In this document: positions 1 to 64,000 of the stretch, piece by piece | Layout: each line of letters opens with the position of its first letter | Position numbering within the stretch: position 1 is the stretch's first letter | IMG/VR virus record: IMGVR_UViG_3300044719_000150 | DNA: 64,000 bases | Strand: one strand, 5' to 3' | Source of the DNA: a virus | Taxonomy: Duplodnaviria; Heunggongvirae; Uroviricota; Caudoviricetes | Translations under genes and position numbers: made by a program | The notes under the pieces: model-generated | Told to the model about the DNA's origin: nothing | Database searches by the model: none | Seen by the model: the letters and a program-made list of their open reading frames with translations, nothing else

Positions 1-470
1 TCGCCGCCCAGCATCGCCTCAACCGAGGTGGTGCGCGTGTCGGTATAGCGGTCGTGCTCCAGCTCCAGGGTGAGCCGTATCGGAATGTCGCTCATATCCC
101 AGTCGCCATCGTCGGTCAGGCCCAGCGTGCAGTCCACGTAGTCGAGGATCATGTGCCCGACCTCGTCGATGGTGCACGCCTGTGTCGCGCCGTTCATGAT
201 GCCCGGCCCGTTGATGCGGAAGATCTCCCAGCCGTGAATCCAGGGCCGGATCACCGCGTCGTAGCCCTCGTCCAGGGCCCGCTTGCGCATGTGCAGCAGG
301 CCGGGGGTGGGGTCGTCCATCTCATCCTCCAGTTCGTCTCTCAGGTAGCGCCGTAGAGCGCTCTTGGCGGCCTTGCGCTGGTCCCTCACGGACCGCGAGG
401 AGTCCGGGCAGTCCAAACCTGCGGGGGCATGGCAGGCGGGGCACCACGAGCGAGCGTAGCGCCCCGCCAT
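1..470 (-). CDS. hypothetical protein, partial (C-terminus beyond window start); ATG at 470
   Basis: Minus-strand translation from 470 continues past position 1 as a protein-like sequence (MAGRYARSWCPACHAP...); the plus-strand ORF 54..356 is the GC-rich antisense frame. Confidence 0.5.
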   Translation of the reverse strand, partial: MAGRYARSWCPACHAPAGLDCPDSSRSVRDQRKAAKSALRRYLRDELEDEMDDPTPGLLHMRKRALDEGYDAVIRPWIHGWEIFRINGPGIMNGATQACTIDEVGHMILDYVDCTLGLTDDGDWDMSDIPIRLTLELEHDRYTDTRTTSVEAMLGG

Positions 471-490
471 CCGGTCGCGCGAGGGGAGCA

Positions 491-1522
491 TTACTTCAGG
501 ATCACGCCCTGCTGTCCGGCCACCATCTTGCGGTTGGACGAGGTGGATTCGATGTAGAGATCGTAATCCGGATTCCAGTCCGGCTTGACGCGCACGGTCA
601 TCGCAGGCAGCCCGACGATGTTGCGAGCATCGGGACCGGTGAAAGCCTTCCCCGTCCTGCGCTCCAGCACGATGACACGCTTCTGTGGCTGGATCGTCTC
701 CGTCTTGATCAACTGATAGAAACAGCTGCCCGTGCGGTACTCGCGCCCGGTCACGCTGCGCGCCCACTCGTTGATCGGCATATCCCGCTCAACCTTGTGC
801 AGGTCGTAGCTCGACGGGTCCAGCGGAGTCAGGGTGCTGACGGTCTGCTTGTTGACCGCGTCCGCGCCGGTGGAGAACAGCGAGCGCGTGCCCCGCACGC
901 CGGAGGCGCGGCTGGTCATGTACGTCTCGGTGGCCGCGCGGATCATGTCTCCGCCGCGCGCCACGCCCGCCGCCGAGGTGGGCTCCCAGATCGCGATGTT
1001 ATCGGAGGGGAAGCCGAAGCGAACCGCGTTCCTGCGGCCCTCCTGGTCCGGCACCAGCAGGGCGTTGGTCCAGTTGTCCGGCAGTGCCTTCAGCTTGTTC
1101 TCCAGCTTGCGCTGCGCGTCAGGCCTGCTTCGGTTCTCCTCGCCGTCGGTCGCGCCGTAGATCAGGAACGCGTGGTCGCCGTACAGCTGCGCCGTCTTCT
1201 CCAGGTCATCGATGGCCTTGAGGTAGGCGTCCAGCAGCGGCGTGCCGCCGTCCGGCTTGTAGTGATTCTTGATGCTCGGCAGGCGCAGCGCGTCCTTGTC
1301 GTAGAAGACGCACTGGATATTCGGGCGCGGAGCCCCCCATCCGCCCAGGTCGTTGAAGGTGTAGACGGTGATGCGCGTCTCCTGGTCCAGTTCCTGGGAC
1401 CGCTTCGCGAGGTAGCCGGTCAGGTCGTCGATCACCGAGACGAGATCGTTGCGATACGGATTCATGGACCAGCTCGCGTCCAGCACGAACGCGACGTGGT
1501 TGATGTAGTTCTGAGTACTCAT
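491..1522 (-). CDS. von Willebrand factor A (vWA) domain protein
   Basis: 343-aa ORF; MIDAS-type motif DxSxS near the N-terminus (FVLDASWSM); antisense GC-rich ORFs rejected. Confidence 0.7.
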   Translation of the reverse strand: MSTQNYINHVAFVLDASWSMNPYRNDLVSVIDDLTGYLAKRSQELDQETRITVYTFNDLGGWGAPRPNIQCVFYDKDALRLPSIKNHYKPDGGTPLLDAYLKAIDDLEKTAQLYGDHAFLIYGATDGEENRSRPDAQRKLENKLKALPDNWTNALLVPDQEGRRNAVRFGFPSDNIAIWEPTSAAGVARGGDMIRAATETYMTSRASGVRGTRSLFSTGADAVNKQTVSTLTPLDPSSYDLHKVERDMPINEWARSVTGREYRTGSCFYQLIKTETIQPQKRVIVLERRTGKAFTGPDARNIVGLPAMTVRVKPDWNPDYDLYIESTSSNRKMVAGQQGVILK

Positions 1523-1903
1523 GGGTTCCTAACGCTGAGGTTTTCCCGGAAACGCGGCGTCCCCCGCCCAGTATCCGAGGACGGGGGACAACTTAATAGG
1601 GTTGGTGATCAGCACCACAAGGCTGACGGCCACTTTTTCAGAGAGGCCATTCCCTGCCGCGTTGGCCACGAGACTCCGGCACTGCTGAATGAAACCCGAC
1701 GAGCTACCACTGCTCTACCAGACCATGGAGAGGTCTGGGCCAGGATCGAACTGGCGACCTTCGGATGTCTCATGCCTCGGTTCCCGTGTTCACTCCACGC
1801 TGTCGCATTGTTCAGTCTGGAGCGATAGCCTGAGTCTCAGCCCTCTTTAAGTCGGGCATTCAGTCTAAGCTTCAGTCTCAACTTGCGCTCGTGGACTATC
1901 GTA

Positions 1904-2647
1904 TCACAGCAACGGGCTGAAGACAAACCCCGTAACCGCGTGGCCGACGTTCTGGTCACGCGCCTCGACCGAGTTGGCCTCCTCGCGGGCGTGCAGCACG
2001 GCCAGGCGCAGCTTGACCAGCCGCTCCTGAACCTCGCGGACGGCAGCGGCCGGGAACGCGCCGGAGAACTTCACGGCGGTCCAGGTGCCCACCATGACGT
2101 CCTCGGAGACCTCCTTGACCTGCGCCGGGTGCTTGTCCGTGGCGGGGTACAGCACGACCGGCTTCGTGGTCTTCTTGTTGCGCACGGTCTGCTCGGGGTC
2201 GGAGCGCCACATGCCCGCCGTGGTCTCGTCGCGGGTCCAGTGGACCGCCGGGTCCAGAGTCGGCAGCGCGGCGACGAACCGCTCCCACTCGGCGATCTGC
2301 TTCTCCAGGAACAGCAGGTAGCTGACGGGCGCCTCGGGGACCAGCACCTGGCCGTCGATCTTCACGTCGGCCTTGGCCTCGGTGTTGGCGTACTCGGTGG
2401 TCGCGGTGATGTCCAGCAGGCGGGCGAGGTTCTCGCCGACCAGGGCCATCACGTCGGCGGCACTCAGCTGCGCGAGCTTGGTCTCGGCCGGAAGGCGGTC
2501 ACCTTCGTCGTCCTTGGGCGCGTAGGTGCGGCTCAGGCCCTCCAGCCAGTCGCGGCGGGACAGGCCGGTGCGGGCCTCGGCCAGGGCCTTGGCGGTGGTC
2601 TCCTGGATGGTCTTGCGCAGGGGCAGGAGCTGGTGCAGTCGTGACAT
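1904..2647 (-). CDS. hypothetical protein
   Basis: 247-aa ORF; strong RBS GAGGAGG 6 nt upstream of the ATG (revcomp of 2648-2665). Confidence 0.65.
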   Translation of the reverse strand: MSRLHQLLPLRKTIQETTAKALAEARTGLSRRDWLEGLSRTYAPKDDEGDRLPAETKLAQLSAADVMALVGENLARLLDITATTEYANTEAKADVKIDGQVLVPEAPVSYLLFLEKQIAEWERFVAALPTLDPAVHWTRDETTAGMWRSDPEQTVRNKKTTKPVVLYPATDKHPAQVKEVSEDVMVGTWTAVKFSGAFPAAAVREVQERLVKLRLAVLHAREEANSVEARDQNVGHAVTGFVFSPLL

Positions 2648-2788
2648 GGGTTTCCTCCTCGGGTGAGTATGAGTCTAAAGCGGCGGACGACATCTGGGTT
2701 TCGTCACGGGTTCGGCCGCATGGATTAGCGTAGCACGAACGCCCCGCAGGAGGGGAAGATCCTGACGGGGCGTTCGCGGTGTCCGGAG

Positions 2789-3046
2789 CTAGAACCGGTC
2801 GGGGTCAGTGTACTTGGCGTACCCGTCGATGTTCTCCGGGCGCCCGAAGAGAACGGCGCACACCTTCAGCGTGGCGCCCGCCCTGCGGACCTCCGCGCGG
2901 GCCTGGTCCTCGGCGTACCGGGCGTTGCTGGTCGGGTAGCGCTCCAGCCAGCGCTCGTCGCTCTCTACGACCACCCCAACGACTGTGCACCAGTCATCGT
3001 CCCGGATCTCGGCTTCGAGCCGCTCGGCTGCGGTCTGGGGCCTCAC
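2789..3046 (-). CDS. hypothetical small protein (GTG start overlapping upstream stop, GTGA)
   Basis: In-frame tail of ORF 2789..3589; GTG overlaps the TGA of the lipoprotein gene. Confidence 0.4.
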   Translation of the reverse strand: MRPQTAAERLEAEIRDDDWCTVVGVVVESDERWLERYPTSNARYAEDQARAEVRRAGATLKVCAVLFGRPENIDGYAKYTDPDRF

Positions 3047-3657
3047 TTGCGCCCCGCGCTGTAGCCGGAGTAGCTGCGGCCGGAGCTGTAGCCGCCGGTT
3101 CCGCCGCCGTGGCAGCTGATGCACGAGCGCGAGCCGCCGCCGTAGGTGGTCCCGTTGCGCGAGCCGCCGCCGTAGGTCTTCGCGCCCACCGGCGCAGTCG
3201 AAGTGAAGCTGCTCTTGCCGATCGAGCTGTACCCGCGCACAGTGGAGCCGTTGGAGCCCCGGTAGACCGCCGACGCCGAGTATCTGCGCACGCCGCTGGT
3301 GAAGGATGGGGTGTGGTTGTACTTGACGACCGTGACGCTGATGTAGGTGTGGCGCACGGAGACCGGCATGTACGTGTTGTAATACGCCGGGCTCTCGTAG
3401 TAGTTCCAGTAGGTCTCCAGCCAGACCTGCGGCGCCAGCGTGGGGATGGAGGACGGGCACAGGCCCGCGCGCATCAGCGCCGTCGCCTCGGCCGGATCCT
3501 GCACGTAGTAGCACTCGTTGACGTTGTTCACGACCTGGTAGTACGCGGCGGGCGCGTAACTGACCGGGGCGTTGCTGCTCGGGCCGCACGCGGACAGTGC
3601 GCTCGCGGCGACGGCGAGGCCGAGCGCGGCGGCAAGGCGCCGAAGGGTTCTGATCAT
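3043..3657 (-). CDS. putative lipoprotein with Tyr/Gly/Ser-rich C-terminal region
   Basis: Signal peptide plus LSAC lipobox; RBS GAGGAGG before the ATG; upstream TAACGT promoter motif at 3697-3710. Confidence 0.65.
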   Translation of the reverse strand: MIRTLRRLAAALGLAVAASALSACGPSSNAPVSYAPAAYYQVVNNVNECYYVQDPAEATALMRAGLCPSSIPTLAPQVWLETYWNYYESPAYYNTYMPVSVRHTYISVTVVKYNHTPSFTSGVRRYSASAVYRGSNGSTVRGYSSIGKSSFTSTAPVGAKTYGGGSRNGTTYGGGSRSCISCHGGGTGGYSSGRSYSGYSAGRK

Positions 3658-3855
3658 GTAGCCTCCTCGGAGTCGGACGGATCGGTCGGGCGGAGCGTAT
3701 TACGTTATGCCGCCCGGCGCAAGTGTCAGAACGATGCCGAGCATGTTTGCCAACCTACAGTCGTCGTGATACGTTCTCCCTACCGGCGGCCAGAAGCAGA
3801 CCGTGACCCATCTTCCTTCGCGCCGCCGGACCTCGACCGAAAGGAGGCCCTGACC

Positions 3856-4131
3856 TTGGATGGTATCGCTGATCCGCAAGGTGATGGCGGCGCCTGGCAC
3901 CAGGTGCGCGTCTACGTGGACACCAGCATCGGCTCCGACGGCGTCGAGCGCCCCGTGCTGACCTACGACCTGCCGAAGTGCGACGAGGCCTGCGACCGGC
4001 CCGGCCACTGCTTCCTGCTGACCACCATGTGGCCGCCGGAAGCCTGGGAAGCCCCGACCGGCCCCGGCGACTTCCGCGTGCGCTGGGTCGTCAACGGCTA
4101 CGGCGAGACCCTCGAATGGGAGGAGCGGTGA
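3856..4131 (+). CDS. hypothetical protein (TTG start)
   Basis: RBS AAGGAGG at 3841-3847, then TTG at 3856; protein-like C-terminal part of the long GC ORF 2779..4131. Confidence 0.45.
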   Translation: MDGIADPQGDGGAWHQVRVYVDTSIGSDGVERPVLTYDLPKCDEACDRPGHCFLLTTMWPPEAWEAPTGPGDFRVRWVVNGYGETLEWEER

Positions 4132-4133
4132 TC

Positions 4134-4481
4134 GTGGGCGCACTGTTCACTGGGCTTTCCTGGCTCTTCTGCGGAGCCGTGGCGGCTCGTTGGAACTACT
4201 CCTACTTCCGCACGAAAGGGATCAACGAGGGGGTTGCGCGTAAGCGCCTAGACCCAGTCAAGTACTGGGAGGAGTGGGACCGGTTCGACGTCATCGGGGG
4301 CAGCGTGCTGGCATTTCTCGCGGGACCGCTCTACGTGACCCTGGCGATCATCGTGCGGTTCGTGGCCTCCGGCGTCCGTAAGACGGACTATGAGAAGGAG
4401 CTGGAGCTGGCCGCCGCGCGCAAGAAGATCGACGACATGGAGAAGGAAGCCAAGCGACTCCAGAAACTGCTCGGCGCATGA
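4134..4481 (+). CDS. hypothetical membrane protein
   Basis: GTG at 4134 after AGGAG; hydrophobic N-terminal helix (GALFTGLSWLFCGAVAA). Confidence 0.5.
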   Translation: MGALFTGLSWLFCGAVAARWNYSYFRTKGINEGVARKRLDPVKYWEEWDRFDVIGGSVLAFLAGPLYVTLAIIVRFVASGVRKTDYEKELELAAARKKIDDMEKEAKRLQKLLGA

Positions 4482-4966
4482 GGTGGACCACGGTGTACGT
4501 CCATCCGGAGCACGAGGACATCCAGCGCCGCGCGCTCGTGGTCACAGCCCCGATCGACGACGTGTCCGGTCCGCTGAAGCACGGCCAGATTGTGCGTATA
4601 CACATCTTTGACGCCGACAACCGGCCGGGGTATGGACAGGAATGCCTGGCCATCGCGCTCGGCGGCGACGCTGGTGACGAGGTACGCATCAGTCCGTCGT
4701 GGCACACCCTCGGCCCCGAGCCGGACTGGGACACCTCCACGCGGCACGACGGCACGCGCAATCACCTGACCTTCGGCTGGCGCTGGCAGTATCACCCGGC
4801 GCGCACGATGAATCTGCCGTGGTGGAAGTGGACCTGGAACGGCCACACCGACGAGTTCTGCAACAAGGCCTGGTGGTTCCGGCTGCCGTGGGCTTCGATC
4901 GCAGTGTTCTACAAGCGTCCGTACCGGACCAGGGAAGATGGGAGGTGCGAGGAATGTCAATGCTGA
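4478..4966 (+). CDS. hypothetical protein
   Basis: 162-aa ORF; ATGA overlap with the previous gene. Confidence 0.55.
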   Translation: MRWTTVYVHPEHEDIQRRALVVTAPIDDVSGPLKHGQIVRIHIFDADNRPGYGQECLAIALGGDAGDEVRISPSWHTLGPEPDWDTSTRHDGTRNHLTFGWRWQYHPARTMNLPWWKWTWNGHTDEFCNKAWWFRLPWASIAVFYKRPYRTREDGRCEECQC

Positions 4967-5163
4967 CCCCGGAAGAGCACGCCGACGACATGCTGATCAA
5001 CGCTGAGATGCGCGTCGGCGGAAACCTTGGGGTAGGAACCAAGGAAGGCGCGGCCGTCCTGCGGGAGCGCGGTTTCATTGGTCCGCAGGGCTGTCTGACG
5101 CGCGCTGGATTGGCCGAGGCCCGCAAGCTCTACCGCGAGTACTGGGAAGCGGGTGAAGGTTAA
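4954..5163 (+). CDS. hypothetical protein
   Basis: ATG 4954 preceded by GGGAGG; ends with a TAATG overlap to the next gene. Confidence 0.5.
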   Translation: MSMLTPEEHADDMLINAEMRVGGNLGVGTKEGAAVLRERGFIGPQGCLTRAGLAEARKLYREYWEAGEG

Positions 5164-5387
5164 TGGCCGAGCCGATGACCCCCGCTGACATCCTGGCCAG
5201 CGCGGAATTGGACGGCTGGCACGGTTTCTTCGACTGGGGGCTGAAGCCCGAGCACAGCGACGACCCGGCGATCCAGGTGCTGATCCGCAACGCCCGCGAT
5301 TATTTCGAGGCGTTCGAACGCTCCTGCAAGGAGCTGGGCGGCGCGTTGGAGCTGATCGTCGGGCCGGAGGTGCGCGATGAGTGCTGA
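5163..5387 (+). CDS. hypothetical protein
   Basis: 74-aa ORF, start coupled to the upstream stop. Confidence 0.55.
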   Translation: MAEPMTPADILASAELDGWHGFFDWGLKPEHSDDPAIQVLIRNARDYFEAFERSCKELGGALELIVGPEVRDEC

Positions 5388-5604
5388 AGGCAGGCTGCGC
5401 GACGAGCTGCGTCAGCAACTTGGGCATCGTTTTGGCCCCGGCGAGGACGAGGTAATGGAGAGCTTGCTGGACGAGGTCATGCGGACCTTCAAGGAGCGCG
5501 AGCTGCTGATCACTGGCGGCACGATCCTGGAAGTCGAGTCCGCACGGCCGCAGTCCGGCGTCTTCACGGACCCCGAATGGCGGGTGCGCCTTGCCCAAGA
5601 CTGA
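5377..5604 (+). CDS. hypothetical protein
   Basis: 75-aa ORF overlapping the neighbouring genes. Confidence 0.5.
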   Translation: MSAEGRLRDELRQQLGHRFGPGEDEVMESLLDEVMRTFKERELLITGGTILEVESARPQSGVFTDPEWRVRLAQD

Positions 5605-6007
5605 GCGCCCCGGCACGCGGTGCCCGTCCTGCAAGCGCTACGTGCCGCTGCTGAAGGACGGGCGCACGTTCAGCAAGCACACGACGCTGGAGAAGGGCTT
5701 TCAGGACTGCCCGATGTCCCGGCGCAAGGCGCCGAGCGACGCGGCCGAGAGGCGCCTGATCGAGGCGTTGGAGGCAGCGTTCTTCGAGTACTTCGGGCTC
5801 TCCTCGAACGAGTGGAACCCGGACGCCGACGAGGCTTCGGCGGCTCGTGCGGCGCTGGACGCGCTGCGCGCTGTGAATTTCCTGGTCGTGGACGGCCAGG
5901 TGTATCTCGTGACGGCAAGCCACGAGGTGGATGAATCCGGCGGCGAACGCCAATGGAGGATCACGACCGACGATGAAGGAGGAGGATACGCTGATGACGT
6001 GGACTGA
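5591..6007 (+). CDS. hypothetical protein (TTG start), CxxC motif
   Basis: 138-aa ORF; CPSC motif. Confidence 0.45.
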   Translation: MPKTERPGTRCPSCKRYVPLLKDGRTFSKHTTLEKGFQDCPMSRRKAPSDAAERRLIEALEAAFFEYFGLSSNEWNPDADEASAARAALDALRAVNFLVVDGQVYLVTASHEVDESGGERQWRITTDDEGGGYADDVD

Positions 6008-6533
6008 TCGGATGTGGGAGCAGCAGCCGGGCGTTCCGGTGCTGGGCAAGAGCCGCCTGACGAAGGAGGAGCAGGCGGTCGTGCTCGCGTACGCGCTGGG
6101 CGCGGACAACAGGGGCGCGGCCGATGCCGCGAAGGTGACGGAAGGCGTCCTCAAGGGCACCGTGCTGCCGCAGGCGCAGGCGAAACTGAAAGGCTTCACG
6201 GCCCCGAAGCTGGTCAAGCGCGGCTACCAGACCGGTGTGCTGCTGCTGGACTATCCGGGGGAGCACCCGAAGGGCGTGCGCGAACTGATGCAGGAGGAGG
6301 TTCCTGATCTGCTGGAAGTACTGCTGCTGATCGCCGACGGCTACAACAACAAGGAGATCTCCAGGGAGCTGGACGGCATCCCGGAGCCGACGGTCCGTAA
6401 CCGCGTGCTGACTCTGGCGCGGGGTTTCGCGGTGCAGCGCGGCATCGGCGGCCGGACGCAGCTGGCGTCGCGCGTCTTCGAGTTCGGCATCGTGGAGGGC
6501 GCGCAGGAGGCGCCCAGGAAGAACGGCAAGTAG
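5994..6533 (+). CDS. LuxR/GerE-type helix-turn-helix transcriptional regulator
   Basis: RBS AAGGAGGAGG upstream of ATG 5994; C-terminal HTH (LLEVLLLIADGYNNKEISRELDGIPEPTVRNRV). Confidence 0.6.
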   Translation: MTWTDRMWEQQPGVPVLGKSRLTKEEQAVVLAYALGADNRGAADAAKVTEGVLKGTVLPQAQAKLKGFTAPKLVKRGYQTGVLLLDYPGEHPKGVRELMQEEVPDLLEVLLLIADGYNNKEISRELDGIPEPTVRNRVLTLARGFAVQRGIGGRTQLASRVFEFGIVEGAQEAPRKNGK

Positions 6534-6783
6534 GACGACGGCGGGCCTGGGGCCACGAACCGAGCGCAGCGGGCAGGAAGGCCGCGCCCCAGGTTTTCGC
6601 CAAAAAATCAAGGTGCCCATTTTTTCAAATTGTTGCCGATAGTCAGGCGTCATGCTAGGATTAACGTATACCGCCCGGCCAGCCGCCACGCGAAACCCCT
6701 GGGTGTAACGCCGGACCCTAGAGCGGCCCGTACGACCCCGAAACCCATGTGCCGCGCGCCGCCCTTGACGAAAGGAGCCGTAC

Positions 6784-7332
6784 ATGAACCCCGAATCTGA
6801 AGCCCTGCTCGCTGAAGCCCTGGAGCGCGTCATGCGTGGCGTCGCCTACCTGGACGCCGAATTCCCCGGCTGGGAGGCGCATGCGAAGGTTGACTTCATC
6901 GACATGGAGAGCGGCGAGGATTGCGTCTTCGCGCAGCTCGTGCGCAGCATGCCCGCACTGGCCGATGTGCCGCTGGACCCCACCGGATGGTGCACGGCGT
7001 ATGCTCGCGGCGTTGTCCACCTGTTCCCAGCTTTTGACGGAGATCAGCGTGACGCCTGGGGGAAGCTTCACGGCTTCTTGGACGGCCGCACGCAGGAGGG
7101 CGGCCCCTGGGTCGGCTATCACACTCTGGGGCCGCTCTGGAAGCGCATCATCCGGGAGCGCCAGGAGGCTTTCGCGGTCAAGCCCGGCTCGACGCTGACC
7201 GCACCTTCCACGACGGCCGAGGAGGACCGCGAGTTCAACGACGCGTACCAGGAGCGTGGGATCTTCGCGGACGAGCCCACCTATGGTGACGTAGCCTACG
7301 ACGACGCTTTCGACGAGGAGGGCGACGACTGA
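6784..7332 (+). CDS. hypothetical acidic protein
   Basis: 182-aa ORF; RBS GAAAGGAG before the ATG. Confidence 0.6.
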   Translation: MNPESEALLAEALERVMRGVAYLDAEFPGWEAHAKVDFIDMESGEDCVFAQLVRSMPALADVPLDPTGWCTAYARGVVHLFPAFDGDQRDAWGKLHGFLDGRTQEGGPWVGYHTLGPLWKRIIRERQEAFAVKPGSTLTAPSTTAEEDREFNDAYQERGIFADEPTYGDVAYDDAFDEEGDD

Positions 7333-7364
7333 GGGCCCTGATTCACGTAGCCGGGGTCCTCGTC

Positions 7365-7664
7365 ATGTGCGCGGGCCTCGGCTACCTTGTCGGCTACACA
7401 ATGCACATCGCGAGAATGGAGGCACACCGGGTGGCGGTGAAGTATGTCCGCAACGGCCAGGAAGTGGTGTTCACGCGGGAGCCGGACCGGCTGCTGGAGC
7501 GCTGGGGCGAGGGTCACGACCGCGTCCTGTTCCAGAGCGCGCTGCCGGAGGACCTGCGCCAGCGCATGGAGCACCGCGACGAGGTTCTGCGCCACCAGGG
7601 CTTCGAGCCGGAAACCCCGTGGGTGGCGCTGTTCGAGGTTGACTTGCCGTCCCCAACGGACTAA
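7365..7664 (+). CDS. hypothetical protein
   Basis: 99-aa ORF; start uncertain (ATG 7365 or 7401). Confidence 0.45.
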   Translation: MCAGLGYLVGYTMHIARMEAHRVAVKYVRNGQEVVFTREPDRLLERWGEGHDRVLFQSALPEDLRQRMEHRDEVLRHQGFEPETPWVALFEVDLPSPTD

Positions 7665-7668
7665 CGTA
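7641..7668 (+). promoter_or_regulatory. sigma70-like promoter: -35 TTGACT, 16-nt spacer, -10 TAACGT (part of the GGACTAACGTATGC motif)
   Basis: Hexamers and spacing read directly; lies upstream of the gene starting at 7741. Confidence 0.55.
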
Positions 7669-7740
7669 TGCATTACCGGCGGCCCGAGAGCCCACGAAAC
7701 CCATTCTTGCATCGCTGCCGGATCATCGGAAGGAGGCGCT

Positions 7741-7986
7741 ATGAGCATCATGGAGGGAGATCGGCTGACCAGGGAATACTTCGTCGTATTGGTCGGTGAG
7801 GCATGGGGGGCTGGCGGGCTCGGCAAGTACAGGTTGGCCGAGACCATTCAGGTCGGCTACTGGTCCACCGCCGAAGAGGTATACTTCGCGGCACTGAACA
7901 AGCTGGCAGACATGAACGACTTCCTGCCCTCGCAGTTCAACGTGTCGTCCTACTTCTGTGCCCGGAACAACGTGGGCGGCGACTGA
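7741..7986 (+). CDS. hypothetical protein
   Basis: RBS GGAAGGAGG before ATG 7741. Confidence 0.55.
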   Translation: MSIMEGDRLTREYFVVLVGEAWGAGGLGKYRLAETIQVGYWSTAEEVYFAALNKLADMNDFLPSQFNVSSYFCARNNVGGD

Positions 7987-8339
7987 TGAGCGACTGGCGT
8001 GACGGATTCAACCAGGCGGCCTTGGACTACATGGTCCTCAACGGCGGCGTGGCGAACATGACCGAGCGGTACGGTCACCGCGATTTCGACGTCTACGACC
8101 CGTGGAACCGCACCCCTGCGGCGATGCTGGAGCACATCGTGGCCTGCGGCATCGACTATGGCAAGTCCGGGCCCGTCTCGGGTTGCGAGTGGTCTCAGTT
8201 CGAGGACACCTACACGACCAACTCTGACCACGTCGGGCTGACCGGCCCCGTGCGCTGCACCTGCGGTAAGGTGGACGAGCAGTTCGTGATCGAGGGCTCG
8301 TTCTCTGAGATCCTATCCGGAATCCTCCTGAAGGGTTGA
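7986..8339 (+). CDS. hypothetical protein
   Basis: ATG 7986 overlaps the upstream TGA. Confidence 0.55.
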   Translation: MSDWRDGFNQAALDYMVLNGGVANMTERYGHRDFDVYDPWNRTPAAMLEHIVACGIDYGKSGPVSGCEWSQFEDTYTTNSDHVGLTGPVRCTCGKVDEQFVIEGSFSEILSGILLKG

Positions 8340-8341
8340 TC

Positions 8342-8575
8342 ATGGATACTCGGCTGGTCACCATCAAGGACATCGCTCTGTTCAAGGGCTGGCCCGAGGA
8401 GCGCATCCTGATCGACGGCTCCAAGATCGGTAAGGCGATGGCGGCCCGCTACCGCGCGCTGACCGGCATGGAGCCCGAGAAGGTTCCGCAGCTGATCCGG
8501 GGCAAGGAGCGGCTGGTGTGTGCCTACCCGCAGCAGTTCATGAAACAACTGGGACAGGTCTGGCGCAGGAGCTAA
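8342..8575 (+). CDS. hypothetical protein
   Basis: RBS GAAGGG; GATCATG start context. Confidence 0.5.
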   Translation: MDTRLVTIKDIALFKGWPEERILIDGSKIGKAMAARYRALTGMEPEKVPQLIRGKERLVCAYPQQFMKQLGQVWRRS

Positions 8576-8891
8576 ACTGAAGGCGCGTCCGTATACCCTC
8601 GCCCTACGAAGGCGCTGAAAGGTTAACTGGACACATGCGGGTTCGACTCCCGCCGGGCGCACTGCACGGCCAATAGCGCTCCACTACCCAGTACTCTTGC
8701 GCTGTGCTACGCTAATCCCGGTATCGGTTGGGCGCAAAGCCCCGCTTCCTTGACATGAGGTGGCGGGGCTCTGTTATGCTGGCGCTACGCCCCACCCAGG
8801 CGCCGCAATTCTCTTATTTACGTAAATCCCCTGTTGCTCGCCATGCGACGCGCAAACGTTTATCATCTGCATCAAGATGAAAGGCGTTTTC

Positions 8892-9155
8892 ATGCAACAG
8901 TTGCGATTCCAATCGCCTGCGGAGGACGAGCCCGACGAGGGCGATCACCTGATCATGGGTTTCGCGCCGGACAGCCCATGGCGAGCCCTTGATGCTCCGT
9001 TCATGCAATACGGGGACTGGTCTCGACAAGTAGAGGCCGGTACGTGCACACTATGCGGTAGGCCCGCACAGCGTGGCATCAAGCGCTGGTGGCACACAGA
9101 AGAATCGTGCTGGCCTGTCAAACCTGGCAGGATCGCTAAATTCCGAGGTGAGTGA
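8892..9155 (+). CDS. hypothetical protein (CxxC)
   Basis: ATG after GAAAGG; lies in an AT-richer region. Confidence 0.45.
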   Translation: MQQLRFQSPAEDEPDEGDHLIMGFAPDSPWRALDAPFMQYGDWSRQVEAGTCTLCGRPAQRGIKRWWHTEESCWPVKPGRIAKFRGE

Positions 9156-9157
9156 CA

Positions 9158-9429
9158 TGAATAAGATTGAAACCATCTGGCACGACCTGGTCCAGAAGAT
9201 CGAGAACCTGCGTCACCACCTCGACCCGCAGCTGCACCAGTCTCTCGACGAGATCAGCCTGCACGCCGCCCAGCTGAAGAACGCTGCCACGGCCGAGGCC
9301 GCGAAGGTCGAGACGGACACCAGCAAGTTCGTCGGCGCCGAGGTCAAGACGGTGTCCGAGGACGCCCTCAAGGCCGCGCAGAGCGTCCAGGCCCAGGCTC
9401 CGGCGGTCGTGAAGGACATCCTGAAGTAA
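9158..9429 (+). CDS. hypothetical helical protein
   Basis: RBS GAGGTGAG before ATG 9158. Confidence 0.55.
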
Positions 9430-9653
9430 TGGCCTCGCCGAACATGCGCGCCCTGCGCGCGAAGCTCGACGGCCTCCAGCCAACCGTGATCACCGAGGTC
9501 GAGCACCCCGGCACGAACCGCTGGACCCGGCGGCATTTCGTCACCAAGGAAAAGAAGGTCGTCAACACGGTGGCGCGCCCGAACTGGACCGAGCGCTTCC
9601 GTGAGGAGTACCGTGTCCGGCGCTGGAACGCGATGCACGGGGTGAATCAGTGA
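9429..9653 (+). CDS. hypothetical basic protein
   Basis: TAATG coupling to the upstream gene. Confidence 0.5.
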   Translation: MASPNMRALRAKLDGLQPTVITEVEHPGTNRWTRRHFVTKEKKVVNTVARPNWTERFREEYRVRRWNAMHGVNQ

Positions 9654-9820
9654 AGGTGATGGTCTCTTCCGGCGACCGGCACGTCCAGGTCTGGATCAAG
9701 GGTTCGAACCCTGAGAAGCTGCGCAAGGCCGAGAAGACCGCCAAGCGCCTGCTCGCGGAAACCGTCCAGCCGACCGTGGAGAAGCCGAAGATGGGCTTCG
9801 CGCCAAAGGAAGAGGGCTGA
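9650..9820 (+). CDS. hypothetical small protein (GTG start)
   Basis: GTGA overlap with the upstream stop; 56 codons. Confidence 0.35.
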   Translation: MKVMVSSGDRHVQVWIKGSNPEKLRKAEKTAKRLLAETVQPTVEKPKMGFAPKEEG

Positions 9821-9999
9821 TGGCCGACAAGCCTGAGCTGCCGACCTCGCCATTGACCGAGGCCGCCGCCGCGTTCGTGGGTATCCACGAGCTTTTCAAG
9901 ACTCTCATGGCCGCTGGCTTCACGGAGAACCAGGCGCTCAAGTACCTGGCTTACACGACCTCGCAGGCGCAGCCCCAGCCACCGGATATCCCCGAGTGA
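9820..9999 (+). CDS. hypothetical small protein
   Basis: ATG overlapping the upstream TGA; 59 codons. Confidence 0.4.
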   Translation: MADKPELPTSPLTEAAAAFVGIHELFKTLMAAGFTENQALKYLAYTTSQAQPQPPDIPE

Positions 10000-10214
10000 A
10001 GGAACTCCCAGCCGGTAGCCATGAACACGCTCCGGGTCAGCTGGCGTGCGAGCACTGTTCGGAGCAGTGGCGTGCCTGCGTGACCGCCGACTACCTGTCG
10101 ATTGCCTTCGGCCCCTTCGCGCCGATCGAGCCGGTGCCGGTAGAGGAGATGCCCAACACGGCGCATCCATTCTTCCGGCCGGAACCCCGTGGCTTCGACT
10201 ATCCAGTCTGCTAG
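9996..10214 (+). CDS. hypothetical protein
   Basis: GTGA overlap with the upstream stop; 72 aa. Confidence 0.4.
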   Translation: MKELPAGSHEHAPGQLACEHCSEQWRACVTADYLSIAFGPFAPIEPVPVEEMPNTAHPFFRPEPRGFDYPVC

Positions 10215-10223
10215 ATTCAGGCC

Positions 10224-10817
10224 ATGACGCGGTTTTTCTTCGACACGGAATTCGTGGACACAGGTGAACTGATCCGACTGATCTCGTTCGGCCTGGTGCG
10301 CGAGGACCGCAAGGCCTGGTACTGGATCAACGGAGACGACTCGATCATCGACGAGGCCGTCTACCATCGCTGGCTGAATCCGAACGTCACGAGGCACTTG
10401 CCGATCCGGGTGCACCACAAGGTCAAGGGCGGCGAGATTTACGCGCCCGGCAAGGAGCCCATCTCGGGCTGGGACTGGGACGACGGCAACCCCGAGATCG
10501 TCTGCGTCAAACCCAAGAAACTGATCTCCTTGCAGGTGCAGCGCGTGCTGGCCACCGAGGGCGACGGCGCACCCGAACTGTGGGCCTGGTACTCCGCCTA
10601 TGATCACGTCGTGTTCGCACAGCTGTTCGGCACGATGGTGAACCTGCCGCATGGCTTCCCCATGCTCACCCGCGACCTGAAGGACTGGGCGCTTCGCCTC
10701 GGCGACCCGCAGGTCCCGCAGCACACCGGCCGTGAACACCACGCCCTCGACGACGCGGCTCACGACCTGGATATCTACGAGTTCCTGCGAGAATATGAGG
10801 CCAAGGCGCCTCGTTAG
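10224..10817 (+). CDS. DEDD-family 3'-5' exonuclease (DnaQ/RNase T-like)
   Basis: N-terminal FFDTEFVDTGE (Exo I), a central YD motif, and C-terminal HALDDAAHD (Exo III, DEDDh). Confidence 0.65.
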   Translation: MTRFFFDTEFVDTGELIRLISFGLVREDRKAWYWINGDDSIIDEAVYHRWLNPNVTRHLPIRVHHKVKGGEIYAPGKEPISGWDWDDGNPEIVCVKPKKLISLQVQRVLATEGDGAPELWAWYSAYDHVVFAQLFGTMVNLPHGFPMLTRDLKDWALRLGDPQVPQHTGREHHALDDAAHDLDIYEFLREYEAKAPR

Positions 10818-10824
10818 GAGGCGT

Positions 10825-11322
10825 GTGCCACAGCGCTACGAACCGGGCCGCTACGTGTGCGTCAGCGGCACCGGTTTCGGCGACCGCATTATCCAGCTCG
10901 GCACGCACAGCTGGTACAGCCACGTGTTCGGTATCGAGACCGAGGACGGCGGCATCATCCAGGCGATGCCAGGCGGTGTGGTGCGGGCGCACATCACGGA
11001 CTACGCGGGGCGCCGCATGCTGATCAACACCGACCCGATGGACGCGAACCAGCAGCTTGAGATGCTCGCAGCGATGCAGCAGGCGGTCGGCGAGTCATAC
11101 AACTTCCTCGGCATCGTGGACGATGGCCTCGAATCACTAGGCCTGGTTTCCAAGTGGCTGGCGAAGGTGGCCAGCAGCGACCAGGAGGTCATCTGCTCCC
11201 AACTGATGGTGCTGGTCGGCAGGACGGCCGGATACGACTGGCTGTGCGGCAAGCGGCAGCCCTCCGAGGTCACCCCCGCAAACCTGGCCCGCCGACCCGG
11301 CATGCAGCCGCTGACCGCCTAA
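10825..11322 (+). CDS. hypothetical protein (possible Cys/His peptidase fold)
   Basis: GTG after TAGGAGG; conserved Cys and His residues; function is inferred only. Confidence 0.45.
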   Translation: MPQRYEPGRYVCVSGTGFGDRIIQLGTHSWYSHVFGIETEDGGIIQAMPGGVVRAHITDYAGRRMLINTDPMDANQQLEMLAAMQQAVGESYNFLGIVDDGLESLGLVSKWLAKVASSDQEVICSQLMVLVGRTAGYDWLCGKRQPSEVTPANLARRPGMQPLTA

Positions 11323-11330
11323 AGGAATGT

Positions 11331-11696
11331 GTGGCCCAGACCTTCAATTGGACGGTTCAGCTCGGTTCGACCCAGAACGCCAGTTTCGTCTTTCAGAACG
11401 CTGACGGCACCCCGTATAACATCGTGGGCATGACCTGGGAGTACGTGGTCCGGCTCGACGGCGACGACACCAGTATCACACCCCTGATCAAGGTGACCAC
11501 CACGGCGAACGCGCAGGGCGTACTCGCCGTGAATACGGGAACTGCCACGGTATCCCTGACGCTTTATCCGGCAGCTACGGCATCCTTGCCCAGCCGCTCC
11601 CTGTACTCCCACACCCTGTGGGGCAATCCTGGCACCACCAGCGCGACAGCGTGGGTCACCGGCCAGTTCCTGACCAGCGCCATCGCGCAGCCGTAG
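11331..11696 (+). CDS. putative minor tail protein
   Basis: GTG after AAAGGAA; Thr/Ser-rich, beta-strand-like composition; sits immediately upstream of the tail fibre gene. Confidence 0.45.
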   Translation: MAQTFNWTVQLGSTQNASFVFQNADGTPYNIVGMTWEYVVRLDGDDTSITPLIKVTTTANAQGVLAVNTGTATVSLTLYPAATASLPSRSLYSHTLWGNPGTTSATAWVTGQFLTSAIAQP

Positions 11697-11703
11697 GGGG
11701 TGT

Positions 11704-14700
11704 GTGGCAGATCCGATCATCATCATCCAGCCCGTCCAGAACACCGTCCAGGTTTCGGCGAATACGATCCCGCCGATCGCCAGCACCGGCAGCCTCGGCG
11801 TCATCCAGCTGGCGGGAGATCTCGGCGGCGTAGCCGCCGCGCCCACCGTCCAGAAGATCCAGGGCACCACGATCCAGACGCCTCCAGGGGTGAACACCAA
11901 GTTCCTGGCGGGCGACGGCTCCTGGCAGACCGGCGCGGGCGGCGTGCAGGTTGGTGGGGACATCGGCGGCACGAACAACAGCCCCACGGTCATCTCCACG
12001 CACCTGAGCAGCCCTCTGCCGATCGCACAGGGCGGCACCGGCCAGAGCACCCAGGCCGCCGCGCTGACGGCCTTGACCGGCACGCAGGTCGCCGGGCGGT
12101 ATTTGCGCTCGGACGGCACGAACACAGCCCTGTCTGCGATTCAGGCTGCTGATATCCCAACGCTGAATCAGAATACGACCGGCACGGCGGCGGGACTGAG
12201 CGCCACGCTCGCCATAGGATCCGGTGGAACCGGCCAGACGACGCAGCAGAACGCCATCAATGCGCTGACGGGAACGCAGGTCAGCGGCAGGTATCTGCGC
12301 TCGGACGGCACCAACGCGACATTGTCCGCCATTCAGGCTGGCGATGTTCCGACGTTGAACCAGAACACCACGGGAACGGCGGCAGGGCTCAGTGCTACGC
12401 TCGCCATCGGCTCGGGCGGAACGGGTCAGACCTCTGCTTCGGCGGCGTTCAACGCACTCTCCCCGGTCACGACGCTGGGCGACCTGATCTACGGGTCGGG
12501 CTCCAACGCGAACAGCCGCCTGGCGGGCTCCACGTCCTCGACGAAGCAGTTCTTGACGCAGACCGGCACGGGCACCGTCTCGGCGGCACCGGCCTGGGGT
12601 GCGATTCAGGCCGCCGACGTACCGACGCTGAACCAGAACACCACGGGAACCTCCGCCAATGTGACCGGCGTCGTCGCGATTGCCAACGGCGGCAGTGGCC
12701 AGAGCACGCGCCAGAACGCGATCAATGCCCTCACCGGCACGCAGAGCGCGGGAACCTATCTTCGCTCCGACGGCACCAACGCCACGCTCACGGCTATCCA
12801 GGCTGCCGATGTTCCAGTCCTGAATCAGAATACGACCGGCACCGCGAGCAATGTCACGGGTACGGTGGCCATCGCCAATGGCGGCACGGGCCAGACGTCC
12901 GCCGCCGCCGCGTACAACGCCCTGTCGCCGATGACCACGCTGGGCGATATCGAGTACGAGTCCGGCGCGAACACGGCGGCTCGACTGCCAGGCAACACCA
13001 CCGCCACGAAGCAGTTCCTGAGCCAGACGGGCACCGGAAGCGTGTCCGCCGCACCGGCGTGGACCGCACTGGCCTCCAGCGACATCCCGTATCCGGCGTG
13101 GGTCTTCTCTGTGCTGGTCCAGGGCGCCAAGGGCGACGGCAAGATCTCCAATACCGGCGCCACGACGGCTTCCTCCGCGACGGTCACCATCGGCGAATCA
13201 GTGCTGACCCAGGCTGATGTCGGCAAGATCGTCATGGTGAAGAACGCCTTGAACAGCAACAGCACCAGCGGACAGACCACCTCCGTCGGCACGATCACGA
13301 CGGTGAACTCGGCGACCAGCTTCACGGCGACCTGGAACACGACCCCGACTCAGACGAGCACGGGCCTCCAGGTACTCTGGGCGACCGATGACACTGTGGC
13401 CATTCAGGCGGCTATCGCCGCCGCGAACACCTACGCCCAGAACCACGGCGGATACGCGGAAGTCTTTTTCCCGCCCGGCGCGGGCCTGTATTACGGCGTG
13501 GGCGGTGCGCTGAAGTCCACCGACGGTGTAAACGCCGTCTATAATTCGCAGCTCACCATTCCAGTGAATGCCGAGACGAACAACGGCGTTACGCTGGTCT
13601 TCCGGGGTCCAGGGGATGCCGGGCAGTCCCGGTATTGGAACTCCGACTATCCCGTATGGAACGGCGGAATCCAGAGTTTCGGCTGCTTCACCACCGCCCT
13701 CAACCAGAGCAACAACATCGGCGCTGGCGGAAACCCGTCAGTCATCGGCGGCCCGACCGGTAAATTCAATTACGGCGTGTTGCAGGGCGCGAATACCACT
13801 CCTACCTACACGAACACCTGCGTCGTTTTCCAAGATTTCACGGTTCTGACGACGCATGTGAATTCCGGGTGGACGTACAGCGCATTCAATTTCTTCGGAT
13901 GCGCGCGTTTTCACGCAAAGAACTTCACGTACGGCACCAACGGTACCGTGCAGTTCTATAAGTACACTCCGAACCTCGGCGACTTCACGAATGTAACGCT
14001 GCTGTCCGGCGGACTTTCCATCGGCGGACTCATGCCGTCGAACGGAAACAACGCGTCGAACTATTTGCAGAATGTCGTCTGCAACGGCGGATACACCTAC
14101 GGCTTGTACGCCATGGAGCACACAGTCGCCAATAGCTTGACCATCCTGTACTGCTGGTCTGGCATCTGCCCGGTCGGCTCATACAGCGATTCGGCGGCCA
14201 GCGGAACCGTTTCGGCCCTGCACGCGATGTATTTCGACCAGGCATGCGTCGAAGGCTGCACATTCCATGTGAATATCGTCGGGGTCGGGCAGTCCGGCAT
14301 CGGCCCGATCATCCATATGGTGCTGGACACGGAAGGCACAGTCCAGCTGCGCGACTCGCAGGCCGCTGGCGCGAATACCGGCGCTGGTCTCGCGGCGGCG
14401 ATGGGCGAGATCCGGCTCGTCGGCTCCCCGTCCACGATCACCATCCAGACAGGCACCGGCGCGGGCGGCCTGGGCACTGGGCTGCGGATCATCAAAGAGC
14501 AGAACCTTCCCGGCGTGCCCTCTTCCGGCATTCCGACACTGGTGGACGGAACCTCCGTGTCGAATACCCTCTGGCGTCCGGCCACGGTGTATCTGTCCGG
14601 CGGCACGAACGTCACCACCGTGGCAGTCTCCCGATTGGCTGGCGGAGTGAACACGGTCGCAGTATCCAATGTCATCAGCCAGACCGCCGCGCCCATTGCC

Positions 14701-14793
14701 GCAAACACCCCGATCCGGCTTGGCCCTGGCCAGTGGATCAAGGTGACAACCAGTGCGGGTACGCTGCCCACGGCGGTGTGGGTTCTCGATTAG
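11704..14793 (+). CDS. tail fibre or tailspike with a C-terminal pectate-lyase-like beta-helix (putative depolymerase)
   Basis: 1029 aa; about 6 tandem ~43-aa repeats (AIQAADVPTLNQNTTGT..IANGGTGQT); QGAKGDGK...DDTVAIQAAI hallmark of the pectate lyase superfamily; GTG start after TAGGGGG. Confidence 0.8.
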   Translation: MADPIIIIQPVQNTVQVSANTIPPIASTGSLGVIQLAGDLGGVAAAPTVQKIQGTTIQTPPGVNTKFLAGDGSWQTGAGGVQVGGDIGGTNNSPTVISTHLSSPLPIAQGGTGQSTQAAALTALTGTQVAGRYLRSDGTNTALSAIQAADIPTLNQNTTGTAAGLSATLAIGSGGTGQTTQQNAINALTGTQVSGRYLRSDGTNATLSAIQAGDVPTLNQNTTGTAAGLSATLAIGSGGTGQTSASAAFNALSPVTTLGDLIYGSGSNANSRLAGSTSSTKQFLTQTGTGTVSAAPAWGAIQAADVPTLNQNTTGTSANVTGVVAIANGGSGQSTRQNAINALTGTQSAGTYLRSDGTNATLTAIQAADVPVLNQNTTGTASNVTGTVAIANGGTGQTSAAAAYNALSPMTTLGDIEYESGANTAARLPGNTTATKQFLSQTGTGSVSAAPAWTALASSDIPYPAWVFSVLVQGAKGDGKISNTGATTASSATVTIGESVLTQADVGKIVMVKNALNSNSTSGQTTSVGTITTVNSATSFTATWNTTPTQTSTGLQVLWATDDTVAIQAAIAAANTYAQNHGGYAEVFFPPGAGLYYGVGGALKSTDGVNAVYNSQLTIPVNAETNNGVTLVFRGPGDAGQSRYWNSDYPVWNGGIQSFGCFTTALNQSNNIGAGGNPSVIGGPTGKFNYGVLQGANTTPTYTNTCVVFQDFTVLTTHVNSGWTYSAFNFFGCARFHAKNFTYGTNGTVQFYKYTPNLGDFTNVTLLSGGLSIGGLMPSNGNNASNYLQNVVCNGGYTYGLYAMEHTVANSLTILYCWSGICPVGSYSDSAASGTVSALHAMYFDQACVEGCTFHVNIVGVGQSGIGPIIHMVLDTEGTVQLRDSQAAGANTGAGLAAAMGEIRLVGSPSTITIQTGTGAGGLGTGLRIIKEQNLPGVPSSGIPTLVDGTSVSNTLWRPATVYLSGGTNVTTVAVSRLAGGVNTVAVSNVISQTAAPIAANTPIRLGPGQWIKVTTSAGTLPTAVWVLD

Positions 14794-14801
14794 GAGGACG
14801 C

Positions 14802-15344
14802 GTGCATTCCCTTCTCGACCAGATCGAGCGCGTCTCGATCATGTCCCTCCAGCTGTACCCCGGCAATCCGAACGAGGGCGACGTGCCGTCGATCGCGGAG
14901 TCGCTGGAGGAGAACGGCCAGGTGCTGCCGGTCGTGGTCGAGAAGGGGACGCGGCGCATCCTGTCGGGCAACCACACGGTGATCGCCGCCGCCGGGTTGG
15001 GCTGGACCGAGATCGACGCGGTGTTCGTGGACGTCACCGAGGACCGGGGGCGCAGGATTCTGCTGGCACTCAACCACACCCGCGACAAGGCGCGCACGAA
15101 CAATGACGCGCTGGCCGAGTTCCTGTCCTACCTGGACGACGACTACAGCGGCACCGGCTACACGGAGTACGACGTGGAGCGCCTCCTGGACGTCAGCGCG
15201 CTGGACCCGCAGGGCGTCATCACGGTGGACCCCGAGCTGGCCGAGATGGCGGCCACGGCGCAGCCCGCGACACAGCAGCGCGGGCATCTGTGCCCGAAGT
15301 GCGGGTACGATGTACGCAGCGACCCGGAAGGGTTCAGGCTGTAG
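14802..15344 (+). CDS. ParB-like nuclease domain protein
   Basis: GTG after AGGAGG; ParB N-terminal domain pattern LYPGNPNEGDV...ILSGNHTVIAAAGLGWTEIDAVFVDV. Confidence 0.7.
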   Translation: MHSLLDQIERVSIMSLQLYPGNPNEGDVPSIAESLEENGQVLPVVVEKGTRRILSGNHTVIAAAGLGWTEIDAVFVDVTEDRGRRILLALNHTRDKARTNNDALAEFLSYLDDDYSGTGYTEYDVERLLDVSALDPQGVITVDPELAEMAATAQPATQQRGHLCPKCGYDVRSDPEGFRL

Positions 15345-15393
15345 GCGGCCTTCTGTGCGCGCGAAAAACCAGGGTGGAATCGCCGCCGAAGCT

Positions 15394-15408
15394 GTGATAC
15401 GCTAGTCC
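15394..15408 (-). promoter_or_regulatory. conserved motif GTGATACGCTAGTCC (reverse orientation of GGACTAACGTATCAC)
   Basis: One of >=26 copies; similar copies at 16818-16831, 17333-17348, 19685-19699, 22316-22329 and 24789-24803 within the tRNA island. Confidence 0.45.
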
Positions 15409-15552
15409 TAGCTCGGGTGGCCGGGGGACTCCCCGAAACTCCGGCCACCTGGGCAGGCCAAAGCTAGAGCGCAAGCCCATAGGAGTCCCGCCAGATTGCA
15501 GGCGAAAGCCCAATGGACAGTCGCGGGAAACGTGATACAGTAGGACAAGCGA

Positions 15553-15630
15553 CGCGGGATGGAGCAGCTCGGTCAGCTCGCTGGGCTCATAACCCAGAGG
15601 TCGAGGGTTCAAATCCCTCTCCCGCTACCA
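15553..15630 (+). tRNA. tRNA-fMet (initiator, anticodon CAT), CCA encoded
   Basis: Close match to bacterial initiator tRNA: three G-C pairs closing the anticodon stem (GGGCTCATAACCC), 1-72 mismatch, T-loop GGTTCAAATCC. Confidence 0.75.
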
Positions 15631-15759
15631 GGGCGAGTGCCACTGGCATTTAGCCCGAAGGATCTCTGGCAAGAGACCTGCCGACGCTCGTGAGCTTGGA
15701 ACTGGATAGCGAGCTAGTAAGTCCGGACGTAAGTGCCGGGCCGGTGTCCAAGCGTTAAT

Positions 15760-15830
15760 TCCCGATTGGTGTAGTGGCAGCACGCGACCGTCTGGTGGTC
15801 GTAGCCGGGGTTCGAATCCTTGATCGGGAG
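15760..15830 (+). tRNA. tRNA-Gln (CTG)
   Basis: Cloverleaf folded by hand; acceptor TCCCGAT/ATCGGGA; T-loop GGTTCGAATCC. Confidence 0.55.
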
Positions 15831-15948
15831 CGAGGTAGAGGCGAGCGCCTGCCAGCGCGGACCTCGGGGCAGGGAGCCGGGGTGGCAGTCCCGTCTCAGC
15901 CCTGGCGTGCACCTCATCCCCGCCTTACGGCGGGCAGCACGCCACCTT

Positions 15949-16024
15949 GGCGCGGTATCCCAACTGGCAGTAGGAGCCTGGCTCAGACCCAGGTAATGTG
16001 TGGGTTCGACTCCCACCCGCGTCA
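15949..16024 (+). tRNA. atypical tRNA, anticodon CAG (Leu codon) but class-I length
   Basis: Acceptor GGCGCGG/CCGCGTC, anticodon stem CCTGG/CCAGG with loop CTCAGAC, T-loop GGTTCGACTCC; no long variable arm. Confidence 0.4.
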
Positions 16025-16153
16025 CGCAGCAGGCAGATTGCGCTGCCGGGGCGGCGCCTCCTCGCGGGGGGTGCTGGAAGATCGCTCTAAAATAGCCGCT
16101 ATTCGGTGGAAGCGTCCGCGAGACCCCAGACCGCGTGTGGCTATACGCACCAT

Positions 16154-16236
16154 GCATCCGTGGTGGAATTTGGCAGACACGCCAGGTTGAGGGCCTGGTG
16201 CCTTCGGGTGTGCGGGTTCAAATCCCGCCGGGTGCA
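16154..16236 (+). tRNA. tRNA-Leu (GAG), class II
   Basis: Long variable arm TGCCTTCGGGTGT; T-loop GGTTCAAATCC; anticodon loop TTGAGGG. Confidence 0.65.
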
Positions 16237-16312
16237 CGACACGGCCATCGACACCACGAGAGCCATCACTCTCTCGCCGTGTTTTCTGTCGGATCGAGGA
16301 AAGGGGAACGCA

Positions 16313-16515
16313 TGGCACTGTTCGGTGGTAGCAAGGGCAACGAGGACGCGGGCAAGGAAGCCCGTAGGCGCGCCGACGAGCACAGGACGCGCTCCCAGGA
16401 GCGCCAGTGGCATCCCACTGACGGCCGGGAAGAGGCTGAGAGGGAGGATGAAGCCTTCAGGGAGGGCCGCAGGCGCCAGTGGGTGGACCCCGCCGACAGC
16501 ACGGACGACGACTGA
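16313..16515 (+). CDS. hypothetical highly charged small protein
   Basis: RBS GAGGAAAGGGG before the ATG; 67 aa, Arg/Glu/Asp-rich; sits between tRNAs. Confidence 0.45.
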
Positions 16516-16569
16516 AGCATCACCGGCGGCTAGCGAGTCTGCGAAACCCAATGTGATCCCGCCACTACC

Positions 16570-16644
16570 GCCCCCGTACGCCAACTGGCAGAGCGGCCAT
16601 CCTCAAAAGGTGGTGGATCTCGGTTCGACTCCGAGCGCGGGGCA
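16570..16644 (+). tRNA. atypical tRNA, anticodon CAA (Leu codon) but class-I length, with an extra nucleotide between the T-stem and acceptor
   Basis: Shares the D-loop CCAACTGGCAG with the 15949 tRNA; T-arm CTCGG-TTCGACT-CCGAG. Confidence 0.35.
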
Positions 16645-16695
16645 CTGGACGCCCATAGGAGTGCCGCGCCCCATGGCGTCACCGGCGTCCTGCAC

Positions 16696-16769
16696 GGCTC
16701 CGTACCTCAGCTGGTAGAGGGCCCGGCTCATAACCGGTGAAGTCGGTGGATCGAGACCACCCGGAGCCA
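16696..16769 (+). tRNA. tRNA-Met or Ile2 (CAT), elongator type
   Basis: Acceptor GGCTCCG/CGGAGCC; anticodon loop CTCATAA; non-canonical T-loop ATCGAGA. Confidence 0.55.
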
Positions 16770-16925
16770 CTGCGGCCATGTTCCTCACGTAAACCAATGC
16801 CTAGTCGTCGTAAACCGTGATACGCTAGCCGTGTCCATTGATCCACCGCAAGCCCAATGGTTGCACGACGCACCACCTGGCGGCCAGGTTGACTCCATAG
16901 TCCAATAGATGCGCGCCGCCAGTAC

Positions 16926-16999
16926 CGGCCTGTAGCTCAGCTTGGAAGAGCAGCGCCTTCACACGGCGCGTGTCAGGGGTTCAAATCCCTTCGGGCCGA
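16926..16999 (+). tRNA. tRNA-Val (CAC)
   Basis: Cloverleaf folded by hand; T-loop GGTTCAAATCC. Confidence 0.6.
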
Positions 17000-17003
17000 C
17001 GAG

Positions 17004-17077
17004 CGGAATGTGGCGCAGCTTGGCAGCGCACCTGGCTGGGGGTCAGGGGGTCGCCGGTTCGAATCCGGCCATTCCGA
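17004..17077 (+). tRNA. tRNA-Pro (GGG)
   Basis: Acceptor CGGAATG/CATTCCG; anticodon loop CTGGGGG. Confidence 0.6.
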
Positions 17078-17131
17078 CGAGGTGGTGTCCGTGCTTGATT
17101 CGTGCTCCATGGGAGAACCGGCACCGCCCAC

Positions 17132-17204
17132 CGCCCCGTAGCTCATAGGGTAGAGCGCTTCCTTGACACGGAAGAAGCGGAAGGTTCGAGTCCTTCCGGG
17201 GCGA
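17132..17204 (+). tRNA. tRNA-Val (GAC)
   Basis: Acceptor CGCCCCG/CGGGGCG; anticodon loop TTGACAC. Confidence 0.65.
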
Positions 17205-17205
17205 C

Positions 17206-17277
17206 GCGCCCGTAGCTCAGGGGAAGAGCGTTCGCCTCCTAAGCGAAGGGCCGAGGGTTCGACTCCCTCCGGGCGCA
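17206..17277 (+). tRNA. tRNA-Arg (CCT)
   Basis: Acceptor GCGCCCG/CGGGCGC; anticodon loop CTCCTAA. Confidence 0.65.
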
Positions 17278-17509
17278 CGGCGTTCCTGGCCAAACTGGGT
17301 TCGAAAGACCATCTTGCGGAACCGCTGGGAACGTGATACGTTAGGACCTGTTGGCAGCCAAGTGCGGAACTTCGCACAGAACAAAGTCGCTGCCAGTGCA
17401 CCACCGATAACTTCAAGGTTGAACTCTCGTTGTCTAAGCCCTTGGTTATCGGATAATCGGCGGTTTCAAGGTTGGAGATTCTTCTGCCAAGCCCTTGGCC
17501 GCCGAACAT

Positions 17510-17582
17510 AGGGGTATAGCTCAGCGGCCAGAGCAGCGCTCTCCAAAGGCGCGTGTCGTAGGTTCGAGTCCTACTACCCCTG
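17510..17582 (+). tRNA. tRNA-Trp (CCA)
   Basis: Perfect acceptor AGGGGTA/TACCCCT; anticodon loop CTCCAAA. Confidence 0.65.
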
Positions 17583-17584
17583 CG

Positions 17585-17656
17585 GTGGCCATGGCCGAGC
17601 GGCTTAGGCACTGGTTTGTGGAACCAGGCAGGTGGGTTCGACCCCCACTGGCCACA
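17585..17656 (+). tRNA. tRNA-His (GTG), with a G at -1
   Basis: Acceptor GTGGCCA/TGGCCAC; anticodon loop TTGTGGA; starts 2 nt after tRNA-Trp. Confidence 0.6.
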
Positions 17657-17667
17657 CAATTGAATAT

Positions 17668-17738
17668 GGCCCTGTAGCTCAGGGGATGAGCAGCGCTCTA
17701 CGGAAGCGCGGACGCAGGTTCGAATCCTGTCAGGGCCT
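17668..17738 (+). tRNA. tRNA-Arg (ACG)
   Basis: Acceptor GGCCCTG/CAGGGCC; anticodon loop CTACGGA. Confidence 0.65.
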
Positions 17739-17879
17739 CTAGCCGCCTATACGACGCGCGCTTAGTATGCGGTGACTGGGTTCACGGAGAGAGAACGAAG
17801 TGCTGTTACTGGTAAGACCAGGACGGCTCTCGGCCCGTGTATGTCGGTAGGGTGGGCAGGCCGACGTTAACTGAATGAT

Positions 17880-17964
17880 GCGCTGAATCCCGAGGCATAG
17901 GGTATGCGGTCCGCAAGATCGCGGGGAGAGAATCCCCTCGCAGGTTCGAATCCTGCTCAGTGCA
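17880..17964 (+). tRNA. tRNA-like element, 85 nt (class-II-like; anticodon uncertain)
   Basis: Acceptor GCGCTGA/TCAGTGC and T-arm GCAGG-TTCGAAT-CCTGC are canonical; the D and anticodon arms are irregular; preceded by the leader TTAACTGAATGA. Confidence 0.35.
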
Positions 17965-18091
17965 CGGCACCGCCCGTAGCTCAAAGCCCTCTTCGCGAGG
18001 AGGGGTAAACGCAAGAGCCCTTGGGGTCTGTTCGCGCAGGCATCCCGAGGAGATCCGGAAGTGACCGGCGGCGGTGACCTTAACTGAATGA

Positions 18092-18162
18092 GCCGGGATA
18101 CCTCAATGGGCAGAGGACTCCTCTACAGAGGGGGCGCGCTGGTTCGAACCCAGCTCCTGGCG
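18092..18162 (+). tRNA. tRNA-like element (anticodon possibly ACA; 3-nt variable loop)
   Basis: Acceptor GCCGGGA/TCCTGGC; T-arm GCTGG-TTCGAAC-CCAGC; also preceded by TTAACTGAATGA. Confidence 0.35.
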
Positions 18163-18423
18163 CGGCTGGTGGCCGCCGGAACCCTTACCCGGCGGGCGCG
18201 GAGGCCAACTTGGGTTGATCCCCACCAGAGCCGCTCAAGCGGCGGCTCGCGCTAACGCATAGCGGAGGCGGTAGGGCTCTCACCCGAGCAAGATCCGCGT
18301 ACTCGTAGTAGCGGGCCCAGCACTTTGTTCCCGTGGCCTTCGGGCGTGCGGGAGGAGCGGGAAGTCTGACGCCGTTGCAGGGGGTCGGACCAGGTCGGAT
18401 GACGCGGGTTAGGCCGACCACAT

Positions 18424-18550
18424 GCGGAGGTGCCAGAGAGCAGTGAATGGGTGGACCGGAAGGTGTGCACGCCGGATGGTCCAGCTGGACAGTCATGCGG
18501 ACGCGTACGTGTGACGCTGGTCCTCGCGGGTGCAAATCCCGCTCTCCGCT
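18424..18550 (+). ncRNA. 127-nt tRNA-like RNA: canonical acceptor and T-arm flanking a ~50-nt extra segment
   Basis: GCGGAGG...GCGGG-TGCAAAT-CCCGC-TCTCCGC; possibly an intron-containing tRNA, a degenerate tRNA or another ncRNA. Confidence 0.3.
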
Positions 18551-18604
18551 CGATCCGCCGATTGCAAGCGGCGGTGATGGCCGTGCGTTGCGCAGCGTAC
18601 GGAA

Positions 18605-18699
18605 TGGGATTGGGTGCGTTGGAGCACAGGGAAACGAGTCAAACCGGTCAACCGGGGCGATAGGAGTACCAGGACCAGGTTCGAATCCTGGAATCCCGC
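18605..18699 (+). ncRNA. 95-nt tRNA-like RNA
   Basis: Acceptor TGGGATT/AATCCCG; T-arm CCAGG-TTCGAAT-CCTGG; the interior does not fold canonically. Confidence 0.3.
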
Positions 18700-18979
18700 G
18701 ATCGGTGGCTATTGAAAAGCCGACAACCCGTCATGCAGCGCCACCGATGCTACAATGCATGAGTATCCCGCACGCATGGGGTGGTGCCCTTGCGGCGGGG
18801 TCCAGGTGAAAGCTCTGGCTAACGCCCCAGTGCCCGGCCACCCCCCCCGGCCGGGGATACGACATCACCTGGACAAGTCTGCCGGTCCGACTCACCGGCA
18901 GATCGGGAGCCATGTAGTCGGGTTGGGCATGGCAAGCCGGAGACGTGGGTTAGTCCGGCGCTACGCAAGGAGGAAGGCA

Positions 18980-19129
18980 ATGGAATCGGTCGCAGAGGCG
19001 CCCCTGGTGGACATCATGGTGGTGTCCAAGGTGCGTGTCGCGAGAGGCGTGCCGCTCGGCGAGCTGGCCGACCGCGCCGCCGAGGCGCGCGCGGAACGCT
19101 CGGGCGTCCGCTTCAATTCGTCGATCTAG
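18980..19129 (+). CDS. hypothetical small protein
   Basis: Very strong RBS AAGGAGGAAGG 5 nt before the ATG; 49 aa. Confidence 0.45.
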   Translation: MESVAEAPLVDIMVVSKVRVARGVPLGELADRAAEARAERSGVRFNSSI

Positions 19130-19202
19130 TCCGCCGCCTCGGGGTCGGGGAAGCGGGCGAACCGGCGGCCAGGGCGCTCGCGTAAGTCAAAATCGCAGCC
19201 GC

Positions 19203-19275
19203 CGCCGGTCAAGGCACTGTAGCTCAGTTGGAAGAGCGTCCGGTTGAAGCCCGGAAGCGCGGCCGTTCGAACCGG
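19203..19275 (+). tRNA. tRNA-Phe (GAA)
   Basis: Acceptor GGCACTG/CGGTGCC; D-arm TAGCTCAGTTGGAAGAGC; anticodon loop TTGAAGC. Confidence 0.7.
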
Positions 19276-19304
19276 TCCGGTGCCACGCGAAGGGAGGTGC
19301 AGCG

Positions 19305-19589
19305 ATGGATCATCAGCGTGTCGAGGTGCGCTTCGAGCAGGAGCGCTTCGGCCCGAAGGCCGACGTGTGCTGGGAGTGCTCGGACCCCGAGGACAGGGTG
19401 TGGGTGCCGGTGACGTTCTGCGCGAGTGCCTCCCGGACGATGCCGGGCTGGGGCGAGGCGGACATGGAGCTGGGCTTCTACACGGTGCCGAACGCGCCGA
19501 GCATGTGGGACGAGCCCGAGTATGACGCGCTGGAGCGCTGGGACCAGTACGATCCTGACGCTTACTGGAGAGGTCGCCTAGCGGCCTAG
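19305..19589 (+). CDS. hypothetical protein
   Basis: RBS GAAGGGAGG before the ATG; 94 aa; its 3' end overlaps the first ~23 nt of tRNA-Ser(GCT). Confidence 0.45.
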   Translation: MDHQRVEVRFEQERFGPKADVCWECSDPEDRVWVPVTFCASASRTMPGWGEADMELGFYTVPNAPSMWDEPEYDALERWDQYDPDAYWRGRLAA

Positions 19590-19655
19590 GGCGCGGTCCT
19601 GCTAAGACCGTGGGCCCCGAAAGGGGCCCCGTGGGTTCGAATCCCACCCTCTCCG
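19567..19655 (+). tRNA. tRNA-Ser (GCT), class II
   Basis: GGAGAGG acceptor; D-arm CGCCTAGCGGCCTAGGGCG; long variable arm; T-loop GGTTCGAATCC. Confidence 0.7.
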
Positions 19656-19705
19656 CTTAATTGACTGGACAGCGCAACGTGGATGAGATACGTTAGTTCT
19701 CATGA

Positions 19706-19787
19706 GGCAGGTTGCCCGAGCGGCCAAAGGGAGCGCGCTGTAAACGCGTCGCGTCATGCTACGAAGGTTCGAATCCTTCACCTGCCA
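19706..19787 (+). tRNA. tRNA-Tyr (GTA), class II
   Basis: Acceptor GGCAGGT/ACCTGCC; D-arm CCCGAGCGGCCAAAGGG; long variable arm. Confidence 0.65.
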
Positions 19788-19835
19788 CGCACCACAACTC
19801 AAGGAGGACAGTAGGGACGGCGACAAGGAGGACGA

Positions 19836-20076
19836 GATGAAGCTCTTCAAGGACCGCAGTCCGGTCCAGGGACGCAGGATCGGTTCCAGGCTCACCGGCG
19901 AGGACGCGCGTAACGCTCTCGCGGAGGCGAAGCACCGAGGCGACCAGAGAGCCATCAGCGGCCTCCAGTACATCGAACGCAACGGTGGCTACATCAGCAT
20001 CGAAGATGATGCCGCCATCCGGCAAGACGTCGCAGCCGCCAAGCAAGTCCTACGCGATCTCGGCTACAAGCTCTGA
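19836..20076 (+). CDS. hypothetical small protein
   Basis: RBS CAAGGAGGACGAG before the ATG; 80 aa. Confidence 0.45.
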
Positions 20077-20128
20077 GCTTGTGCATGCCAACAGAATGCT
20101 TTTTGACAACTCCAGAGTGACGCGATAC

Positions 20129-20199
20129 GCGAATGTAGCTCAATGGTAGAGCGCCACCTTGCCATGGTGGATACGCGGGTTCGATTCCCGTCATTCGCT
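20129..20199 (+). tRNA. tRNA-Gly (GCC)
   Basis: Acceptor GCGAATG/CATTCGC; anticodon loop TTGCCAT. Confidence 0.7.
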
Positions 20200-20290
20200 C
20201 TACGGCGACCATTGCATCAACGCTTTCCAGAAGCGGTGCGTCGCCGGGCGCCTTGGATGCTCGCAGAATCCAAACCCTTAGCGGCGCCGT

Positions 20291-20364
20291 GGCCCGGTAG
20301 AGTAGCGGCCTATCTCATTTCCCTCTCAAGGAAAAGACCACGGGTTCGAATCCCGTTCGGGCTA
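20291..20364 (+). tRNA. tRNA-Glu (CTC), irregular D-arm
   Basis: Anticodon stem-loop TTTCC-CTCTCAA-GGAAA; T-arm ACGGG-TTCGAAT-CCCGT. Confidence 0.45.
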
Positions 20365-20479
20365 CAATCCGGTGGCCAAGAAAAACACGCACGCCAGATA
20401 GGCTGCGCCACCGGGAAACATTCGACGGCTAACGGCGGTTCAATACCCAATCTAGGCACGCCGTCGATACTCGTTCATT

Positions 20480-20553
20480 CGTCCCATCGTCTAGCGGCCT
20501 AGGATCCCACCCTTTCAAGGTGCGAGGCACGGGTTCGAATCCCGTTGGGACGA
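20480..20553 (+). tRNA. tRNA-Glu (TTC)
   Basis: Acceptor CGTCCCA/TGGGACG; D-arm GTCTAGCGGCCTAGGAT; anticodon loop CTTTCAA. Confidence 0.6.
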
Positions 20554-20676
20554 CCAGGTCAGGCTCGCAGGGAGCCTGCGACGTGAGGGCCCTACGGCCG
20601 TAGGGTTTCCGCCGCGAGAAGCGCGCGTAAAAGCCTCAGACCGGAACCGCATGTAGCTTGCATGCGGACCTGTAAT

Positions 20677-20750
20677 GCAGGTGTGGTGTAATTGGCAGCA
20701 CGTCACGCTTCCAACGTGAAGGCCTGCGGGTTCAAGTCCCGTCACCTGCT
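20677..20750 (+). tRNA. tRNA-Gly (TCC)
   Basis: Acceptor GCAGGTG/CACCTGC; anticodon loop CTTCCAA. Confidence 0.65.
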
Positions 20751-20751
20751 C

Positions 20752-20824
20752 CGGGCTGTCGCCTAATGGTATGGCACTGCATTTGGGATGCAGCATAACG
20801 CAGGTTCGATTCCTGCCAGTCCGA
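20752..20824 (+). tRNA. tRNA-Pro (TGG)
   Basis: Acceptor CGGGCTG/CAGTCCG; anticodon loop TTTGGGA. Confidence 0.6.
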
Positions 20825-20835
20825 CTGCATGACAA

Positions 20836-20911
20836 CGGCGCGTGGCCAAACTTGGTAAGGCACCTCGTTCGGGACGAGGAAATTTTGCAGGTTCAAATCC
20901 TGTCGCGCCGA
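20836..20911 (+). tRNA. tRNA-Pro (CGG)
   Basis: Acceptor CGGCGCG/CGCGCCG; anticodon loop TTCGGGA. Confidence 0.6.
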
Positions 20912-20923
20912 CTTGTAAAATAT

Positions 20924-20995
20924 GCGCCCTTGGCCGAGTGGTTTAGGCACAGCCCTGCAAAGGCTGATACACCCGTTCGAACCGGGTAGGGCGCT
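20924..20995 (+). tRNA. tRNA-Cys (GCA)
   Basis: Perfect acceptor GCGCCCT/AGGGCGC; anticodon loop CTGCAAA. Confidence 0.65.
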
Positions 20996-21091
20996 CAAGG
21001 TGGCCAATGGTTGGTGCGCAAACCAATGACCGAACGCCACCGACCTCCGGCTAAGTTTCCTACGCAAGACCATGTCAGCTTCGCCGGACAT

Positions 21092-21165
21092 GCCCTCATT
21101 GCCTAGCGGCCTAAGGCGGCTCACTTGGTAGGTGAGACACGGGTGTTCGAATCACCCTGAGGGCT
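21092..21165 (+). tRNA. tRNA-Thr (GGT)
   Basis: Acceptor GCCCTCA/TGAGGGC; anticodon loop TTGGTAG. Confidence 0.65.
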
Positions 21166-21246
21166 CAATGGCGGCCACTTTGCGCACGTTGCACCATTTA
21201 CGTGGCGCCGCCAGACGTGTCGTACCGTTGATATACTGTTCGATGC

Positions 21247-21648
21247 ATGGAGAAGAAGTGTAACTGGTGCGGTGAGATAAAGCCGCTCAACAAGTTCCAT
21301 CGGCGTGGTCCGAATGGACGCCAGGCGGTTTGCATCCCATGCAAGCAGGAGTACGACAAGGCGAACTATCGCAAGAAGGCAGAGCATCACAAGGGGGTCG
21401 TGGCGGCACGAGTGCAAGAAGTGAAGCTCTGGGCTCGCACACTCAAGGACGGCCCATGCACTGATTGTGGTGGCCAGTTCCATCCTGAAGCTATGCAGTG
21501 GGATCACGTCTCCGGAAGTAAGCGCTGGGATGTGGGCGCTATGACGCACGCCGGTTACGCAAAAGAGACAATCCTGAAGGAAATCGCGAAGTGCGAGCTG
21601 GTCTGCGCGAACTGCCATGCAGTGCGAACGGCCAGTCGTCGCGAGTAA
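21247..21648 (+). CDS. HNH endonuclease
   Basis: CxxC...WDHV...N...CxxCH pattern (CNWCG, WDHVSG, LVCANCH); 133 aa; embedded in the tRNA array. Confidence 0.75.
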   Translation: MEKKCNWCGEIKPLNKFHRRGPNGRQAVCIPCKQEYDKANYRKKAEHHKGVVAARVQEVKLWARTLKDGPCTDCGGQFHPEAMQWDHVSGSKRWDVGAMTHAGYAKETILKEIAKCELVCANCHAVRTASRRE

Positions 21649-21657
21649 GGTAGTTTT

Positions 21658-21731
21658 GCCGGGCTAGCTCAATTGGCAGAGCGGCGCACTCGTAATGCGC
21701 AGGTTTCGGGGTTCAAATCCCCGGTCCGGCT
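21658..21731 (+). tRNA. tRNA-Thr (CGT)
   Basis: Acceptor GCCGGGC/GTCCGGC; anticodon loop CTCGTAA. Confidence 0.6.
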
Positions 21732-21889
21732 CCAGCAGTGGCCATTCACTCGGCTCCGCACCCAATGGACGCCCGCCACTGCGTAGATCCGGCAGCCATG
21801 TTCGACTCGGTGCCCAACGCCACCGCGCTGCCACAAACCTCGACAGCCATATAGATCACGTAGGACCAAAACATACTCGCTGTCGATAT

Positions 21890-21964
21890 GGGGGTGTAGC
21901 TCAGCCCGGTTAGAGCATTTCGCTGATAACGAAAAGGTCACAGGTTCAAATCCTGTCATCCCCA
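21890..21964 (+). tRNA. tRNA-Ile (GAT)
   Basis: Acceptor GGGGGTG/CATCCCC; anticodon loop CTGATAA. Confidence 0.65.
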
Positions 21965-21968
21965 CCTT

Positions 21969-22041
21969 GGGCCCGTAACTCAGTCGGAAGAGTACCGTCC
22001 TTTTAAGTCGGGAGTCGTGGGTTCGAGCCCCACCGGGCTCA
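21969..22041 (+). tRNA. tRNA-Lys (TTT)
   Basis: Anticodon loop CTTTTAA; T-loop GGTTCGAGCCC. Confidence 0.6.
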
Positions 22042-22045
22042 CTTT

Positions 22046-22119
22046 GTGCCGTTAACTCAATTGGTCAGAGTACCGTCCTCTTAAGTCGGGAGTTGGGGGT
22101 TCAAGTCCCTCACGGCACA
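22046..22119 (+). tRNA. tRNA-Lys (CTT)
   Basis: Perfect acceptor GTGCCGT/ACGGCAC; anticodon loop CTCTTAA. Confidence 0.65.
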
Positions 22120-22128
22120 CTACACTTC

Positions 22129-22201
22129 GGGGTCGTAGCTCAATTGGTAGAGCATCCGCTTCGCGAGCGGAAGGTTGAGTGTTCAAGTCACTTCGACTCC
22201 A
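22129..22201 (+). tRNA. tRNA-Ala (CGC)
   Basis: G3:U70 identity pair; anticodon loop TTCGCGA. Confidence 0.6.
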
Positions 22202-22243
22202 CTTAAGGCACCGGCGTGAAGCCATGGCTGCGTCCGGTGACCT

Positions 22244-22315
22244 GGGGCATACAGCCAGGGAGGCGGACCGGCCTTGCAAGCCGTGTCGTGGTCGGTTCGA
22301 TGCCGACATGCTCCA
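22244..22315 (+). tRNA. tRNA-Ala (TGC)
   Basis: Acceptor GGGGCAT/ATGCTCC with G3:U70; anticodon loop CTTGCAA. Confidence 0.55.
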
Positions 22316-22326
22316 CGTATACGTTA

Positions 22327-22398
22327 GGGCCCGTAGCTCAAAAGTAGAGCACCTGCATGGCACGCAGGAGGCTGGGATTGCGAAATTCCTCGGGTCCA
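22327..22398 (+). tRNA. tRNA-Ala (GGC)-like with a non-canonical T-arm (possible pseudogene)
   Basis: Acceptor GGGCCCG/CGGGTCC with G3:U70; anticodon stem-loop CCTGC-ATGGCAC-GCAGG; T-loop TGCGAAA mismatched. Confidence 0.4.
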
Positions 22399-22683
22399 CT
22401 ACCGCCGCGCGGTCGGCGGACAAGCCCGTTCGGAGCGTGGCCTCTGTGAAGGAACAAACCGTGGGATGCAGTGATTCCGAATAGCGGTCCCAGGTGCTTG
22501 ACCATCCGTACAGCCGCCTTGCGGGGCGGAGCCTGACCCGCCGCACACGGGTTGGGCTGATGGGTGTCCCGCAGGGGATCACCGTTCAGCGCACAGGGCG
22601 TCGGGCCCTGGTAAGCGGGTCCGGCCCCCTGCGGGCTCCACGAGTGAGTCGCCCGGCACTCTATAATCCCTACCGGCGAGCCT

Positions 22684-22770
22684 GGAGAATTGGCCGAGTG
22701 GACTATGGCGCCGTCTTGGAAAGGCGGTGGGTGCTTCGGTGCCCCACAGGTTCGAATCCTGTATTCTCCG
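22684..22770 (+). tRNA. tRNA-Ser (GGA), class II
   Basis: Perfect acceptor GGAGAAT/ATTCTCC; long variable arm; TATAAT hexamer 16 nt upstream (22663-22668). Confidence 0.7.
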
Positions 22771-23036
22771 CTGGGCGACCACCTCCAGTCCGATTTCCAT
22801 GTACCGCACGTCGCCCCACCTTTTAGCGGCTAGTGATGTGTCGATATCCAAAGCACGAACGCCGCCTTGTTTCACCCGGTAGCCATTCAGAGCTCGTGCA
22901 CCGCACCTCAACCGCTACCGGTATCATTGCCCTCGACGGCCAGCCATGATCCGATTCCCATACATGGCCCGCTGTCGATATCCTGCCGGTGGCCACGATG
23001 TGGGTCGTTTTCCATAGCATGCACGCCGCCGGTTTT

Positions 23037-23113
23037 GGGGATGTAGCTCAGTCTGGTCTAGAGCGCTCGCCTGTCACGCGAGAGGTTCGCGGGTTCAAAT
23101 CCCGTCATCCCCG
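23037..23113 (+). tRNA. tRNA-Asp (GTC)
   Basis: Perfect acceptor GGGGATG/CATCCCC; anticodon loop CTGTCAC. Confidence 0.7.
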
Positions 23114-23154
23114 CTAGTGCGGCAGTTGAGACGCATCGGCAAGCCGGGTCGCAC

Positions 23155-23225
23155 TACCCCGTAACTCAGCGGAAGAGGCCGCCAAGCGCAGGCGGAGGGC
23201 GCAGGTTCGAGTCCTGCCGGGGAGC
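23155..23225 (+). tRNA. tRNA-like, anticodon possibly GCG (Arg); A32/A33 in the loop
   Basis: Canonical T-arm GCAGG-TTCGAGT-CCTGC and D-arm; one acceptor mismatch; unusual anticodon loop AAGCGCA. Confidence 0.35.
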
Positions 23226-23251
23226 TGGCACAAGCGCAAGGAGCGCATGCA

Positions 23252-23479
23252 GTGGCAAAGGGAGAACGGGTTCTGAGTGTCACCCTCGCCGACTGCCGGG
23301 TGGATACGTTCCGCTCGGGCGGCAAGGGCGGCCAGAACCAGAACAAGCGCGAGACCGGCGTGCGGATCGTGCACGAGCCGTCCGGCGCGGTGGGCGAGTC
23401 CCGCGAGGAGCGTTCGCAGCTCCAGAACAAGCGGACGGCTTTCAAGCGCATGGCCGCTCATCCGCGTTTCAAGGTTTGA
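23252..23479 (+). CDS. GGQ-motif peptidyl-tRNA hydrolase domain protein (class-I release factor / ArfB-like), 75 aa
   Basis: GTG after AAGGAG; DTFRSGGKGGQNQNKRETGVRIVHEPSG...ERSQLQNKRTA matches the RF-1/ArfB catalytic GGQ domain; ends at a TGA followed in frame by a coding-like segment. Confidence 0.7.
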   Translation: MAKGERVLSVTLADCRVDTFRSGGKGGQNQNKRETGVRIVHEPSGAVGESREERSQLQNKRTAFKRMAAHPRFKV

Positions 23480-23641
23480 CTGAATCGGCAGCTCTACGGT
23501 CTGTCCGGTGATGGGAACCGTGGCTATGCCTGGAAGTTCGAGGGCGGCAAGTGGGTGCCGAACAGCACTCCGGGCACGCCGAAGGACATCAAGGTGGAGG
23601 TCAAGGTGAACGGCCGGTGGGTCGAGGTGCCTGCCGAGTAG
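23480..23641 (+). other. in-frame 53-codon coding-like extension downstream of the UGA of the GGQ gene (possible readthrough or recoding)
   Basis: Same frame as the GGQ CDS; high GC at third positions; no ATG or GTG start with an RBS near its beginning; ends at TAG 23639-23641. Confidence 0.35.
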
Positions 23642-23648
23642 CAGGCTA

Positions 23649-23721
23649 TGCTCCGTAGCTCAGTGGAAAGAGCAGCAGCTTCCGAGGCTGAAGGTCGCGG
23701 GTTCGAATCCCGCTGGGGCAA
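23649..23721 (+). tRNA. tRNA-Arg (CCG)
   Basis: Anticodon loop TTCCGAG; T-arm GCGGG-TTCGAAT-CCCGC. Confidence 0.55.
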
Positions 23722-23772
23722 CTGTGGCGTCCATATCAAGGACAGGATCCAGAGCAGTGCGACGCCACGTTT

Positions 23773-23863
23773 GGAAGGGTGGACCGAGTGGACTATGGCG
23801 CACGCCTCGAAAGCGTCGCGGGTCGCGCGAGCGGCCTCGTGGGTTCGAATCCCACCCCTTCCG
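23773..23863 (+). tRNA. tRNA-Ser (CGA), class II
   Basis: Perfect acceptor GGAAGGG/CCCTTCC; D-arm GGACCGAGTGGACTATGGC; long variable arm. Confidence 0.65.
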
Positions 23864-24020
23864 CTGCTGGTGGCCAGCGTACGATCCATCACCAATGATC
23901 CAGCGCCACCGGCCCCTTTTCGATAGCCAGCATGCATGCGACCTCCAGACTTCATGCGCTATCGAATTCTTGTGGCGGCCAGACCTTCGCACGTCCTCCA
24001 AGACGAGCGCGCCGCCCTTT

Positions 24021-24106
24021 GGAGAGTTGCCCGAGTGGTAATGGGTGCCGCCTTGAAAGCGGATGACGGGCGAAAGCCCGCGCGGGTTCGAATCCTGCAC
24101 TCTCCG
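24021..24106 (+). tRNA. tRNA-Ser (TGA), class II
   Basis: Perfect acceptor GGAGAGT/ACTCTCC; D-arm GCCCGAGTGGTAATGGGT; anticodon loop CTTGAAA. Confidence 0.65.
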
Positions 24107-24202
24107 CTGGCGTCCATGCCTTGATCCGCAAGCCCAAAGTACGCCCGACGCCACCAGCGCCTATCAGTTCTTCGGATGACCAAGTCCCAGACGGCGCTGC
24201 GT

Positions 24203-24276
24203 TCCTCCGTCGCCCAATAGGTAGGGCACCGGATTGTTAATCCGCCCAGGTGCAGGTTCGAATCCTGCCGGAGGAG
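24203..24276 (+). tRNA. tRNA-Asn (GTT)
   Basis: Perfect acceptor TCCTCCG/CGGAGGA; anticodon loop TTGTTAA. Confidence 0.6.
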
Positions 24277-24293
24277 CTTGCCGGGAGGTGTCC

Positions 24294-24836
24294 ATGGCCC
24301 TCTCGGAGCAAGAACGTGAGTATCAGCGCCAGTACAAGCAGCGTATCCGTGACGCGTTCGTGGCCTCGCGTGGGGGGGCTTGCGAGCGCTGCGGGGCTGA
24401 TCCTGGCGCGTACGGGCTGGTGGTGGACTACGCCGACCTGAGCACCAAGCCGGGCTATGCGAGCAAGATCTGGAGCATGGGCCGCGAGCGGCGCGAAGCG
24501 GAGCTGGAGAAGTGCATCGTCCTGTGCCGAGCGTGCCACCTCGTCCACACCGAGCCGCCACACGGGACGCTGGCTCGTGCTCGCCGCTTCAAGGACAAGT
24601 GCACCTGCCAAGGCTGCAAAGACGCGGAGAACGTCTACCAGCGCTCCTGGGCGGCGCGCAGGCGTGCGTATAAGCCGAGGCGTATCAGCACCAAGATGCT
24701 GGACGAGCCGTGGCGCGAGGAGCTAAAGCACTTCCCGACCGAGGCGCCGCAGGTGCCGGAGAACGGATGGTGGAACGATCTTGGGCGCGATGATACGCTA
24801 GCCGACGACGCCCTAGGGAACTCGCAAACCCAATGA
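24294..24836 (+). CDS. HNH-like zinc-finger endonuclease-related protein
   Basis: RBS GGAGGTG before the ATG; CERCG...LCRACH pattern; the catalytic His region is degenerate. Confidence 0.5.
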   Translation: MALSEQEREYQRQYKQRIRDAFVASRGGACERCGADPGAYGLVVDYADLSTKPGYASKIWSMGRERREAELEKCIVLCRACHLVHTEPPHGTLARARRFKDKCTCQGCKDAENVYQRSWAARRRAYKPRRISTKMLDEPWREELKHFPTEAPQVPENGWWNDLGRDDTLADDALGNSQTQ

Positions 24837-24848
24837 TAGCCCGGCGTC

Positions 24849-25223
24849 ATGAGGAGCGGCATGTTCGTCCTTGTGGTTACGCGTGTGGGGTCGTCACAGA
24901 CGAAGCCCCTGGTGTACGGCCCCTTCGACACCGAGGATGAGGCTGAGCAGCAGTGGGAGCGCCTGAACGACCTGCGCACCCTGATCGGCGACCTGATCAC
25001 CTACCATGTGGTGCCGCTATGCACCGACGCGCCCGTGCTGGAGCCGAAGCAACCGGAGTTGTGGAAGCAGTCGGCCACTCCGCCAGTGATCATCTACTAC
25101 CCGCAGCCGTCGATCTCGCCGCTGCCGAACTACTACCCGTGGATTTACTACAACCAACCGGTCACTTATCGCGTCACCTGGGGTAACAACACCGATCCCG
25201 GCGATGGGGTGTATAGAGCATGA
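24849..25223 (+). CDS. hypothetical protein (Pro/Tyr-rich C-terminus)
   Basis: 124-aa ORF. Confidence 0.45.
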   Translation: MRSGMFVLVVTRVGSSQTKPLVYGPFDTEDEAEQQWERLNDLRTLIGDLITYHVVPLCTDAPVLEPKQPELWKQSATPPVIIYYPQPSISPLPNYYPWIYYNQPVTYRVTWGNNTDPGDGVYRA

Positions 25224-25678
25224 TGCCAGAGGATGAACTCAAGGAGCGCCAGCTGGCCCTGGGCCGCTCCTGCGTGCAGGCCCTGGCGCAGATGCAGGAC
25301 GCCGGGATGATGGACTGGCTCAGCGCGGTGCACCGCCTAAGCGAGATGGGCCACGAGGCGGACAAGCTGCTGGCCGACTACTACGACGCGATGACCCCCG
25401 AGGAGCTGGAGGCCGACTTCGGCGACGGCGAGGAGGTCGCGGCGAAGGTCTCGCCGGACCTGTGCGTGAGCTTCGCGTGCCGCTTCACGCGCCCCGAGCT
25501 GGCCGAGGTGCGCAAGTGGGATAACAGCCGCTACACCGGCGATGTAGTGCGCGACGCGGCACTGGCCCACATTCGCGAGGCCGAGGGCGTGCGCGTGGTA
25601 CTGACCAAGCTCAAGGGCACTGCCCCGACACGAGCCGAGATCCTTAGCGGCCTAACCTTGCGAGCTGCCGATGAATAA
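25220..25678 (+). CDS. hypothetical protein
   Basis: 152-aa ORF overlapping the upstream stop. Confidence 0.5.
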   Translation: MMPEDELKERQLALGRSCVQALAQMQDAGMMDWLSAVHRLSEMGHEADKLLADYYDAMTPEELEADFGDGEEVAAKVSPDLCVSFACRFTRPELAEVRKWDNSRYTGDVVRDAALAHIREAEGVRVVLTKLKGTAPTRAEILSGLTLRAADE

Positions 25679-25679
25679 G

Positions 25680-26290
25680 CGCCGAGGCTCCTTCAGCTCT
25701 TCCCAGTACATCATTCGCCTTCGCCGTCGAGCGTTCCTGGAGAACAGTCCGAGCGCGCGCTACCTGGTGGCCCGCCGAGGCTCCTTGGTGGTGCGCCACT
25801 GCGAGGCACGCCCGCAGAGGCCGCGCCGGGCTCCTTCTGATCTTTCCGGAATATGATGGCGATCAACTTCGACCGCTACCGCGTCTTCACCTGGGACGGG
25901 TTCGTGCGCCTGTGGTGCGAGGAGTGTTACACCGAGGGCGATGAGCTGCACCTGTGGTCCGAGACGGCCGAGCCGGTCTCCCTCCTGGAGTTCATCGCGT
26001 ACGCGGCCGAGCATGAGCTGGCTTGCCACGAGAGCTCGCAAGACCGTTTCCGTCGGCGACAGGAGGAGCGCATCCTGGCCTCCTTCGCGGACGGTGACCA
26101 TCCTTTGGAGTCGATTTCGGAGGGTGACCCTCCTTTGGAGTGATTCCAAAACGCCCTCCTTTTCTGGTCGCGCGAGGCTCCTTCACTCTTTCCTGAATAT
26201 TATTCGGTCGGGCTCCTTCTGGGCTCCTTCAGTTAACTTTCTTAGCTATTATTCAGGCTCCTTCAGTCCTTTCCTGAGCTATATACAGCC
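25680..26290 (+). repeat. cluster of >=9 direct repeats GGCTCCTTC / CCCTCCTTT (anti-Shine-Dalgarno-like CCTCCTT core) interspersed with AT-rich elements (AATATTATTC, AGCTATTATTC, GCTATATACAG)
   Basis: Counted directly; copies in both intergenic segments flanking ORF 25853..26143. Confidence 0.6.
25853..26143 (+). CDS. hypothetical protein
   Basis: 96-aa ORF flanked by the repeat cluster; no obvious RBS. Confidence 0.4.
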   Translation: MMAINFDRYRVFTWDGFVRLWCEECYTEGDELHLWSETAEPVSLLEFIAYAAEHELACHESSQDRFRRRQEERILASFADGDHPLESISEGDPPLE

Positions 26291-26808
26291 TCGCCCCGGC
26301 CGCCCCCACCGGCCGCCGGGCCCGCGCTGGCGATCATGGTCGCCCGCCGCTCCTCGGTCTCCGCCTCGATACGTCCACCGGCGGATGTAAACCACTGGAT
26401 ATCAATTCCGTTGTGGTCCAACAGGGCGTGTACGGCTCTGGACATACTCCACCCGTCGTTAATAGCCTGGCGCCATGGAGTGAACAGATTGGCGATCGGA
26501 CCGTGATGCGCCGGGGCGTACCCTCCCGCGCACTCGATCACGTGGCCCAGGGCGTACGGGCCCAGGGAAGCGACCCATACCCGCGCGCCGGTACGGCGGT
26601 ACAGCCGGAGCCTGACGATCGGCCGGTGCGCCTCGCGTATGTGGCCCAGTGCGCCGTCATAGGCGCCCGGCAGTGTGCGGGAGCGCCCTCCACGGCCACA
26701 GTCGGCGCGGCTGCATTTCCAGTGCCACACGGCGCCGAACGGGTACACGCGTGCCCGGTATTGGGCGAGTAGGTCTCTAAGCGTGGCGTCCCTCCAATCT
26801 CTAGGCAT
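26263..26808 (-). CDS. hypothetical protein (atypical codon usage; start uncertain)
   Basis: 181-aa ORF; its ATG directly abuts the CTGGCGCCCCGTCAAGG motif. Confidence 0.35.
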   Translation of the reverse strand: MPRDWRDATLRDLLAQYRARVYPFGAVWHWKCSRADCGRGGRSRTLPGAYDGALGHIREAHRPIVRLRLYRRTGARVWVASLGPYALGHVIECAGGYAPAHHGPIANLFTPWRQAINDGWSMSRAVHALLDHNGIDIQWFTSAGGRIEAETEERRATMIASAGPAAGGGGRGEAVYSSGKD

Positions 26809-26810
26809 CC

Positions 26811-26838
26811 TTGACGGGGCGCCAGGGCGCCCCTGGGG
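26811..26838 (+). promoter_or_regulatory. inverted copy of the TTGACGGGGCGCCAG element embedded in a perfect hairpin GGGGCGCC-AG-GGCGCCCC
   Basis: Read directly; no -10 element 17 bp downstream; may act as a terminator or operator rather than a promoter. Confidence 0.4.
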
Positions 26839-27085
26839 CGCGTTCAGGGTGCGAGGCAGCTTACCCTACGCGCAACGAAAGATCTTGCCTCTACGGCGCT
26901 CTGCGCGCCTCGCCCGAATCCGAGCATGCCTAGGCGCCGTACCCGCCTCGCAGGTACGGCATCATGTCGGCGCTCACATCGGTGCCTACGCTCGATTGCT
27001 CTGCCTCCCGTCCGTCGTCTCGGTACCGCACACACAAGCCGTAACGCGCGCCCCTGGGAGCGCGCGCTACAGCCACCGTGAGCGG

Positions 27086-27766
27086 TTAGAAGTCCACGCG
27101 CCCCGCGAGGCTACGCAGGGCCACGGCAAGCCACCGGCGGGCCCGCTGACGGCGCGTTACGGCTGGTGTCGGCTCCGGCGCCGGAAGGGTGCGCGGGTCG
27201 GGCTGTGCCTCCTGACTGCCGGAGAGTACGCGGTAGGTCCCTTCGGACACGTACGCAAGCGGCATGTGCGCCCAGGATTCGCCCGGATAGGGTGTGTGCA
27301 TGATCAGGTACGGGTCACCTTCGGCCGGAGTGACGCGCCGGACCGTCATGGCGAACGCGCCGCGCGGGTCGCCTACGCTGATCGTCACCGTGGCGGAGTC
27401 GTCGCGCGCGTCAACGTCGATGGCGCAGGAGTTCAGCCAATCCAGCGCGGGAGCCACGGGCGAGTGTGCGCCGAAGGTCTCGCGCGTGTAGTGGTCCTCG
27501 CCCCCGTCGTTCCCGTCCAGCGGGCAGTCCGGTCCGCAGTCGGGCCACTCGTCGCCATCGTGCGCGTACCCGTCGGAGTTCTCCGGGCACTCGGTTTCGC
27601 CGCTCTCGTCGGTGCCATCCTCGTCCACCGGCGCGTCGCAGTGCTCGCACCGGTGGCTGCAACTGTCGCCGTAGTCGCTCTCCACCTGCACACGGAAACC
27701 TTCGGACGCGTACAGCTCGGAATCGACCCAATCACCATTGACCGAAAGCGCCATCATGTCGGACAT
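27086..27766 (-). CDS. hypothetical acidic Cys-rich protein
   Basis: RBS CAGGAGG before the ATG at 27766 (MSDMMALSV...). Confidence 0.55.
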   Translation of the reverse strand: MSDMMALSVNGDWVDSELYASEGFRVQVESDYGDSCSHRCEHCDAPVDEDGTDESGETECPENSDGYAHDGDEWPDCGPDCPLDGNDGGEDHYTRETFGAHSPVAPALDWLNSCAIDVDARDDSATVTISVGDPRGAFAMTVRRVTPAEGDPYLIMHTPYPGESWAHMPLAYVSEGTYRVLSGSQEAQPDPRTLPAPEPTPAVTRRQRARRWLAVALRSLAGRVDF

Positions 27767-27853
27767 GCGTACCTCCTGAGTAAGAGTTCTCCGATACTCC
27801 ACCGGAGAGCACGGCACACGGAACGGGCCCGCGTGCCATGCGAACCGGTCGGC

Positions 27854-28405
27854 TCAGTCCAGCCACCCTGTTGCAGCTTCCCGCACACCGGCAAGCCACG
27901 TACCGCAACCGTCGCACTGCGACCGGCTGAACTCGTCCCGCTCGCAGTCGCACTCGAAATCGCCCGGTAGCGGCGCGTGCGTGCCGTAGATGTTGACCGG
28001 ACATGCGGAGTCGTGCTCCTCGGCAAGCGACCCTAGGGTGATGTGGTCGCCCTCCAGGCGCCTCATAAGGCCGCTAGGGTGCTGCTCTCCGTCGTCAGGG
28101 CACTGGCACGGGTCACCATTCGCAAGCATGATCATGCAGCACCCGCACAGTTCCACCGTGTAGTAACGGGCAGGGTCGCAGGGTGGCTCAGGCTCGATCA
28201 GTTCGAACCGGGCCCGGAACGCCCCTTTGCCCATGGTGGAGGGCATGGCGCACGGTACGCCGATCGAGTGGCGCTCTGAGCACTGGATAGTGTCGAGATT
28301 CACGGCGCGGTATTCGACGTCCCAGGGGCGAACGATCGTCAGCGGGTCGTCACGGTCGGCGTAGTACCGGTCAACCAAAATCGGCTTACGGGCCATGCGA
28401 ATCAC
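27854..28405 (-). CDS. hypothetical Cys-rich protein
   Basis: 183-aa ORF. Confidence 0.55.
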   Translation of the reverse strand: MIRMARKPILVDRYYADRDDPLTIVRPWDVEYRAVNLDTIQCSERHSIGVPCAMPSTMGKGAFRARFELIEPEPPCDPARYYTVELCGCCMIMLANGDPCQCPDDGEQHPSGLMRRLEGDHITLGSLAEEHDSACPVNIYGTHAPLPGDFECDCERDEFSRSQCDGCGTWLAGVREAATGWLD

Positions 28406-28482
28406 TTCCCTTCGGTTTCCGATATCGGACTGAATACCGGCCGGTTAGGGCGCCTCGCGCGAGGCGCCCCCCGGTCGCCTAC

Positions 28483-29633
28483 TCAGGCGAGTTGCTTGCA
28501 GCGGGTCAGGACGGTCGCCTTAATGCCGTTGTACTCGTCCAGCTTCTTCACGGTGCCCTTAATGGTCACCGTGACTCCGGTTTCTTCGCCCAGGGCCGGG
28601 CGCGAGGCGAACCACTTGACGACGGCGCCGGTTTCCCCGTTGCGGATCGTGTAGAGCGCAGTGCTACCGAAATCGTTCTCCAGCCACCGAAGGGACTCGA
28701 TCACACCGGTAAAGGAAGCGATCTTGTCACCTTCGGCGCCGATCCACTCAGACAGTTTGCTTTCCTTGGCCCGGCGCACAAGGTCACGCTCGGTTGCGCG
28801 GGCCCAGGCTTGCGGCGCTGATGCCAGGATGCCCAGGTAACGCGCGGTCACCAGGTCACCAGCCGCAATCGCCTTAAGGTTGATCACGTACTCGGAATTG
28901 CCGTTGAACGCGTCGGAGAGCAGAAACGCGCGCAACTCCTGGGCCCGCTCCATTGCCTCATCCGCAAGCGGACGCATCCGGTCCGCAAACTCACGATCGT
29001 AACGGTTGCGCCCAGGGTTCAGGACCGTACGCACGGCGGAAACCGTGGAGTTGCTGTATCCGCTACGGACGAAACCGTACGCCTTCACTACGGCCCATGC
29101 GATAGCGAGCACTGATTCAACCGTGTAGACGCGCTCACCGTACGCCCCGCACCAGTCGCCTAGTTCGGATTCTTCCGGAGCGTCCAGCCATGCAATGCTG
29201 GCGGACCAGCCAAGGAAGTCCTTAAGGCACGTGCTACCGACTTGCAGCTGTCGCCCGTCCGCGTGGCGCACGAGGTAGGTAACCTTGCGGTCGCGCACGG
29301 TCTTGCAGTGGTCGCACCAGCCCTCGCGCACGGTGCTGCGGTCCACGCTCTCAACGCCCGGCGCCGTGGCGACGATCAGACCAGCAAACTCGTCCCAATC
29401 GAGCCGCGCCGCGAAAGTCCAGTCACCGTACTTCGGCGCCTCGCCCGTGATCGAGCACTCAAACGCGCTGTACTCCACAGTGAAGCCAAACGCGTTCGTT
29501 TCGGTCACGGTGACCGGCTCCGCTGTCAACTCCAGGCGCCCTGCCAGGCCACGGCGCGCGGCGCGCTCGTTGATCTTGGCGAACTTCGCGCGCGTCGCTT
29601 CGACCTGATCGGCAGAGAGCTGGACGGTCATGA
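28483..29633 (-). CDS. hypothetical protein (383 aa)
   Basis: ATG at 29633 with RBS GAAGGGAAA and GATCATG context; preceded by the sigma70-like promoter at 29669-29697. Confidence 0.65.
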
Positions 29634-29668
29634 TCGTTTCCCTTCGGTTGACTGACCTTGCAACGCAT

Positions 29669-29697
29669 ACGCTAGTCGCGCACTGGCGCCCCGTCAA
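29669..29697 (-). promoter_or_regulatory. sigma70-like promoter: -35 TTGACG, 17-nt spacer, -10 TAGCGT
   Basis: Minus-strand reading GACTTGACGGGGCGCCAGTGCGCGACTAGCGTATGCG; ~35-nt leader to the ATG. Confidence 0.6.
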
Positions 29698-29727
29698 GTC
29701 GCATGGCGAGGCGCCTCGCGTCGCAGG

Positions 29728-30132
29728 TCAGGACTTGCGGGCCCGCATGGTCACACACTGCCAGTCGGCATTGTGCGCGCCGTACCATTCGCGACCGTCC
29801 GGAGTGACCGCGCGCACGTACTCCATGCGCCAGTCGCCCTGCCGGTCACTCCACCGGCGTGGGCCCTTCCATAGCGCCGTCACCGTGGCGAGAGTGCCAC
29901 CGGTCCACGTAGTCAGCGTCCGGCCGGTTTCGCTGACGTACGCGCCGAACCGGTCGGCGCCGTCAGCGATTGCCTGACGCTCCCGCGCGTCAGCACACGC
30001 GTAGCACAGCGTCTCACCGGTCGGGCCCCAGGTGGCGTATCCGGTGCCAACCGAGGCAAGCGCCGTGCCCGGCTCCGATACGGTCGGCGCGTGTCCGCAC
30101 GACAGGATCGTCTCGGAAGTGATCTTGTTCAT
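29728..30132 (-). CDS. hypothetical protein
   Basis: RBS GTGAGGAC; CTGATCATG start. Confidence 0.55.
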   Translation of the reverse strand: MNKITSETILSCGHAPTVSEPGTALASVGTGYATWGPTGETLCYACADARERQAIADGADRFGAYVSETGRTLTTWTGGTLATVTALWKGPRRWSDRQGDWRMEYVRAVTPDGREWYGAHNADWQCVTMRARKS

Positions 30133-30134
30133 GA

Positions 30135-30527
30135 TCAGTTGTCCTCACAGTCGCAGAGTTCTGAGATGGTGAAGCCGTAACCGGCTGGTGAGTGCGCCGT
30201 ACCGGGGAACGTCCGGGCGAACCCTTCGGCGCCTCGGTAGGTCGCTAGCGCCGTCCGCACCGTCGCGTCCGGGTATTTGTCGAATACCGCTTGCAGGACG
30301 TCTCGGAACGCGTGCCAACAGGCCCAGGGACCGCGCCGACCGGAGCCGCTACGGCGGGAACCGGGCGCCCCCGTCTCGGAATCGATCTTGACTCGGAACG
30401 TGTTGCCGTTGCGCGTCTCACTGACCGGCTCGATATCCACCGTGAGCACGTACCCGCGCACACGCGCGGCGTAATCGACCAGACTGCGCAGGTCACCGGC
30501 CGTCAAGTCTTTCGCGCGAATGATCAT
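30135..30527 (-). CDS. hypothetical protein
   Basis: RBS GGGAGGC; ATGATCATT start. Confidence 0.55.
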   Translation of the reverse strand: MIIRAKDLTAGDLRSLVDYAARVRGYVLTVDIEPVSETRNGNTFRVKIDSETGAPGSRRSGSGRRGPWACWHAFRDVLQAVFDKYPDATVRTALATYRGAEGFARTFPGTAHSPAGYGFTISELCDCEDN

Positions 30528-30529
30528 GG

Positions 30530-30919
30530 TTAGAAGCCTCCCGTCCGGGGACCAAAGGGCGAGTGCGGACTGTCCGACTGTCCAGCCTGAGAGCGCCGGG
30601 CCATGACGCTGACGCGCTCTCCGGACCGGTCGGCGCCGGTCAGGGCGTACTCGACTCCGCGCTGATGATTCGACGTGGTTACCGAGTAGGTCACCGGCGG
30701 AATGCGCCATGTCCCGTCCGGTCGGCGCCACGCAATCGGAGTGTCGTAACTCCGGATCACGTAGTCGGCGCCGGAGTTACGGAACTCGGTACGGTACGGC
30801 TCCGGAAGTTCTCCGCAGTCTCCGAAGTACGGAGCCGGGCCACCGTGCAAGTTACTGCGCCCCTCCCGGAAATAGGTGTCACGCTCGATACCTTCTGTCA
30901 ATGTCTTGGCATCCGCCAT
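30530..30919 (-). CDS. hypothetical protein
   Basis: RBS AAAGGAG; GATCATG start. Confidence 0.55.
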   Translation of the reverse strand: MADAKTLTEGIERDTYFREGRSNLHGGPAPYFGDCGELPEPYRTEFRNSGADYVIRSYDTPIAWRRPDGTWRIPPVTYSVTTSNHQRGVEYALTGADRSGERVSVMARRSQAGQSDSPHSPFGPRTGGF

Positions 30920-30999
30920 GATCATCTCCTTTGTCAGTGTCCTGATTGGACATGGAACCGGGCCGACCGGATGCGACCGGCCCGGAACCAAACCCACGA

Positions 31000-32661
31000 T
31001 CAGAACTCGTCCAGCACGTATCGGTACTCTCCGCACAGTTCACACTCGGAGACGTGCTCCCGGATACGCTCCCGGTCCGGAGTGCTGTTGTAGTGGCGCG
31101 CGGTGTCGAAGATCAGGAAAATCCCGTCACACTCACCGGTGGGAAACGCATCCTCAATCGCGGCCATGCACAGCCGCTCATACTCGCGCGCCATCTCATC
31201 CCAGCGGGCCCGCGCGTCGCGCTCCGACTCGAAACCCTCGGCGTAGATGAATCCCTGCGAGTCGCACGACATGATGCCGTGCCACGGCGCCGAGATGAAC
31301 AGCGAGTGATGTCCGAAACCGACGCCGGAGTCACCCATGGCGTCGGATTCGCATCCGTCCATAGAGATATCCCAGAGCCGTTCCGCCAGTCCGTTGCTGA
31401 ACCTCTCGGACGTGGGAGGCCAATTGCACGGATCGGCGTAGTAGCGCCATTCCTCGTCCGAGATACCGAGCGAGCGCGCGTTCACCGGCCGGACGTTGTA
31501 ACCGATGCCCAGCAGGGCCCGCACCGGCGCGTCAGCGTCGCTACCCTCCACGGGCGTGAACTCCAACAGCGTCCCGTCATCCGCGCGGTACACGATGATG
31601 CCCAGGGCGCCGGTTGACTCGTTGTCCACGGTGACCGCGTACACGTCCACATCGGGCCAGTAGGGCGACGGCTCGAAACCGTCCGGCAGGGCCACCGGCT
31701 CCGGCGCGAGAGCGGCGCGCACGCCGTTGAACTGGTCGGCGGCGATGCTGAGCCACTTGGTTTCGCTGTGAGCGGATGTGATCTTGACCGCGTAGGCGCC
31801 ATGATCGTTCGCCACTCTGGACAACTGGGCACGCTCATACCAGTACGGGTCAGCTTGAATAGCGCGCTCCCGCCTGACTTGCGCAATGGATTCAATCCAT
31901 TGAATCGCGTTCGGTTCACCCTGCGAGTCCTGACGCGCTGCGATCAGGGCCAGCTGATCGGCGCTGTATCCGTCGCTTCCCTCGATCATCTCGCGCCAAC
32001 CGGGGAAGTGATCGTTTAGCCACGCCTCGCCCCGCGTGATGTCAGCCGCGCGGGAGTCGAGCGCCGCAAGGTGCCCAAACGGGTCGCTCTGCGCCTCGCT
32101 GACGGCCGGAGCCGCGCCGGTGGCAGTCTCGGGCGCCGGAGCCGCTGAAATGGCCGGAGCGTCGCTCTGGGCGGTTTCCGGGATGAGTCCACAGTTCCGG
32201 GCCCATTCGGTACGGTGCGCCCGGCAAGCGGCGTACGCGTCCAGCGGATCGGCGTGTGAGCTGATCGTCTCGCGCTCGAAAAACGCCGTGTATCCAGGCG
32301 CGTTCCATGCCTTGCCAACCGTGTAGCGCGCGTCCGGAACGCTATCCGGGTGTACGCCACTCGGGACTACTGCCACGATGCGCGCGCCGGTGGACTCCCG
32401 CACGATGCGTGCGAGCAACGTACCGCCGTGCCAGAGTTCGAAGTACGCGATTCGGTTGCGCTTCCACTCGGTACGCACGCCGACCGGAGCCGACTGCGTA
32501 CGCTGAATCCAGCCGGACGCAATTCCGGCACTCCGGCCGGTCGCCCAAACCGCAGTGTCGTATTCGCCCGTCTCGGCGAACAGGCGGTCGTATTCGCGCG
32601 TGTCCGCGCTGTACTGGCGCAACATCTCGCCCCGCGCGTTGAATGCGTGCAAGTAATACAT
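31000..32661 (-). CDS. hypothetical protein (553 aa)
   Basis: ATG (MYYLHAF...) preceded by CAGGAGG; the longer upstream extension to 32703 has no RBS. Confidence 0.6.
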   Translation of the reverse strand: MYYLHAFNARGEMLRQYSADTREYDRLFAETGEYDTAVWATGRSAGIASGWIQRTQSAPVGVRTEWKRNRIAYFELWHGGTLLARIVRESTGARIVAVVPSGVHPDSVPDARYTVGKAWNAPGYTAFFERETISSHADPLDAYAACRAHRTEWARNCGLIPETAQSDAPAISAAPAPETATGAAPAVSEAQSDPFGHLAALDSRAADITRGEAWLNDHFPGWREMIEGSDGYSADQLALIAARQDSQGEPNAIQWIESIAQVRRERAIQADPYWYERAQLSRVANDHGAYAVKITSAHSETKWLSIAADQFNGVRAALAPEPVALPDGFEPSPYWPDVDVYAVTVDNESTGALGIIVYRADDGTLLEFTPVEGSDADAPVRALLGIGYNVRPVNARSLGISDEEWRYYADPCNWPPTSERFSNGLAERLWDISMDGCESDAMGDSGVGFGHHSLFISAPWHGIMSCDSQGFIYAEGFESERDARARWDEMAREYERLCMAAIEDAFPTGECDGIFLIFDTARHYNSTPDRERIREHVSECELCGEYRYVLDEF

Positions 32662-32739
32662 CTCAGCCTCCTGAGTTGGCATCATCAGGCCAGCGGGAAT
32701 CACCCGGCTGACGACGGGCCACGGTGGGCCCGTTTCGCC

Positions 32740-32976
32740 CTAGGCTGTCAGCGCGCGGTAGGTCGTGACTGCCTCGCGGGCCCAGGGCTCCGAACCGTGC
32801 GCGTGCCCGGACTGGTCCGCCAGCATTCCGGCGCTCTGCGCCACGCTTTCCCACGCGGAGCCGGTGACCGCGCTCACGATGCGAGACCATGCCTCGCGCA
32901 TGCTCTCACCGGTGCCGGTGACCGCGCGGCGCGGCGCGTTTCCGCCTCGCAGGGCGTTGCCATTCTTGCGTCCCAT
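32740..32976 (-). CDS. hypothetical small protein
   Basis: RBS GATAGGAG; CTGATCATG start; promoter at 33012-33040. Confidence 0.45.
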   Translation of the reverse strand: MGRKNGNALRGGNAPRRAVTGTGESMREAWSRIVSAVTGSAWESVAQSAGMLADQSGHAHGSEPWAREAVTTYRALTA

Positions 32977-33011
32977 GATCAGACTCCTATCGTCTCGGTA
33001 TTGCTCGGCTT

Positions 33012-33040
33012 ACGTTAGTCGGGTACTGGCGCCCCGTCAA
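33012..33040 (-). promoter_or_regulatory. sigma70-like promoter: -35 TTGACG, 17 nt, -10 TAACGT
   Basis: Minus-strand reading GCTTGACGGGGCGCCAGTACCCGACTAACGTAAGCC. Confidence 0.6.
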
Positions 33041-33041
33041 G

Positions 33042-33524
33042 CTACTCCGGAATGCCGTTCTGCCGGGCGTACGTCACCTGATCGTCCGACGGGTACAGTG
33101 CGCCGATCACGCGCGACTCGTTCGGCGCGTACGGGCCCGCATACAGCGCTTCGACGCGTGCCCGGATCAGGCGTAGGGCCGTCTCCGCCGTTTCCGCGCG
33201 CTCCCGCCAGTGATCCATAAGGCTGGACGCGATGGAGACGTTTTCCTGCGCCGAGTGCAACATCAGGCGCGTCGCCAGATTGCGCGCCCCCTCGTCCGGG
33301 ATATCGTCCACGGTCGGCAGGGTGGAGAACGGGCCGTAGTTGAGTACGGCATCCTCAGCGCTCATAGCGGACGATCCGCCTAGCGTGCCGTCTGATGCCA
33401 CCGGAATGAGCCACCGACCGCGCGCCGTGCCGATCACGTGCCAGTGGTCGCCCGATGCGTCAGCGATGATCGTTCCGGCCGGAAGTGTCTCGATATCGTC
33501 GAGCGTCAGTTCTCTGATTGCCAC
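33042..33524 (-). CDS. hypothetical protein
   Basis: GTG start overlapping the upstream TGA. Confidence 0.5.
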   Translation of the reverse strand: MAIRELTLDDIETLPAGTIIADASGDHWHVIGTARGRWLIPVASDGTLGGSSAMSAEDAVLNYGPFSTLPTVDDIPDEGARNLATRLMLHSAQENVSIASSLMDHWRERAETAETALRLIRARVEALYAGPYAPNESRVIGALYPSDDQVTYARQNGIPE

Positions 33525-33527
33525 GGT

Positions 33528-33989
33528 TCACGCGCCCAGGGCGTTGCGGCCCGCGATCGTGAGCACGATGCGCCGACCAGTGCGGCCGTTGTCCAGCATG
33601 GCGCGCGAGGCGCCGTTCACGCGGAGCATGCCCGCGCTGATCAGCTCCCGAATGCGCTCCCGCATGACGTCCGCCTGCGTGCCGTAGACGTTGCCGCTGT
33701 TGTCCACGTGGAAGTGTCGCCCGGACGAGTGGATCAGGCGCAAGGTGTCGTTTCCGTCCGGCTCCGGCTGGACCGGCTCCGGCGCCACGGTCGGCGCCGA
33801 CTCGCCCATCTCGCGGATGATCTTGGCGCAGGACTTGCACGTGATCGCCCCGTCCACGGACAGGTACGGACGCGACCCACCGGCCGGACGGCACAGCGTC
33901 GCGTGGGGATCGGTGCCTGCCTCCCGCCCGTGGACGGCATTCGAACCGATGAGGGAAACGCTGATGATGATCTTGGACATGTTGATCAA
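33528..33989 (-). CDS. hypothetical protein
   Basis: 153-aa ORF; start at 33989 or 33977. Confidence 0.5.
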   Translation of the reverse strand: MINMSKIIISVSLIGSNAVHGREAGTDPHATLCRPAGGSRPYLSVDGAITCKSCAKIIREMGESAPTVAPEPVQPEPDGNDTLRLIHSSGRHFHVDNSGNVYGTQADVMRERIRELISAGMLRVNGASRAMLDNGRTGRRIVLTIAGRNALGA

Positions 33990-34072
33990 CTCCAGGTGAG
34001 TTAGTGTTCTGATTCCGGCTGACTACCGGTGGCTGGAATGCGGACCAGGGCCCGCACTCCGCCATCTAGCGG

Positions 34073-34603
34073 TCAGAAACGGAGCAAGTTCTCCAGGGCC
34101 GGACAGTTGTCCGGCTGATCGGCCCGGAAATCCTCGTCCTGAATCCCGGCAGCCTCCAACAGGGCGTTGTACTCGTCCCACGCATCTTCAGCCGCGAGGC
34201 ACGCGCCGCATGACTCGTAACCATCGCACGTGCACGGCGCGTCACTCACAGCGTTAGCGTGATCGAAAGCGGCCTGCACCTGCGCCATGGCGCCCGAACC
34301 GGGGACCGGCGCCGACTCGTCCGACTCCGGAGCCGGGCCGACGTACGCGATTGCGTACCGGGCGACCCATGCGTTAACGCTGTTCTGCGCTTCGGCCGGA
34401 ATCGGGCCCGTGTAGATGATCTTGCAGCCGAGAAAGATCGTGATCTTGCCCTGGTACGCTTCGGCGGTCACGTGCTGGCCATCGATGTAGAGCGGCTTAG
34501 CGTCGCGCAGACTGGTCGCGCCCGGCGCACTCGGCTCATAGTGGACGTGTCCGACCGGAGCCGGGGCGATGTCGCTCGCGGGAGCCTCGCGGTACTCGAT
34601 CAT
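34073..34603 (-). CDS. hypothetical protein
   Basis: RBS GAAGGGTCAGG; GGATCATGATC start; promoter at 34642-34671. Confidence 0.55.
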   Translation of the reverse strand: MIEYREAPASDIAPAPVGHVHYEPSAPGATSLRDAKPLYIDGQHVTAEAYQGKITIFLGCKIIYTGPIPAEAQNSVNAWVARYAIAYVGPAPESDESAPVPGSGAMAQVQAAFDHANAVSDAPCTCDGYESCGACLAAEDAWDEYNALLEAAGIQDEDFRADQPDNCPALENLLRF

Positions 34604-34641
34604 GATCCTGACCCTTCGTCGTATCCAACCTTGCGACGCTT

Positions 34642-34671
34642 ACGTTAGTACCTCGACTGGCGCCCCGTCAA
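34642..34671 (-). promoter_or_regulatory. sigma70-like promoter: -35 TTGACG, 18 nt, -10 TAACGT
   Basis: Minus-strand reading GACTTGACGGGGCGCCAGTCGAGGTACTAACGTAAGCG. Confidence 0.55.
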
Positions 34672-34674
34672 GTC

Positions 34675-34872
34675 CTACGGCTTAGGGCGAATGCGAACGG
34701 CCGTCACCAGTCCGGGCCATGCCGCGCTGAACGCTTCCGGCGCGTTGAACTGTGCGAACGTGGCGTCAAAGTCGTCTCGGACCGCTTGCGCCGTCGCCTC
34801 CAGGTCGTACTCGCGGGCCCAGGCGTCTACGTCCACGGTGAATGTGATCTCTTGTTTGATCTTGATTTCCAT
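34675..34872 (-). CDS. hypothetical small protein
   Basis: RBS GGAG; GATCATG start. Confidence 0.5.
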   Translation of the reverse strand: MEIKIKQEITFTVDVDAWAREYDLEATAQAVRDDFDATFAQFNAPEAFSAAWPGLVTAVRIRPKP

Positions 34873-34884
34873 GATCGACTCCGA

Positions 34885-35274
34885 TCAGTAGTAGACGTGT
34901 CCGAAAGCGGCCCATTGCATGACCTCGTCTGCCGTGCACGCATCGAAATCGCACGCGTCACGATCGATCAGGAATAGGGCGCACTGACGCATGGTCTCCA
35001 GTCCTGCCGAGTCCAACAGGCCAGGCTTATATCCGGTCAGCGCGTACTCGATCCAGCCGCGCGCCAGAGTGCCTACGGCGCTCATGATGTGATCGTGGTC
35101 GAGCGTGTAAACGCGCTCCGGATTGTCTTGCGGGCCCGCGCAACCGTCGCGCACGGTGATCAGCCACGCGTCCGCCTCGGAGTTGTCCTCCACGATGTCC
35201 CAGTGCCCGTATTGCAGGGCGCCGGAGCCGACGAAGTGATCGCACGTGTCCGTACCGGTGATCTTGGTCTGCAT
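34885..35274 (-). CDS. hypothetical protein
   Basis: RBS GAGAGGAAA; CTGATCATG start. Confidence 0.55.
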   Translation of the reverse strand: MQTKITGTDTCDHFVGSGALQYGHWDIVEDNSEADAWLITVRDGCAGPQDNPERVYTLDHDHIMSAVGTLARGWIEYALTGYKPGLLDSAGLETMRQCALFLIDRDACDFDACTADEVMQWAAFGHVYY

Positions 35275-35276
35275 GA

Positions 35277-35660
35277 TCAGATTTCCTCTCGATAGGCCAG
35301 GAGCCAACCGTCCGACTCATGCGGCTCCGGCAGGGACGGAATCAGGGCGACCCAATAACCGGGCGTGGCCCAAATGTGATCTTCGAGCGCGCCCCCGATG
35401 TACTCGGACGCGTGCATAAAGGCGCCGTTGTAAGAGTACTGACCCGTCCAGCCGGTCAAGATCTCCCAGCCCTGGGCGCGCGCTTGCTCGATCATCGCGG
35501 ACTCATGCTCTGGCAGGATCGAGCCGCAATCGTCGTCAAGACAGTCGCAGTCCAACTCCGGCGCGTACACACCAGGGTTACTGTCCACGGTGCCATCCGG
35601 CAGGATGCGAATCACGTGATCGAATCCCATAAGGTCGTTAAGGGTCGTTTCCCTCATGAT
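35277..35660 (-). CDS. hypothetical protein
   Basis: RBS CCGAGGAG; ATGATCATG start. Confidence 0.55.
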   Translation of the reverse strand: MMRETTLNDLMGFDHVIRILPDGTVDSNPGVYAPELDCDCLDDDCGSILPEHESAMIEQARAQGWEILTGWTGQYSYNGAFMHASEYIGGALEDHIWATPGYWVALIPSLPEPHESDGWLLAYREEI

Positions 35661-35851
35661 CATTTCTCCTCGGAGTCGTCGGGACGGGGCGAACGCGCAC
35701 AGTCCCAGAGCATGAACCCAAACAGGGCCAGGAACACTAGGGCCACGGCGCCTAGGACGATCAGGTACGGCAGGGTGGACCAGTCGAAGGGAACGGCCGG
35801 GCCGTAACCTCCACCGTGTGGCATCCTGCCGGGCCCGTGCGGGCCTACCAT
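35660..35851 (-). CDS. hypothetical small membrane protein
   Basis: 63 aa with a hydrophobic helix. Confidence 0.4.
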   Translation of the reverse strand: MVGPHGPGRMPHGGGYGPAVPFDWSTLPYLIVLGAVALVFLALFGFMLWDCARSPRPDDSEEK

Positions 35852-36261
35852 GAGCGCCGACCGTTCGGAATGCGGGGCGACCCTGCGTAGAGGCCTGGCA
35901 GGGCCCTACGGCGCCCCCTGGGCCGGGCGAGGCGCACTGGCGCGTGTCCGTGGCGCCTGACGTACCAGCGCCAGCCAACGAGCGCGTACACGGGCACCGA
36001 AAGCCAGTAGACGGGCAGGATCGAGACCAGGAGCCAACCGAGAATGATCCGGTAGGCCACCGGGTGGCGCTCACGCCACTTGCGCACGGGAACCGGGGCG
36101 ATCAGCAGGGCGCGCGGCGCGAGTTCGGTCACCTGAAAACCGGCGCCGATCAGGAGCACGCGCGCACGTTCGGCCGTGAACACGTGGCCGAAGGTGACCA
36201 TGGTCCCGTTCGGGCCGGTCGCTTCGGTGTGCGGGATGCCCAGCTGAGTCAGAAACAGCAT
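35845..36261 (-). CDS. hypothetical membrane protein
   Basis: RBS GGAGGGT; CGATCATG start; promoter at 36298-36326. Confidence 0.45.
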   Translation of the reverse strand: MLFLTQLGIPHTEATGPNGTMVTFGHVFTAERARVLLIGAGFQVTELAPRALLIAPVPVRKWRERHPVAYRIILGWLLVSILPVYWLSVPVYALVGWRWYVRRHGHAPVRLARPRGRRRALPGLYAGSPRIPNGRRSW

Positions 36262-36297
36262 GATCGTTTACCCTCCATGTGATCGAACTTACCGCGT

Positions 36298-36326
36298 ACG
36301 CTAGTCCCCTACTGGCGCGCCGTCAA
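36298..36326 (-). promoter_or_regulatory. sigma70-like promoter: -35 TTGACG, 17 nt, -10 TAGCGT
   Basis: Minus-strand reading GACTTGACGGCGCGCCAGTAGGGGACTAGCGTACGCG. Confidence 0.55.
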
Positions 36327-36327
36327 G

Positions 36328-36645
36328 TCAGTTGGCGTCCGGGCCGAAGAATCCCGGACCGGCGGGCCCGTACGTCTCGTAACCGACGGTCCAACCGGCC
36401 GGAGTTCCGGGCGTGTGCCAGTAGAAACCGCCGTTGAGCGCGTGCCCGTAGCCGTACACATGGAGGGACACTGCGAGCAAGACTGCGAACAGCGCCAGCG
36501 CGCCCCAGAGCGCGGCCCAGAGCCACGGTGAGCGCGGCTTGCGGTGCGACACGCGCGCCGGACCCTGCGAGGCGTTCGGCGCGGCCGTGCGGGCCCGCAC
36601 CATGGCGACGGTTGACAAGTCGTTGAGTCCCAGGGCGTCAATCAT
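36328..36645 (-). CDS. hypothetical membrane protein
   Basis: RBS GGAGAAA; CGATCATG start. Confidence 0.5.
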   Translation of the reverse strand: MIDALGLNDLSTVAMVRARTAAPNASQGPARVSHRKPRSPWLWAALWGALALFAVLLAVSLHVYGYGHALNGGFYWHTPGTPAGWTVGYETYGPAGPGFFGPDAN

Positions 36646-36731
36646 GATCGTTTCTCCAATCGATCGAGGGTTCCGGCTGACCACCGGTGGCTACCGGGCG
36701 TGCGAGACGTCCGGCGCCATCACGTGATCAG

Positions 36732-37049
36732 TTAGAGGATGATCCACTCGCCTACGCCACTTGCGGTCAGTTGCTCCGGGCCACCGGCCGGATGCGTGAC
36801 CAGTTGGCCTAGACCTTCACCGCGTAGCGCGTCCGTACCGAGTGCGAGACGCGGACGGATGATCATCTCACCGATGATCAGCTGGTGCGTACGCTCACTG
36901 CCGTAGCGCAACGGGTGACCGGCGCCGACACCTTCGATGCGCGAGGCGCCGACGAAAGACACAATATCCGGACCCTGATTCTGTACGTACAGCCACGCGG
37001 GAACGTGGAGAGCGTGCTCACCGTAGAGGGCGCTTGTGTAGTCGGTCAT
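36732..37049 (-). CDS. hypothetical protein
   Basis: RBS GGGAGG; TGATCATG start. Confidence 0.5.
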   Translation of the reverse strand: MTDYTSALYGEHALHVPAWLYVQNQGPDIVSFVGASRIEGVGAGHPLRYGSERTHQLIIGEMIIRPRLALGTDALRGEGLGQLVTHPAGGPEQLTASGVGEWIIL

Positions 37050-37051
37050 GA

Positions 37052-37261
37052 TCAGACCTCCCGCACGTCGGCGTGAATGACGCGCTCCGCCGGTACATCC
37101 TCGATCAACTCTCCGCCGGACGAAACCGCCAGCTTGGAGCCGATACCGACGATAACGCCCGTGTACGTGTCAGAGCCCTGCCGGACCGTGACATACACGG
37201 TGTGACGGGCGTGGAGAGCGCGCAGTAGGGCGAGTGAGTAGGGCGAGTCATGCATGATCAA
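37052..37261 (-). CDS. hypothetical small protein
   Basis: RBS CTGGAG; TGATCATG start. Confidence 0.45.
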   Translation of the reverse strand: MIMHDSPYSLALLRALHARHTVYVTVRQGSDTYTGVIVGIGSKLAVSSGGELIEDVPAERVIHADVREV

Positions 37262-37342
37262 CTCCAGTGAGTCAGTGGCTTGCCATCATCAGGGCGCAGG
37301 TAGCCAACCGTGCGCCGACCGGCCGGAGCCGGTTTCGGCGAT

Positions 37343-37690
37343 TCACCAGCCCATAGCGCGTTCTTCGTCTGCGGTCGGGTAATGGTTCGGACCCCAGCAC
37401 AGATCCGCTGAAAGACCGTGCTCGCACGTCGGGAACAACAGCCGGTCAAGCGCTTCCCATGACTCGGGTAGCGGGCAGTCCTCCACGGGCGACCATGAGT
37501 AGCCACCGCTGTAGGTGCCCGCAGCGGCTAGCGATTCGTTCACGGCCATGCGCCGTTGAATGAAATCGATCACGTCGCACTCGCGATGGAACGTGGCGCG
37601 GTAGCTGTGGCTCCCGCACACGGAGACGACCAGCGTGAACGGTTCCGCCACCGGCGCGCCCGTGGCTACGGTCGGGAAGTGCATGATCAT
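37343..37690 (-). CDS. hypothetical protein
   Basis: RBS GAAGGGGA; CGATCATGATCATG start; promoter-like element at 37729-37758. Confidence 0.55.
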   Translation of the reverse strand: MIMHFPTVATGAPVAEPFTLVVSVCGSHSYRATFHRECDVIDFIQRRMAVNESLAAAGTYSGGYSWSPVEDCPLPESWEALDRLLFPTCEHGLSADLCWGPNHYPTADEERAMGW

Positions 37691-37728
37691 GATCGATTCC
37701 CCTTCGTTGCGGTGGATGTGCAACGCAG

Positions 37729-37758
37729 AGACTAGTCCCCGTACTGGCGCCCCGTCAA
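37729..37758 (-). promoter_or_regulatory. sigma70-like promoter variant: -35 TTGACG, ~18 nt, -10 TAGTCT
   Basis: Minus-strand reading CCTATTGACGGGGCGCCAGTACGGGGACTAGTCTCTGC. Confidence 0.45.
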
Positions 37759-37790
37759 TAGGCAGTGACCTGCGAAAAGGATGGTAATAC

Positions 37791-38363
37791 GTGGTCATAA
37801 AGAGGCAGGATGCCGTCAAGTCGCTCACGATCGCGGAACGGCGCACCAAGGCGATCGAAATGCGCCGTGTCGGTATCCCCTGGGAACGCATCAGCGATGA
37901 AGTCGGGTATTCCAGCCCAGCGGTAGCAGCGGCCGATATCTACAAAGTCTTGGCCGATCGCACCCGCGAAATGGGCGAGGCGGTAGCAGGCTTGCGCTCC
38001 ATTGAAGCGGACAAGCTCGACGCCATGGAACGCGTGATCATCAACATCATGCGCAAAAGCCATTTCATCGTTTCCGCACAACAGGGGCGCATCGTCACCG
38101 GCCCCGACGGACAGCCCTTGGAAGATCCGGCGCCGGTATTCCAGTGCATCGACCGTTTGCTGAGGATTGCCGAACGGCGCGCAAAGCTGCTCGGTTTGGA
38201 CTCGCCCGTTAAGGCGCAGGTTGAGGTTAAGGCGGTAGGCATTGACGCCGAAATTGCCGGACTCCTGGCAGGAATGGCCAGAACCGGAGAAGAAACGGCT
38301 CCTGGCGACGCTGAAATTCGCGCAGTGGCGCAAATCAGCGCGACCGGACCAGCTCCCGCCTAG
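37791..38363 (+). CDS. putative terminase small subunit
   Basis: GTG after AAGGATGG; 190 aa; lies immediately upstream of, and overlaps, the large terminase gene; the call rests on position alone. Confidence 0.45.
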   Translation: MVIKRQDAVKSLTIAERRTKAIEMRRVGIPWERISDEVGYSSPAVAAADIYKVLADRTREMGEAVAGLRSIEADKLDAMERVIINIMRKSHFIVSAQQGRIVTGPDGQPLEDPAPVFQCIDRLLRIAERRAKLLGLDSPVKAQVEVKAVGIDAEIAGLLAGMARTGEETAPGDAEIRAVAQISATGPAPA

Positions 38364-39669
38364 CGGACCGTGGACAACGCTCTACCTGCGAGGCGGGCGA
38401 GGCTCAGGCAAGACATGGAGCGGCGCGCATATCCTCCTGGAGCGGGTTCTGAGCGACCCTGAACCCGGAGAATGGGCCGTAGTCGCCCCCACCTATGAAG
38501 ATGCGTGGGCAACGTGCTGTGAGGGCCCTAGCGGCATTCTCGCGGCACTCGGGACAAACGCTGTAGAGGTCAAACAGCACGAGTCCGCTCTCGTGCGGTA
38601 CTGGAATCGCACTATGGGCGAACTACGGATGAAAAACGGGCACCTTATCCGATTCGCCAGCGCTGACGACGGAGCGCTGAGGATTCAGGGAAAGAACCTC
38701 AAAGGCGTCTGGGCCGACGAAATCGGTCTATGGGACAAATGGCAAACCGCATGGGACGAGTCAATCCAGTACGCCGTCCGCATGGGCGACGCCATCCGGA
38801 TCGTCACCGGAACGCCTAAAGCCTCGCGTAAAGCGCGGGAACTCATCAAACGGCTAGTGGCCGATCCGAACGTCATAGTTCACGTCCTGCGCACCGTGGA
38901 CAACGCGCCCAACCTATCGCCCGCATTCATGGCGTCCGTCGTCGCAGCGGCCCAGGGAACGCGCCTAGAGCGTCAGGAGTTGGAGGGCGAACTCCTCGAA
39001 GATGTGGAGGGCGCGCTGTGGACACTCGACATGATCGAACGCGCACGGGTACGCCCCGACGAGGTGCCCGAACTCTCGCGCATCGTGGTCGCTGTGGACC
39101 CTGCCGTAACAGGCTCCGAAGATTCAGACGAGTCTGGCATCGTAGTAGTAGGCGAACACAAGGGCCATGGGTATGTCTTGGCTGATCACAGCTTTGTGGG
39201 CAGTCCGCAAGAGGTCATGGAAAAAGTCGTATGGGCATACCATGAATACGGCTGCGACAGGGTGCTAGCCGAGGTCAACAACGGCGGAGACTACATCGGG
39301 ACGCTCTTGAGAGTGGTTGATCCGAACGTGCCCTATCAGGCGGTACGGGCCACGCGAGGCAAGCTGTTGAGAGCCGAACCGGTGGCAGCGCTGTACGAAC
39401 AAGGGCGCATGCATCATGTAAGAATATTCACTCAGCTGGAAGATCAACAGGTCGGCTGGCATCCAGATTCGAGTAAGAGCCCTGATAGACTCGACGCTCT
39501 GGCCTGGGCCGTTGCCGGTCTTAAGACTCTCACATCCGGATCGTGGACGCAAGCGCACGGAGTCGTGTACTGCATAGTATGCGACATGCCGCTGCTGGTG
39601 AGCATCCATACGAGGATATGCCCGCACTGCCATGCAGAGCATGGTCGAAGCGCCGAGGCGGGGTCATAG
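38242..39669 (+). CDS. terL: terminase large subunit
   Basis: 475 aa; Walker A-like RGGRGSGKTW; N-terminal ATPase plus C-terminal nuclease-like organisation; TTG start. Confidence 0.85.
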   Translation: MTPKLPDSWQEWPEPEKKRLLATLKFAQWRKSARPDQLPPSGPWTTLYLRGGRGSGKTWSGAHILLERVLSDPEPGEWAVVAPTYEDAWATCCEGPSGILAALGTNAVEVKQHESALVRYWNRTMGELRMKNGHLIRFASADDGALRIQGKNLKGVWADEIGLWDKWQTAWDESIQYAVRMGDAIRIVTGTPKASRKARELIKRLVADPNVIVHVLRTVDNAPNLSPAFMASVVAAAQGTRLERQELEGELLEDVEGALWTLDMIERARVRPDEVPELSRIVVAVDPAVTGSEDSDESGIVVVGEHKGHGYVLADHSFVGSPQEVMEKVVWAYHEYGCDRVLAEVNNGGDYIGTLLRVVDPNVPYQAVRATRGKLLRAEPVAALYEQGRMHHVRIFTQLEDQQVGWHPDSSKSPDRLDALAWAVAGLKTLTSGSWTQAHGVVYCIVCDMPLLVSIHTRICPHCHAEHGRSAEAGS

Positions 39670-39926
39670 TGCCAACGTTGACATACCAGGGTGGACCGCA
39701 GGACGGCGCCGAGCACAAGGTGCCAGGCAAGCCACCGAGTGTAAGGCACTGGGCATCGCCGGGCGAACGTGCAGCTAAAGGCTGGTGTGACCTGCACCGA
39801 TACGTGTTCCGGCAGTGCGTCAAGCCAGGTACGTACGCCTATGAGTACACGGGTGTCACGGCGGTGGACGGGCCCAGACCGGCGCGCGCTGTGTACGGCG
39901 CCGAAGTGATCGAAGGTTGGGAGTAG
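39669..39926 (+). CDS. hypothetical protein
   Basis: GTG overlapping the terL stop (TAGTG). Confidence 0.45.
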   Translation: MPTLTYQGGPQDGAEHKVPGKPPSVRHWASPGERAAKGWCDLHRYVFRQCVKPGTYAYEYTGVTAVDGPRPARAVYGAEVIEGWE

Positions 39927-39929
39927 AGC

Positions 39930-40900
39930 CTCCGTTTTTCCGCAAGTCTCTGACCTGCGTAAAGGCTCACTCACTCACGGGCCGGTAAGCGAAGGGTGTA
40001 AGATCATCCTCCGTTTACCGGTTCGGCCGTTCTTAGCCTTACCTAAGTTCGCCTATCAATGGACTCGCGCGCACATGCGCGTCTGCGTTCCGCGCGCACG
40101 ATCGCAGACGCGCGCGCAGTAGGCGCCGACTGGAGTACCGCAGTAGGGCGAGGCGCCCCCCTGGGCCCTCCCATGCGTGCGGGAGGGTGCCCGGTCGGCC
40201 CTGTCATGCATAAGTATGATTATGCAGCATAGGAATGCACCCATAGGGGGCAAAGTGAATCCGATTCGAACGTGTGTATTGGAGTACCGCAGTACGGGCC
40301 ACGGTACGGCACTGTAGGCGCCCCGTAGGTACAGCCTGGCACTGAGAGACCAGCCACGGCTGTACGGCGCTCACAGACCACACTACGAGGCGTAGAAACG
40401 GCATCGTGGGATCGAGTGCCAGTGGAGTACTCCAGTTTGAAGATCATTTAGCCTTCCCCATACTGGTATACTCCAGTATTGAGGTACTCCAATTGAGGTA
40501 CCCCACCATGGGGAACGCCTCCACTGGAGTACTCCAGTAGGGCCCTGGTATGGCACTCCGGCGGGCGCCTAGTGCTAGGTGGGCACCTAGGTGAGTGCCA
40601 ACACGTTGCCCTACCTACAGTTCGGCTGTGTATGCCCACCTATGGTGGTGCCACCCTATAGTGACCATGGCTATGCGATCATGGTGCATGGGTGCTGTTG
40701 CGCATGTGGGCACTCATCTGTTGACGCGCGCGCAGATGTACACATCGCCGCATGTCAGGGCATGTATAGCGGCGCACATGTGTCAAGGGGATGATAAACG
40801 CACTTCAGGGGGCTGACGCGGGGGGAGCGCGGGGGCCACCATATTTACGCGGCCCCTCCTTTCCCGCCTTCCGCTTAACGTATCCGTGCCTCTGCTATCA
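39930..40900. repeat. non-coding palindrome-rich region: inverted repeats GCGCGTCTGCG..CGCAGACGCGC, CCTAGGTG..CACCTAGG and CCACCTATGGTGG, plus 5-6 copies of GGAGTAC(C/T)NCAGTA or TGGAGTACTCCAGT
   Basis: No ORF with an RBS across ~900 bp; lower GC; repeats counted directly. Confidence 0.55.
40874..40885 (+). promoter_or_regulatory. conserved motif CTTAACGTATCC followed by TATCAT and a leaderless-type ATG
   Basis: One of the right-arm copies; others at 41402-41412, 42857-42870, 43623-43633, 45251-45263, 49194-49205, 50194-50206, 51820-51834, 54161-54174, 56660-56675, 59575-59590 and 62098-62115. Confidence 0.5.
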
Positions 40901-40907
40901 TCTCTCC

Positions 40908-41132
40908 ATGGCCCGCAAATCCACCCTCTCCCTATGGTCCTCCCACGGGATCCGCCCCGGCAGTGTCCTGGACGTCGGCGGTGAGCACGTCCTGGTGCGT
41001 CGCGTCACCGGGAACTACCCTTCCACGCTCACCGTGGTGCGGGCCTCCTGGTGGCGCGTGTGGCCCCGCAAAGCCCTGTGGGCCGTGAAGCGTCTGCCCC
41101 ATAGGCGGAGGCAGCTGCTGGTCGGCGAGTAG
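40908..41132 (+). CDS. hypothetical protein
   Basis: ATG ~7 nt after TATCAT, no SD (leaderless-type). Confidence 0.45.
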   Translation: MARKSTLSLWSSHGIRPGSVLDVGGEHVLVRRVTGNYPSTLTVVRASWWRVWPRKALWAVKRLPHRRRQLLVGE

Positions 41133-41170
41133 GTGGGCCGGTGGCCGTCAACGGGTGGGCCTCGGCGTGC

Positions 41171-41392
41171 TCACTCCCAGATGCGCCGCAGCTGTTCTTC
41201 CCGCTGCTTGCGGTCTTTCGCCCACTGCACGCTTGCCTCGACCTCGGTCAGGGAGAGTCCCATGGCGGAGATCCGCCCGCCCCAGAGGTGGATGCAGTAG
41301 ACGCGTTTCGGCTTGTAGTGCCGGTCGCGGTGCAGAATGTACCCGTGGCGCAAGAGCCTGATTCTGGCGCCGAAAATCCTGATTCTCCACAT
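41171..41392 (-). CDS. hypothetical protein
   Basis: Divergent from the 41429 gene; its ATG is 10 nt from the motif (GATACGTTAGGCTAGGGGCATG). Confidence 0.4.
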   Translation of the reverse strand: MWRIRIFGARIRLLRHGYILHRDRHYKPKRVYCIHLWGGRISAMGLSLTEVEASVQWAKDRKQREEQLRRIWE

Positions 41393-41401
41393 GCCCCTAG
41401 C

Positions 41402-41412
41402 CTAACGTATCC
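41402..41412 (+). promoter_or_regulatory. motif CTAACGTATCC between divergent start codons 41392 (-) and 41429 (+)
   Basis: TAACGT (+) and TACGTT (-) -10-like hexamers overlap; TATACT lies 7 nt before the + ATG. Confidence 0.5.
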
Positions 41413-41428
41413 GTGCTATACTCTCCAC

Positions 41429-41722
41429 ATGGACTTCCCCGAACCTCCCGCCCTTGACGGCCCCGGCCCGTGGAAGAACACCCTGATGCTGTTCCTGGTG
41501 CCCGAGGAGGGCTCCGAGGTCGCCGTGAAGGATCTCATCCGTCCCCTCAACTGCCTGATCGACCTGTTCGAGTCGTGGGCGCCGGACAACCCGCAAGACG
41601 CGCTCCAGGTTGCCCGCCAGATCCACCTGCTGTGGCTGGAGATCCTGCAAGCCTTCTACGGGGACGAGTCCTTCTACGACCGGCCAGCTGTGGCTCCCAA
41701 GCACGTCGAGTGGAGCCTGTGA
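41429..41722 (+). CDS. hypothetical protein
   Basis: 97 aa; leaderless-type start. Confidence 0.5.
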   Translation: MDFPEPPALDGPGPWKNTLMLFLVPEEGSEVAVKDLIRPLNCLIDLFESWAPDNPQDALQVARQIHLLWLEILQAFYGDESFYDRPAVAPKHVEWSL

Positions 41723-41726
41723 CGTG

Positions 41727-42239
41727 ATAGAGTGGGAACCAACCAAACGCGGCGGTGTCCGTCGAGCAGGGGTAGCTCAGAGGAAGAGCGCTGGCCAGAT
41801 GAGCCAGAGGTCGGTGTCTCGAAAACATCCCCCTGCACTTCTCAAGTGGGCCGAGAAGCTCGGTCTGCCGGACTGCCCGTATGTGATCCGCTGGCGGCTG
41901 GAGCTGCCGTTCGGTTCGCTGCGGGTGCACCACTGGCTCGGTCCCGACGACGGCCGGGCGCCTCACGATCATCCCTGGTGGTTCCTGACCCTCGTGGTGC
42001 GCGGTGGATACACCGATGTCAGTCCTTCCGGCGACGAGCACCTGCGCGCCGGTTCGATCCGCTTCCGGCGGGCCCTGCACCAGCACACCGTGGTTCCCGA
42101 TCCCGGCGGGGCGTGGACGATCCTGGTCACCGGGCGCAAGCGCCGGGCGTGGGGCTTCTGGTTCGGCGGCCGGTTCCACAAGGCCAACCGGTGGTTCCTG
42201 CGCTACGGCCACCACCCGTGCGACAACGGCAAGCCCTAG
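41727..42239 (+). CDS. hypothetical His-rich protein
   Basis: GTG after GGAG; HHWLGPDDGRAPHDHPWW pattern (possible metal-binding fold). Confidence 0.45.
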   Translation: MEWEPTKRGGVRRAGVAQRKSAGQMSQRSVSRKHPPALLKWAEKLGLPDCPYVIRWRLELPFGSLRVHHWLGPDDGRAPHDHPWWFLTLVVRGGYTDVSPSGDEHLRAGSIRFRRALHQHTVVPDPGGAWTILVTGRKRRAWGFWFGGRFHKANRWFLRYGHHPCDNGKP

Positions 42240-42472
42240 CGCTTCCTGTTGCGGAACGGCGGGGGAACGGGGTAGATCAGCCTCGCGGGCTGGCTCAGGT
42301 CGAACCAGTCCACCGTCCCGAGGTCGGGGAAGTACACCCACGTGTGATCATGCTCGTCGCAGCGGTAGTGCTCGTGGTTGCGGTAGCCGTCGGTGCGCTG
42401 GGCGTAGTGGCACCGCTCGGGGCAGTCGATTCTCGCGTACGCCGAGTAGCATTCCATCACGCCACAATCGCC
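42236..42472 (-). CDS. hypothetical Cys/His-rich small protein
   Basis: CPERCHY...HEHYRCDEHDH. Confidence 0.4.
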   Translation of the reverse strand, partial: GDCGVMECYSAYARIDCPERCHYAQRTDGYRNHEHYRCDEHDHTWVYFPDLGTVDWFDLSQPARLIYPVPPPFRNRKR

Positions 42473-42837
42473 CGGTACAGCTCGATCCGGCGTCGGGCGA
42501 AAGACTCGTCGGCGAGCAGGGGCTCCGCCGCCACCAGTTCCATGGGATCGATCTCGCCGCTGTAGAGGGCGAGGTACTTGGTTCCCGCTGCGGCCGGGAA
42601 GACATGCACCTCGTAGGTGGCGGTGCCTGGGGCGAGGTGCAGTTCGCCGCCCTCGGTGGGGCTGGCGCCGGAGATGGCCAGCTCCTGACTGAACTCCCGG
42701 ATGAGCATGTCGGTCTGCGTGATGGCCAACGTGGACATCTTCATGATGCCGAGGGTGCGTTCCCAGCGGTTGCGCTGCTCCTGGTAGCGCGCGCAGTTCT
42801 CGCCCTGGCAGTCGGGGCACATTTCCACGGTGATCAT
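42457..42837 (-). CDS. hypothetical protein
   Basis: ATG MITVEMCPDC...; 126 aa. Confidence 0.5.
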   Translation of the reverse strand: MITVEMCPDCQGENCARYQEQRNRWERTLGIMKMSTLAITQTDMLIREFSQELAISGASPTEGGELHLAPGTATYEVHVFPAAAGTKYLALYSGEIDPMELVAAEPLLADESFARRRIELYRAIVA

Positions 42838-42929
42838 TGACAACCCCACACTCTATGGACTAACGTATCCCATATCCCAGTGGAGCACTTTCCACCAGGT
42901 TAATCATACCGCGAATGATCGGAGGCTGC

Positions 42930-43043
42930 CATGCCCGACGACCCGAAGGACCCGCAGACCGACAAGGACTTCAAAGAGGTGGACAAGAAGCTCAAGGAGG
43001 TCTTCCCGGACGGCAAGAAGCCGGACACGCCGAAGCGCCCCTA
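42930..43043 (+). CDS. hypothetical small Lys/Asp-rich protein
   Basis: RBS CGGAGG before the ATG; 37 aa. Confidence 0.4.
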
Positions 43044-43355
43044 GTCCTCGATCGGCCGCTCGATCCGCTCCCCCTTGCACGTCTCGCACAGGCGCTTCAC
43101 CCACTGCCCGTCCTCGTCTTTCGGCATGTCGTCGATGAAGGTGGGTTCCGGCAGCCGCATGACATTGCGACACTTGACGCACTGCACCTCGGAAACGATC
43201 AGCGGCAGCGAGTGCAGCACTGTGGACAGGTCGCTGATGAACTTGCCAGCCCCAGCGGAGCCGTGGGGGTACGGAAACTCCTTGTCGTCGTAAACGCCGA
43301 TGGAGGAGAACATCCACTTCCACAGCCTGGCGCCCGCCGCCGCGATCTCGCTCAC
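43041..43355 (-). CDS. hypothetical zinc-ribbon protein
   Basis: CVKC...CETC. Confidence 0.5.
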   Translation of the reverse strand: MSEIAAAGARLWKWMFSSIGVYDDKEFPYPHGSAGAGKFISDLSTVLHSLPLIVSEVQCVKCRNVMRLPEPTFIDDMPKDEDGQWVKRLCETCKGERIERPIED

Positions 43356-43449
43356 CGCTTACGCCTCCACAAGGGGTTGATGGCGATGGCGGCTCCGGCC
43401 GTGATGATCCCGGCGATGCCCAGGATGATGGCGATGGCGTTGTCGCTCA

Positions 43450-43614
43450 TCAGCTGGCTTTGCCGGGGTCGTGGCCCTTGTCGCCTTCCGGCACGCCCTC
43501 GGGGTTCTTGGCCCTGGCGGCGGCTTCGCTTTCCTTGCGCTCGGTCGCCGTCACGTCGTCGGACTCGTACCTGCGCAGCCCGTCCTGGTTCTTGTTCGGT
43601 TCGTCTCTGGTCAT
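43450..43614 (-). CDS. hypothetical small protein
   Basis: ATG preceded by GATACGTTAGGCTAGGGGC, the same 19-mer as upstream of the 41392 gene. Confidence 0.35.
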   Translation of the reverse strand: MTRDEPNKNQDGLRRYESDDVTATERKESEAAARAKNPEGVPEGDKGHDPGKAS

Positions 43615-43623
43615 GCCCCTAGC

Positions 43624-43914
43624 CTAACGTATCTCGTCCACGATGTCACGCACCTCCCACTGCATCGGCTTCAGGTGCACGATCTGCCACGGCTGCGGCT
43701 CGGGATTCGTGGAGCGCTCGCCCCAGACCGGGCCACCGTAGGGCGGACTCACGAACCATACGATGGCGTCCAGTTCGGTGCCCTCCGAGGGCTCGAACGC
43801 GATCACCTCGTCGCCGACCTCCAACCCCCAGCTAGCCGGTACCCGTCGCCGCAGGCACTGGCCGGTGCGGTCGCGGGCGTTGTAATCCACCTGGATGCGT
43901 CTCACATCGGGCAT
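43624..43914 (-). CDS. hypothetical protein
   Basis: ATG (MPDVRR...) after GAGTGAGGG; its stop codon lies inside the motif CTAACGTATC. Confidence 0.45.
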   Translation of the reverse strand: MPDVRRIQVDYNARDRTGQCLRRRVPASWGLEVGDEVIAFEPSEGTELDAIVWFVSPPYGGPVWGERSTNPEPQPWQIVHLKPMQWEVRDIVDEIR

Positions 43915-44383
43915 GAAGGCCCTCACTCTCTCGGGTGATGTTGACGTTATATATGTCCACACGTTAGTGTGGATGGTGGCGGGTGGGTAGCGGGCAGTAG
44001 ACTGGACCGAAGAACAGACCGCAGCTTACGAGGGTAGTTCCGGGGGCGGATGCCCCCGCTGTGTCTCCACCCAAATCACGAAATCATCACGGCGTCGCAC
44101 CCTTCTCCTCGGTGCCGCCGCTTTTTTTATGCCCCCAGGGTCACGATTCGGCATCTTTCGGCCTCTGACCTGCGACGTCTCAGTATATGAGATGCTCTCG
44201 ATACCCTTTCGTGGAGGGCATCCGAGACCCTAACCCTCTCCCATACCCCCACCGATACCCTTTCGGCTCCGTCTCACATACTGAGAAAACCGGTTTAGTG
44301 CCCTGCTAGCGCCATCCCAAGGATCAGCCCCCACATGGCCCCGTAGACGAAGACCCCGATGACCACCAGCCACTCCCCGCCCC

Positions 44384-44893
44384 TCATTTCCACAGCTCCT
44401 TCAGCGCCCAGCGGTCGCTCACCGGCTTCTTGCCGGGCTGCAACTCGCAGGCGTCGCCCCAGAAGGTCCGGCCGACCTCGAACAGTTCGATGTCCTGCGC
44501 GCCGGGACGGGTGTGCAGCCAGGCGGCGCGCTCGTAGACCACACGCGGCAGTCTGCCTTTGACGATGACCCACAACTGCCGCTCTTCGATCGGAACGGTG
44601 CGCGGGTACTGCACGACGCTGATCTCGGCGACCTCCATCTTGTCGCCGTTCTTGACGCACGCCACGCCCAGGCCCTCGCAGGCGGCCAGCACCGTGAGCG
44701 ACCGCGCGCTCAACACGATGTCGGCGGTGATCTCCAGCCCGTGGTCCTCCTGCTGCACGAGCCCGAACACCCGGCCGACCGGGTACTGCCGCTGGTCGTG
44801 GTTGACCCGCAGCGTCATGTCCGGCCAGAAGGTGCAGGACAGATTCCATCCGGGATGGCGCACCACCCCGCCGATCACCAGTTCCCCAAGCAT
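44384..44893 (-). CDS. hypothetical protein
   Basis: ATG after GGAGGG. Confidence 0.5.
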   Translation of the reverse strand: MLGELVIGGVVRHPGWNLSCTFWPDMTLRVNHDQRQYPVGRVFGLVQQEDHGLEITADIVLSARSLTVLAACEGLGVACVKNGDKMEVAEISVVQYPRTVPIEERQLWVIVKGRLPRVVYERAAWLHTRPGAQDIELFEVGRTFWGDACELQPGKKPVSDRWALKELWK

Positions 44894-45234
44894 CAGTGCC
44901 CTCCATCCCAGCGCCGCAGCGCCGCCTTGGTCCTCGGCCGGTAGCCGGGCCCGTTGCAGCCGCACGAGCTGTAGCGAACCCCCTGAGCCAGGAGGCTAAT
45001 GACCGTAGCCCAGCCGCTCTTGTCCCGCTTGCGCGGCGGCTTGAAGTCCCGGCCCGCGTCGATCATGGGTCGCTGGCAGTGCGGGCACCTCCTGGGCGCC
45101 ATGGGCTCCGGGTCGAGGCCGATCAAGACGGCAACCGTGGGGTCCATGCTGTAGTCCGGCTGGTGTTTGAAGCTGACACAGCAGGTCGTGCAGACCCAGT
45201 GCGTCTTGTAGAACTTCATCGCGTATCTGCACAT
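44893..45234 (-). CDS. hypothetical Cys-rich protein
   Basis: Multiple CxxC pairs. Confidence 0.5.
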   Translation of the reverse strand: MCRYAMKFYKTHWVCTTCCVSFKHQPDYSMDPTVAVLIGLDPEPMAPRRCPHCQRPMIDAGRDFKPPRKRDKSGWATVISLLAQGVRYSSCGCNGPGYRPRTKAALRRWDGGH

Positions 45235-45348
45235 GCCCCGAGACTAGCATGACTAACGTATCCGTGCTAGGCTCCTCCCATCCGGGCAAGTGCGCCTGCG
45301 GAACCCAATCCACATCCGCCCGGACCCCCGACCGGAAGGAGTTCCCGT

Positions 45349-45660
45349 ATGGCTGCAACGCCCGCCGAGATCGCTGTGGACGTCAAGAGGGTGCTACGCG
45401 AACAGCTGAGCCACCTCGCGGTGGCCCGCGCGCAGTCCCACGTGCCCTTCCCGGCTCTTCGCGACCTGTACGTCTTCGAGGAGGTCGAGGATGGCGAGGT
45501 GGTCGGCGTCTACGTGGCCATCAACCTGATGCGATGCACGACCTTCGACGGCGCTCGCATGTTCGCCGCCCGCGTCAACGAGATTCTGACCGACGCGGGC
45601 TACGAGACGATCGCCGAAGACCTCTCCGTCCAGGTGATGGGGGAGGCGTTCGGCCTGTGA
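45349..45660 (+). CDS. hypothetical protein
   Basis: RBS GGAAGGAG before the ATG. Confidence 0.55.
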   Translation: MAATPAEIAVDVKRVLREQLSHLAVARAQSHVPFPALRDLYVFEEVEDGEVVGVYVAINLMRCTTFDGARMFAARVNEILTDAGYETIAEDLSVQVMGEAFGL

Positions 45661-45980
45661 TCACCCACGACTACTCCCCCAGCTTCATCGGCCAGGTCAT
45701 CAAGGCCACCCTGGACAGCGCACTGCCGTCCGGCGACGTGGTCGTTCTCAAGCGCCCCGGCTGGCGCTTCGGCTTGCTGGCCGACTACTACATCATCGAC
45801 GCCGAGGAGGAGGACGGCACGCCGGACATCGTGATCCTGGTCGTCCCGCGCTGTGGCGACAGCTACCACACGGTCATGAGCCGCGCCGATACCGTGGAGA
45901 AGATCCTGACCGCGAAGGGAATCAAGGCTGAGGCCGAGGGCTCCGTGGTCCACGTGACCGGCGGGACGGTGACGTTTTGA
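45657..45980 (+). CDS. hypothetical protein
   Basis: GTGA overlap with the upstream stop. Confidence 0.5.
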   Translation: MITHDYSPSFIGQVIKATLDSALPSGDVVVLKRPGWRFGLLADYYIIDAEEEDGTPDIVILVVPRCGDSYHTVMSRADTVEKILTAKGIKAEAEGSVVHVTGGTVTF

Positions 45981-46318
45981 GCTTCCGCACATTCCAGGCC
46001 CAGGTGGGGATGAAGGCGTTCCCGCTGGCGGGGGCCGTCGATCTTTACCTGGGTCCGGCCCGTCAGCCGCTTCCGGTCTACGTCGGCATGCTCGTCGTCG
46101 CCTGCGTCGGCCTGGCGCTGTCCATCGTGCAGTACTTGCGCTCGGTCGCCGTCGAGCCGGTCGAGATGCCTGCGGTCGAACCCCCGGTGCCCAGGGCGCG
46201 GGACCGGGTGTGCATACGCTGTCAGCAGCAGATCCTCGCCGAGCATCGCGTCAAGTACGAAGGCGAGATCGGCCGCCGCTACAACCGCGACGGCAGTGTC
46301 TCCATTGAGTTCGACTAG
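45977..46318 (+). CDS. hypothetical protein (start TTG 45977 or ATG 46010)
   Basis: 113-aa ORF. Confidence 0.45.
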   Translation: MSFRTFQAQVGMKAFPLAGAVDLYLGPARQPLPVYVGMLVVACVGLALSIVQYLRSVAVEPVEMPAVEPPVPRARDRVCIRCQQQILAEHRVKYEGEIGRRYNRDGSVSIEFD

Positions 46319-46539
46319 GGCTGCGCCCGGTTGCCGAACCACCGGTCCCGCACGCCGATCTCACGGAAGTATGTGGATGGGCACGGCGCCTTGTCCAGGT
46401 CGTATTCGTCGGTGAAGTTGATGCGCCAGAGCTTGCGCAGCTCCTGCCAGTCCGGGTATTTGTCGCAGTGCTGGCAGGCGCCGGGGGCGTGAAGGATCGA
46501 CTGGTCGCAGTGCGGCGCGAAGCAGCGCTCCTCGCTCAT
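46315..46539 (-). CDS. hypothetical Cys/His-rich protein
   Basis: RBS CAGGGGG before the ATG. Confidence 0.45.
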   Translation of the reverse strand: MSEERCFAPHCDQSILHAPGACQHCDKYPDWQELRKLWRINFTDEYDLDKAPCPSTYFREIGVRDRWFGNRAQP

Positions 46540-47040
46540 ATCAACCCCCTGATTGTCGAGTATGTCCGGCATGGCCAGTCCACTGGCTCGGCCTCGTAGC
46601 CGATCCCTGAGTCGAAGCACTCCGCGCACACCACTCGCTGACCCTTCGCCGCTGGATGGTGGACATATAGGACAGCGACCGCCACTGTGTTGCGCCGCAC
46701 CTCCCAGGTCGTGCGAGTGCCCGCCCACTCGGCTTGTGCCGTGGTCACCGCATCGTGCAGTTGCGCTTCCCGCCGCGCCTGCTCCAGTTGCCGGTCGGTG
46801 CGCGCCATCCTCTCGGCGTGCGTCTCCGGCCTGCCGGGGATGGGCCCGCGCAGCGGTGACCAGTTGGCTATGGGTGGCGGATCTATGGGCGCCTGGAGGT
46901 CGTACGGGATGAGATCCGGGGCCTTCGGCAGATCCACGCAGATATACCTACCCTCCAACGCCGAGAACCCCGTGACGTGGCGCACCTCGGACACGCCTTC
47001 GCGCCCGCATATCGAACAGTTCCAGGCCTCTTCGCTCATG
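46536..47040 (-). CDS. hypothetical protein
   Basis: 168 aa; CSICG and CAEC motifs. Confidence 0.5.
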
Positions 47041-47461
47041 GCGCACCGAACATGGACTCGCGCTCCGGCCCGGCCGCCTCGATCAACGCCGCCGCTGCCC
47101 CCAGCTCCGCCTGGTGCACCTGCATCCACCGGTTCATGGGCCGCATCCCGCGCTTGCGGGCGCAGTACAGCTCGGCCAGCCACACCTCGCTGTAGTCCCC
47201 AGCGGCCTTGAGGTCGTCCAGGCATTCGCGCAGCATCGGGAGATCCTCCAGCGCGATCTCCTCGGCATCCGCGCAGCCCCAGGCGAAGGTGTCGCTGCAC
47301 ACCATGGCGAACGTCATCCGGCCGTTGCCGTCTTTGCTCCAGATCAACGGCGTGCTATCCACCATCAGATCGGCGTCACGCAGGATCTGGAACAGCTCGG
47401 TGATATACGCCAGATGCTCGCTGTCCATCAACGCCTTGGCGATCTGCTTCGTGTCGATCAT
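47036..47461 (-). CDS. hypothetical protein
   Basis: RBS GAAGGGGAG before the ATG. Confidence 0.5.
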   Translation of the reverse strand: MIDTKQIAKALMDSEHLAYITELFQILRDADLMVDSTPLIWSKDGNGRMTFAMVCSDTFAWGCADAEEIALEDLPMLRECLDDLKAAGDYSEVWLAELYCARKRGMRPMNRWMQVHQAELGAAAALIEAAGPERESMFGAP

Positions 47462-47703
47462 GCCCAACTCCCCTTCGTGGCCCAGTGGCCGTCGTCCGGC
47501 AGTCCCCATACCGTGCCCCAGGATTTCGCATGGGGCACGAGTCCTGCCTCAACCGGGTCCAGGCAGACCGTCCTGTAGTTGACGCTGCGCTGGTGCTTGT
47601 CGAACGCCGAGAGGCTGGTGAAGGTCCAGTGGCAGCCGCCGCAGTGCGCTGTGCGCGTGCCGGACCAGTGAGCGCCACAGGCGTGTCGGTGCAGTTCGGG
47701 CAT
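47458..47703 (-). CDS. hypothetical Cys/His-rich protein
   Basis: RBS GGAGATAGG. Confidence 0.45.
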   Translation of the reverse strand: MPELHRHACGAHWSGTRTAHCGGCHWTFTSLSAFDKHQRSVNYRTVCLDPVEAGLVPHAKSWGTVWGLPDDGHWATKGSWA

Positions 47704-47705
47704 GA

Positions 47706-47933
47706 CTACAGCCTATCTCCCAGCAGCCTCTTGCCGCAGCGGTCGCAGCGTGTCTCGCGCTTCAGCTCGGTCATCACCAGGTCGAAGCTCCAGGGGCCGT
47801 CCGTGCGCTCGCGCACCCACGGGTTCGGGTGGCTGTCTTTCGGGATCAGCGAGACGCCTTCCAGCTTGCCATCGACGATGACGCGCACCACCTGGTGTCC
47901 GCGCACACGACAGATCAACCTCTTGATGTTCAT
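47706..47933 (-). CDS. hypothetical protein
   Basis: RBS GGCGAAGG. Confidence 0.45.
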   Translation of the reverse strand: MNIKRLICRVRGHQVVRVIVDGKLEGVSLIPKDSHPNPWVRERTDGPWSFDLVMTELKRETRCDRCGKRLLGDRL

Positions 47934-48223
47934 CCTTCGCCGAACCCCTCCCGCTCGGACAGGCCCGCCGGACCGCCCTTGCCCATCCCCAGCGACTTCG
48001 GGTACGGCCTCGGCTTGCGCTGGATGCTGACGCTCTCGGTGCCCTCCGGCAGCTCCAGCGGCATGCTCTGGATCATGATCCACTTGTCGGTGCGGTTGTT
48101 GTCAACCCACCGCATCGCGGCGTCGCCGGGCGGGAACGGACCGATGATCCGCTCAGAGGGTGCATCCAGCTGGACGACGCGCACGACACGCCACATGCTC
48201 GCGTAGTCCGGTTCAGGTGTCAT
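47930..48223 (-). CDS. hypothetical protein
   Basis: RBS GTGAAGG. Confidence 0.5.
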   Translation of the reverse strand: MTPEPDYASMWRVVRVVQLDAPSERIIGPFPPGDAAMRWVDNNRTDKWIMIQSMPLELPEGTESVSIQRKPRPYPKSLGMGKGGPAGLSEREGFGEG

Positions 48224-48494
48224 CCTTCACCGCCTTCGCATGTTCCCGCAGGAACGCCTCGACCTGCGCGAACTTCTCGTCTTCGTCGCCTGCGAAGCTC
48301 CATGGCTCGCTGCCGTCACCGAACAGTTGCCAGCCGCCTGCGGCTTTGTCGCCGTTAGTGTCTTCATTCCATTGGAGCGCCAGAGCGTAGCCGCGAGGAT
48401 GGAAGACGACGCGGTTGATCAGCCACAGCAGGCCGGTGTCACGCAGATCGCTGAACGGATGTACCGCTCGGTCGAGGAATTCGTCAGCGGACAC
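48213..48494 (-). CDS. hypothetical protein (GTG start)
   Basis: 93-aa ORF. Confidence 0.45.
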   Translation of the reverse strand: MSADEFLDRAVHPFSDLRDTGLLWLINRVVFHPRGYALALQWNEDTNGDKAAGGWQLFGDGSEPWSFAGDEDEKFAQVEAFLREHAKAVKDDT

Positions 48495-48687
48495 GGTACA
48501 TCAGCCTTGCCTGAGCGCGGGCGACATCGCCGATGGCGCAGTCCAAGTGGTCCCGGACAGCCTTCCACGGCGAACCCTTGGGCGCGTCCCGCAGCTTGTA
48601 GAGCAGTAGCTCCAACTGCTGCCCGAGCGAGAGGACGTCCGCCATCAGCTCGTCGGTACTCGGCAGGCCATTCTCCATTCCCATCAA
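48484..48687 (-). CDS. hypothetical small protein
   Basis: Weak RBS; 67 aa. Confidence 0.3.
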   Translation of the reverse strand: MMGMENGLPSTDELMADVLSLGQQLELLLYKLRDAPKGSPWKAVRDHLDCAIGDVARAQARLMYRVR

Positions 48688-49184
48688 GCCATCTTGACAT
48701 ACACAGAATTGCGCCACCAGGCTTGGGCGTATGCGGCGTTGAGCGCCTTGCACACGTTCTGTGCGTCGCGTTTGCGCATCGGGTCCAGGAAAACGACATC
48801 GCGCCCCCCCTGCCGCACCACCCACCGCCGTCCGAGTAGCGCGTCGAGCGCATTGTGGCGCCGTGTTGTCCAGTAGCCCGCCTCCGCCCGGCCGACCGTG
48901 TAGAGGGCCTCCTCGGGAGGCTTCGGCCGCACATAGACCTCCGCCTCCGGCGGGTCGGTTCTCCCCGGCGCGGCGAGGGCCGCCACCCAGGCGCGCAGCT
49001 TGTCGGACTCGCTGTGCGGCATGCGCGCCGTGACGCCCCCGAGTTCGCCTCCCACGCTAACGCTGATGCGCCCGGCCGTGGGGGTGTAGACGAGCCCCAC
49101 CCTGCCATCGTGTGGGGATGACCAGTAGAAGCCCACTGCTTCCACCGGGCCCGCGCCGGGCCTCTCGATCGCCGGGGTTTCCAT
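48684..49184 (-). CDS. hypothetical protein
   Basis: 166 aa; its ATG is 30 nt from the divergent ATG 49214, with the motif in between. Confidence 0.55.
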   Translation of the reverse strand: METPAIERPGAGPVEAVGFYWSSPHDGRVGLVYTPTAGRISVSVGGELGGVTARMPHSESDKLRAWVAALAAPGRTDPPEAEVYVRPKPPEEALYTVGRAEAGYWTTRRHNALDALLGRRWVVRQGGRDVVFLDPMRKRDAQNVCKALNAAYAQAWWRNSVYVKMA

Positions 49185-49193
49185 TCGACCAGC

Positions 49194-49205
49194 TTAACGT
49201 ATACC
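49194..49205 (+). promoter_or_regulatory. motif CTTAACGTATACC shared by divergent genes (ATG 49184 on -, ATG 49214 on +), both apparently leaderless
   Basis: Read directly; overlapping TAACGT and TACGTT hexamers. Confidence 0.5.
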
Positions 49206-49213
49206 CTACCTCC

Positions 49214-49762
49214 ATGCCCGGACTTTACGTAAAGAAACCCCTACCGGTCGAAGCTATGCAGTACACCGGCGACAACTTCGCCGAGATCGACGCATGGGTG
49301 GGCGAGGACCGCTTCCGTCCCCGCGACGACGGCTCCGTCTATACCGCCCGCGTGTACGACGCTCTGCATGACACCTGGGTCGGCGTGCGTGACGGGGACT
49401 GGATCATCAAGGGCGTGCACGGCGAGTTCTACCCCTGCAACAGCTCGGTGTTCGCCGAGACGTACCAGGAGGCCACCGGCGCGACCGGCTCGTACTTCGG
49501 CGACGAATACCAGTTCCTGCGCCAGGAGCGCGCCGTCGGCTTCGTGACCGCGATCGACACCGATGGTTATTTCGAAGTCAAGGAGCTGGGTGGCTCGGGC
49601 CCCTCCGAGCGTTGGTTTCCGCCGGAGATGCTCCTGCCGGTGGAGTTCGAGCGCCTCAAGGAGGGCGCCAAGGTCATCTACACCAGCGAGGTCGCCCTGT
49701 GGCCCTTCGGCCGCCGCGTGGGACTCGACACGATCGTCCTGGCGGAGGACCCGACGCAGTGA
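49214..49762 (+). CDS. hypothetical protein
   Basis: 183 aa. Confidence 0.55.
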   Translation: MPGLYVKKPLPVEAMQYTGDNFAEIDAWVGEDRFRPRDDGSVYTARVYDALHDTWVGVRDGDWIIKGVHGEFYPCNSSVFAETYQEATGATGSYFGDEYQFLRQERAVGFVTAIDTDGYFEVKELGGSGPSERWFPPEMLLPVEFERLKEGAKVIYTSEVALWPFGRRVGLDTIVLAEDPTQ

Positions 49763-50199
49763 CTAATCCGCTGCGTCCCCAGTGCAGCCATTTCTTCGGC
49801 GGCTTCCTGGAGCCCTGCGAGGTGCTCACGGAGACCGTCTGGGACGGCGTGGTGCTGCGCATCGACCAGGAGGACGACCGGTTCGCGGCGAGTATCAGGC
49901 AGTGGATACGCACGGACGAGTTCGGCTCTTACACCCTGTCCGAGGAGATCGACATCTCCTTCGACGCAGTCCGTGAAGGCCAGCGGGTACGCAAGGGCGA
50001 CACGTTCACCTACATCGTCCAGGTGGTGATCACGCCGTACACCTATGCACTGGGCAAGAGCGTGCTCTCCCGCTCGATCGCGGTGTTCCCGTCTCGGAAG
50101 GCGACGGGCGGGTACCCGCCCCTGAGCTTCACCTCGATCCCGAAGGAGAGCGCTTTCGGGGTGCCGGTGCCGACGACTTGGCTCGACACCTTCGACTAA
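49759..50199 (+). CDS. hypothetical protein
   Basis: GTGA overlap with the upstream stop. Confidence 0.5.
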   Translation: MTNPLRPQCSHFFGGFLEPCEVLTETVWDGVVLRIDQEDDRFAASIRQWIRTDEFGSYTLSEEIDISFDAVREGQRVRKGDTFTYIVQVVITPYTYALGKSVLSRSIAVFPSRKATGGYPPLSFTSIPKESAFGVPVPTTWLDTFD

Positions 50200-50213
50200 C
50201 GTATACTGCCTCC

Positions 50214-50555
50214 ATGATACCCGAGCAGATCGAGGATGCCATCCGCGCTTTCGACTTCGACGAGTACGATCTCCCCAGGGACCTGCCGCAGTACGGGGAC
50301 GGTCAGTGGGTCACGGATCTCGCCGAGAAGATCGCCCGTCTCTGGCTCCACCCGGTGCCCATGAACGCCGAGACGCTCTCCGAGGTGTTGGCCGACATGA
50401 GCGAAGCAGTGAAGATCCACGACTCGTTCGACGGCTCGATCTCCTACGAGATGAGTGACCGGCGGGAGAACGAATACGACGTCATGTTCGCCTACCGCTA
50501 CGGCAACGCCACGCACGGCCAGGGCTTCATGAGGATGGGCAGGGGGGACCTGTGA
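50214..50555 (+). CDS. hypothetical protein
   Basis: TATACT 7 nt before the ATG; motif at 50194-50206. Confidence 0.55.
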   Translation: MIPEQIEDAIRAFDFDEYDLPRDLPQYGDGQWVTDLAEKIARLWLHPVPMNAETLSEVLADMSEAVKIHDSFDGSISYEMSDRRENEYDVMFAYRYGNATHGQGFMRMGRGDL

Positions 50556-50794
50556 GGGACCTGCGCTCCCGCATTGCCGAGGCGCTGGCGGAGCACGAAG
50601 ACGTCGCCGCTGAACATGGGCACGCCGGATCGGTCGGCAACGACATGTACGATTCGTGCTGCCTTGATGTGATCATGGCCGCTGTCGAGCCAGACCTGGA
50701 AGAATTGAAGATCCTCGACGCGCTCTACGCCGCCGGGGTGGACAACTGGGATGGCTACAGCGAGGCCATGCGACTGATGCGGAGCGGATCGTGA
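50552..50794 (+). CDS. hypothetical protein
   Basis: GTGA overlap with the upstream stop. Confidence 0.5.
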   Translation: MRDLRSRIAEALAEHEDVAAEHGHAGSVGNDMYDSCCLDVIMAAVEPDLEELKILDALYAAGVDNWDGYSEAMRLMRSGS

Positions 50795-51255
50795 AATTCA
50801 CCGTAGACCTCGGAGATGGCCCGGTCTCCCTGGAGGACCACGACTGGGCGCTGCTCAAGCCCTGCGGCTGCGCTGTGGCGATCACCCTGTCCGTGGTGAG
50901 CGAGGAGGAGGTTCTGGCGACGGCGGAGATGGCCTTCGCGGCGCTGGAACCACACAAGCGGATGCGCGAACGACTGACCCGCTACGGGTACACCGTCCGG
51001 CTTTTGCCGCGCAAGCAGGCCTCCGCGCTCTTCCTGGCGAAGTGCACGCACGAGCTGATCTACCGTGCGGTCATCACCCACAAGCGGGAGAACGGCCCCA
51101 GCTGGACGAACACCTACGGTCCCTACCGGACCCTGAACACGGCACGCGGCGTGGCCACCCAGAAGACGCGCTCCCGCTGGCGCTGGGGCAACGAGCCGGA
51201 CCCCACCACCACCGTCGCCATCCAGCAGGGCATCGTCACCTGGGGGGATATGTGA
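50791..51255 (+). CDS. hypothetical protein
   Basis: GTGA overlap with the upstream stop. Confidence 0.5.
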   Translation: MKFTVDLGDGPVSLEDHDWALLKPCGCAVAITLSVVSEEEVLATAEMAFAALEPHKRMRERLTRYGYTVRLLPRKQASALFLAKCTHELIYRAVITHKRENGPSWTNTYGPYRTLNTARGVATQKTRSRWRWGNEPDPTTTVAIQQGIVTWGDM

Positions 51256-51611
51256 TCATCAAGTGGGCTATCGCGGGCAGCGACGACGCTCCCGACCACC
51301 CCGAGTACCACCTGGTCTACCGGCAGGGCGCCGAGGACGGCGAGCCGCTCAACCAGGAACAGTACGACGACCTGCGCGAGCGCCTCGGACTGAAGGGCGT
51401 TGACGCGCGTTCGCGGATCTCCAACGCGGTACTGACCGCCCTGGACTGGGCCTTCACCGACAACCCGCGCACCCTGCACTGGGTCATCGACCAGATGCTG
51501 GAGGATCTGCTGGACGAGGACGAGTACCGGGACCTCATCTTCGAGGCCTGTCACACGCCGCTCGGCGACAAGCCGGACTACCGTGAGTGGGACAGGGGCG
51601 AGGCGCCGTGA
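51252..51611 (+). CDS. hypothetical protein
   Basis: GTGA overlap with the upstream stop. Confidence 0.5.
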   Translation: MIIKWAIAGSDDAPDHPEYHLVYRQGAEDGEPLNQEQYDDLRERLGLKGVDARSRISNAVLTALDWAFTDNPRTLHWVIDQMLEDLLDEDEYRDLIFEACHTPLGDKPDYREWDRGEAP

Positions 51612-51826
51612 ACCGCTTCAAGCCCGGTGACCGTGTCACCACCCTCGACTGCCCGTCAGAGGGCATCGTCCTGCGGGCCGAGTACAACGGCCTCCAGGGG
51701 ATCTGGGAGTACGTGATGGATTGGCCGGACTTCCCAGACGACAGCCGGATCTACGTGGAGGGCGAGCTGAAGTTCGCCCCGACCTCCGGTAAGTGGTGGG
51801 AAGAGGGCCCCGACCTCTTGGATTAA
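51608..51826 (+). CDS. hypothetical protein
   Basis: GTGA overlap; its TAA stop lies inside the motif GGATTAACGTATATC. Confidence 0.5.
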   Translation: MNRFKPGDRVTTLDCPSEGIVLRAEYNGLQGIWEYVMDWPDFPDDSRIYVEGELKFAPTSGKWWEEGPDLLD

Positions 51827-51919
51827 CGTATATCGCGTGCTACTCTAACGTCATCCGGGCTATTGAGCGTGCGAAACCCAACCCTGAACCGCCCGGACAT
51901 CAACGAGAGGAGGCCAGAT

Positions 51920-52072
51920 ATGCAGGTCGTCATCGCAGTGCTCATCGCCGCCGTCACAGCGGTCTTCATTATTCACATCTACGGCTATCTGCCCGAGCAC
52001 GACTACGACTACCCTGCGTGGGTGCACCGCATCGCCGTGGCGATCCGCTCCCACTGGAGGGCACATGCCTAG
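51920..52072 (+). CDS. hypothetical small membrane protein
   Basis: RBS GAGAGGAGG before the ATG; hydrophobic. Confidence 0.4.
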   Translation: MQVVIAVLIAAVTAVFIIHIYGYLPEHDYDYPAWVHRIAVAIRSHWRAHA

Positions 52073-52472
52073 CTTCCTGCACCTCAAAAATCAGGCTCGC
52101 GAGATGCAGCAGCGCGCCGCCGACATGATCCTGGCGGCCCGAGCTGGCGTGCAGGAAAGTGCTGAGGAGCTGCCCTGCGGCTTCTTCCCCGTAGGTCCGA
52201 CACGCCTGCGCGGAGGTTGGATCGCACTCCCAGGCGAATTGCGCGATGTCGAGTGCCCCACCTGCGAAGTCGGGTGGACCGCGAACCTCGACGAGGAAGT
52301 GGCGGCCTGTTGGCTGTGCGGCGCCATCGAGAGTACGCGCCTGCTGGCCGACCAAGATCTAGCTGTCAGGAATTACGATCGCTATCTGGACGTGCTAGAA
52401 CAGCGCTCCCTGCACCGTATCGGCTGGCACCGCAGGCTGGCTATGGAGCTGATCGGCGAGAAAGTCAGCTAG
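52065..52472 (+). CDS. hypothetical protein (CPTC and CWLC motifs)
   Basis: 135 aa. Confidence 0.55.
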   Translation: MPSFLHLKNQAREMQQRAADMILAARAGVQESAEELPCGFFPVGPTRLRGGWIALPGELRDVECPTCEVGWTANLDEEVAACWLCGAIESTRLLADQDLAVRNYDRYLDVLEQRSLHRIGWHRRLAMELIGEKVS

Positions 52473-52806
52473 ACCCGTCGCAGTCTAGTCGGGAAGAACC
52501 CCCGGAACCGCACACGAAGCACCAGTGCAAGCGGGTGCAGAACGGCAGCGGGTTCGAGTGGTCATGCCGGTCGGTGAACCGGCACAGCTCGAATCTCCCG
52601 TTGTCGGCGCACGCGAGGCACTGCACCTTCGACTCGGGGTAGTCTCCGCCGCAGGTCAGTACTCCCGTCTCGACGGCGTAACAGAACGAGCATGAGTAGA
52701 TGACGTCGCAGCGGGGGAAATTGCCATCGTGATCATGGAATTCCTGGCGCTTCATCGCCCGGATGATCCCCTGATTGGTCAGGCAGTTGTAGCAATCCAT
52801 GGTCAC
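52465..52806 (-). CDS. hypothetical Cys-rich protein
   Basis: 113 aa, more than 12 Cys. Confidence 0.45.
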   Translation of the reverse strand: MTMDCYNCLTNQGIIRAMKRQEFHDHDGNFPRCDVIYSCSFCYAVETGVLTCGGDYPESKVQCLACADNGRFELCRFTDRHDHSNPLPFCTRLHWCFVCGSGGSSRLDCDGSS

Positions 52807-52950
52807 TCATCTTGATGCGTCGTACAGGTACTGGCCCTCGTGTCAGAGCCTTGTTGAGCGCTTCGATCTCTTCAGCTGTCCACGGGCGGCAGATCGCCCA
52901 GCGATATCGCTTCGCCGCCGCCCGCTCGGGGATGCGCCTCGGCGCCGGTC

Positions 52951-53391
52951 TCATGGCTGCTTGATCCATCTCTTGACACCTTCGCCCAGGGGCCAGCAGC
53001 CCGGCTCCCGCAGGATATGCGCGCGCCACAGGTGTCTCAGGAAGACGAAGTGCCGTGCCAGCAAGGGCTCGTGGCCGCCCTGAGCCGCGACGATCCGACA
53101 CAGCTCCTGCTCGGCCAGGCACCGCACACAGTACACCCAGCGCCGCCTAGGCCCACTGAGCTGAGAGAGGAGTTCGGGTGTGTTTGTGTCCAGCCGCCAC
53201 CGGCGCACGCACTCCCGGCCGTCTCGCACACCGCGCCGATCACCTCCTTGATAAAAGTTCGAGAACGGTCGCACCATGAGGACCCAGTGCTGCGCGTGCA
53301 CGACCACCTCGATAGGGTGGTCGTAGAGATGGTGATCGCTGTCCCACCAGGGCGTCCAGAATACGTGCGCCTTCACGCCGGGGATCTTCAC
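52951..53391 (-). CDS. hypothetical His/Trp-rich protein (GTG start)
   Basis: 146 aa; preferred over the overlapping ORF 52733..53122. Confidence 0.45.
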   Translation of the reverse strand: MKIPGVKAHVFWTPWWDSDHHLYDHPIEVVVHAQHWVLMVRPFSNFYQGGDRRGVRDGRECVRRWRLDTNTPELLSQLSGPRRRWVYCVRCLAEQELCRIVAAQGGHEPLLARHFVFLRHLWRAHILREPGCWPLGEGVKRWIKQP

Positions 53392-53858
53392 GACTTGCCC
53401 CAGTTCCCATGCCCCCAGCTGGGGTCGTACTCCTTATAGGCTTCCGGGTGGCAGCACCCCTCGCCATCACAGGCGCACCCAAGTGAGTGGTTGCCGAACA
53501 CACAGCACTGGCAAGTGGCTTTGGCCCAGTTCTTCTCGCACTCCTCGATTCTGGCCAGCTCCTCGTCGAACTCGCCGCTGTACGCAGCCCATCGCCGCAC
53601 GTCGGTCTTGTCGATGAGATCCCCGTAGGCGCTCATCAATTCGAGGCCGACCTCGTCCATGTCGCGGTAGGCCTTGTGCTGCGCCCGCAGAATCCGGAAC
53701 GCCTCTTCGCTCTCAGCGCGCACCGCCTCCTCGTGCACGGTCAGAATCTCCGCCAGCGCGGTCATCACTGAGCCGGTCGCGGAGTGGTCCTTCCCGGCCG
53801 CTCGGTCGAGGATTTCCTTGAGCTGCGGCGGAACGTCTTCAGGCTTCATCGTCCTCAT
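53388..53858 (-). CDS. hypothetical protein
   Basis: 156 aa; C-terminal Cys cluster. Confidence 0.5.
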   Translation of the reverse strand: MRTMKPEDVPPQLKEILDRAAGKDHSATGSVMTALAEILTVHEEAVRAESEEAFRILRAQHKAYRDMDEVGLELMSAYGDLIDKTDVRRWAAYSGEFDEELARIEECEKNWAKATCQCCVFGNHSLGCACDGEGCCHPEAYKEYDPSWGHGNWGKS

Positions 53859-54144
53859 CCGGCTCGTAGGGCGCCCAGGTCTCGTACTGGTTCGGTTCCC
53901 GCACCGGCGGCAGCTCGTGCCCTAGCGCGATGACGCCCTGCTTGGCCTTGGCGCGCAGGCAGTGGTCGCAGATGTTTGTCTCCAGGAACCGGCGACCCAT
54001 CTCGTCGAACACCGTGGAGCCGTAGTGGCCGAACGAGGTGAACGTCGTGGCGCCGTACGGCTGGCGCTGGTCATGGTCCGGCCATACCGGCTCGGGCACG
54101 CGCCCGCACAGCAGGCACGGCAGTGGCCAGGTGATCTCAGGCAT
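53839..54144 (-). CDS. hypothetical protein
   Basis: Its ATG is divergent from the 54191 gene, with the motif GGACTAACGTAGAC in between. Confidence 0.5.
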   Translation of the reverse strand: MPEITWPLPCLLCGRVPEPVWPDHDQRQPYGATTFTSFGHYGSTVFDEMGRRFLETNICDHCLRAKAKQGVIALGHELPPVREPNQYETWAPYEPDEDDEA

Positions 54145-54190
54145 GACCTCATTCTAGCACGGACTAACGTAGACGCGCTATAGTGGAGAA

Positions 54191-55714
54191 GTGATGATCA
54201 CCCCGAAACGAACGCTCGCAGTCGCCTGCACCCTCGCCCTCGCCCTCCCCGCTACGGCGCGCGCCTCAGTGCAGGTGGGCGGCCCCTTCGTCGGCTCGAC
54301 CGGCTTCTACGACTACTCGCCCTCCTCCATCCGCGACGCGAACACCGAGACCGTGTGGTGGTGCGGCGACACGGCCAGCCATCAGACCGACTCCATCCTC
54401 GAAGAGCAGTACAGCCTCGCGGGGTGGACCGTCGCGGTCCCCGAGCGCCAGGTGCTCGCTGAAGGCCCTGCGGGCAGCTGGGATTCCATGTTCACCTGCA
54501 ATCCGAGCGTGGTTGAGGGCAGTTTCGCCAATCCGTTCGGCGACGGGCAGAACTACACGTACGCGATGTACTACGTCGGCACGACCAGCGGCTCGGACAA
54601 CTCGATCGGGGCCGCGTTCTCGAACGACGGCGGCACGTGGCGCAAGTACCCGACGCCGGTCGTGCGGTTCACGGACACCGGCCACGGCTACTACGGGTAC
54701 GGCCAGCCGAACGCGGCGATCGTGAACGGCCAAGTCGAACTTTTGTTCGAGGATAGCGACGCCTCGCCCCAGTCGGGGCCGGTGCGCTCCCACGCCGCGT
54801 TTCCGGCTCGCCCGCAGGCCCAGCACGTCCTCGGCCGGGCAGTGGCTGCGGCGTTGACAACGCATTGGTACACGGTCAGCAGCGACGGCGCGCACTTCGG
54901 TCCGCCGGTCCCGATCGCCTCGTCCGGACTGCCCGATCCGACGCCCTCCTGGGGCGGCGCGGCATTCGACCCCCAGGACGGCCGGTGGTACGCGCTCTTC
55001 AACGGACCGTTCCGCCCGGCGGCAACCACAGGTTCTGTCGCGGAGCGCGGGCAGGTCGGCGTCACGCTCTACGCGACCAGCAGCCTGGCCAGCGGCCCGT
55101 GGATCGAGCTGGGCACCATCGACACGGCCGTCACGGGCAGCGAGGCGAACTTCATCGCAGGCATGGTGCGCGATCCGGGCGGCAACCTGTCGCCAGCTTT
55201 CCTGCCCGGAATCAAGATCGACCTGTCCCAGTCGTGGCCGCGACCGGCGTACAACGCGTTCGGCCCCCAGCTCGGCGCCAGCGGCGCGTTCAACAACTGG
55301 CAGATCGGTTGGGCGCTTTGGAACCAGGGCGCGCCGTACCGCGCCCTGCAACGCGTGGACTACTCCGGCGGCCACCACGAGGTCACCACCGGCTGGTGGG
55401 ACGCGTCGGTCTACCACCTGGAGAACGTGAACCTCGGCAAGCTCGCCGAAGCCCCTACCAGTACCGCGACCGTCCCGGTGTACTTGTGCAAGGCGGCGGC
55501 CACCGACTACGTGGACACGCTTCACGCGGACTGCACTGGCTGGTATCAGGCCGGGCTGCTCGGCTACATCTCCCCGGCGCCCGGCACGGGGCTGATCCCG
55601 ATCTACTCGTGCATCAGCCCCGCCGGGCATTTCGTCTCTCCGGATCCGGCTTGCGAAGGTCAGAGCACTGACACTCTTGAACCGGGCGGCCTACTGGGCT
55701 ACGCCCAGCCCTGA
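54191..55714 (+). CDS. secreted protein (signal peptide; possible glycoside-hydrolase-like beta-propeller)
   Basis: N-terminal signal peptide MITPKRTLAVACTLALALPATARA; 507 aa; TATAGT and GGAGAAG lie upstream. Confidence 0.6.
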   Translation: MMITPKRTLAVACTLALALPATARASVQVGGPFVGSTGFYDYSPSSIRDANTETVWWCGDTASHQTDSILEEQYSLAGWTVAVPERQVLAEGPAGSWDSMFTCNPSVVEGSFANPFGDGQNYTYAMYYVGTTSGSDNSIGAAFSNDGGTWRKYPTPVVRFTDTGHGYYGYGQPNAAIVNGQVELLFEDSDASPQSGPVRSHAAFPARPQAQHVLGRAVAAALTTHWYTVSSDGAHFGPPVPIASSGLPDPTPSWGGAAFDPQDGRWYALFNGPFRPAATTGSVAERGQVGVTLYATSSLASGPWIELGTIDTAVTGSEANFIAGMVRDPGGNLSPAFLPGIKIDLSQSWPRPAYNAFGPQLGASGAFNNWQIGWALWNQGAPYRALQRVDYSGGHHEVTTGWWDASVYHLENVNLGKLAEAPTSTATVPVYLCKAAATDYVDTLHADCTGWYQAGLLGYISPAPGTGLIPIYSCISPAGHFVSPDPACEGQSTDTLEPGGLLGYAQP

Positions 55715-55727
55715 CGCGCAGGCGGCA

Positions 55728-55901
55728 TTAGTCGTGGAAGACTAGGATCAGCAGCGCGACGGCGCAGAGCCATACCGCGAACACGCCGACGGCGAAGCCG
55801 CCCATGCACGCCAGCGCCATCGCAGGCGCCGAGAAGTGGAAGAACAGCACCGGCGAGAGCGTCGTGAAGCCGATCAGCATGCCAGCCAGGATGAGAGGCA
55901 T
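55728..55901 (-). CDS. hypothetical membrane protein (start uncertain; the ORF extends to 55976)
   Basis: Hydrophobic helices. Confidence 0.35.
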   Translation of the reverse strand: MPLILAGMLIGFTTLSPVLFFHFSAPAMALACMGGFAVGVFAVWLCAVALLILVFHD

Positions 55902-56401
55902 CAGGCGCTCACTTTCAAGGGCGCCAGCGGTTCGGTGATGCAGGTCCGGGTGCGCGGATGACTGGTCAGGTGCCACCAGCCGCAGCCGCGCTTCTCGCCC
56001 TGCGGGTCGCAGTAGTACGCGGCGACCGGGATGTGGTCCTCGGGCCCGTGCGTGCGCGCCAACACCGCCAGGGCGTCGGCGGCCTCCCGCTGGCTCCCAT
56101 AACGCTTCTTGTCCCAGAAGGGGCAGCGCTCCGCCCGCAGAGCCTGCTCCCGCGCCTTCTCCTCCGCCCGCGCCTTGAGGCGCTGCAAGACGGCTGCGGC
56201 CATCGCAAGCTCAGCGAGCCGCGCGCAATCCTCGGCCGTGGACCCCTCGACGTGGATCGCGCCGACGTGCTGCGGCAGGCCCTCCGCGTGGAGAGTCCAG
56301 TTCAGCTTCCCGCTCTCGTTGGTGACAATCAAAGAGACGTCCGCACCCTCCTGGATGCGGACGAGCCAATCAAGGAACTGAGACGGCGTCCTTTTCGCCA
56401 T
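55901..56401 (-). CDS. hypothetical protein
   Basis: RBS GAGGAGG before the ATG. Confidence 0.55.
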   Translation of the reverse strand: MAKRTPSQFLDWLVRIQEGADVSLIVTNESGKLNWTLHAEGLPQHVGAIHVEGSTAEDCARLAELAMAAAVLQRLKARAEEKAREQALRAERCPFWDKKRYGSQREAADALAVLARTHGPEDHIPVAAYYCDPQGEKRGCGWWHLTSHPRTRTCITEPLAPLKVSA

Positions 56402-56642
56402 TCGGGTCCTCCTCGGGGTCTAGGCCGGGCCGCCCAGCACCGGCGCACTCGTATAGCTTGCGGTCTCGCCACTCGCCGTGCCAGAGGATGGTGCGCTCCT
56501 CGGTGGCACAGCGCGGCGTGAAGCAGGTCGGGCACAGCAGCGTGAGGGGGGCGCGCTGGACCAGGCTCGGCGGCAGCTCGGCGACGCCCCTCTCCGGGCG
56601 TACTTTGCTGGCAAATCTTCCCTTGCCGGGAAATGCGGACAC
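56370..56642 (-). CDS. hypothetical Cys-rich protein (GTG start)
   Basis: RBS AAGGAAGG; motif GTGATACGTTAGTATC immediately upstream. Confidence 0.45.
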   Translation of the reverse strand: MSAFPGKGRFASKVRPERGVAELPPSLVQRAPLTLLCPTCFTPRCATEERTILWHGEWRDRKLYECAGAGRPGLDPEEDPNGEKDAVSVP

Positions 56643-56671
56643 GCGTCCTTCCTTTCATTGATACTAACGTA

Positions 56672-57055
56672 TCACAGCGACCTGCATCCCGCAGCAGCCA
56701 GGGCGCTCTCCAGAACGTCGAAATGCGGCATCGCCCGAGCCGTCCCGACTATCACATACGTCGATCCCGGCCGCTGGAAAATCTGCTGCGAGAACTGCAC
56801 CAACACTGCGTCGTGATACCGGTTCAGCTTACGGTAAGCGCAATACCGCTGATACTCGTCGTAGTTGCCCGCGATCACCATGAGCACGCCCCTCGACGGC
56901 TCCTGGTATATCGCCAGCCGCTGCGTATCCTCCTGGCCGTACTCGACGCGCCGCCGCCTGCTCCTGCGCCGGTGAACCCACCACACCACGGCCGCCACCA
57001 AGGCGGAGCCGAACATGGACGCGGCGAGCACCAGCTGCTCGACCACCGCGTTCAC
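56672..57055 (-). CDS. hypothetical membrane-anchored protein
   Basis: GTG after GGGGGAA. Confidence 0.4.
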   Translation of the reverse strand: MNAVVEQLVLAASMFGSALVAAVVWWVHRRRSRRRRVEYGQEDTQRLAIYQEPSRGVLMVIAGNYDEYQRYCAYRKLNRYHDAVLVQFSQQIFQRPGSTYVIVGTARAMPHFDVLESALAAAGCRSL

Positions 57056-57197
57056 GGACACTTCCCCCAACAGCTGTAGTTGTGCCTCGGGCACTGGTAG
57101 TCGTAGGAGGCGTACCGCCAGCACTTCAGGTGCAGCCGGTGCGAGCGGTGGTGGCAGCGCTGGTAGTATCCACGGCCGAGGATGAGGTCGATGATTC

Positions 57198-57401
57198 TCA
57201 CGGCGACCCCTGTGGTGACGGGTGGACGCACGTGTAGCTGCGGTAGTGCCGCGTCCACTGCCCGCCGGAATGCAAGCACGTGGCCCTCTCCTTGTCCCAC
57301 GCCTGGCCGATCCAGACCATCAGCCACACCATGGCGATGATCGTGAGCACGATCATCACGGCCGCCAGACCGGTCAGGCAGCCCTCACGCGCGCCCCTCA
57401 T
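57198..57401 (-). CDS. hypothetical small membrane protein
   Basis: 67 aa, hydrophobic. Confidence 0.4.
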   Translation of the reverse strand: MRGAREGCLTGLAAVMIVLTIIAMVWLMVWIGQAWDKERATCLHSGGQWTRHYRSYTCVHPSPQGSP

Positions 57402-57907
57402 CGCGACGCCCAGTCCTCGACCCAGTCCGCATCCTCCTGGCGCAGCCCTATCCTCGGGTCAACCCTCACCAGCAAGGTCGGTGTCTTCTTCGTGCGTTGC
57501 TTGCCCCACTCCAGGTCAACCTTCGTGAAGTCGTCGTCGAACCAGGCGAACGGCTCGCCGGGGACGAACTCGTCCACCACGTCGGCGGTCCACGGCCGGT
57601 TGTAGCGCTTCGGCGTGAAGTCGAGTACCGGCAACTCCGGCAGTCCGATCTTCGGCGCAATCAGCGTGTTCGCCAGCTCCATCCAACTCGTGAGCCACCA
57701 CAAATCCACCAGGCCGCCCAGCGCCAGCAGCATGGGTCCGTGCGCCGGGTTCAGCCACACGCGCATGCCGTGGCGCCCCTCGATCCACTGGCCATTGAAG
57801 TACCGGTATGTCAGGTACCCCTCCGGGCGTCGCGTCGGCTTGGCCGCGTACGGATTCAAAGGCCCATCGACGTCCAGAAACAATTTCGGCTTAACGATCA
57901 AAATCAA
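57398..57907 (-). CDS. HAD-superfamily phosphatase-like protein
   Basis: Motif I LFLDVDGPL (DxDGxL); TTG start after GGAGG. Confidence 0.55.
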   Translation of the reverse strand: MILIVKPKLFLDVDGPLNPYAAKPTRRPEGYLTYRYFNGQWIEGRHGMRVWLNPAHGPMLLALGGLVDLWWLTSWMELANTLIAPKIGLPELPVLDFTPKRYNRPWTADVVDEFVPGEPFAWFDDDFTKVDLEWGKQRTKKTPTLLVRVDPRIGLRQEDADWVEDWASR

Positions 57908-58116
57908 CCTCCGTAAATATTCGCGACGGTCCAGTACATCCTTTGCAGAAGGGCCAGCACCGTCTCTTCCGGAATACCCTGACTAACGAGCATCAGGGCG
58001 GTTTGTTCGAATTCCTCCTGCGCCCCCTTGTTCCACCAGCCATCCTCACCGGGGATCTCCTCGATCCACCACTGCAAGTAGTGGCTGAGCTGCTGCGGAG
58101 AGTCGTCGGATACCAT
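57904..58116 (-). CDS. hypothetical protein
   Basis: RBS GGGAGGG before the ATG. Confidence 0.45.
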   Translation of the reverse strand: MVSDDSPQQLSHYLQWWIEEIPGEDGWWNKGAQEEFEQTALMLVSQGIPEETVLALLQRMYWTVANIYGG

Positions 58117-58201
58117 GGGTGCCCTCCCGAAAGTAGAGGCACCCACGGTAACACCCGATCTTTGCCCTGGGATACGCTACGGCGAATTCACGCCATCGCG
58201 T

Positions 58202-58867
58202 TCAGGCGCCGTTGCACTCGCTCTTGGTGAAGGTTTCGTCCGGCCCGTACTTCGTGACCGGCTTCAGTTCGGTGGCGAACGGCGCGCCCTGCGACTTCGC
58301 GCCATTGTGGTACACGGCGTTGAACCCCCACACCCTCAGCGCCACGCGGTAGTGCCGGTCGGCCTTGCAGATCGAGTCCGAATGCAGCAGGTAGTAGTCC
58401 GGCGCCTGCGGTGGCAGGCGATTGTCCGTGAAAGTGGATTCCGGATCGTCGGCGAAGTCCCCCTCCGAGCACACGGTCCGCGAGCACGTCTGGATCGACA
58501 TGACAATCGTCACACTCCAGGGCTGGATGCGGCAGTAGCTGTGCCCCGTCCCGAGCACGACACCCGCGCCCGGCGTCAGGCCGACGCCGGGCGGAAACAG
58601 GTCGATCGAGCAGTCGCCGAACTCCATGTCGGCGGGTTGCGCCTGGCCGTGGGCGTACGCGTCCGCCGACGCGATCGGCTGGCCCCCCGCCGCGCCCGCG
58701 TTCGGCGGCGCGCTCTTGCAGGTGGTCGGCAGGCTGGGGATGCAGCCGGGGTCGGAGTTGCCGGAACCCCTCGAAGCGCCTCCCGTGGAGCCGGTGCTGC
58801 TCGCCGAGCAGGACGCTGCGCCAGCCGCGAGCATCACGGCACAAGCCGCTGAGATCATCCTCTTCAT
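58202..58867 (-). CDS. putative secreted lipoprotein, Cys-rich
   Basis: Signal peptide plus AASC lipobox; RBS GAGGGGAA. Confidence 0.6.
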   Translation of the reverse strand: MKRMISAACAVMLAAGAASCSASSTGSTGGASRGSGNSDPGCIPSLPTTCKSAPPNAGAAGGQPIASADAYAHGQAQPADMEFGDCSIDLFPPGVGLTPGAGVVLGTGHSYCRIQPWSVTIVMSIQTCSRTVCSEGDFADDPESTFTDNRLPPQAPDYYLLHSDSICKADRHYRVALRVWGFNAVYHNGAKSQGAPFATELKPVTKYGPDETFTKSECNGA

Positions 58868-58884
58868 TGGGCATTCCCCTCTCA

Positions 58885-59574
58885 TCAGGTCCAGTAGAAC
58901 AGTCGAACATCCTTGAGCCATCGCTCGACGGCGTCCCTGTCGGGTTCATCGGGCAGCACTGTGGGTGTCATGTCGAACAGCGTCTCGTAGGACGCGATCA
59001 GCTCCTCAGCCACGCCGATGTCACCTTCGGCCACCGCCTCCCCGAACTCCCGGAAGGTCTCCGGGTGCTCCAGCCGGATCACCAGCTCGCCGGTGGCGTA
59101 CAGGTGGAAGCCCTGGTAGCACAAGCGCATCAGGTGCCGGGCGTGTTTGGCGGTGCGCTTGCGGGTGTCGGCGCTGAACGAGCCGTCCCCCCGGTTCTTC
59201 AGCCGCGTGAACTGCTGCGTGGCGTAGCCGAGGTAGGCGTCGCGCACCAGCCTGGCCGACAGGAACCGGTCCCGGATGCGCAGCAGCTCCTGGCCCATGC
59301 GGGACATCTGCTCGTATCCGGACAGGAACAGCAGCTCCAGCACGGTCGGGTTGCACTTGAGTGCCAGGCGCACATACTTCAGCGCCTCGTGGAGCGTGAC
59401 GTCCGGCTCGTGCTCCACGATGCTGTCCTGTAACGCATTCAGTCCGAGCAGGTCGAGCGTGTTGTACGCGAACATGCCGAGCCGGTCTACGTCGGAGTCC
59501 GGACCAGCGAGTCCATACGCGGTCGATCCGACCACGCCGGACAGCATAATGTTGCGGTGCGGTGGGGTGTGCAT
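58885..59574 (-). CDS. putative nucleotidyltransferase (Pol-beta superfamily fold)
   Basis: GSxxxG...DSDVD pattern (SGVVGSTAYGLAGPDSDVDRLGMF); its ATG directly follows the motif GTGATACGTTAGTCCC (leaderless-type). Confidence 0.55.
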   Translation of the reverse strand: MHTPPHRNIMLSGVVGSTAYGLAGPDSDVDRLGMFAYNTLDLLGLNALQDSIVEHEPDVTLHEALKYVRLALKCNPTVLELLFLSGYEQMSRMGQELLRIRDRFLSARLVRDAYLGYATQQFTRLKNRGDGSFSADTRKRTAKHARHLMRLCYQGFHLYATGELVIRLEHPETFREFGEAVAEGDIGVAEELIASYETLFDMTPTVLPDEPDRDAVERWLKDVRLFYWT

Positions 59575-59614
59575 GGGACTAACGTATCACATACACACCC
59601 CTGCGCGCCAGGCC

Positions 59615-60520
59615 TCAGAACGCGCCGAAAGCGACCTGGTTACAGTGCAGCTTCAGCCCGTTCCGCCACATGGAGACGACCCTGTTGCGATCATCCCAGA
59701 CGCCGAGCACGTTGTAGTTGTCACGGATGTACTTATCGAACATCCACAGCTTGACAATGTCGTCGGCGTCATTGTTGTCCAACGGGCGCATGAATAGGTC
59801 ATGGTAAGGGATCAGCTTGCGGTTGGCCGCCAGCCAGCGCTCAGTGTGCTCTCGGAACTCACTCTTGCGTCCTGAGAACAGAATCACCAGAATGCCCGCC
59901 TCGTAGTGCATGCGCAGCTGTCGTGCAACCTCCAGGTTGACCAGGTCCGTCTCGACCTTGTCGAACTCGTAAGGGCCACGCCCATCGTGCAGCGCGAGAC
60001 AACCGTCCAGGTCCCAGAGCGTGCACGCGGGCAGCGACGGGTCCGGCACATACGGCACCGCGATCGGCCGGTCGTTCATCCACTCGCTGGTCAGCCGCCA
60101 GCCGCCCTTGCGAGCACCCTCCATGCTCTTCGCGAGCTTCATGATGACGCCCTCGCCGACATGGCCGACGGTGCGCTGGGCGTCGCGTTCGACGCACTTC
60201 TCGATCGGCGTGCCGGTCAGGTCGTGCACGTCGAAGACCGCGTCCGGCAGGTCGTAGAACGTGTCCTTGTAGAGCTTCGGCAAACGCTTGGTGAGATGGG
60301 TGTTGTCCAGCACTATGTCAGTACCCATACTCGCCACCGCGTGCGCTCCTTGGACCATCGCCTTGACGGCGAGGCGCTCGCGCTCCCGGGACCAGTTCTC
60401 GCCGGTGAAACCCATCATCGCCCGGTAGTCGTCCAGATTGAAACGCGGAACGCCCAGCGTGCGGGCGAACGTACTTTTGCCCGAGGCTGGCAACCCACTC
60501 ATTACGTGAATTTTCTGCAT
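59615..60520 (-). CDS. pnkp: polynucleotide kinase-phosphatase (T4 Pnkp-like: N-terminal P-loop kinase, C-terminal DxDG phosphatase)
   Basis: Walker A GLPASGKST at the N-terminus; LWDLDGCLALHDGRGPY (DxDGxL) in the C-terminal half. Confidence 0.8.
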   Translation of the reverse strand: MQKIHVMSGLPASGKSTFARTLGVPRFNLDDYRAMMGFTGENWSRERERLAVKAMVQGAHAVASMGTDIVLDNTHLTKRLPKLYKDTFYDLPDAVFDVHDLTGTPIEKCVERDAQRTVGHVGEGVIMKLAKSMEGARKGGWRLTSEWMNDRPIAVPYVPDPSLPACTLWDLDGCLALHDGRGPYEFDKVETDLVNLEVARQLRMHYEAGILVILFSGRKSEFREHTERWLAANRKLIPYHDLFMRPLDNNDADDIVKLWMFDKYIRDNYNVLGVWDDRNRVVSMWRNGLKLHCNQVAFGAF

Positions 60521-60888
60521 CTACCCCTCCTCTCGCACCCTCTTGATGCCGAAGTTCTGGCCTGCTTTGGTCGGGATCCACAGCCCGTCGCGCACGCAGC
60601 CTAGCGCGATCATCGGCTCCTGCATCACCAGCGCGGTCATGTCGCTGGCGAACATCGGCCAGTCGCGCCGCTCCTCGTCCCTCCAGTAGAAGGTGATCGA
60701 GGAGCGGCCACGGCCGTAGCCGGAGAGGGTGAGCGTGGCCCGGAACGGCTCGACCGGCCGCCAATCCGGATCCACCATGTCACCCTCATACTCATACTGG
60801 TCCACGTTCCACACGACCCGGCGGCTCTTGCCCGGATACTCCATCAGGCAGCCGTTGGCGTCGAACGGGGCCGTGCGGTCCCAGGCCA
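60521..60888 (-). CDS. hypothetical protein between the ligase and kinase genes (GTG overlapping the ligase stop)
   Basis: In-frame protein-like segment coupled on both sides (TAGTG upstream, TAGATG downstream). Confidence 0.4.
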
Positions 60889-62070
60889 CTAGCCCTCCTC
60901 GTCGGTGGCGAAAGCCCGCAGCCCGCTCGGCTTGCACGCCTTCCATGCCAGCTCGTTGATCGATTTGTTGTCGTAGAGCCGGAACAGTGCGGAGCTGTAA
61001 CCGCTCGGGACCGCCTCGGCCGCGAACTCCCTGCGTCCATTGACGGCCTTGTCGAGCACCGCCGAGTACGCCATGAGCGCCGCGACCAGCCAGGCGTCGT
61101 GCTGCTGCTGGAGCCGGTCGGAGACGTCCTGCACCCAGCGCATGAACTCGTCCGGCACATCCTGGAGCAGGTCGTCGAAGCTGCTGCCGTGGGCGAGCAC
61201 CTCCCAGACCGTCTTCTCGTTCATGCCGGTCAACACCGCGTGCAGCCGGACGTAATCCGCGAGCTTGATCTTCACCCGCAGGCCATGATCTGGGTAGTGC
61301 AGGACGTAGCCCTCCAGGTCCGAGCCCGAGCGCACCGCGCCGTTGACATCGGCGCTGCGGCCCGCGAACTCGACCAGCACGTCCAGCGGCATCTGCGGCC
61401 AGGAGCGCACCACGGAGCCGATACGCATCCAGGTCGGCGCGTGGTAGTCCACCGCCAGCTCGCCGCCGTAGGCGTTGTAGACGCCGAGCAGGACGAGATC
61501 CTGCCGTCCGCCGTGGTTGACCACGATCCGGTTGGTCGGGTACACGATCTCCGCGAGGTACGTGTTCGCCGGGTCCAGCGGGTCGGTGACCGGCCGGTCG
61601 AACTGGTCGTGCCGATCGATCCACCGCTGCGCCCACTGCGCCTGCTCCGAGATGAACGAGCCGCGCGACGCGGCCCTCCACCGCAGCTGACGCCGGTCCC
61701 AGAAGACGATGCCGAGCGAGCCGTCCACCTTGTCGTAGATGGTGAACTCGGCGTCCTGGGGCAGGTCCGGAGCCCACGGGTTGCCGTGCCCGTGCTCGGA
61801 GTAGTTGAAGAACTTCGGGAACGGCCAGGCCACGATGCGGCCGGTCTCGTCCTCGGCGATCAGTCCCCGGCAGCGCGTGGTCACGTTGTTCCAGTGGTGC
61901 CCGTACTGGACGGCCTCGGTGTAGTTGTAGATGCTCAACCCGTCGCCGGACCGGCCGACGCGAATGTGGCCCGCGTCGATCTCAGCCTGGAGCGCGCCAG
62001 GACCGAACAGCTCGTCGAGCGTGGTCATCCAGACCCCCTCTCGTGAATCAGGCTGCGGCGTGTCATCCAT
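60889..62070 (-). CDS. ATP-dependent RNA ligase (T4 Rnl-like nucleotidyltransferase motif I KxDG)
   Basis: TIYDKVDGSLGIVFW motif I; 393 aa; alternative start at 62028 after GAGAGGGGG. Confidence 0.7.
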   Translation of the reverse strand: MDDTPQPDSREGVWMTTLDELFGPGALQAEIDAGHIRVGRSGDGLSIYNYTEAVQYGHHWNNVTTRCRGLIAEDETGRIVAWPFPKFFNYSEHGHGNPWAPDLPQDAEFTIYDKVDGSLGIVFWDRRQLRWRAASRGSFISEQAQWAQRWIDRHDQFDRPVTDPLDPANTYLAEIVYPTNRIVVNHGGRQDLVLLGVYNAYGGELAVDYHAPTWMRIGSVVRSWPQMPLDVLVEFAGRSADVNGAVRSGSDLEGYVLHYPDHGLRVKIKLADYVRLHAVLTGMNEKTVWEVLAHGSSFDDLLQDVPDEFMRWVQDVSDRLQQQHDAWLVAALMAYSAVLDKAVNGRREFAAEAVPSGYSSALFRLYDNKSINELAWKACKPSGLRAFATDEEG

Positions 62071-62097
62071 TGAGTAGAGACTCTTTCATGGCCGCAA

Positions 62098-62115
62098 CAG
62101 GACTAACGTATCAGG
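62098..62115 (+). promoter_or_regulatory. motif CAGGACTAACGTATCAGG upstream of the ligase operon (minus strand); it contains the stop codon of the HTH gene
   Basis: Read directly. Confidence 0.5.
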
Positions 62116-62310
62116 AATCTGTCCAGCCGGTCCAGGGGATAATCCAACTCCTCCATCAACGCGCGCACATCAGCCACCGCAAAGCGGAACTGGCCGCCCG
62201 GCGTACGCGACGCCGGAAGACGGCCAGACTTCGCCCACTGACGCACCGTGTCGTGCACCACGCTCAGCGCGCGGGCCACCTCGCCGGTACGCAGATACTC
62301 GACCACGTTA
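62103..62310 (-). CDS. helix-turn-helix DNA-binding protein (excisionase/MerR-like HTH)
   Basis: GTG after AAGGGCGAG; LRTGEVARALSVVHDTVRQWAKSGRLP pattern. Confidence 0.55.
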
Positions 62311-62604
62311 CTCGCCCTTGAGGGCCCGAGCCGCGTCCTCCAGGGTCTGGGCGACCCCGAACCTGAAGTCCTGCACCCGGCGCTGGACATCAGCGTGGAA
62401 CTCGTCGCTGCGCCGCCGCAGCTCGTCGAGCGGGCTGGGCGCCGCGTCCTGCGGCTGCGCCTGCTCCAGCGCCTCCACCTCGGGAATCAGTGAATTGAGC
62501 GCGGCGATCACCACCTGGAGCCCGGTGGCGGGGTTACGGTCCGAACTCTGCGCCACGACCAGCGCGGACTTCAGCTTCATGCTCGTGGACGGCTCTTCAG
62601 CCAT
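62308..62604 (-). CDS. hypothetical protein
   Basis: Strong RBS AAGGAGG before the ATG. Confidence 0.5.
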   Translation of the reverse strand: MAEEPSTSMKLKSALVVAQSSDRNPATGLQVVIAALNSLIPEVEALEQAQPQDAAPSPLDELRRRSDEFHADVQRRVQDFRFGVAQTLEDAARALKGE

Positions 62605-62678
62605 ATCAACCTCCTTGAGGTAGGCCCGGCGGCGGCGCGACACTGGATCGCGGCATGCCCTTTGGCCGCCGGGACAGG

Positions 62679-62992
62679 TTATCGGCGGGTGTTGCTGTTC
62701 AGGATCGAGACTTCAAGCTCGGCGGCCTCCTGTATGGCCAGGAGTCGATCCGTGTAATTGTCACCCGCACGCTCCACGCGGGCGAACTTATCGCGCTTGA
62801 CCTCCTTGCCGCCCACCTCTTTGTACAAGTAGACGACCGTTGCGTCACCGTTCGGCTCCATGCCGACCCTCCAGACCGCCTTCGCGGCCCTCTTCCGCGA
62901 TCTGTCTAGGCGCGAACCCCGGACGATCAGCCCCACCGCAACCGCGATGAGGCTGATCACCGGAAGCGCCACCAGGATGGCGTCTCCCATGG
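62679..62992 (-). CDS. hypothetical membrane-anchored protein
   Basis: RBS GGGGGCGAAG; a transmembrane helix after the ATG. Confidence 0.45.
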
Positions 62993-62995
62993 GGA

Positions 62996-64000
62996 CTACT
63001 TCGCCCCCACCGCGACGCCGCCCGCGCCGGGCGCGTACGTCGTCAGGTTCGGCGGGAGAGCCTTCAGCTCGTCGATGATCTGGCACGTCGGGCAGGCGTT
63101 GTATCCCTGCTGCCGGGCCGCGTTAGCCTGCGCGTCGAGCTGCGCCTGCTGGACCTCGGCCTGCTTCTGGGAGACCTGCGCGAACGCCGCCAGCGCGTTG
63201 TTCGCCGCGTCCTGCACGTTCTGCGGGATGTCGGCCTTGCGCAGCGTGAACCGGATGCCGGTCAGGTACCAGGTCTTCGGGTTGTTCGGATCGGCGCCGA
63301 GCTGAGCGTTGATGTCCCGCGCGAGGTCCGCGTTGATCGTGCTCTCCACCGCCGCGTAGTTCACGTTGGTGGACTGGCCCTTCGCGAGGGACGCCAGCTG
63401 AGTCGAGTCCTTGACCAGGGCACACGTGGCGTTCAGCTCCGAACAGGCGTGGTCGGCCACGGCCTGCCGGATGGCGCTGTCGATCGTGGGCCGCACCTGC
63501 GTGTTCATGAACGCGCCCCAGCCGTCGTCGCCGTCGTAGGCGTGGTAGGAGTCGTTGTTGAACGCGTAGGCCCGTGTGCCGTAGACGTTGTCGAACTTCG
63601 TCAGCACGCCGTGGTCGAGGTTCAGCTGGTAATACACCGTTCCTTCGATGCCCATCTGGACGCCGTCGGAGGAGGGCGTGGAGACCACGTCCACTCCCGG
63701 CGCGTCGCCCTGCTTGGGGTCGGCGGAGATGGTGTAGGTGCGCTGCTGAGATGGGTACTCGTGCAGCGTGGTGTAGAGCCCGGTGTTGGTCACCTTGTGC
63801 GCGGGGTCGATGATCCCGATGATGCCGTTACCACCGAACCACCCTCCGGCGCGGACGATCGCGACGTGTCCGGCGTCGGTGCTGTTGAACGCCATGGCCC
63901 ATGGGCCAGCGACGATGAAAACCAGCAGCACGACGACGAACGCGAGAATTCCGCATCCGACCTTGGCGGCGTAGTTGTCGGAGTTCGAGTAAGAAATCAT
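62996..64000 (-). CDS. SPFH/band-7 (stomatin/prohibitin-like) domain membrane protein, possibly partial at the window end
   Basis: N-terminal transmembrane helix then VAIVRAGGWFGG...; Ala/Gln-rich coiled-coil tail; the ORF reaches the window edge. Confidence 0.5.
   Translation of the reverse strand: MISYSNSDNYAAKVGCGILAFVVVLLVFIVAGPWAMAFNSTDAGHVAIVRAGGWFGGNGIIGIIDPAHKVTNTGLYTTLHEYPSQQRTYTISADPKQGDAPGVDVVSTPSSDGVQMGIEGTVYYQLNLDHGVLTKFDNVYGTRAYAFNNDSYHAYDGDDGWGAFMNTQVRPTIDSAIRQAVADHACSELNATCALVKDSTQLASLAKGQSTNVNYAAVESTINADLARDINAQLGADPNNPKTWYLTGIRFTLRKADIPQNVQDAANNALAAFAQVSQKQAEVQQAQLDAQANAARQQGYNACPTCQIIDELKALPPNLTTYAPGAGGVAVGAK

Follow-up and report, generated by a model that had tools for sequence, protein, structure and literature searches.

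A recurrent asymmetric motif as a candidate promoter core, with direction set by its flanks, across the non-structural half of a previously undescribed phage genome

Why does one short sequence lie near almost every promoter of the non-structural half of a phage genome, in both orientations and in several promoter settings? We addressed this question in a 64,000-nucleotide stretch of DNA (the window) from an undescribed phage of ~120 kb with 41 tRNAs, where the shared motif, GGACTAACGTAT-CAC, spans 12–15 bases. The literal 15-mer, GGACTAACGTATCAC, has a single exact copy in the window (59576–59590), and eight matches appear when ≤2 mismatches are allowed (0.07 expected). Conservation covers less than this full length; the 8-mer core, TAACGTAT, has 16 exact copies where 0.2 are expected. 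When the window is scanned with a 16-position weight matrix, 27 sites score ≥12 bits, where the null gives ~1.8, and 26 score ≥14 bits, where it gives 0.6; the source contig carries seven further copies outside the window, in its flanking parts. The information is concentrated in GAC-TA(A/G)CGTAT (~17 bits), while the flanking G and CAC carry little overall.

All 27 copies are located at gene boundaries, 24 of them fully non-genic and three in the last codons of genes, a placement with P = 8e-14 given the non-genic share of the window (0.21). The copies reported in the initial annotation were recovered, both those in plus orientation (6658, 7658, and all 12 right-arm sites) and the reversed ones at six tRNA-island sites and in mid-region promoters, and copies at 1893, 2722, 8704, and 36293 were added to that list. 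Several stop codons had been said to fall inside the motif, and we count seven in the window. Most copies cluster in the non-structural half; the portal gene and the structural genes downstream of it, ~21 kb in all, have only one. Of the 16 copies in the right ~45 kb, 15 share a single genomic orientation (P = 5e-4), which is accounted for only partly.

The motif had been described as a near-palindromic -10 element. Its symmetry is real at the centre, TA-ACG-TA around ACGT, but is limited to it, the GGAC and CAC flanks being asymmetric. The central hexamers are suited to -10 use: the centre would provide two overlapping -10 hexamers, TAACGT and TACGTT, on opposite strands, with -11A and -7T reciprocally paired, as in known bidirectional promoters (PMC10268837). 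Three putative promoter architectures can be distinguished around it, which we term R-class, F-class, and adjacent class. A plain -10 reading leaves unexplained the inner bases and the GAC that are kept in both orientations.

In the R-class, the motif is read as (T/C)GTG-A-TACGTT-AGTCC, where TGTG on the CAC side would create an extended -10 promoter that works without a -35. On the left, this class comprises GGACTATCGTATCAC (1893–1907, +), which faces minus-strand genes and contains the stop codon of gene 1904–2647, GGATTAGCGTAGCAC (2722–2736, +; CGTG-C-TACGCT), and the copies at 8704–8718 (−; TGTG-C-TACGCT on the plus strand) and 24790–24804 (−). A degenerate copy at 3766–3780 (−) reads GTGATACGTTCTCCC on the plus strand, with TGn and TACGTT. 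In the tRNA island, R-class copies head the array (15394–15408, −) and occupy inter-tRNA positions (16817–16831 and 17333–17347, −), and at 19685–19699 (−) TACGTT ends 11 nt upstream of tRNA-Tyr (19706). The same distance separates the -10 of a diverged R-class copy (15514–15546, +; TGGACA, 16 bp, TG-A-TACAGT-AGGAC) from tRNA-Met (15553). In the right arm, the copy at 56661–56675 (+; TGTG-A-TACGTT) contains the stop of gene 56672–57061 and faces a gene on the minus strand that has SD GGAAGGA and starts at GTG 56642. The one at 62100–62114 (+ reading; locus 62030–62114, −) contains the stop of an HTH_17 gene (62103–62306) and precedes, via a hairpin and SD, the RNA ligase start at 62028. The exact 15-mer (59576–59590, +; locus 59572–59590) reads TGTG-A-TACGTT on the minus strand, 6 nt from the leaderless ATG 59574 of RlaP, and lies within a conserved hairpin.

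In the F-class, TTGACN is followed by a 17–18-bp spacer and (G)GAC-TAACGT, so that a TTGACN at this distance from the GGAC side would, with the motif read forward, give a classical promoter. At 7639–7672 (+), the TTGACT that had been paired with the motif is indeed present (7639–7644), with a spacer to TAACGT of 17 rather than 16 bp; GGAC-TAACGT-ATGCA follows (7658–7672) and contains the TAA stop of gene 7365–7664. Four minus-strand promoters carry TTGACG: 29664–29697 (29692–29697, 17 bp, CGAC-TAGCGT, then an SD leader), 33007–33040 (17 bp, CGAC-TAACGT), 34637–34671 (18 bp, GTAC-TAACGT), and 36293–36326 (17 bp, GGAC-TAGCGT). On the plus strand, 42837–42871 has TTGACA (42837–42842), 18 bp, and GGAC-TAACGT, and GGATTAACGTATACC (6658–6672, +) stands in a forward context. 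Each of the eight TTGACN-N16-18-TANNNT candidates in the window has, as its -10, either the motif or a derived form of it.

TG at -15/-14 is found at 12 of the 15 copies that have a gene ahead of them in the reverse reading alone (reverse-only) and at none of the 11 forward-only copies (Fisher P = 5e-5), and a -35 at 6 of 11 forward-only and none of 15 reverse-only copies (Fisher P = 0.002). Both elements follow gene direction and never occur together at one copy; clade-wide, TG is present at 38 of 67 unique sites, a -35 at nine, and both at none (P = 2e-4). The -10 hexamers of the two classes are reverse-complementary, not identical, which indicates that the duplex is conserved rather than a reading of the transcribed strand.

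In the adjacent class, a separate TANNNT lies 0–12 bp from the motif and exactly 6 nt before an ATG or GTG. The initial annotation had assigned the motif itself as the -10 of the divergent pairs 41392/41429, 49184/49214, and 54144/54194 (the last start taken here as 54191), with leaders of 4–20 nt. Each of these starts has its own TANNNT 6 nt upstream, in many cases preceded by TGn. The genes would thus be leaderless, each transcribed from a -10 of its own, and the motif, which is not their -10, sits beside or partly under those elements at variable distance. At 41390–41431, ATG 41392 (−) follows TAGGCT (41399–41404) and ATG 41429 (+) follows TGc-TATACT (41417–41422), around the motif at 41399–41413. 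At 49182–49216, TAAGCT serves ATG 49184 (−) and TACCCT (49202–49207) ATG 49214 (+), the motif being at 49191–49205, while at 54142–54193, TGc-TAGAAT (54151–54156) serves ATG 54144 (−) and TATAGT (54179–54184) GTG 54191 (+), with the motif at 54161–54175. The motif is kept at 41403, 49195, and 54165 with neither TG nor -35. Single leaderless starts have the same arrangement: ATG 40908 (40872–40910, +; motif 40872–40886, TGc-TATCAT 40896–40901), ATG 50214 (50193–50216, +; motif 50193–50207, containing the TAA that ends the preceding gene and overlapping TATACT 50202–50207), and ATG 43614 (43612–43635), where minus-strand TAGGCT (43621–43626) lies in a plus-oriented motif (43621–43635) that contains the stop of gene 43624–43926. 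The identical GATACGTTAGGCTAGGGGC-ATG reported before two minus-strand genes is confirmed at starts 41392 and 43614. At 45232–45347, the motif (45250–45264) is flanked by TGc-TAGTCT (45241–45246) for ATG 45234 (−) and TGc-TAGGCT (45268–45273) on the plus side, and at 51820–51920 (+), the motif (51820–51834) precedes TGc-TACTCT (51841–51846), a hairpin, an SD, and gene 51869. The TANNNT-to-start spacing peaks sharply at 6 nt (13 cases, against 0–5 at other spacings), and of the window's 25 such patterns, 12 are ≤45 nt from right-arm copies, where 0.43 are expected. These leaderless -10s vary (TATACT, TAGGCT, TAGAAT, TACCCT, and others), whereas the inner bases of the motif hardly do.

A newly noticed element accompanies many of these promoters: a 45-nt covarying hairpin, with a 7-bp stem and a ~31-nt conserved loop, that starts at predicted +1 to +4 and also fills inter-tRNA spacers. 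Whichever way the motif is oriented, the hairpin begins 4–8 nt past its hexamer (7676, 2721, 3783, 24804, 62098): 5 nt past it at 2722–2736, 4 nt past TACGCT at 24790–24804, and 7 nt downstream of the copy at 3766–3780, heading a plus-strand gene block. The hairpin based at 7676 is followed by an SD and the gene at 7741, tandem hairpins occupy 6675–6787, and at 45281 and 51854 the hairpin begins 7 nt past the separate TGn-TANNNT. The copies could be alike through duplication and recombination of a mobile or concertedly evolving cassette of promoter, stem-loop, and SD, serving as exchange points for accessory genes, as described for the PeSLs of T4-like phages (PMC4122927). The repeated co-occurrence of the three parts, the near absence of copies from the structural genes, and the variable gene content beside motif sites would fit: PNKP and RlaP are adjacent in the window, separated by two genes in one relative (L167), and by IF3-L35-L20 plus two genes in another (L165). 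However, cassette copying would not yield the motif in both orientations relative to hairpin and transcript (7676 versus 62098, 2721, and 24804), the flanks of the 12–15-bp core are unrelated between copies, and recombination between them is putative; we regard this origin as distinctly unlikely.

The motif is real and, as comparison of sequences indicates, under selection, because it is enriched, intergenic, and identical in its core at orthologous sites of genomes ~70% identical in DNA. It is the best-conserved block of orthologous intergenic regions among the relatives compared and is kept where proteins are only 56–65% identical (56–66% for an XRE-type protein); it is absent from relatives with a portal identity of 53–60%. 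The constraint is not absolute, since some forward-class orthologues have lost GGAC (GCAT-TAACGT) and one carries TAATGT (L167). Upstream of portal, the motif is the sole conserved element, and the conserved 18-nt block corresponds exactly to the distance that separates a pair of predicted divergent starts.

That correspondence would suit a set of strong but ordinary housekeeping-sigma promoters with a bidirectional TA-NNN-TA core and no extra factor, as would the exact register of -35 and TG with the hexamers, the agreement of the reciprocal -11A/-7T with published bidirectional promoters, and diverged copies (15532–15546; TAATGT) that retain TANNNT and TG while the inner bases change. The extra conservation would then reflect common descent, optimisation for the host RNA polymerase, and dual use of the flanks, the discriminator of one direction being the extended -10 region of the other. 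This account, which we consider somewhat unlikely, does not explain the conserved inner ACG, reverse-complementary between classes, or the motif beside self-sufficient leaderless promoters, and other -10s of the same genome vary freely. Nor does it explain the copy at 22316–22330 (−), which fills the 10-nt gap between tRNA-Ala (ending at 22316) and an Rfam-only tRNA (22327–22398), for which it cannot be a productive promoter.

We hold with moderate confidence that the motif is a shared promoter core whose direction is set by its flanks, and that a dedicated DNA-binding regulator probably binds GACTAACGTAT and controls the non-structural genes together. Indeed, all three settings and both orientations preserve the same 11–12-bp duplex, including inner bases to which housekeeping sigma is indifferent, from which we infer a putative regulator; used as a -10 in either orientation or placed beside leaderless promoters, the motif is probably read by one factor besides ordinary sigma. 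Its retention at 22316 argues for such a reader, as does its presence at the three sites with neither TG nor -35. At the leaderless genes with their own TGn-TANNNT, the motif, 0–12 bp off, would lie inside the RNA polymerase footprint, and the regulator could act most simply by occluding the -10 region, as a timing switch or global shut-off. The sequences show the anatomy, the statistics, and the conservation of the motif; the transcription start sites and the factor, with its identity and sign of effect, are predicted. The motif at the portal promoter is easier to reconcile with an activator, or with a plain promoter, than with a repressor that simply acts on early genes, and a host factor would likewise be compatible with so deep a conservation among diverged phages. 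The variable recognition helix of the XRE protein (SVSAMNSLERA to SVASFAALEKS, with the motif unchanged) counts against it as binder, as does, for the BldC-like HTH_17 protein, its identity of only 43% in a motif-keeping relative.

Asymmetric sites, >30 in number, that occupy promoters and short gaps between genes and contain stop codons recall the stoperators of Cluster A mycobacteriophages (PMC9283540), at which a lysogeny-type repressor blocks initiation and elongation and so silences the genome, and HTH_3 repressor-like and ParB-like genes are encoded. Such a role is very unlikely: orientation is not tied to transcription (15 reverse-only versus 11 forward-only copies), at most sites the motif would itself supply the -10, ~80 kb of sequence showed no integrase, and 185,579 species genomes yielded no prophage relatives. 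Promoters of a phage-encoded sigma factor or RNA polymerase would fit the clade specificity of the motif and the presence of two ~190-aa proteins with a sigma-70 region-4/LuxR-type HTH and weak PHROG "sigma factor" matches. We give this reading hardly any credence: such promoters are strictly oriented with transcription, while the motif is used both ways and flanked by classical -35 or TGn elements, and the two proteins resemble LuxR/NarL-type response regulators better.

The closest analogues are PeSL cassettes, stoperators, and bidirectional promoters. Middle and late promoters of Thermus phage P23-45 have an extended -10 (TGn or TRTGn) without a -35. The reverse class, (T/C)GTG-N-TANNNT without a -35, is similar, but here there is no variation in the discriminator AGTCC or inside the -10, and one duplex would also serve -35-dependent promoters that point the other way. 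D29 Gp36 is a small MerR/BldC-like repressor of early and late genes at specific sites (PMC12266134); our phage likewise encodes BldC-like HTH_17 proteins, one ending inside a motif copy. Unlike the motif, the Gp36 targets are GC-rich direct repeats at few sites, and the HTH_17 link to the motif is putative, the helix differing in a motif-keeping relative. In PeSL cassettes (PMC2839356, PMC4122927), too, a stem-loop lies next to a conserved sigma-70-type promoter; the unit recurs many times in variable non-core regions, beside small ORFs and changing gene content. They differ in that the phage lineage is unrelated, the promoter core is here used in both orientations, recombination is putative, and the hairpin, at the predicted transcript 5′ end, is not terminator-type. 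Cluster A operators and stoperators (L5 gp71 type; PMC9283540, PMC6550527) are likewise dozens of asymmetric 13-mer-scale sites in promoters and short gaps, often overlapping stops, and imply genome-wide control by one DNA-binding protein; in our phage, in which no gp71-like repressor or sign of lysogeny was found, motif orientation is not bound to transcription and the motif would double as a -10. Bidirectional bacterial promoters owe their two directions to symmetry of the -10 (Warman et al. 2021; PMC10268837, PMC12825309); TAACGTA similarly pairs -11A and -7T of opposite-strand hexamers, with divergent starts predicted 18 bp apart, and several copies are flanked by divergent genes. Here, by contrast, one 12–15-bp sequence recurs >34 times per genome with inner bases and flanks conserved, and the majority of copies have a gene ahead of them in just one direction, the added TGTG or -35 apparently setting the direction.

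The repeated promoter-core sequence (target GGACTAACGTATCAC) is a genuine window-wide repeat, but its conserved unit is shorter than the 15-mer of the initial annotation, which is found once as an exact copy and eight times at up to two mismatches. The core TAACGTAT is present in 16 copies versus 0.2 expected, and a weight matrix trained on 24 seed sites retrieves 27 copies in the window at a cutoff of 12 bits, where shuffled sequence yields 1.8, and 26 at a cutoff of 14 bits, where it yields 0.6. Twenty-four of the 27 copies are fully non-genic, the non-genic share of the window being 21% (P = 8e-14), and the remaining three lie in the last codons of genes. The contig flanks hold seven more copies, and the ~80 kb examined holds 34 sites in all, placed at gene boundaries. 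As first described, the copies lie at the stated coordinates and in the stated orientations, two genes are preceded by the same 19-mer, and stop codons fall within the motif. The −35 element at 7639–7644, said to stand 16 bp from the hexamer, is 17 bp away, and the motif proved less symmetric than the "near-palindromic" element proposed: its symmetry is confined to the ACGT centre, and a palindrome or dimeric operator was rejected on this ground.

The window has a GC content of 64% and corresponds to bases 21870–85869 of a 119,921-bp metagenomic contig (JGI 3300061719 Ga0466962_0000012). It carries 40 tRNAs detected by ARAGORN plus one found by Rfam alone, and the RNA-repair genes for RNA ligase, PNKP, and RlaP. 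The 50,697 deposited phage records include no close relative; a 20-kb megablast query against INPHARED and a tblastn search with a 579-aa ORF returned no matches. The best protein match is a Streptomyces phage PNKP, 38% identical. Relatives are known from metagenomes only, one 96–98% identical and several more distant. The high GC content, the TANNNT −10 elements, the frequency of leaderless starts, and an HTH protein of the BldC family together suggest an actinobacterial host, with Deinococcota as an alternative. A portal search of GTDB genomes for a prophage or host gave a sole match, 31% identical, in Bradyrhizobium; no integrase was seen in the ~80 kb examined of the ~120-kb genome, and no prophage relatives were found.

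Several other features of these genomes deserve mention. A small protein with a T7 gp5.9-like RecBCD-inhibitor domain (PF25708, 5e-9) is encoded at 50552–50794 (+). The type II hammerhead ribozyme family RF02276 has a match at 32670–32740 (−), at the 5′ end of a 579-codon ORF (31000–32739), which scores 37.7 bits versus a gathering score of 37 (E = 4.6e-4). The segment at ~37800–40800, between the mid-region and the right arm, has few confident ORFs and a lower GC content (~0.60). To the right of the window (positions 1–6500 of contig L081) lie genes for a Thg1-like protein, a second RNA ligase, an XRE-type HTH protein with a Cys-rich C-terminal domain, and a 1183-aa portal protein. In the 120.8-kb relative L165, infC-rpmI-rplT (IF3, L35, L20) at 4459–5600 (−) separates PNKP from RlaP, a motif copy standing immediately upstream of it, and weak Hint and faint LAGLIDADG domain matches in the portal gene (1468 aa) hint at a possible intein. 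The more distant relative L090 (70% GC) carries, near its portal region, a different repeated element: arrays of ~50-nt units at 2150–2480 (−) and 4810–5770 (+), each unit with a conserved CGCACCTAC...CCGGTACGCGGGC stem-loop.

In a relative whose coding DNA is ~70–78% identical, the orthologous intergenic regions keep 14–18 identical bases at the motif, while the surroundings have drifted. Upstream of the portal gene, which has the motif without a −35, the only blocks common to three genomes are CCGGACTAACGTATCACA and the SD plus ATG. The motif is kept in relatives whose neighbouring XRE-type protein is 56–66% identical; it is absent from those with a portal identity of 53–60%, and the distant relatives L088 and L089 have no comparable repeated motif. 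In a 14-mer scan of IMG/VR, multi-copy high-GC matches are limited to this clade, and a full-text literature search with motif strings returned unrelated primers only. The distribution along the genome is uneven: the structural genes from the portal onward (~21 kb, contig L168) have a single copy, and positions 10001–20882 of contig L087 have none. In the right ~45 kb, 15 of 16 copies share one genomic orientation (P = 5e-4); this bias can in part be traced to minus-strand genes with a reverse arrangement and plus-strand genes with forward or adjacent arrangements.

The promoter arrangements fall into three classes. Read towards the gene, the reverse class, (T/C)GTG-A-TACG(T/C)T-AGTCC, has the form of an extended −10 element without a −35 and is found before tRNAs and the minus-strand RNA-repair block; its hexamer TACGTT stands 6 nt before the leaderless ATG at 59574, and the hexamers at 19689–19694 and 15536–15541 (a diverged copy) each end 11 nt before a mature tRNA 5′ end. 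The forward class consists of TTGACN, a 17–18-bp spacer, and (G)GAC-TA(A/G)CGT, followed by an SD-bearing leader, and all eight TTGACN-N16–18-TANNNT candidates in the window contain the motif or a derivative of it. Five paralogous promoter cassettes on the minus strand (29692–29708, 33035–33051, 34666–34682, 36321–36337, and ~37752–37768) share the layout TTGACGG(G/C)GCGCCAGT, a −10, and a ~35-nt leader ending in ...GATCATG; the fifth has GGAC-TAGTCT instead of the motif core. In the adjacent class, found in the right arm, the genes are leaderless from hexamers of their own, which are diverse (TATACT, TATCAT, TAGGCT, TAAGCT, TAGTCT, TAGAAT, TATAGT, and TACCCT) and often preceded by TGn.

Sites were classed by the reading, forward or reverse, in which a gene or tRNA comes next: 15 were reverse-only, 11 forward-only, and 8 both. 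The flanking signals track gene direction: TG at −15/−14 occurs in 12 of 15 reverse-only versus 0 of 11 forward-only sites (Fisher P = 5e-5), and a consensus −35 in 0 of 15 versus 6 of 11 (Fisher P = 0.002). Most reverse-only sites carry TG one base upstream of TANNNT, as in extended −10 promoters, for which a −35 is not required. Among 67 unique sites across the clade, TG is present in 38, a −35 in nine, and both in none (P = 2e-4). Because TG and −35 follow gene direction and never co-occur, the central hexamers probably act as −10 elements at those sites; the pattern is hard to explain otherwise. TAACGT and TACGTT share AACGT within TAACGTA in 23 of the 27 window copies, giving the TA-NNN-TA pattern of reciprocal −11A/−7T pairing; this is the geometry described for bidirectional promoters whose starts lie 18 bp apart (PMC10268837). 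A scan with the E. coli promoter consensus was uninformative, TAACGT matching TATAAT at only 3 of 6 positions, and terminator-like sites were not enriched (11 versus 7.5, and 6 versus 10.7). A promoter for a phage sigma factor or RNA polymerase is barely credible: it would call for a single orientation, and both occur relative to genes and to the hairpin at +1.

The initial reading of the motif as a −10 element is partly supported: it probably holds at the sites with TG or −35, but is not the best reading at the divergent gene pairs. There, SD-less leaders of 4–20 nt driven by TAACGT or TACGTT had been proposed; the genes are better read as leaderless from their own TANNNT. In leaderless-mRNA promoters of high-GC bacteria, TANNNT ends 6 (±1) nt before the start codon and an SD is lacking, and the right-arm genes agree with this. 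The spacing peak is sharp, with 13 cases of TANNNT-N6-(A/G)TG at candidate starts versus 0–5 at other spacings, and 12 of the 25 TANNNT-N6 patterns of the window fall within 45 nt of the 12 right-arm copies, versus 0.43 expected (P = 5e-14). The motif lies anywhere from a 3-nt overlap to 12 nt away from the leaderless hexamer, and a role as −35 or activator box of these promoters was rejected because of this variation (−3 to +12 nt). An RNA-level motif was rejected too, since both orientations occur relative to transcripts.

A second conserved element stands beside many motif copies: a hairpin of ~45 nt in all, with a 7-bp stem and a ~31-nt loop containing CCAAA...CGAAACCCA. When 19 copies drawn from several genomes are aligned, 94.7% of the cells pair versus 73% in shuffles, five of the seven stem pairs show compensatory changes, and the covariation score (0.547 versus 0.132) is reached by none of 500 shuffles and collapses in slid controls. 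Its covariance model, R1, has 26 matches in the window, 23 on the plus and three on the minus strand, all on the transcribed strand of their region; examples are 7671–7743 (+), 2655–2727 (−), 16233–16305 (+), 51848–51920 (+), 62604–62677 (−), 22928–23000 (+), 45275–45347 (+), and 62030–62103 (−). The hairpin also occurs in contigs L081, L084, and L165–L169, and an Rfam search matched no family. In mRNA leaders the stem begins 4–8 nt after the −10 (predicted +1 to +4), in at least seven cases, and is followed by the SD and start codon; in the tRNA island it begins 0–4 nt after tRNA 3′ ends. A tRNA-like 3′ end, GCGGGTTCGACTCCCGCCGGGCGCA, called by neither ARAGORN nor Rfam, lies at ~8600–8663 (+) and is directly followed by a hairpin (stem from 8664) and a motif copy (8704–8718). 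The stem follows the motif's own hexamer in forward (7676) and reverse (2721, 3783, 24804, and 62098) arrangements, and at 45281 and 51854 it follows a separate TGn-TANNNT, the motif being 23–26 nt upstream, so that both halves of the promoter model are supported. The hairpin also corrects the RNA ligase start to 62028, with an SD before it, in agreement with the JGI call. An upstream TGGCCG box considered as a −35 was rejected, since it proved to be the covarying hairpin's own 3′ arm. The hairpin may be a 5′-end protective or processing element. At the PNKP/RlaP junction the motif lies inside another stable hairpin (z = −3.2 to −4.4; 59560–59612 (−) in the window, 1645–1700 in L002, and 2935–2995 in L167), kept in three relatives with different stem sequences. 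That the module of promoter, hairpin, and SD was spread by copying of cassettes, as for the promoter/stem-loop (PeSL) cassettes of T4-like phages, agrees with its composition, its position outside the core regions, and the gene variability next to motif sites, but is unlikely given that motif and hairpin are combined in either relative orientation.

Other −10 elements of this genome vary freely; the motif's inner bases (A/G)CG and its GAC flank hardly vary. A plain family of strong promoters, acting with no extra factor, would fit the register data but not this inner-base conservation, and we consider it doubtful. The hexamers of the forward and reverse classes are reverse complements of one another, and their being kept implies that the conservation belongs to the duplex rather than to the strand read by sigma. 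The motif also persists next to leaderless promoters that are self-sufficient and provide it with no TG or −35. One copy takes up the whole of a 10-nt spacer between tRNAs, where transcription would begin within the following tRNA; a tRNA at 22327–22398 (+), found by Rfam only (49.8 bits) and missed by ARAGORN, begins 10 nt after tRNA-Ala and abuts the copy at 22316–22330. Across all three architectures, the motif is confined to −30 to −2 relative to a predicted start. In the simplest unifying reading, a sequence-specific DNA-binding protein would act on all motif promoters; a host factor is also possible as its reader.

Candidate binders in the ~80 kb examined are a 156-aa XRE/HTH_3 protein encoded 2.5 kb from the portal gene, two BldC/excisionase-like HTH_17 proteins, one of which (62103–62306) ends inside the motif copy 62100–62114, two LuxR-type HTH proteins (one at 5973–6533 and its paralogue), and one ParB-like protein (14802–15344). 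A relative with the motif has an identical XRE helix, and one without it a different helix; this supportive first comparison was weakened by three motif-keeping relatives with altered helices, and the case from helix/motif co-variation was dropped. The HTH_17/BldC-like protein was rejected, its recognition helix having diverged in a relative that keeps the motif. The LuxR-like protein has only two homologues.

We tentatively propose that the asymmetric 12-bp duplex may serve both as an orientation-independent bidirectional core promoter and as the operator of one putative monomeric regulator. Together with the 45-nt 5′-terminal hairpin, it would govern how the entire accessory half of a new ~120 kb phage clade (~40 units, the 41-tRNA island among them) is transcribed and its RNA processed. 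The −10 element itself would then contain a global control system of the stoperator type. If the model holds, direct tests become feasible of how one short sequence lets a large phage coordinate dozens of small transcription units, how TGTG or a −35 added to a symmetric −10 core sets promoter direction, and how regulation is shared between leaderless and leadered genes. For this uncultured clade the motif offers a ready map of ~40 predicted promoters with their start sites, and the compact promoter/5′-hairpin module could find use as a genetic part in high-GC hosts.

Known phage systems invite comparison. Like the operators and stoperators of Cluster A mycobacteriophages, which form over 20 asymmetric sites of ~13 bp in promoters and in short gaps between genes, the motif recurs at gene boundaries (34 sites in ~80 kb). 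Unlike theirs, its orientation does not follow transcription (15/11/8 classes). The Cluster A system relies on a monomeric immunity repressor in temperate phages; here HTH_3, HTH_17, and LuxR-type proteins in the ~80 kb examined are candidates only. With the orientation rule failing and no sign of lysogeny in the portal search of GTDB genomes, a stoperator-like repressor system is very unlikely. The PeSL cassettes likewise join a conserved sigma-70-type promoter directly to a stem-loop in many repeats (here 26 R1 matches) and prefer variable, non-core regions, as does the motif. Indel and exchange breakpoints lie at PeSL cassettes; what was seen here is variable genes beside the PNKP-RlaP motif site in three relatives. 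The finding combines known kinds of element, namely bidirectional and extended −10 promoters, genome-wide phage operator motifs, and PeSL-type cassettes, with an associated hairpin that is new.
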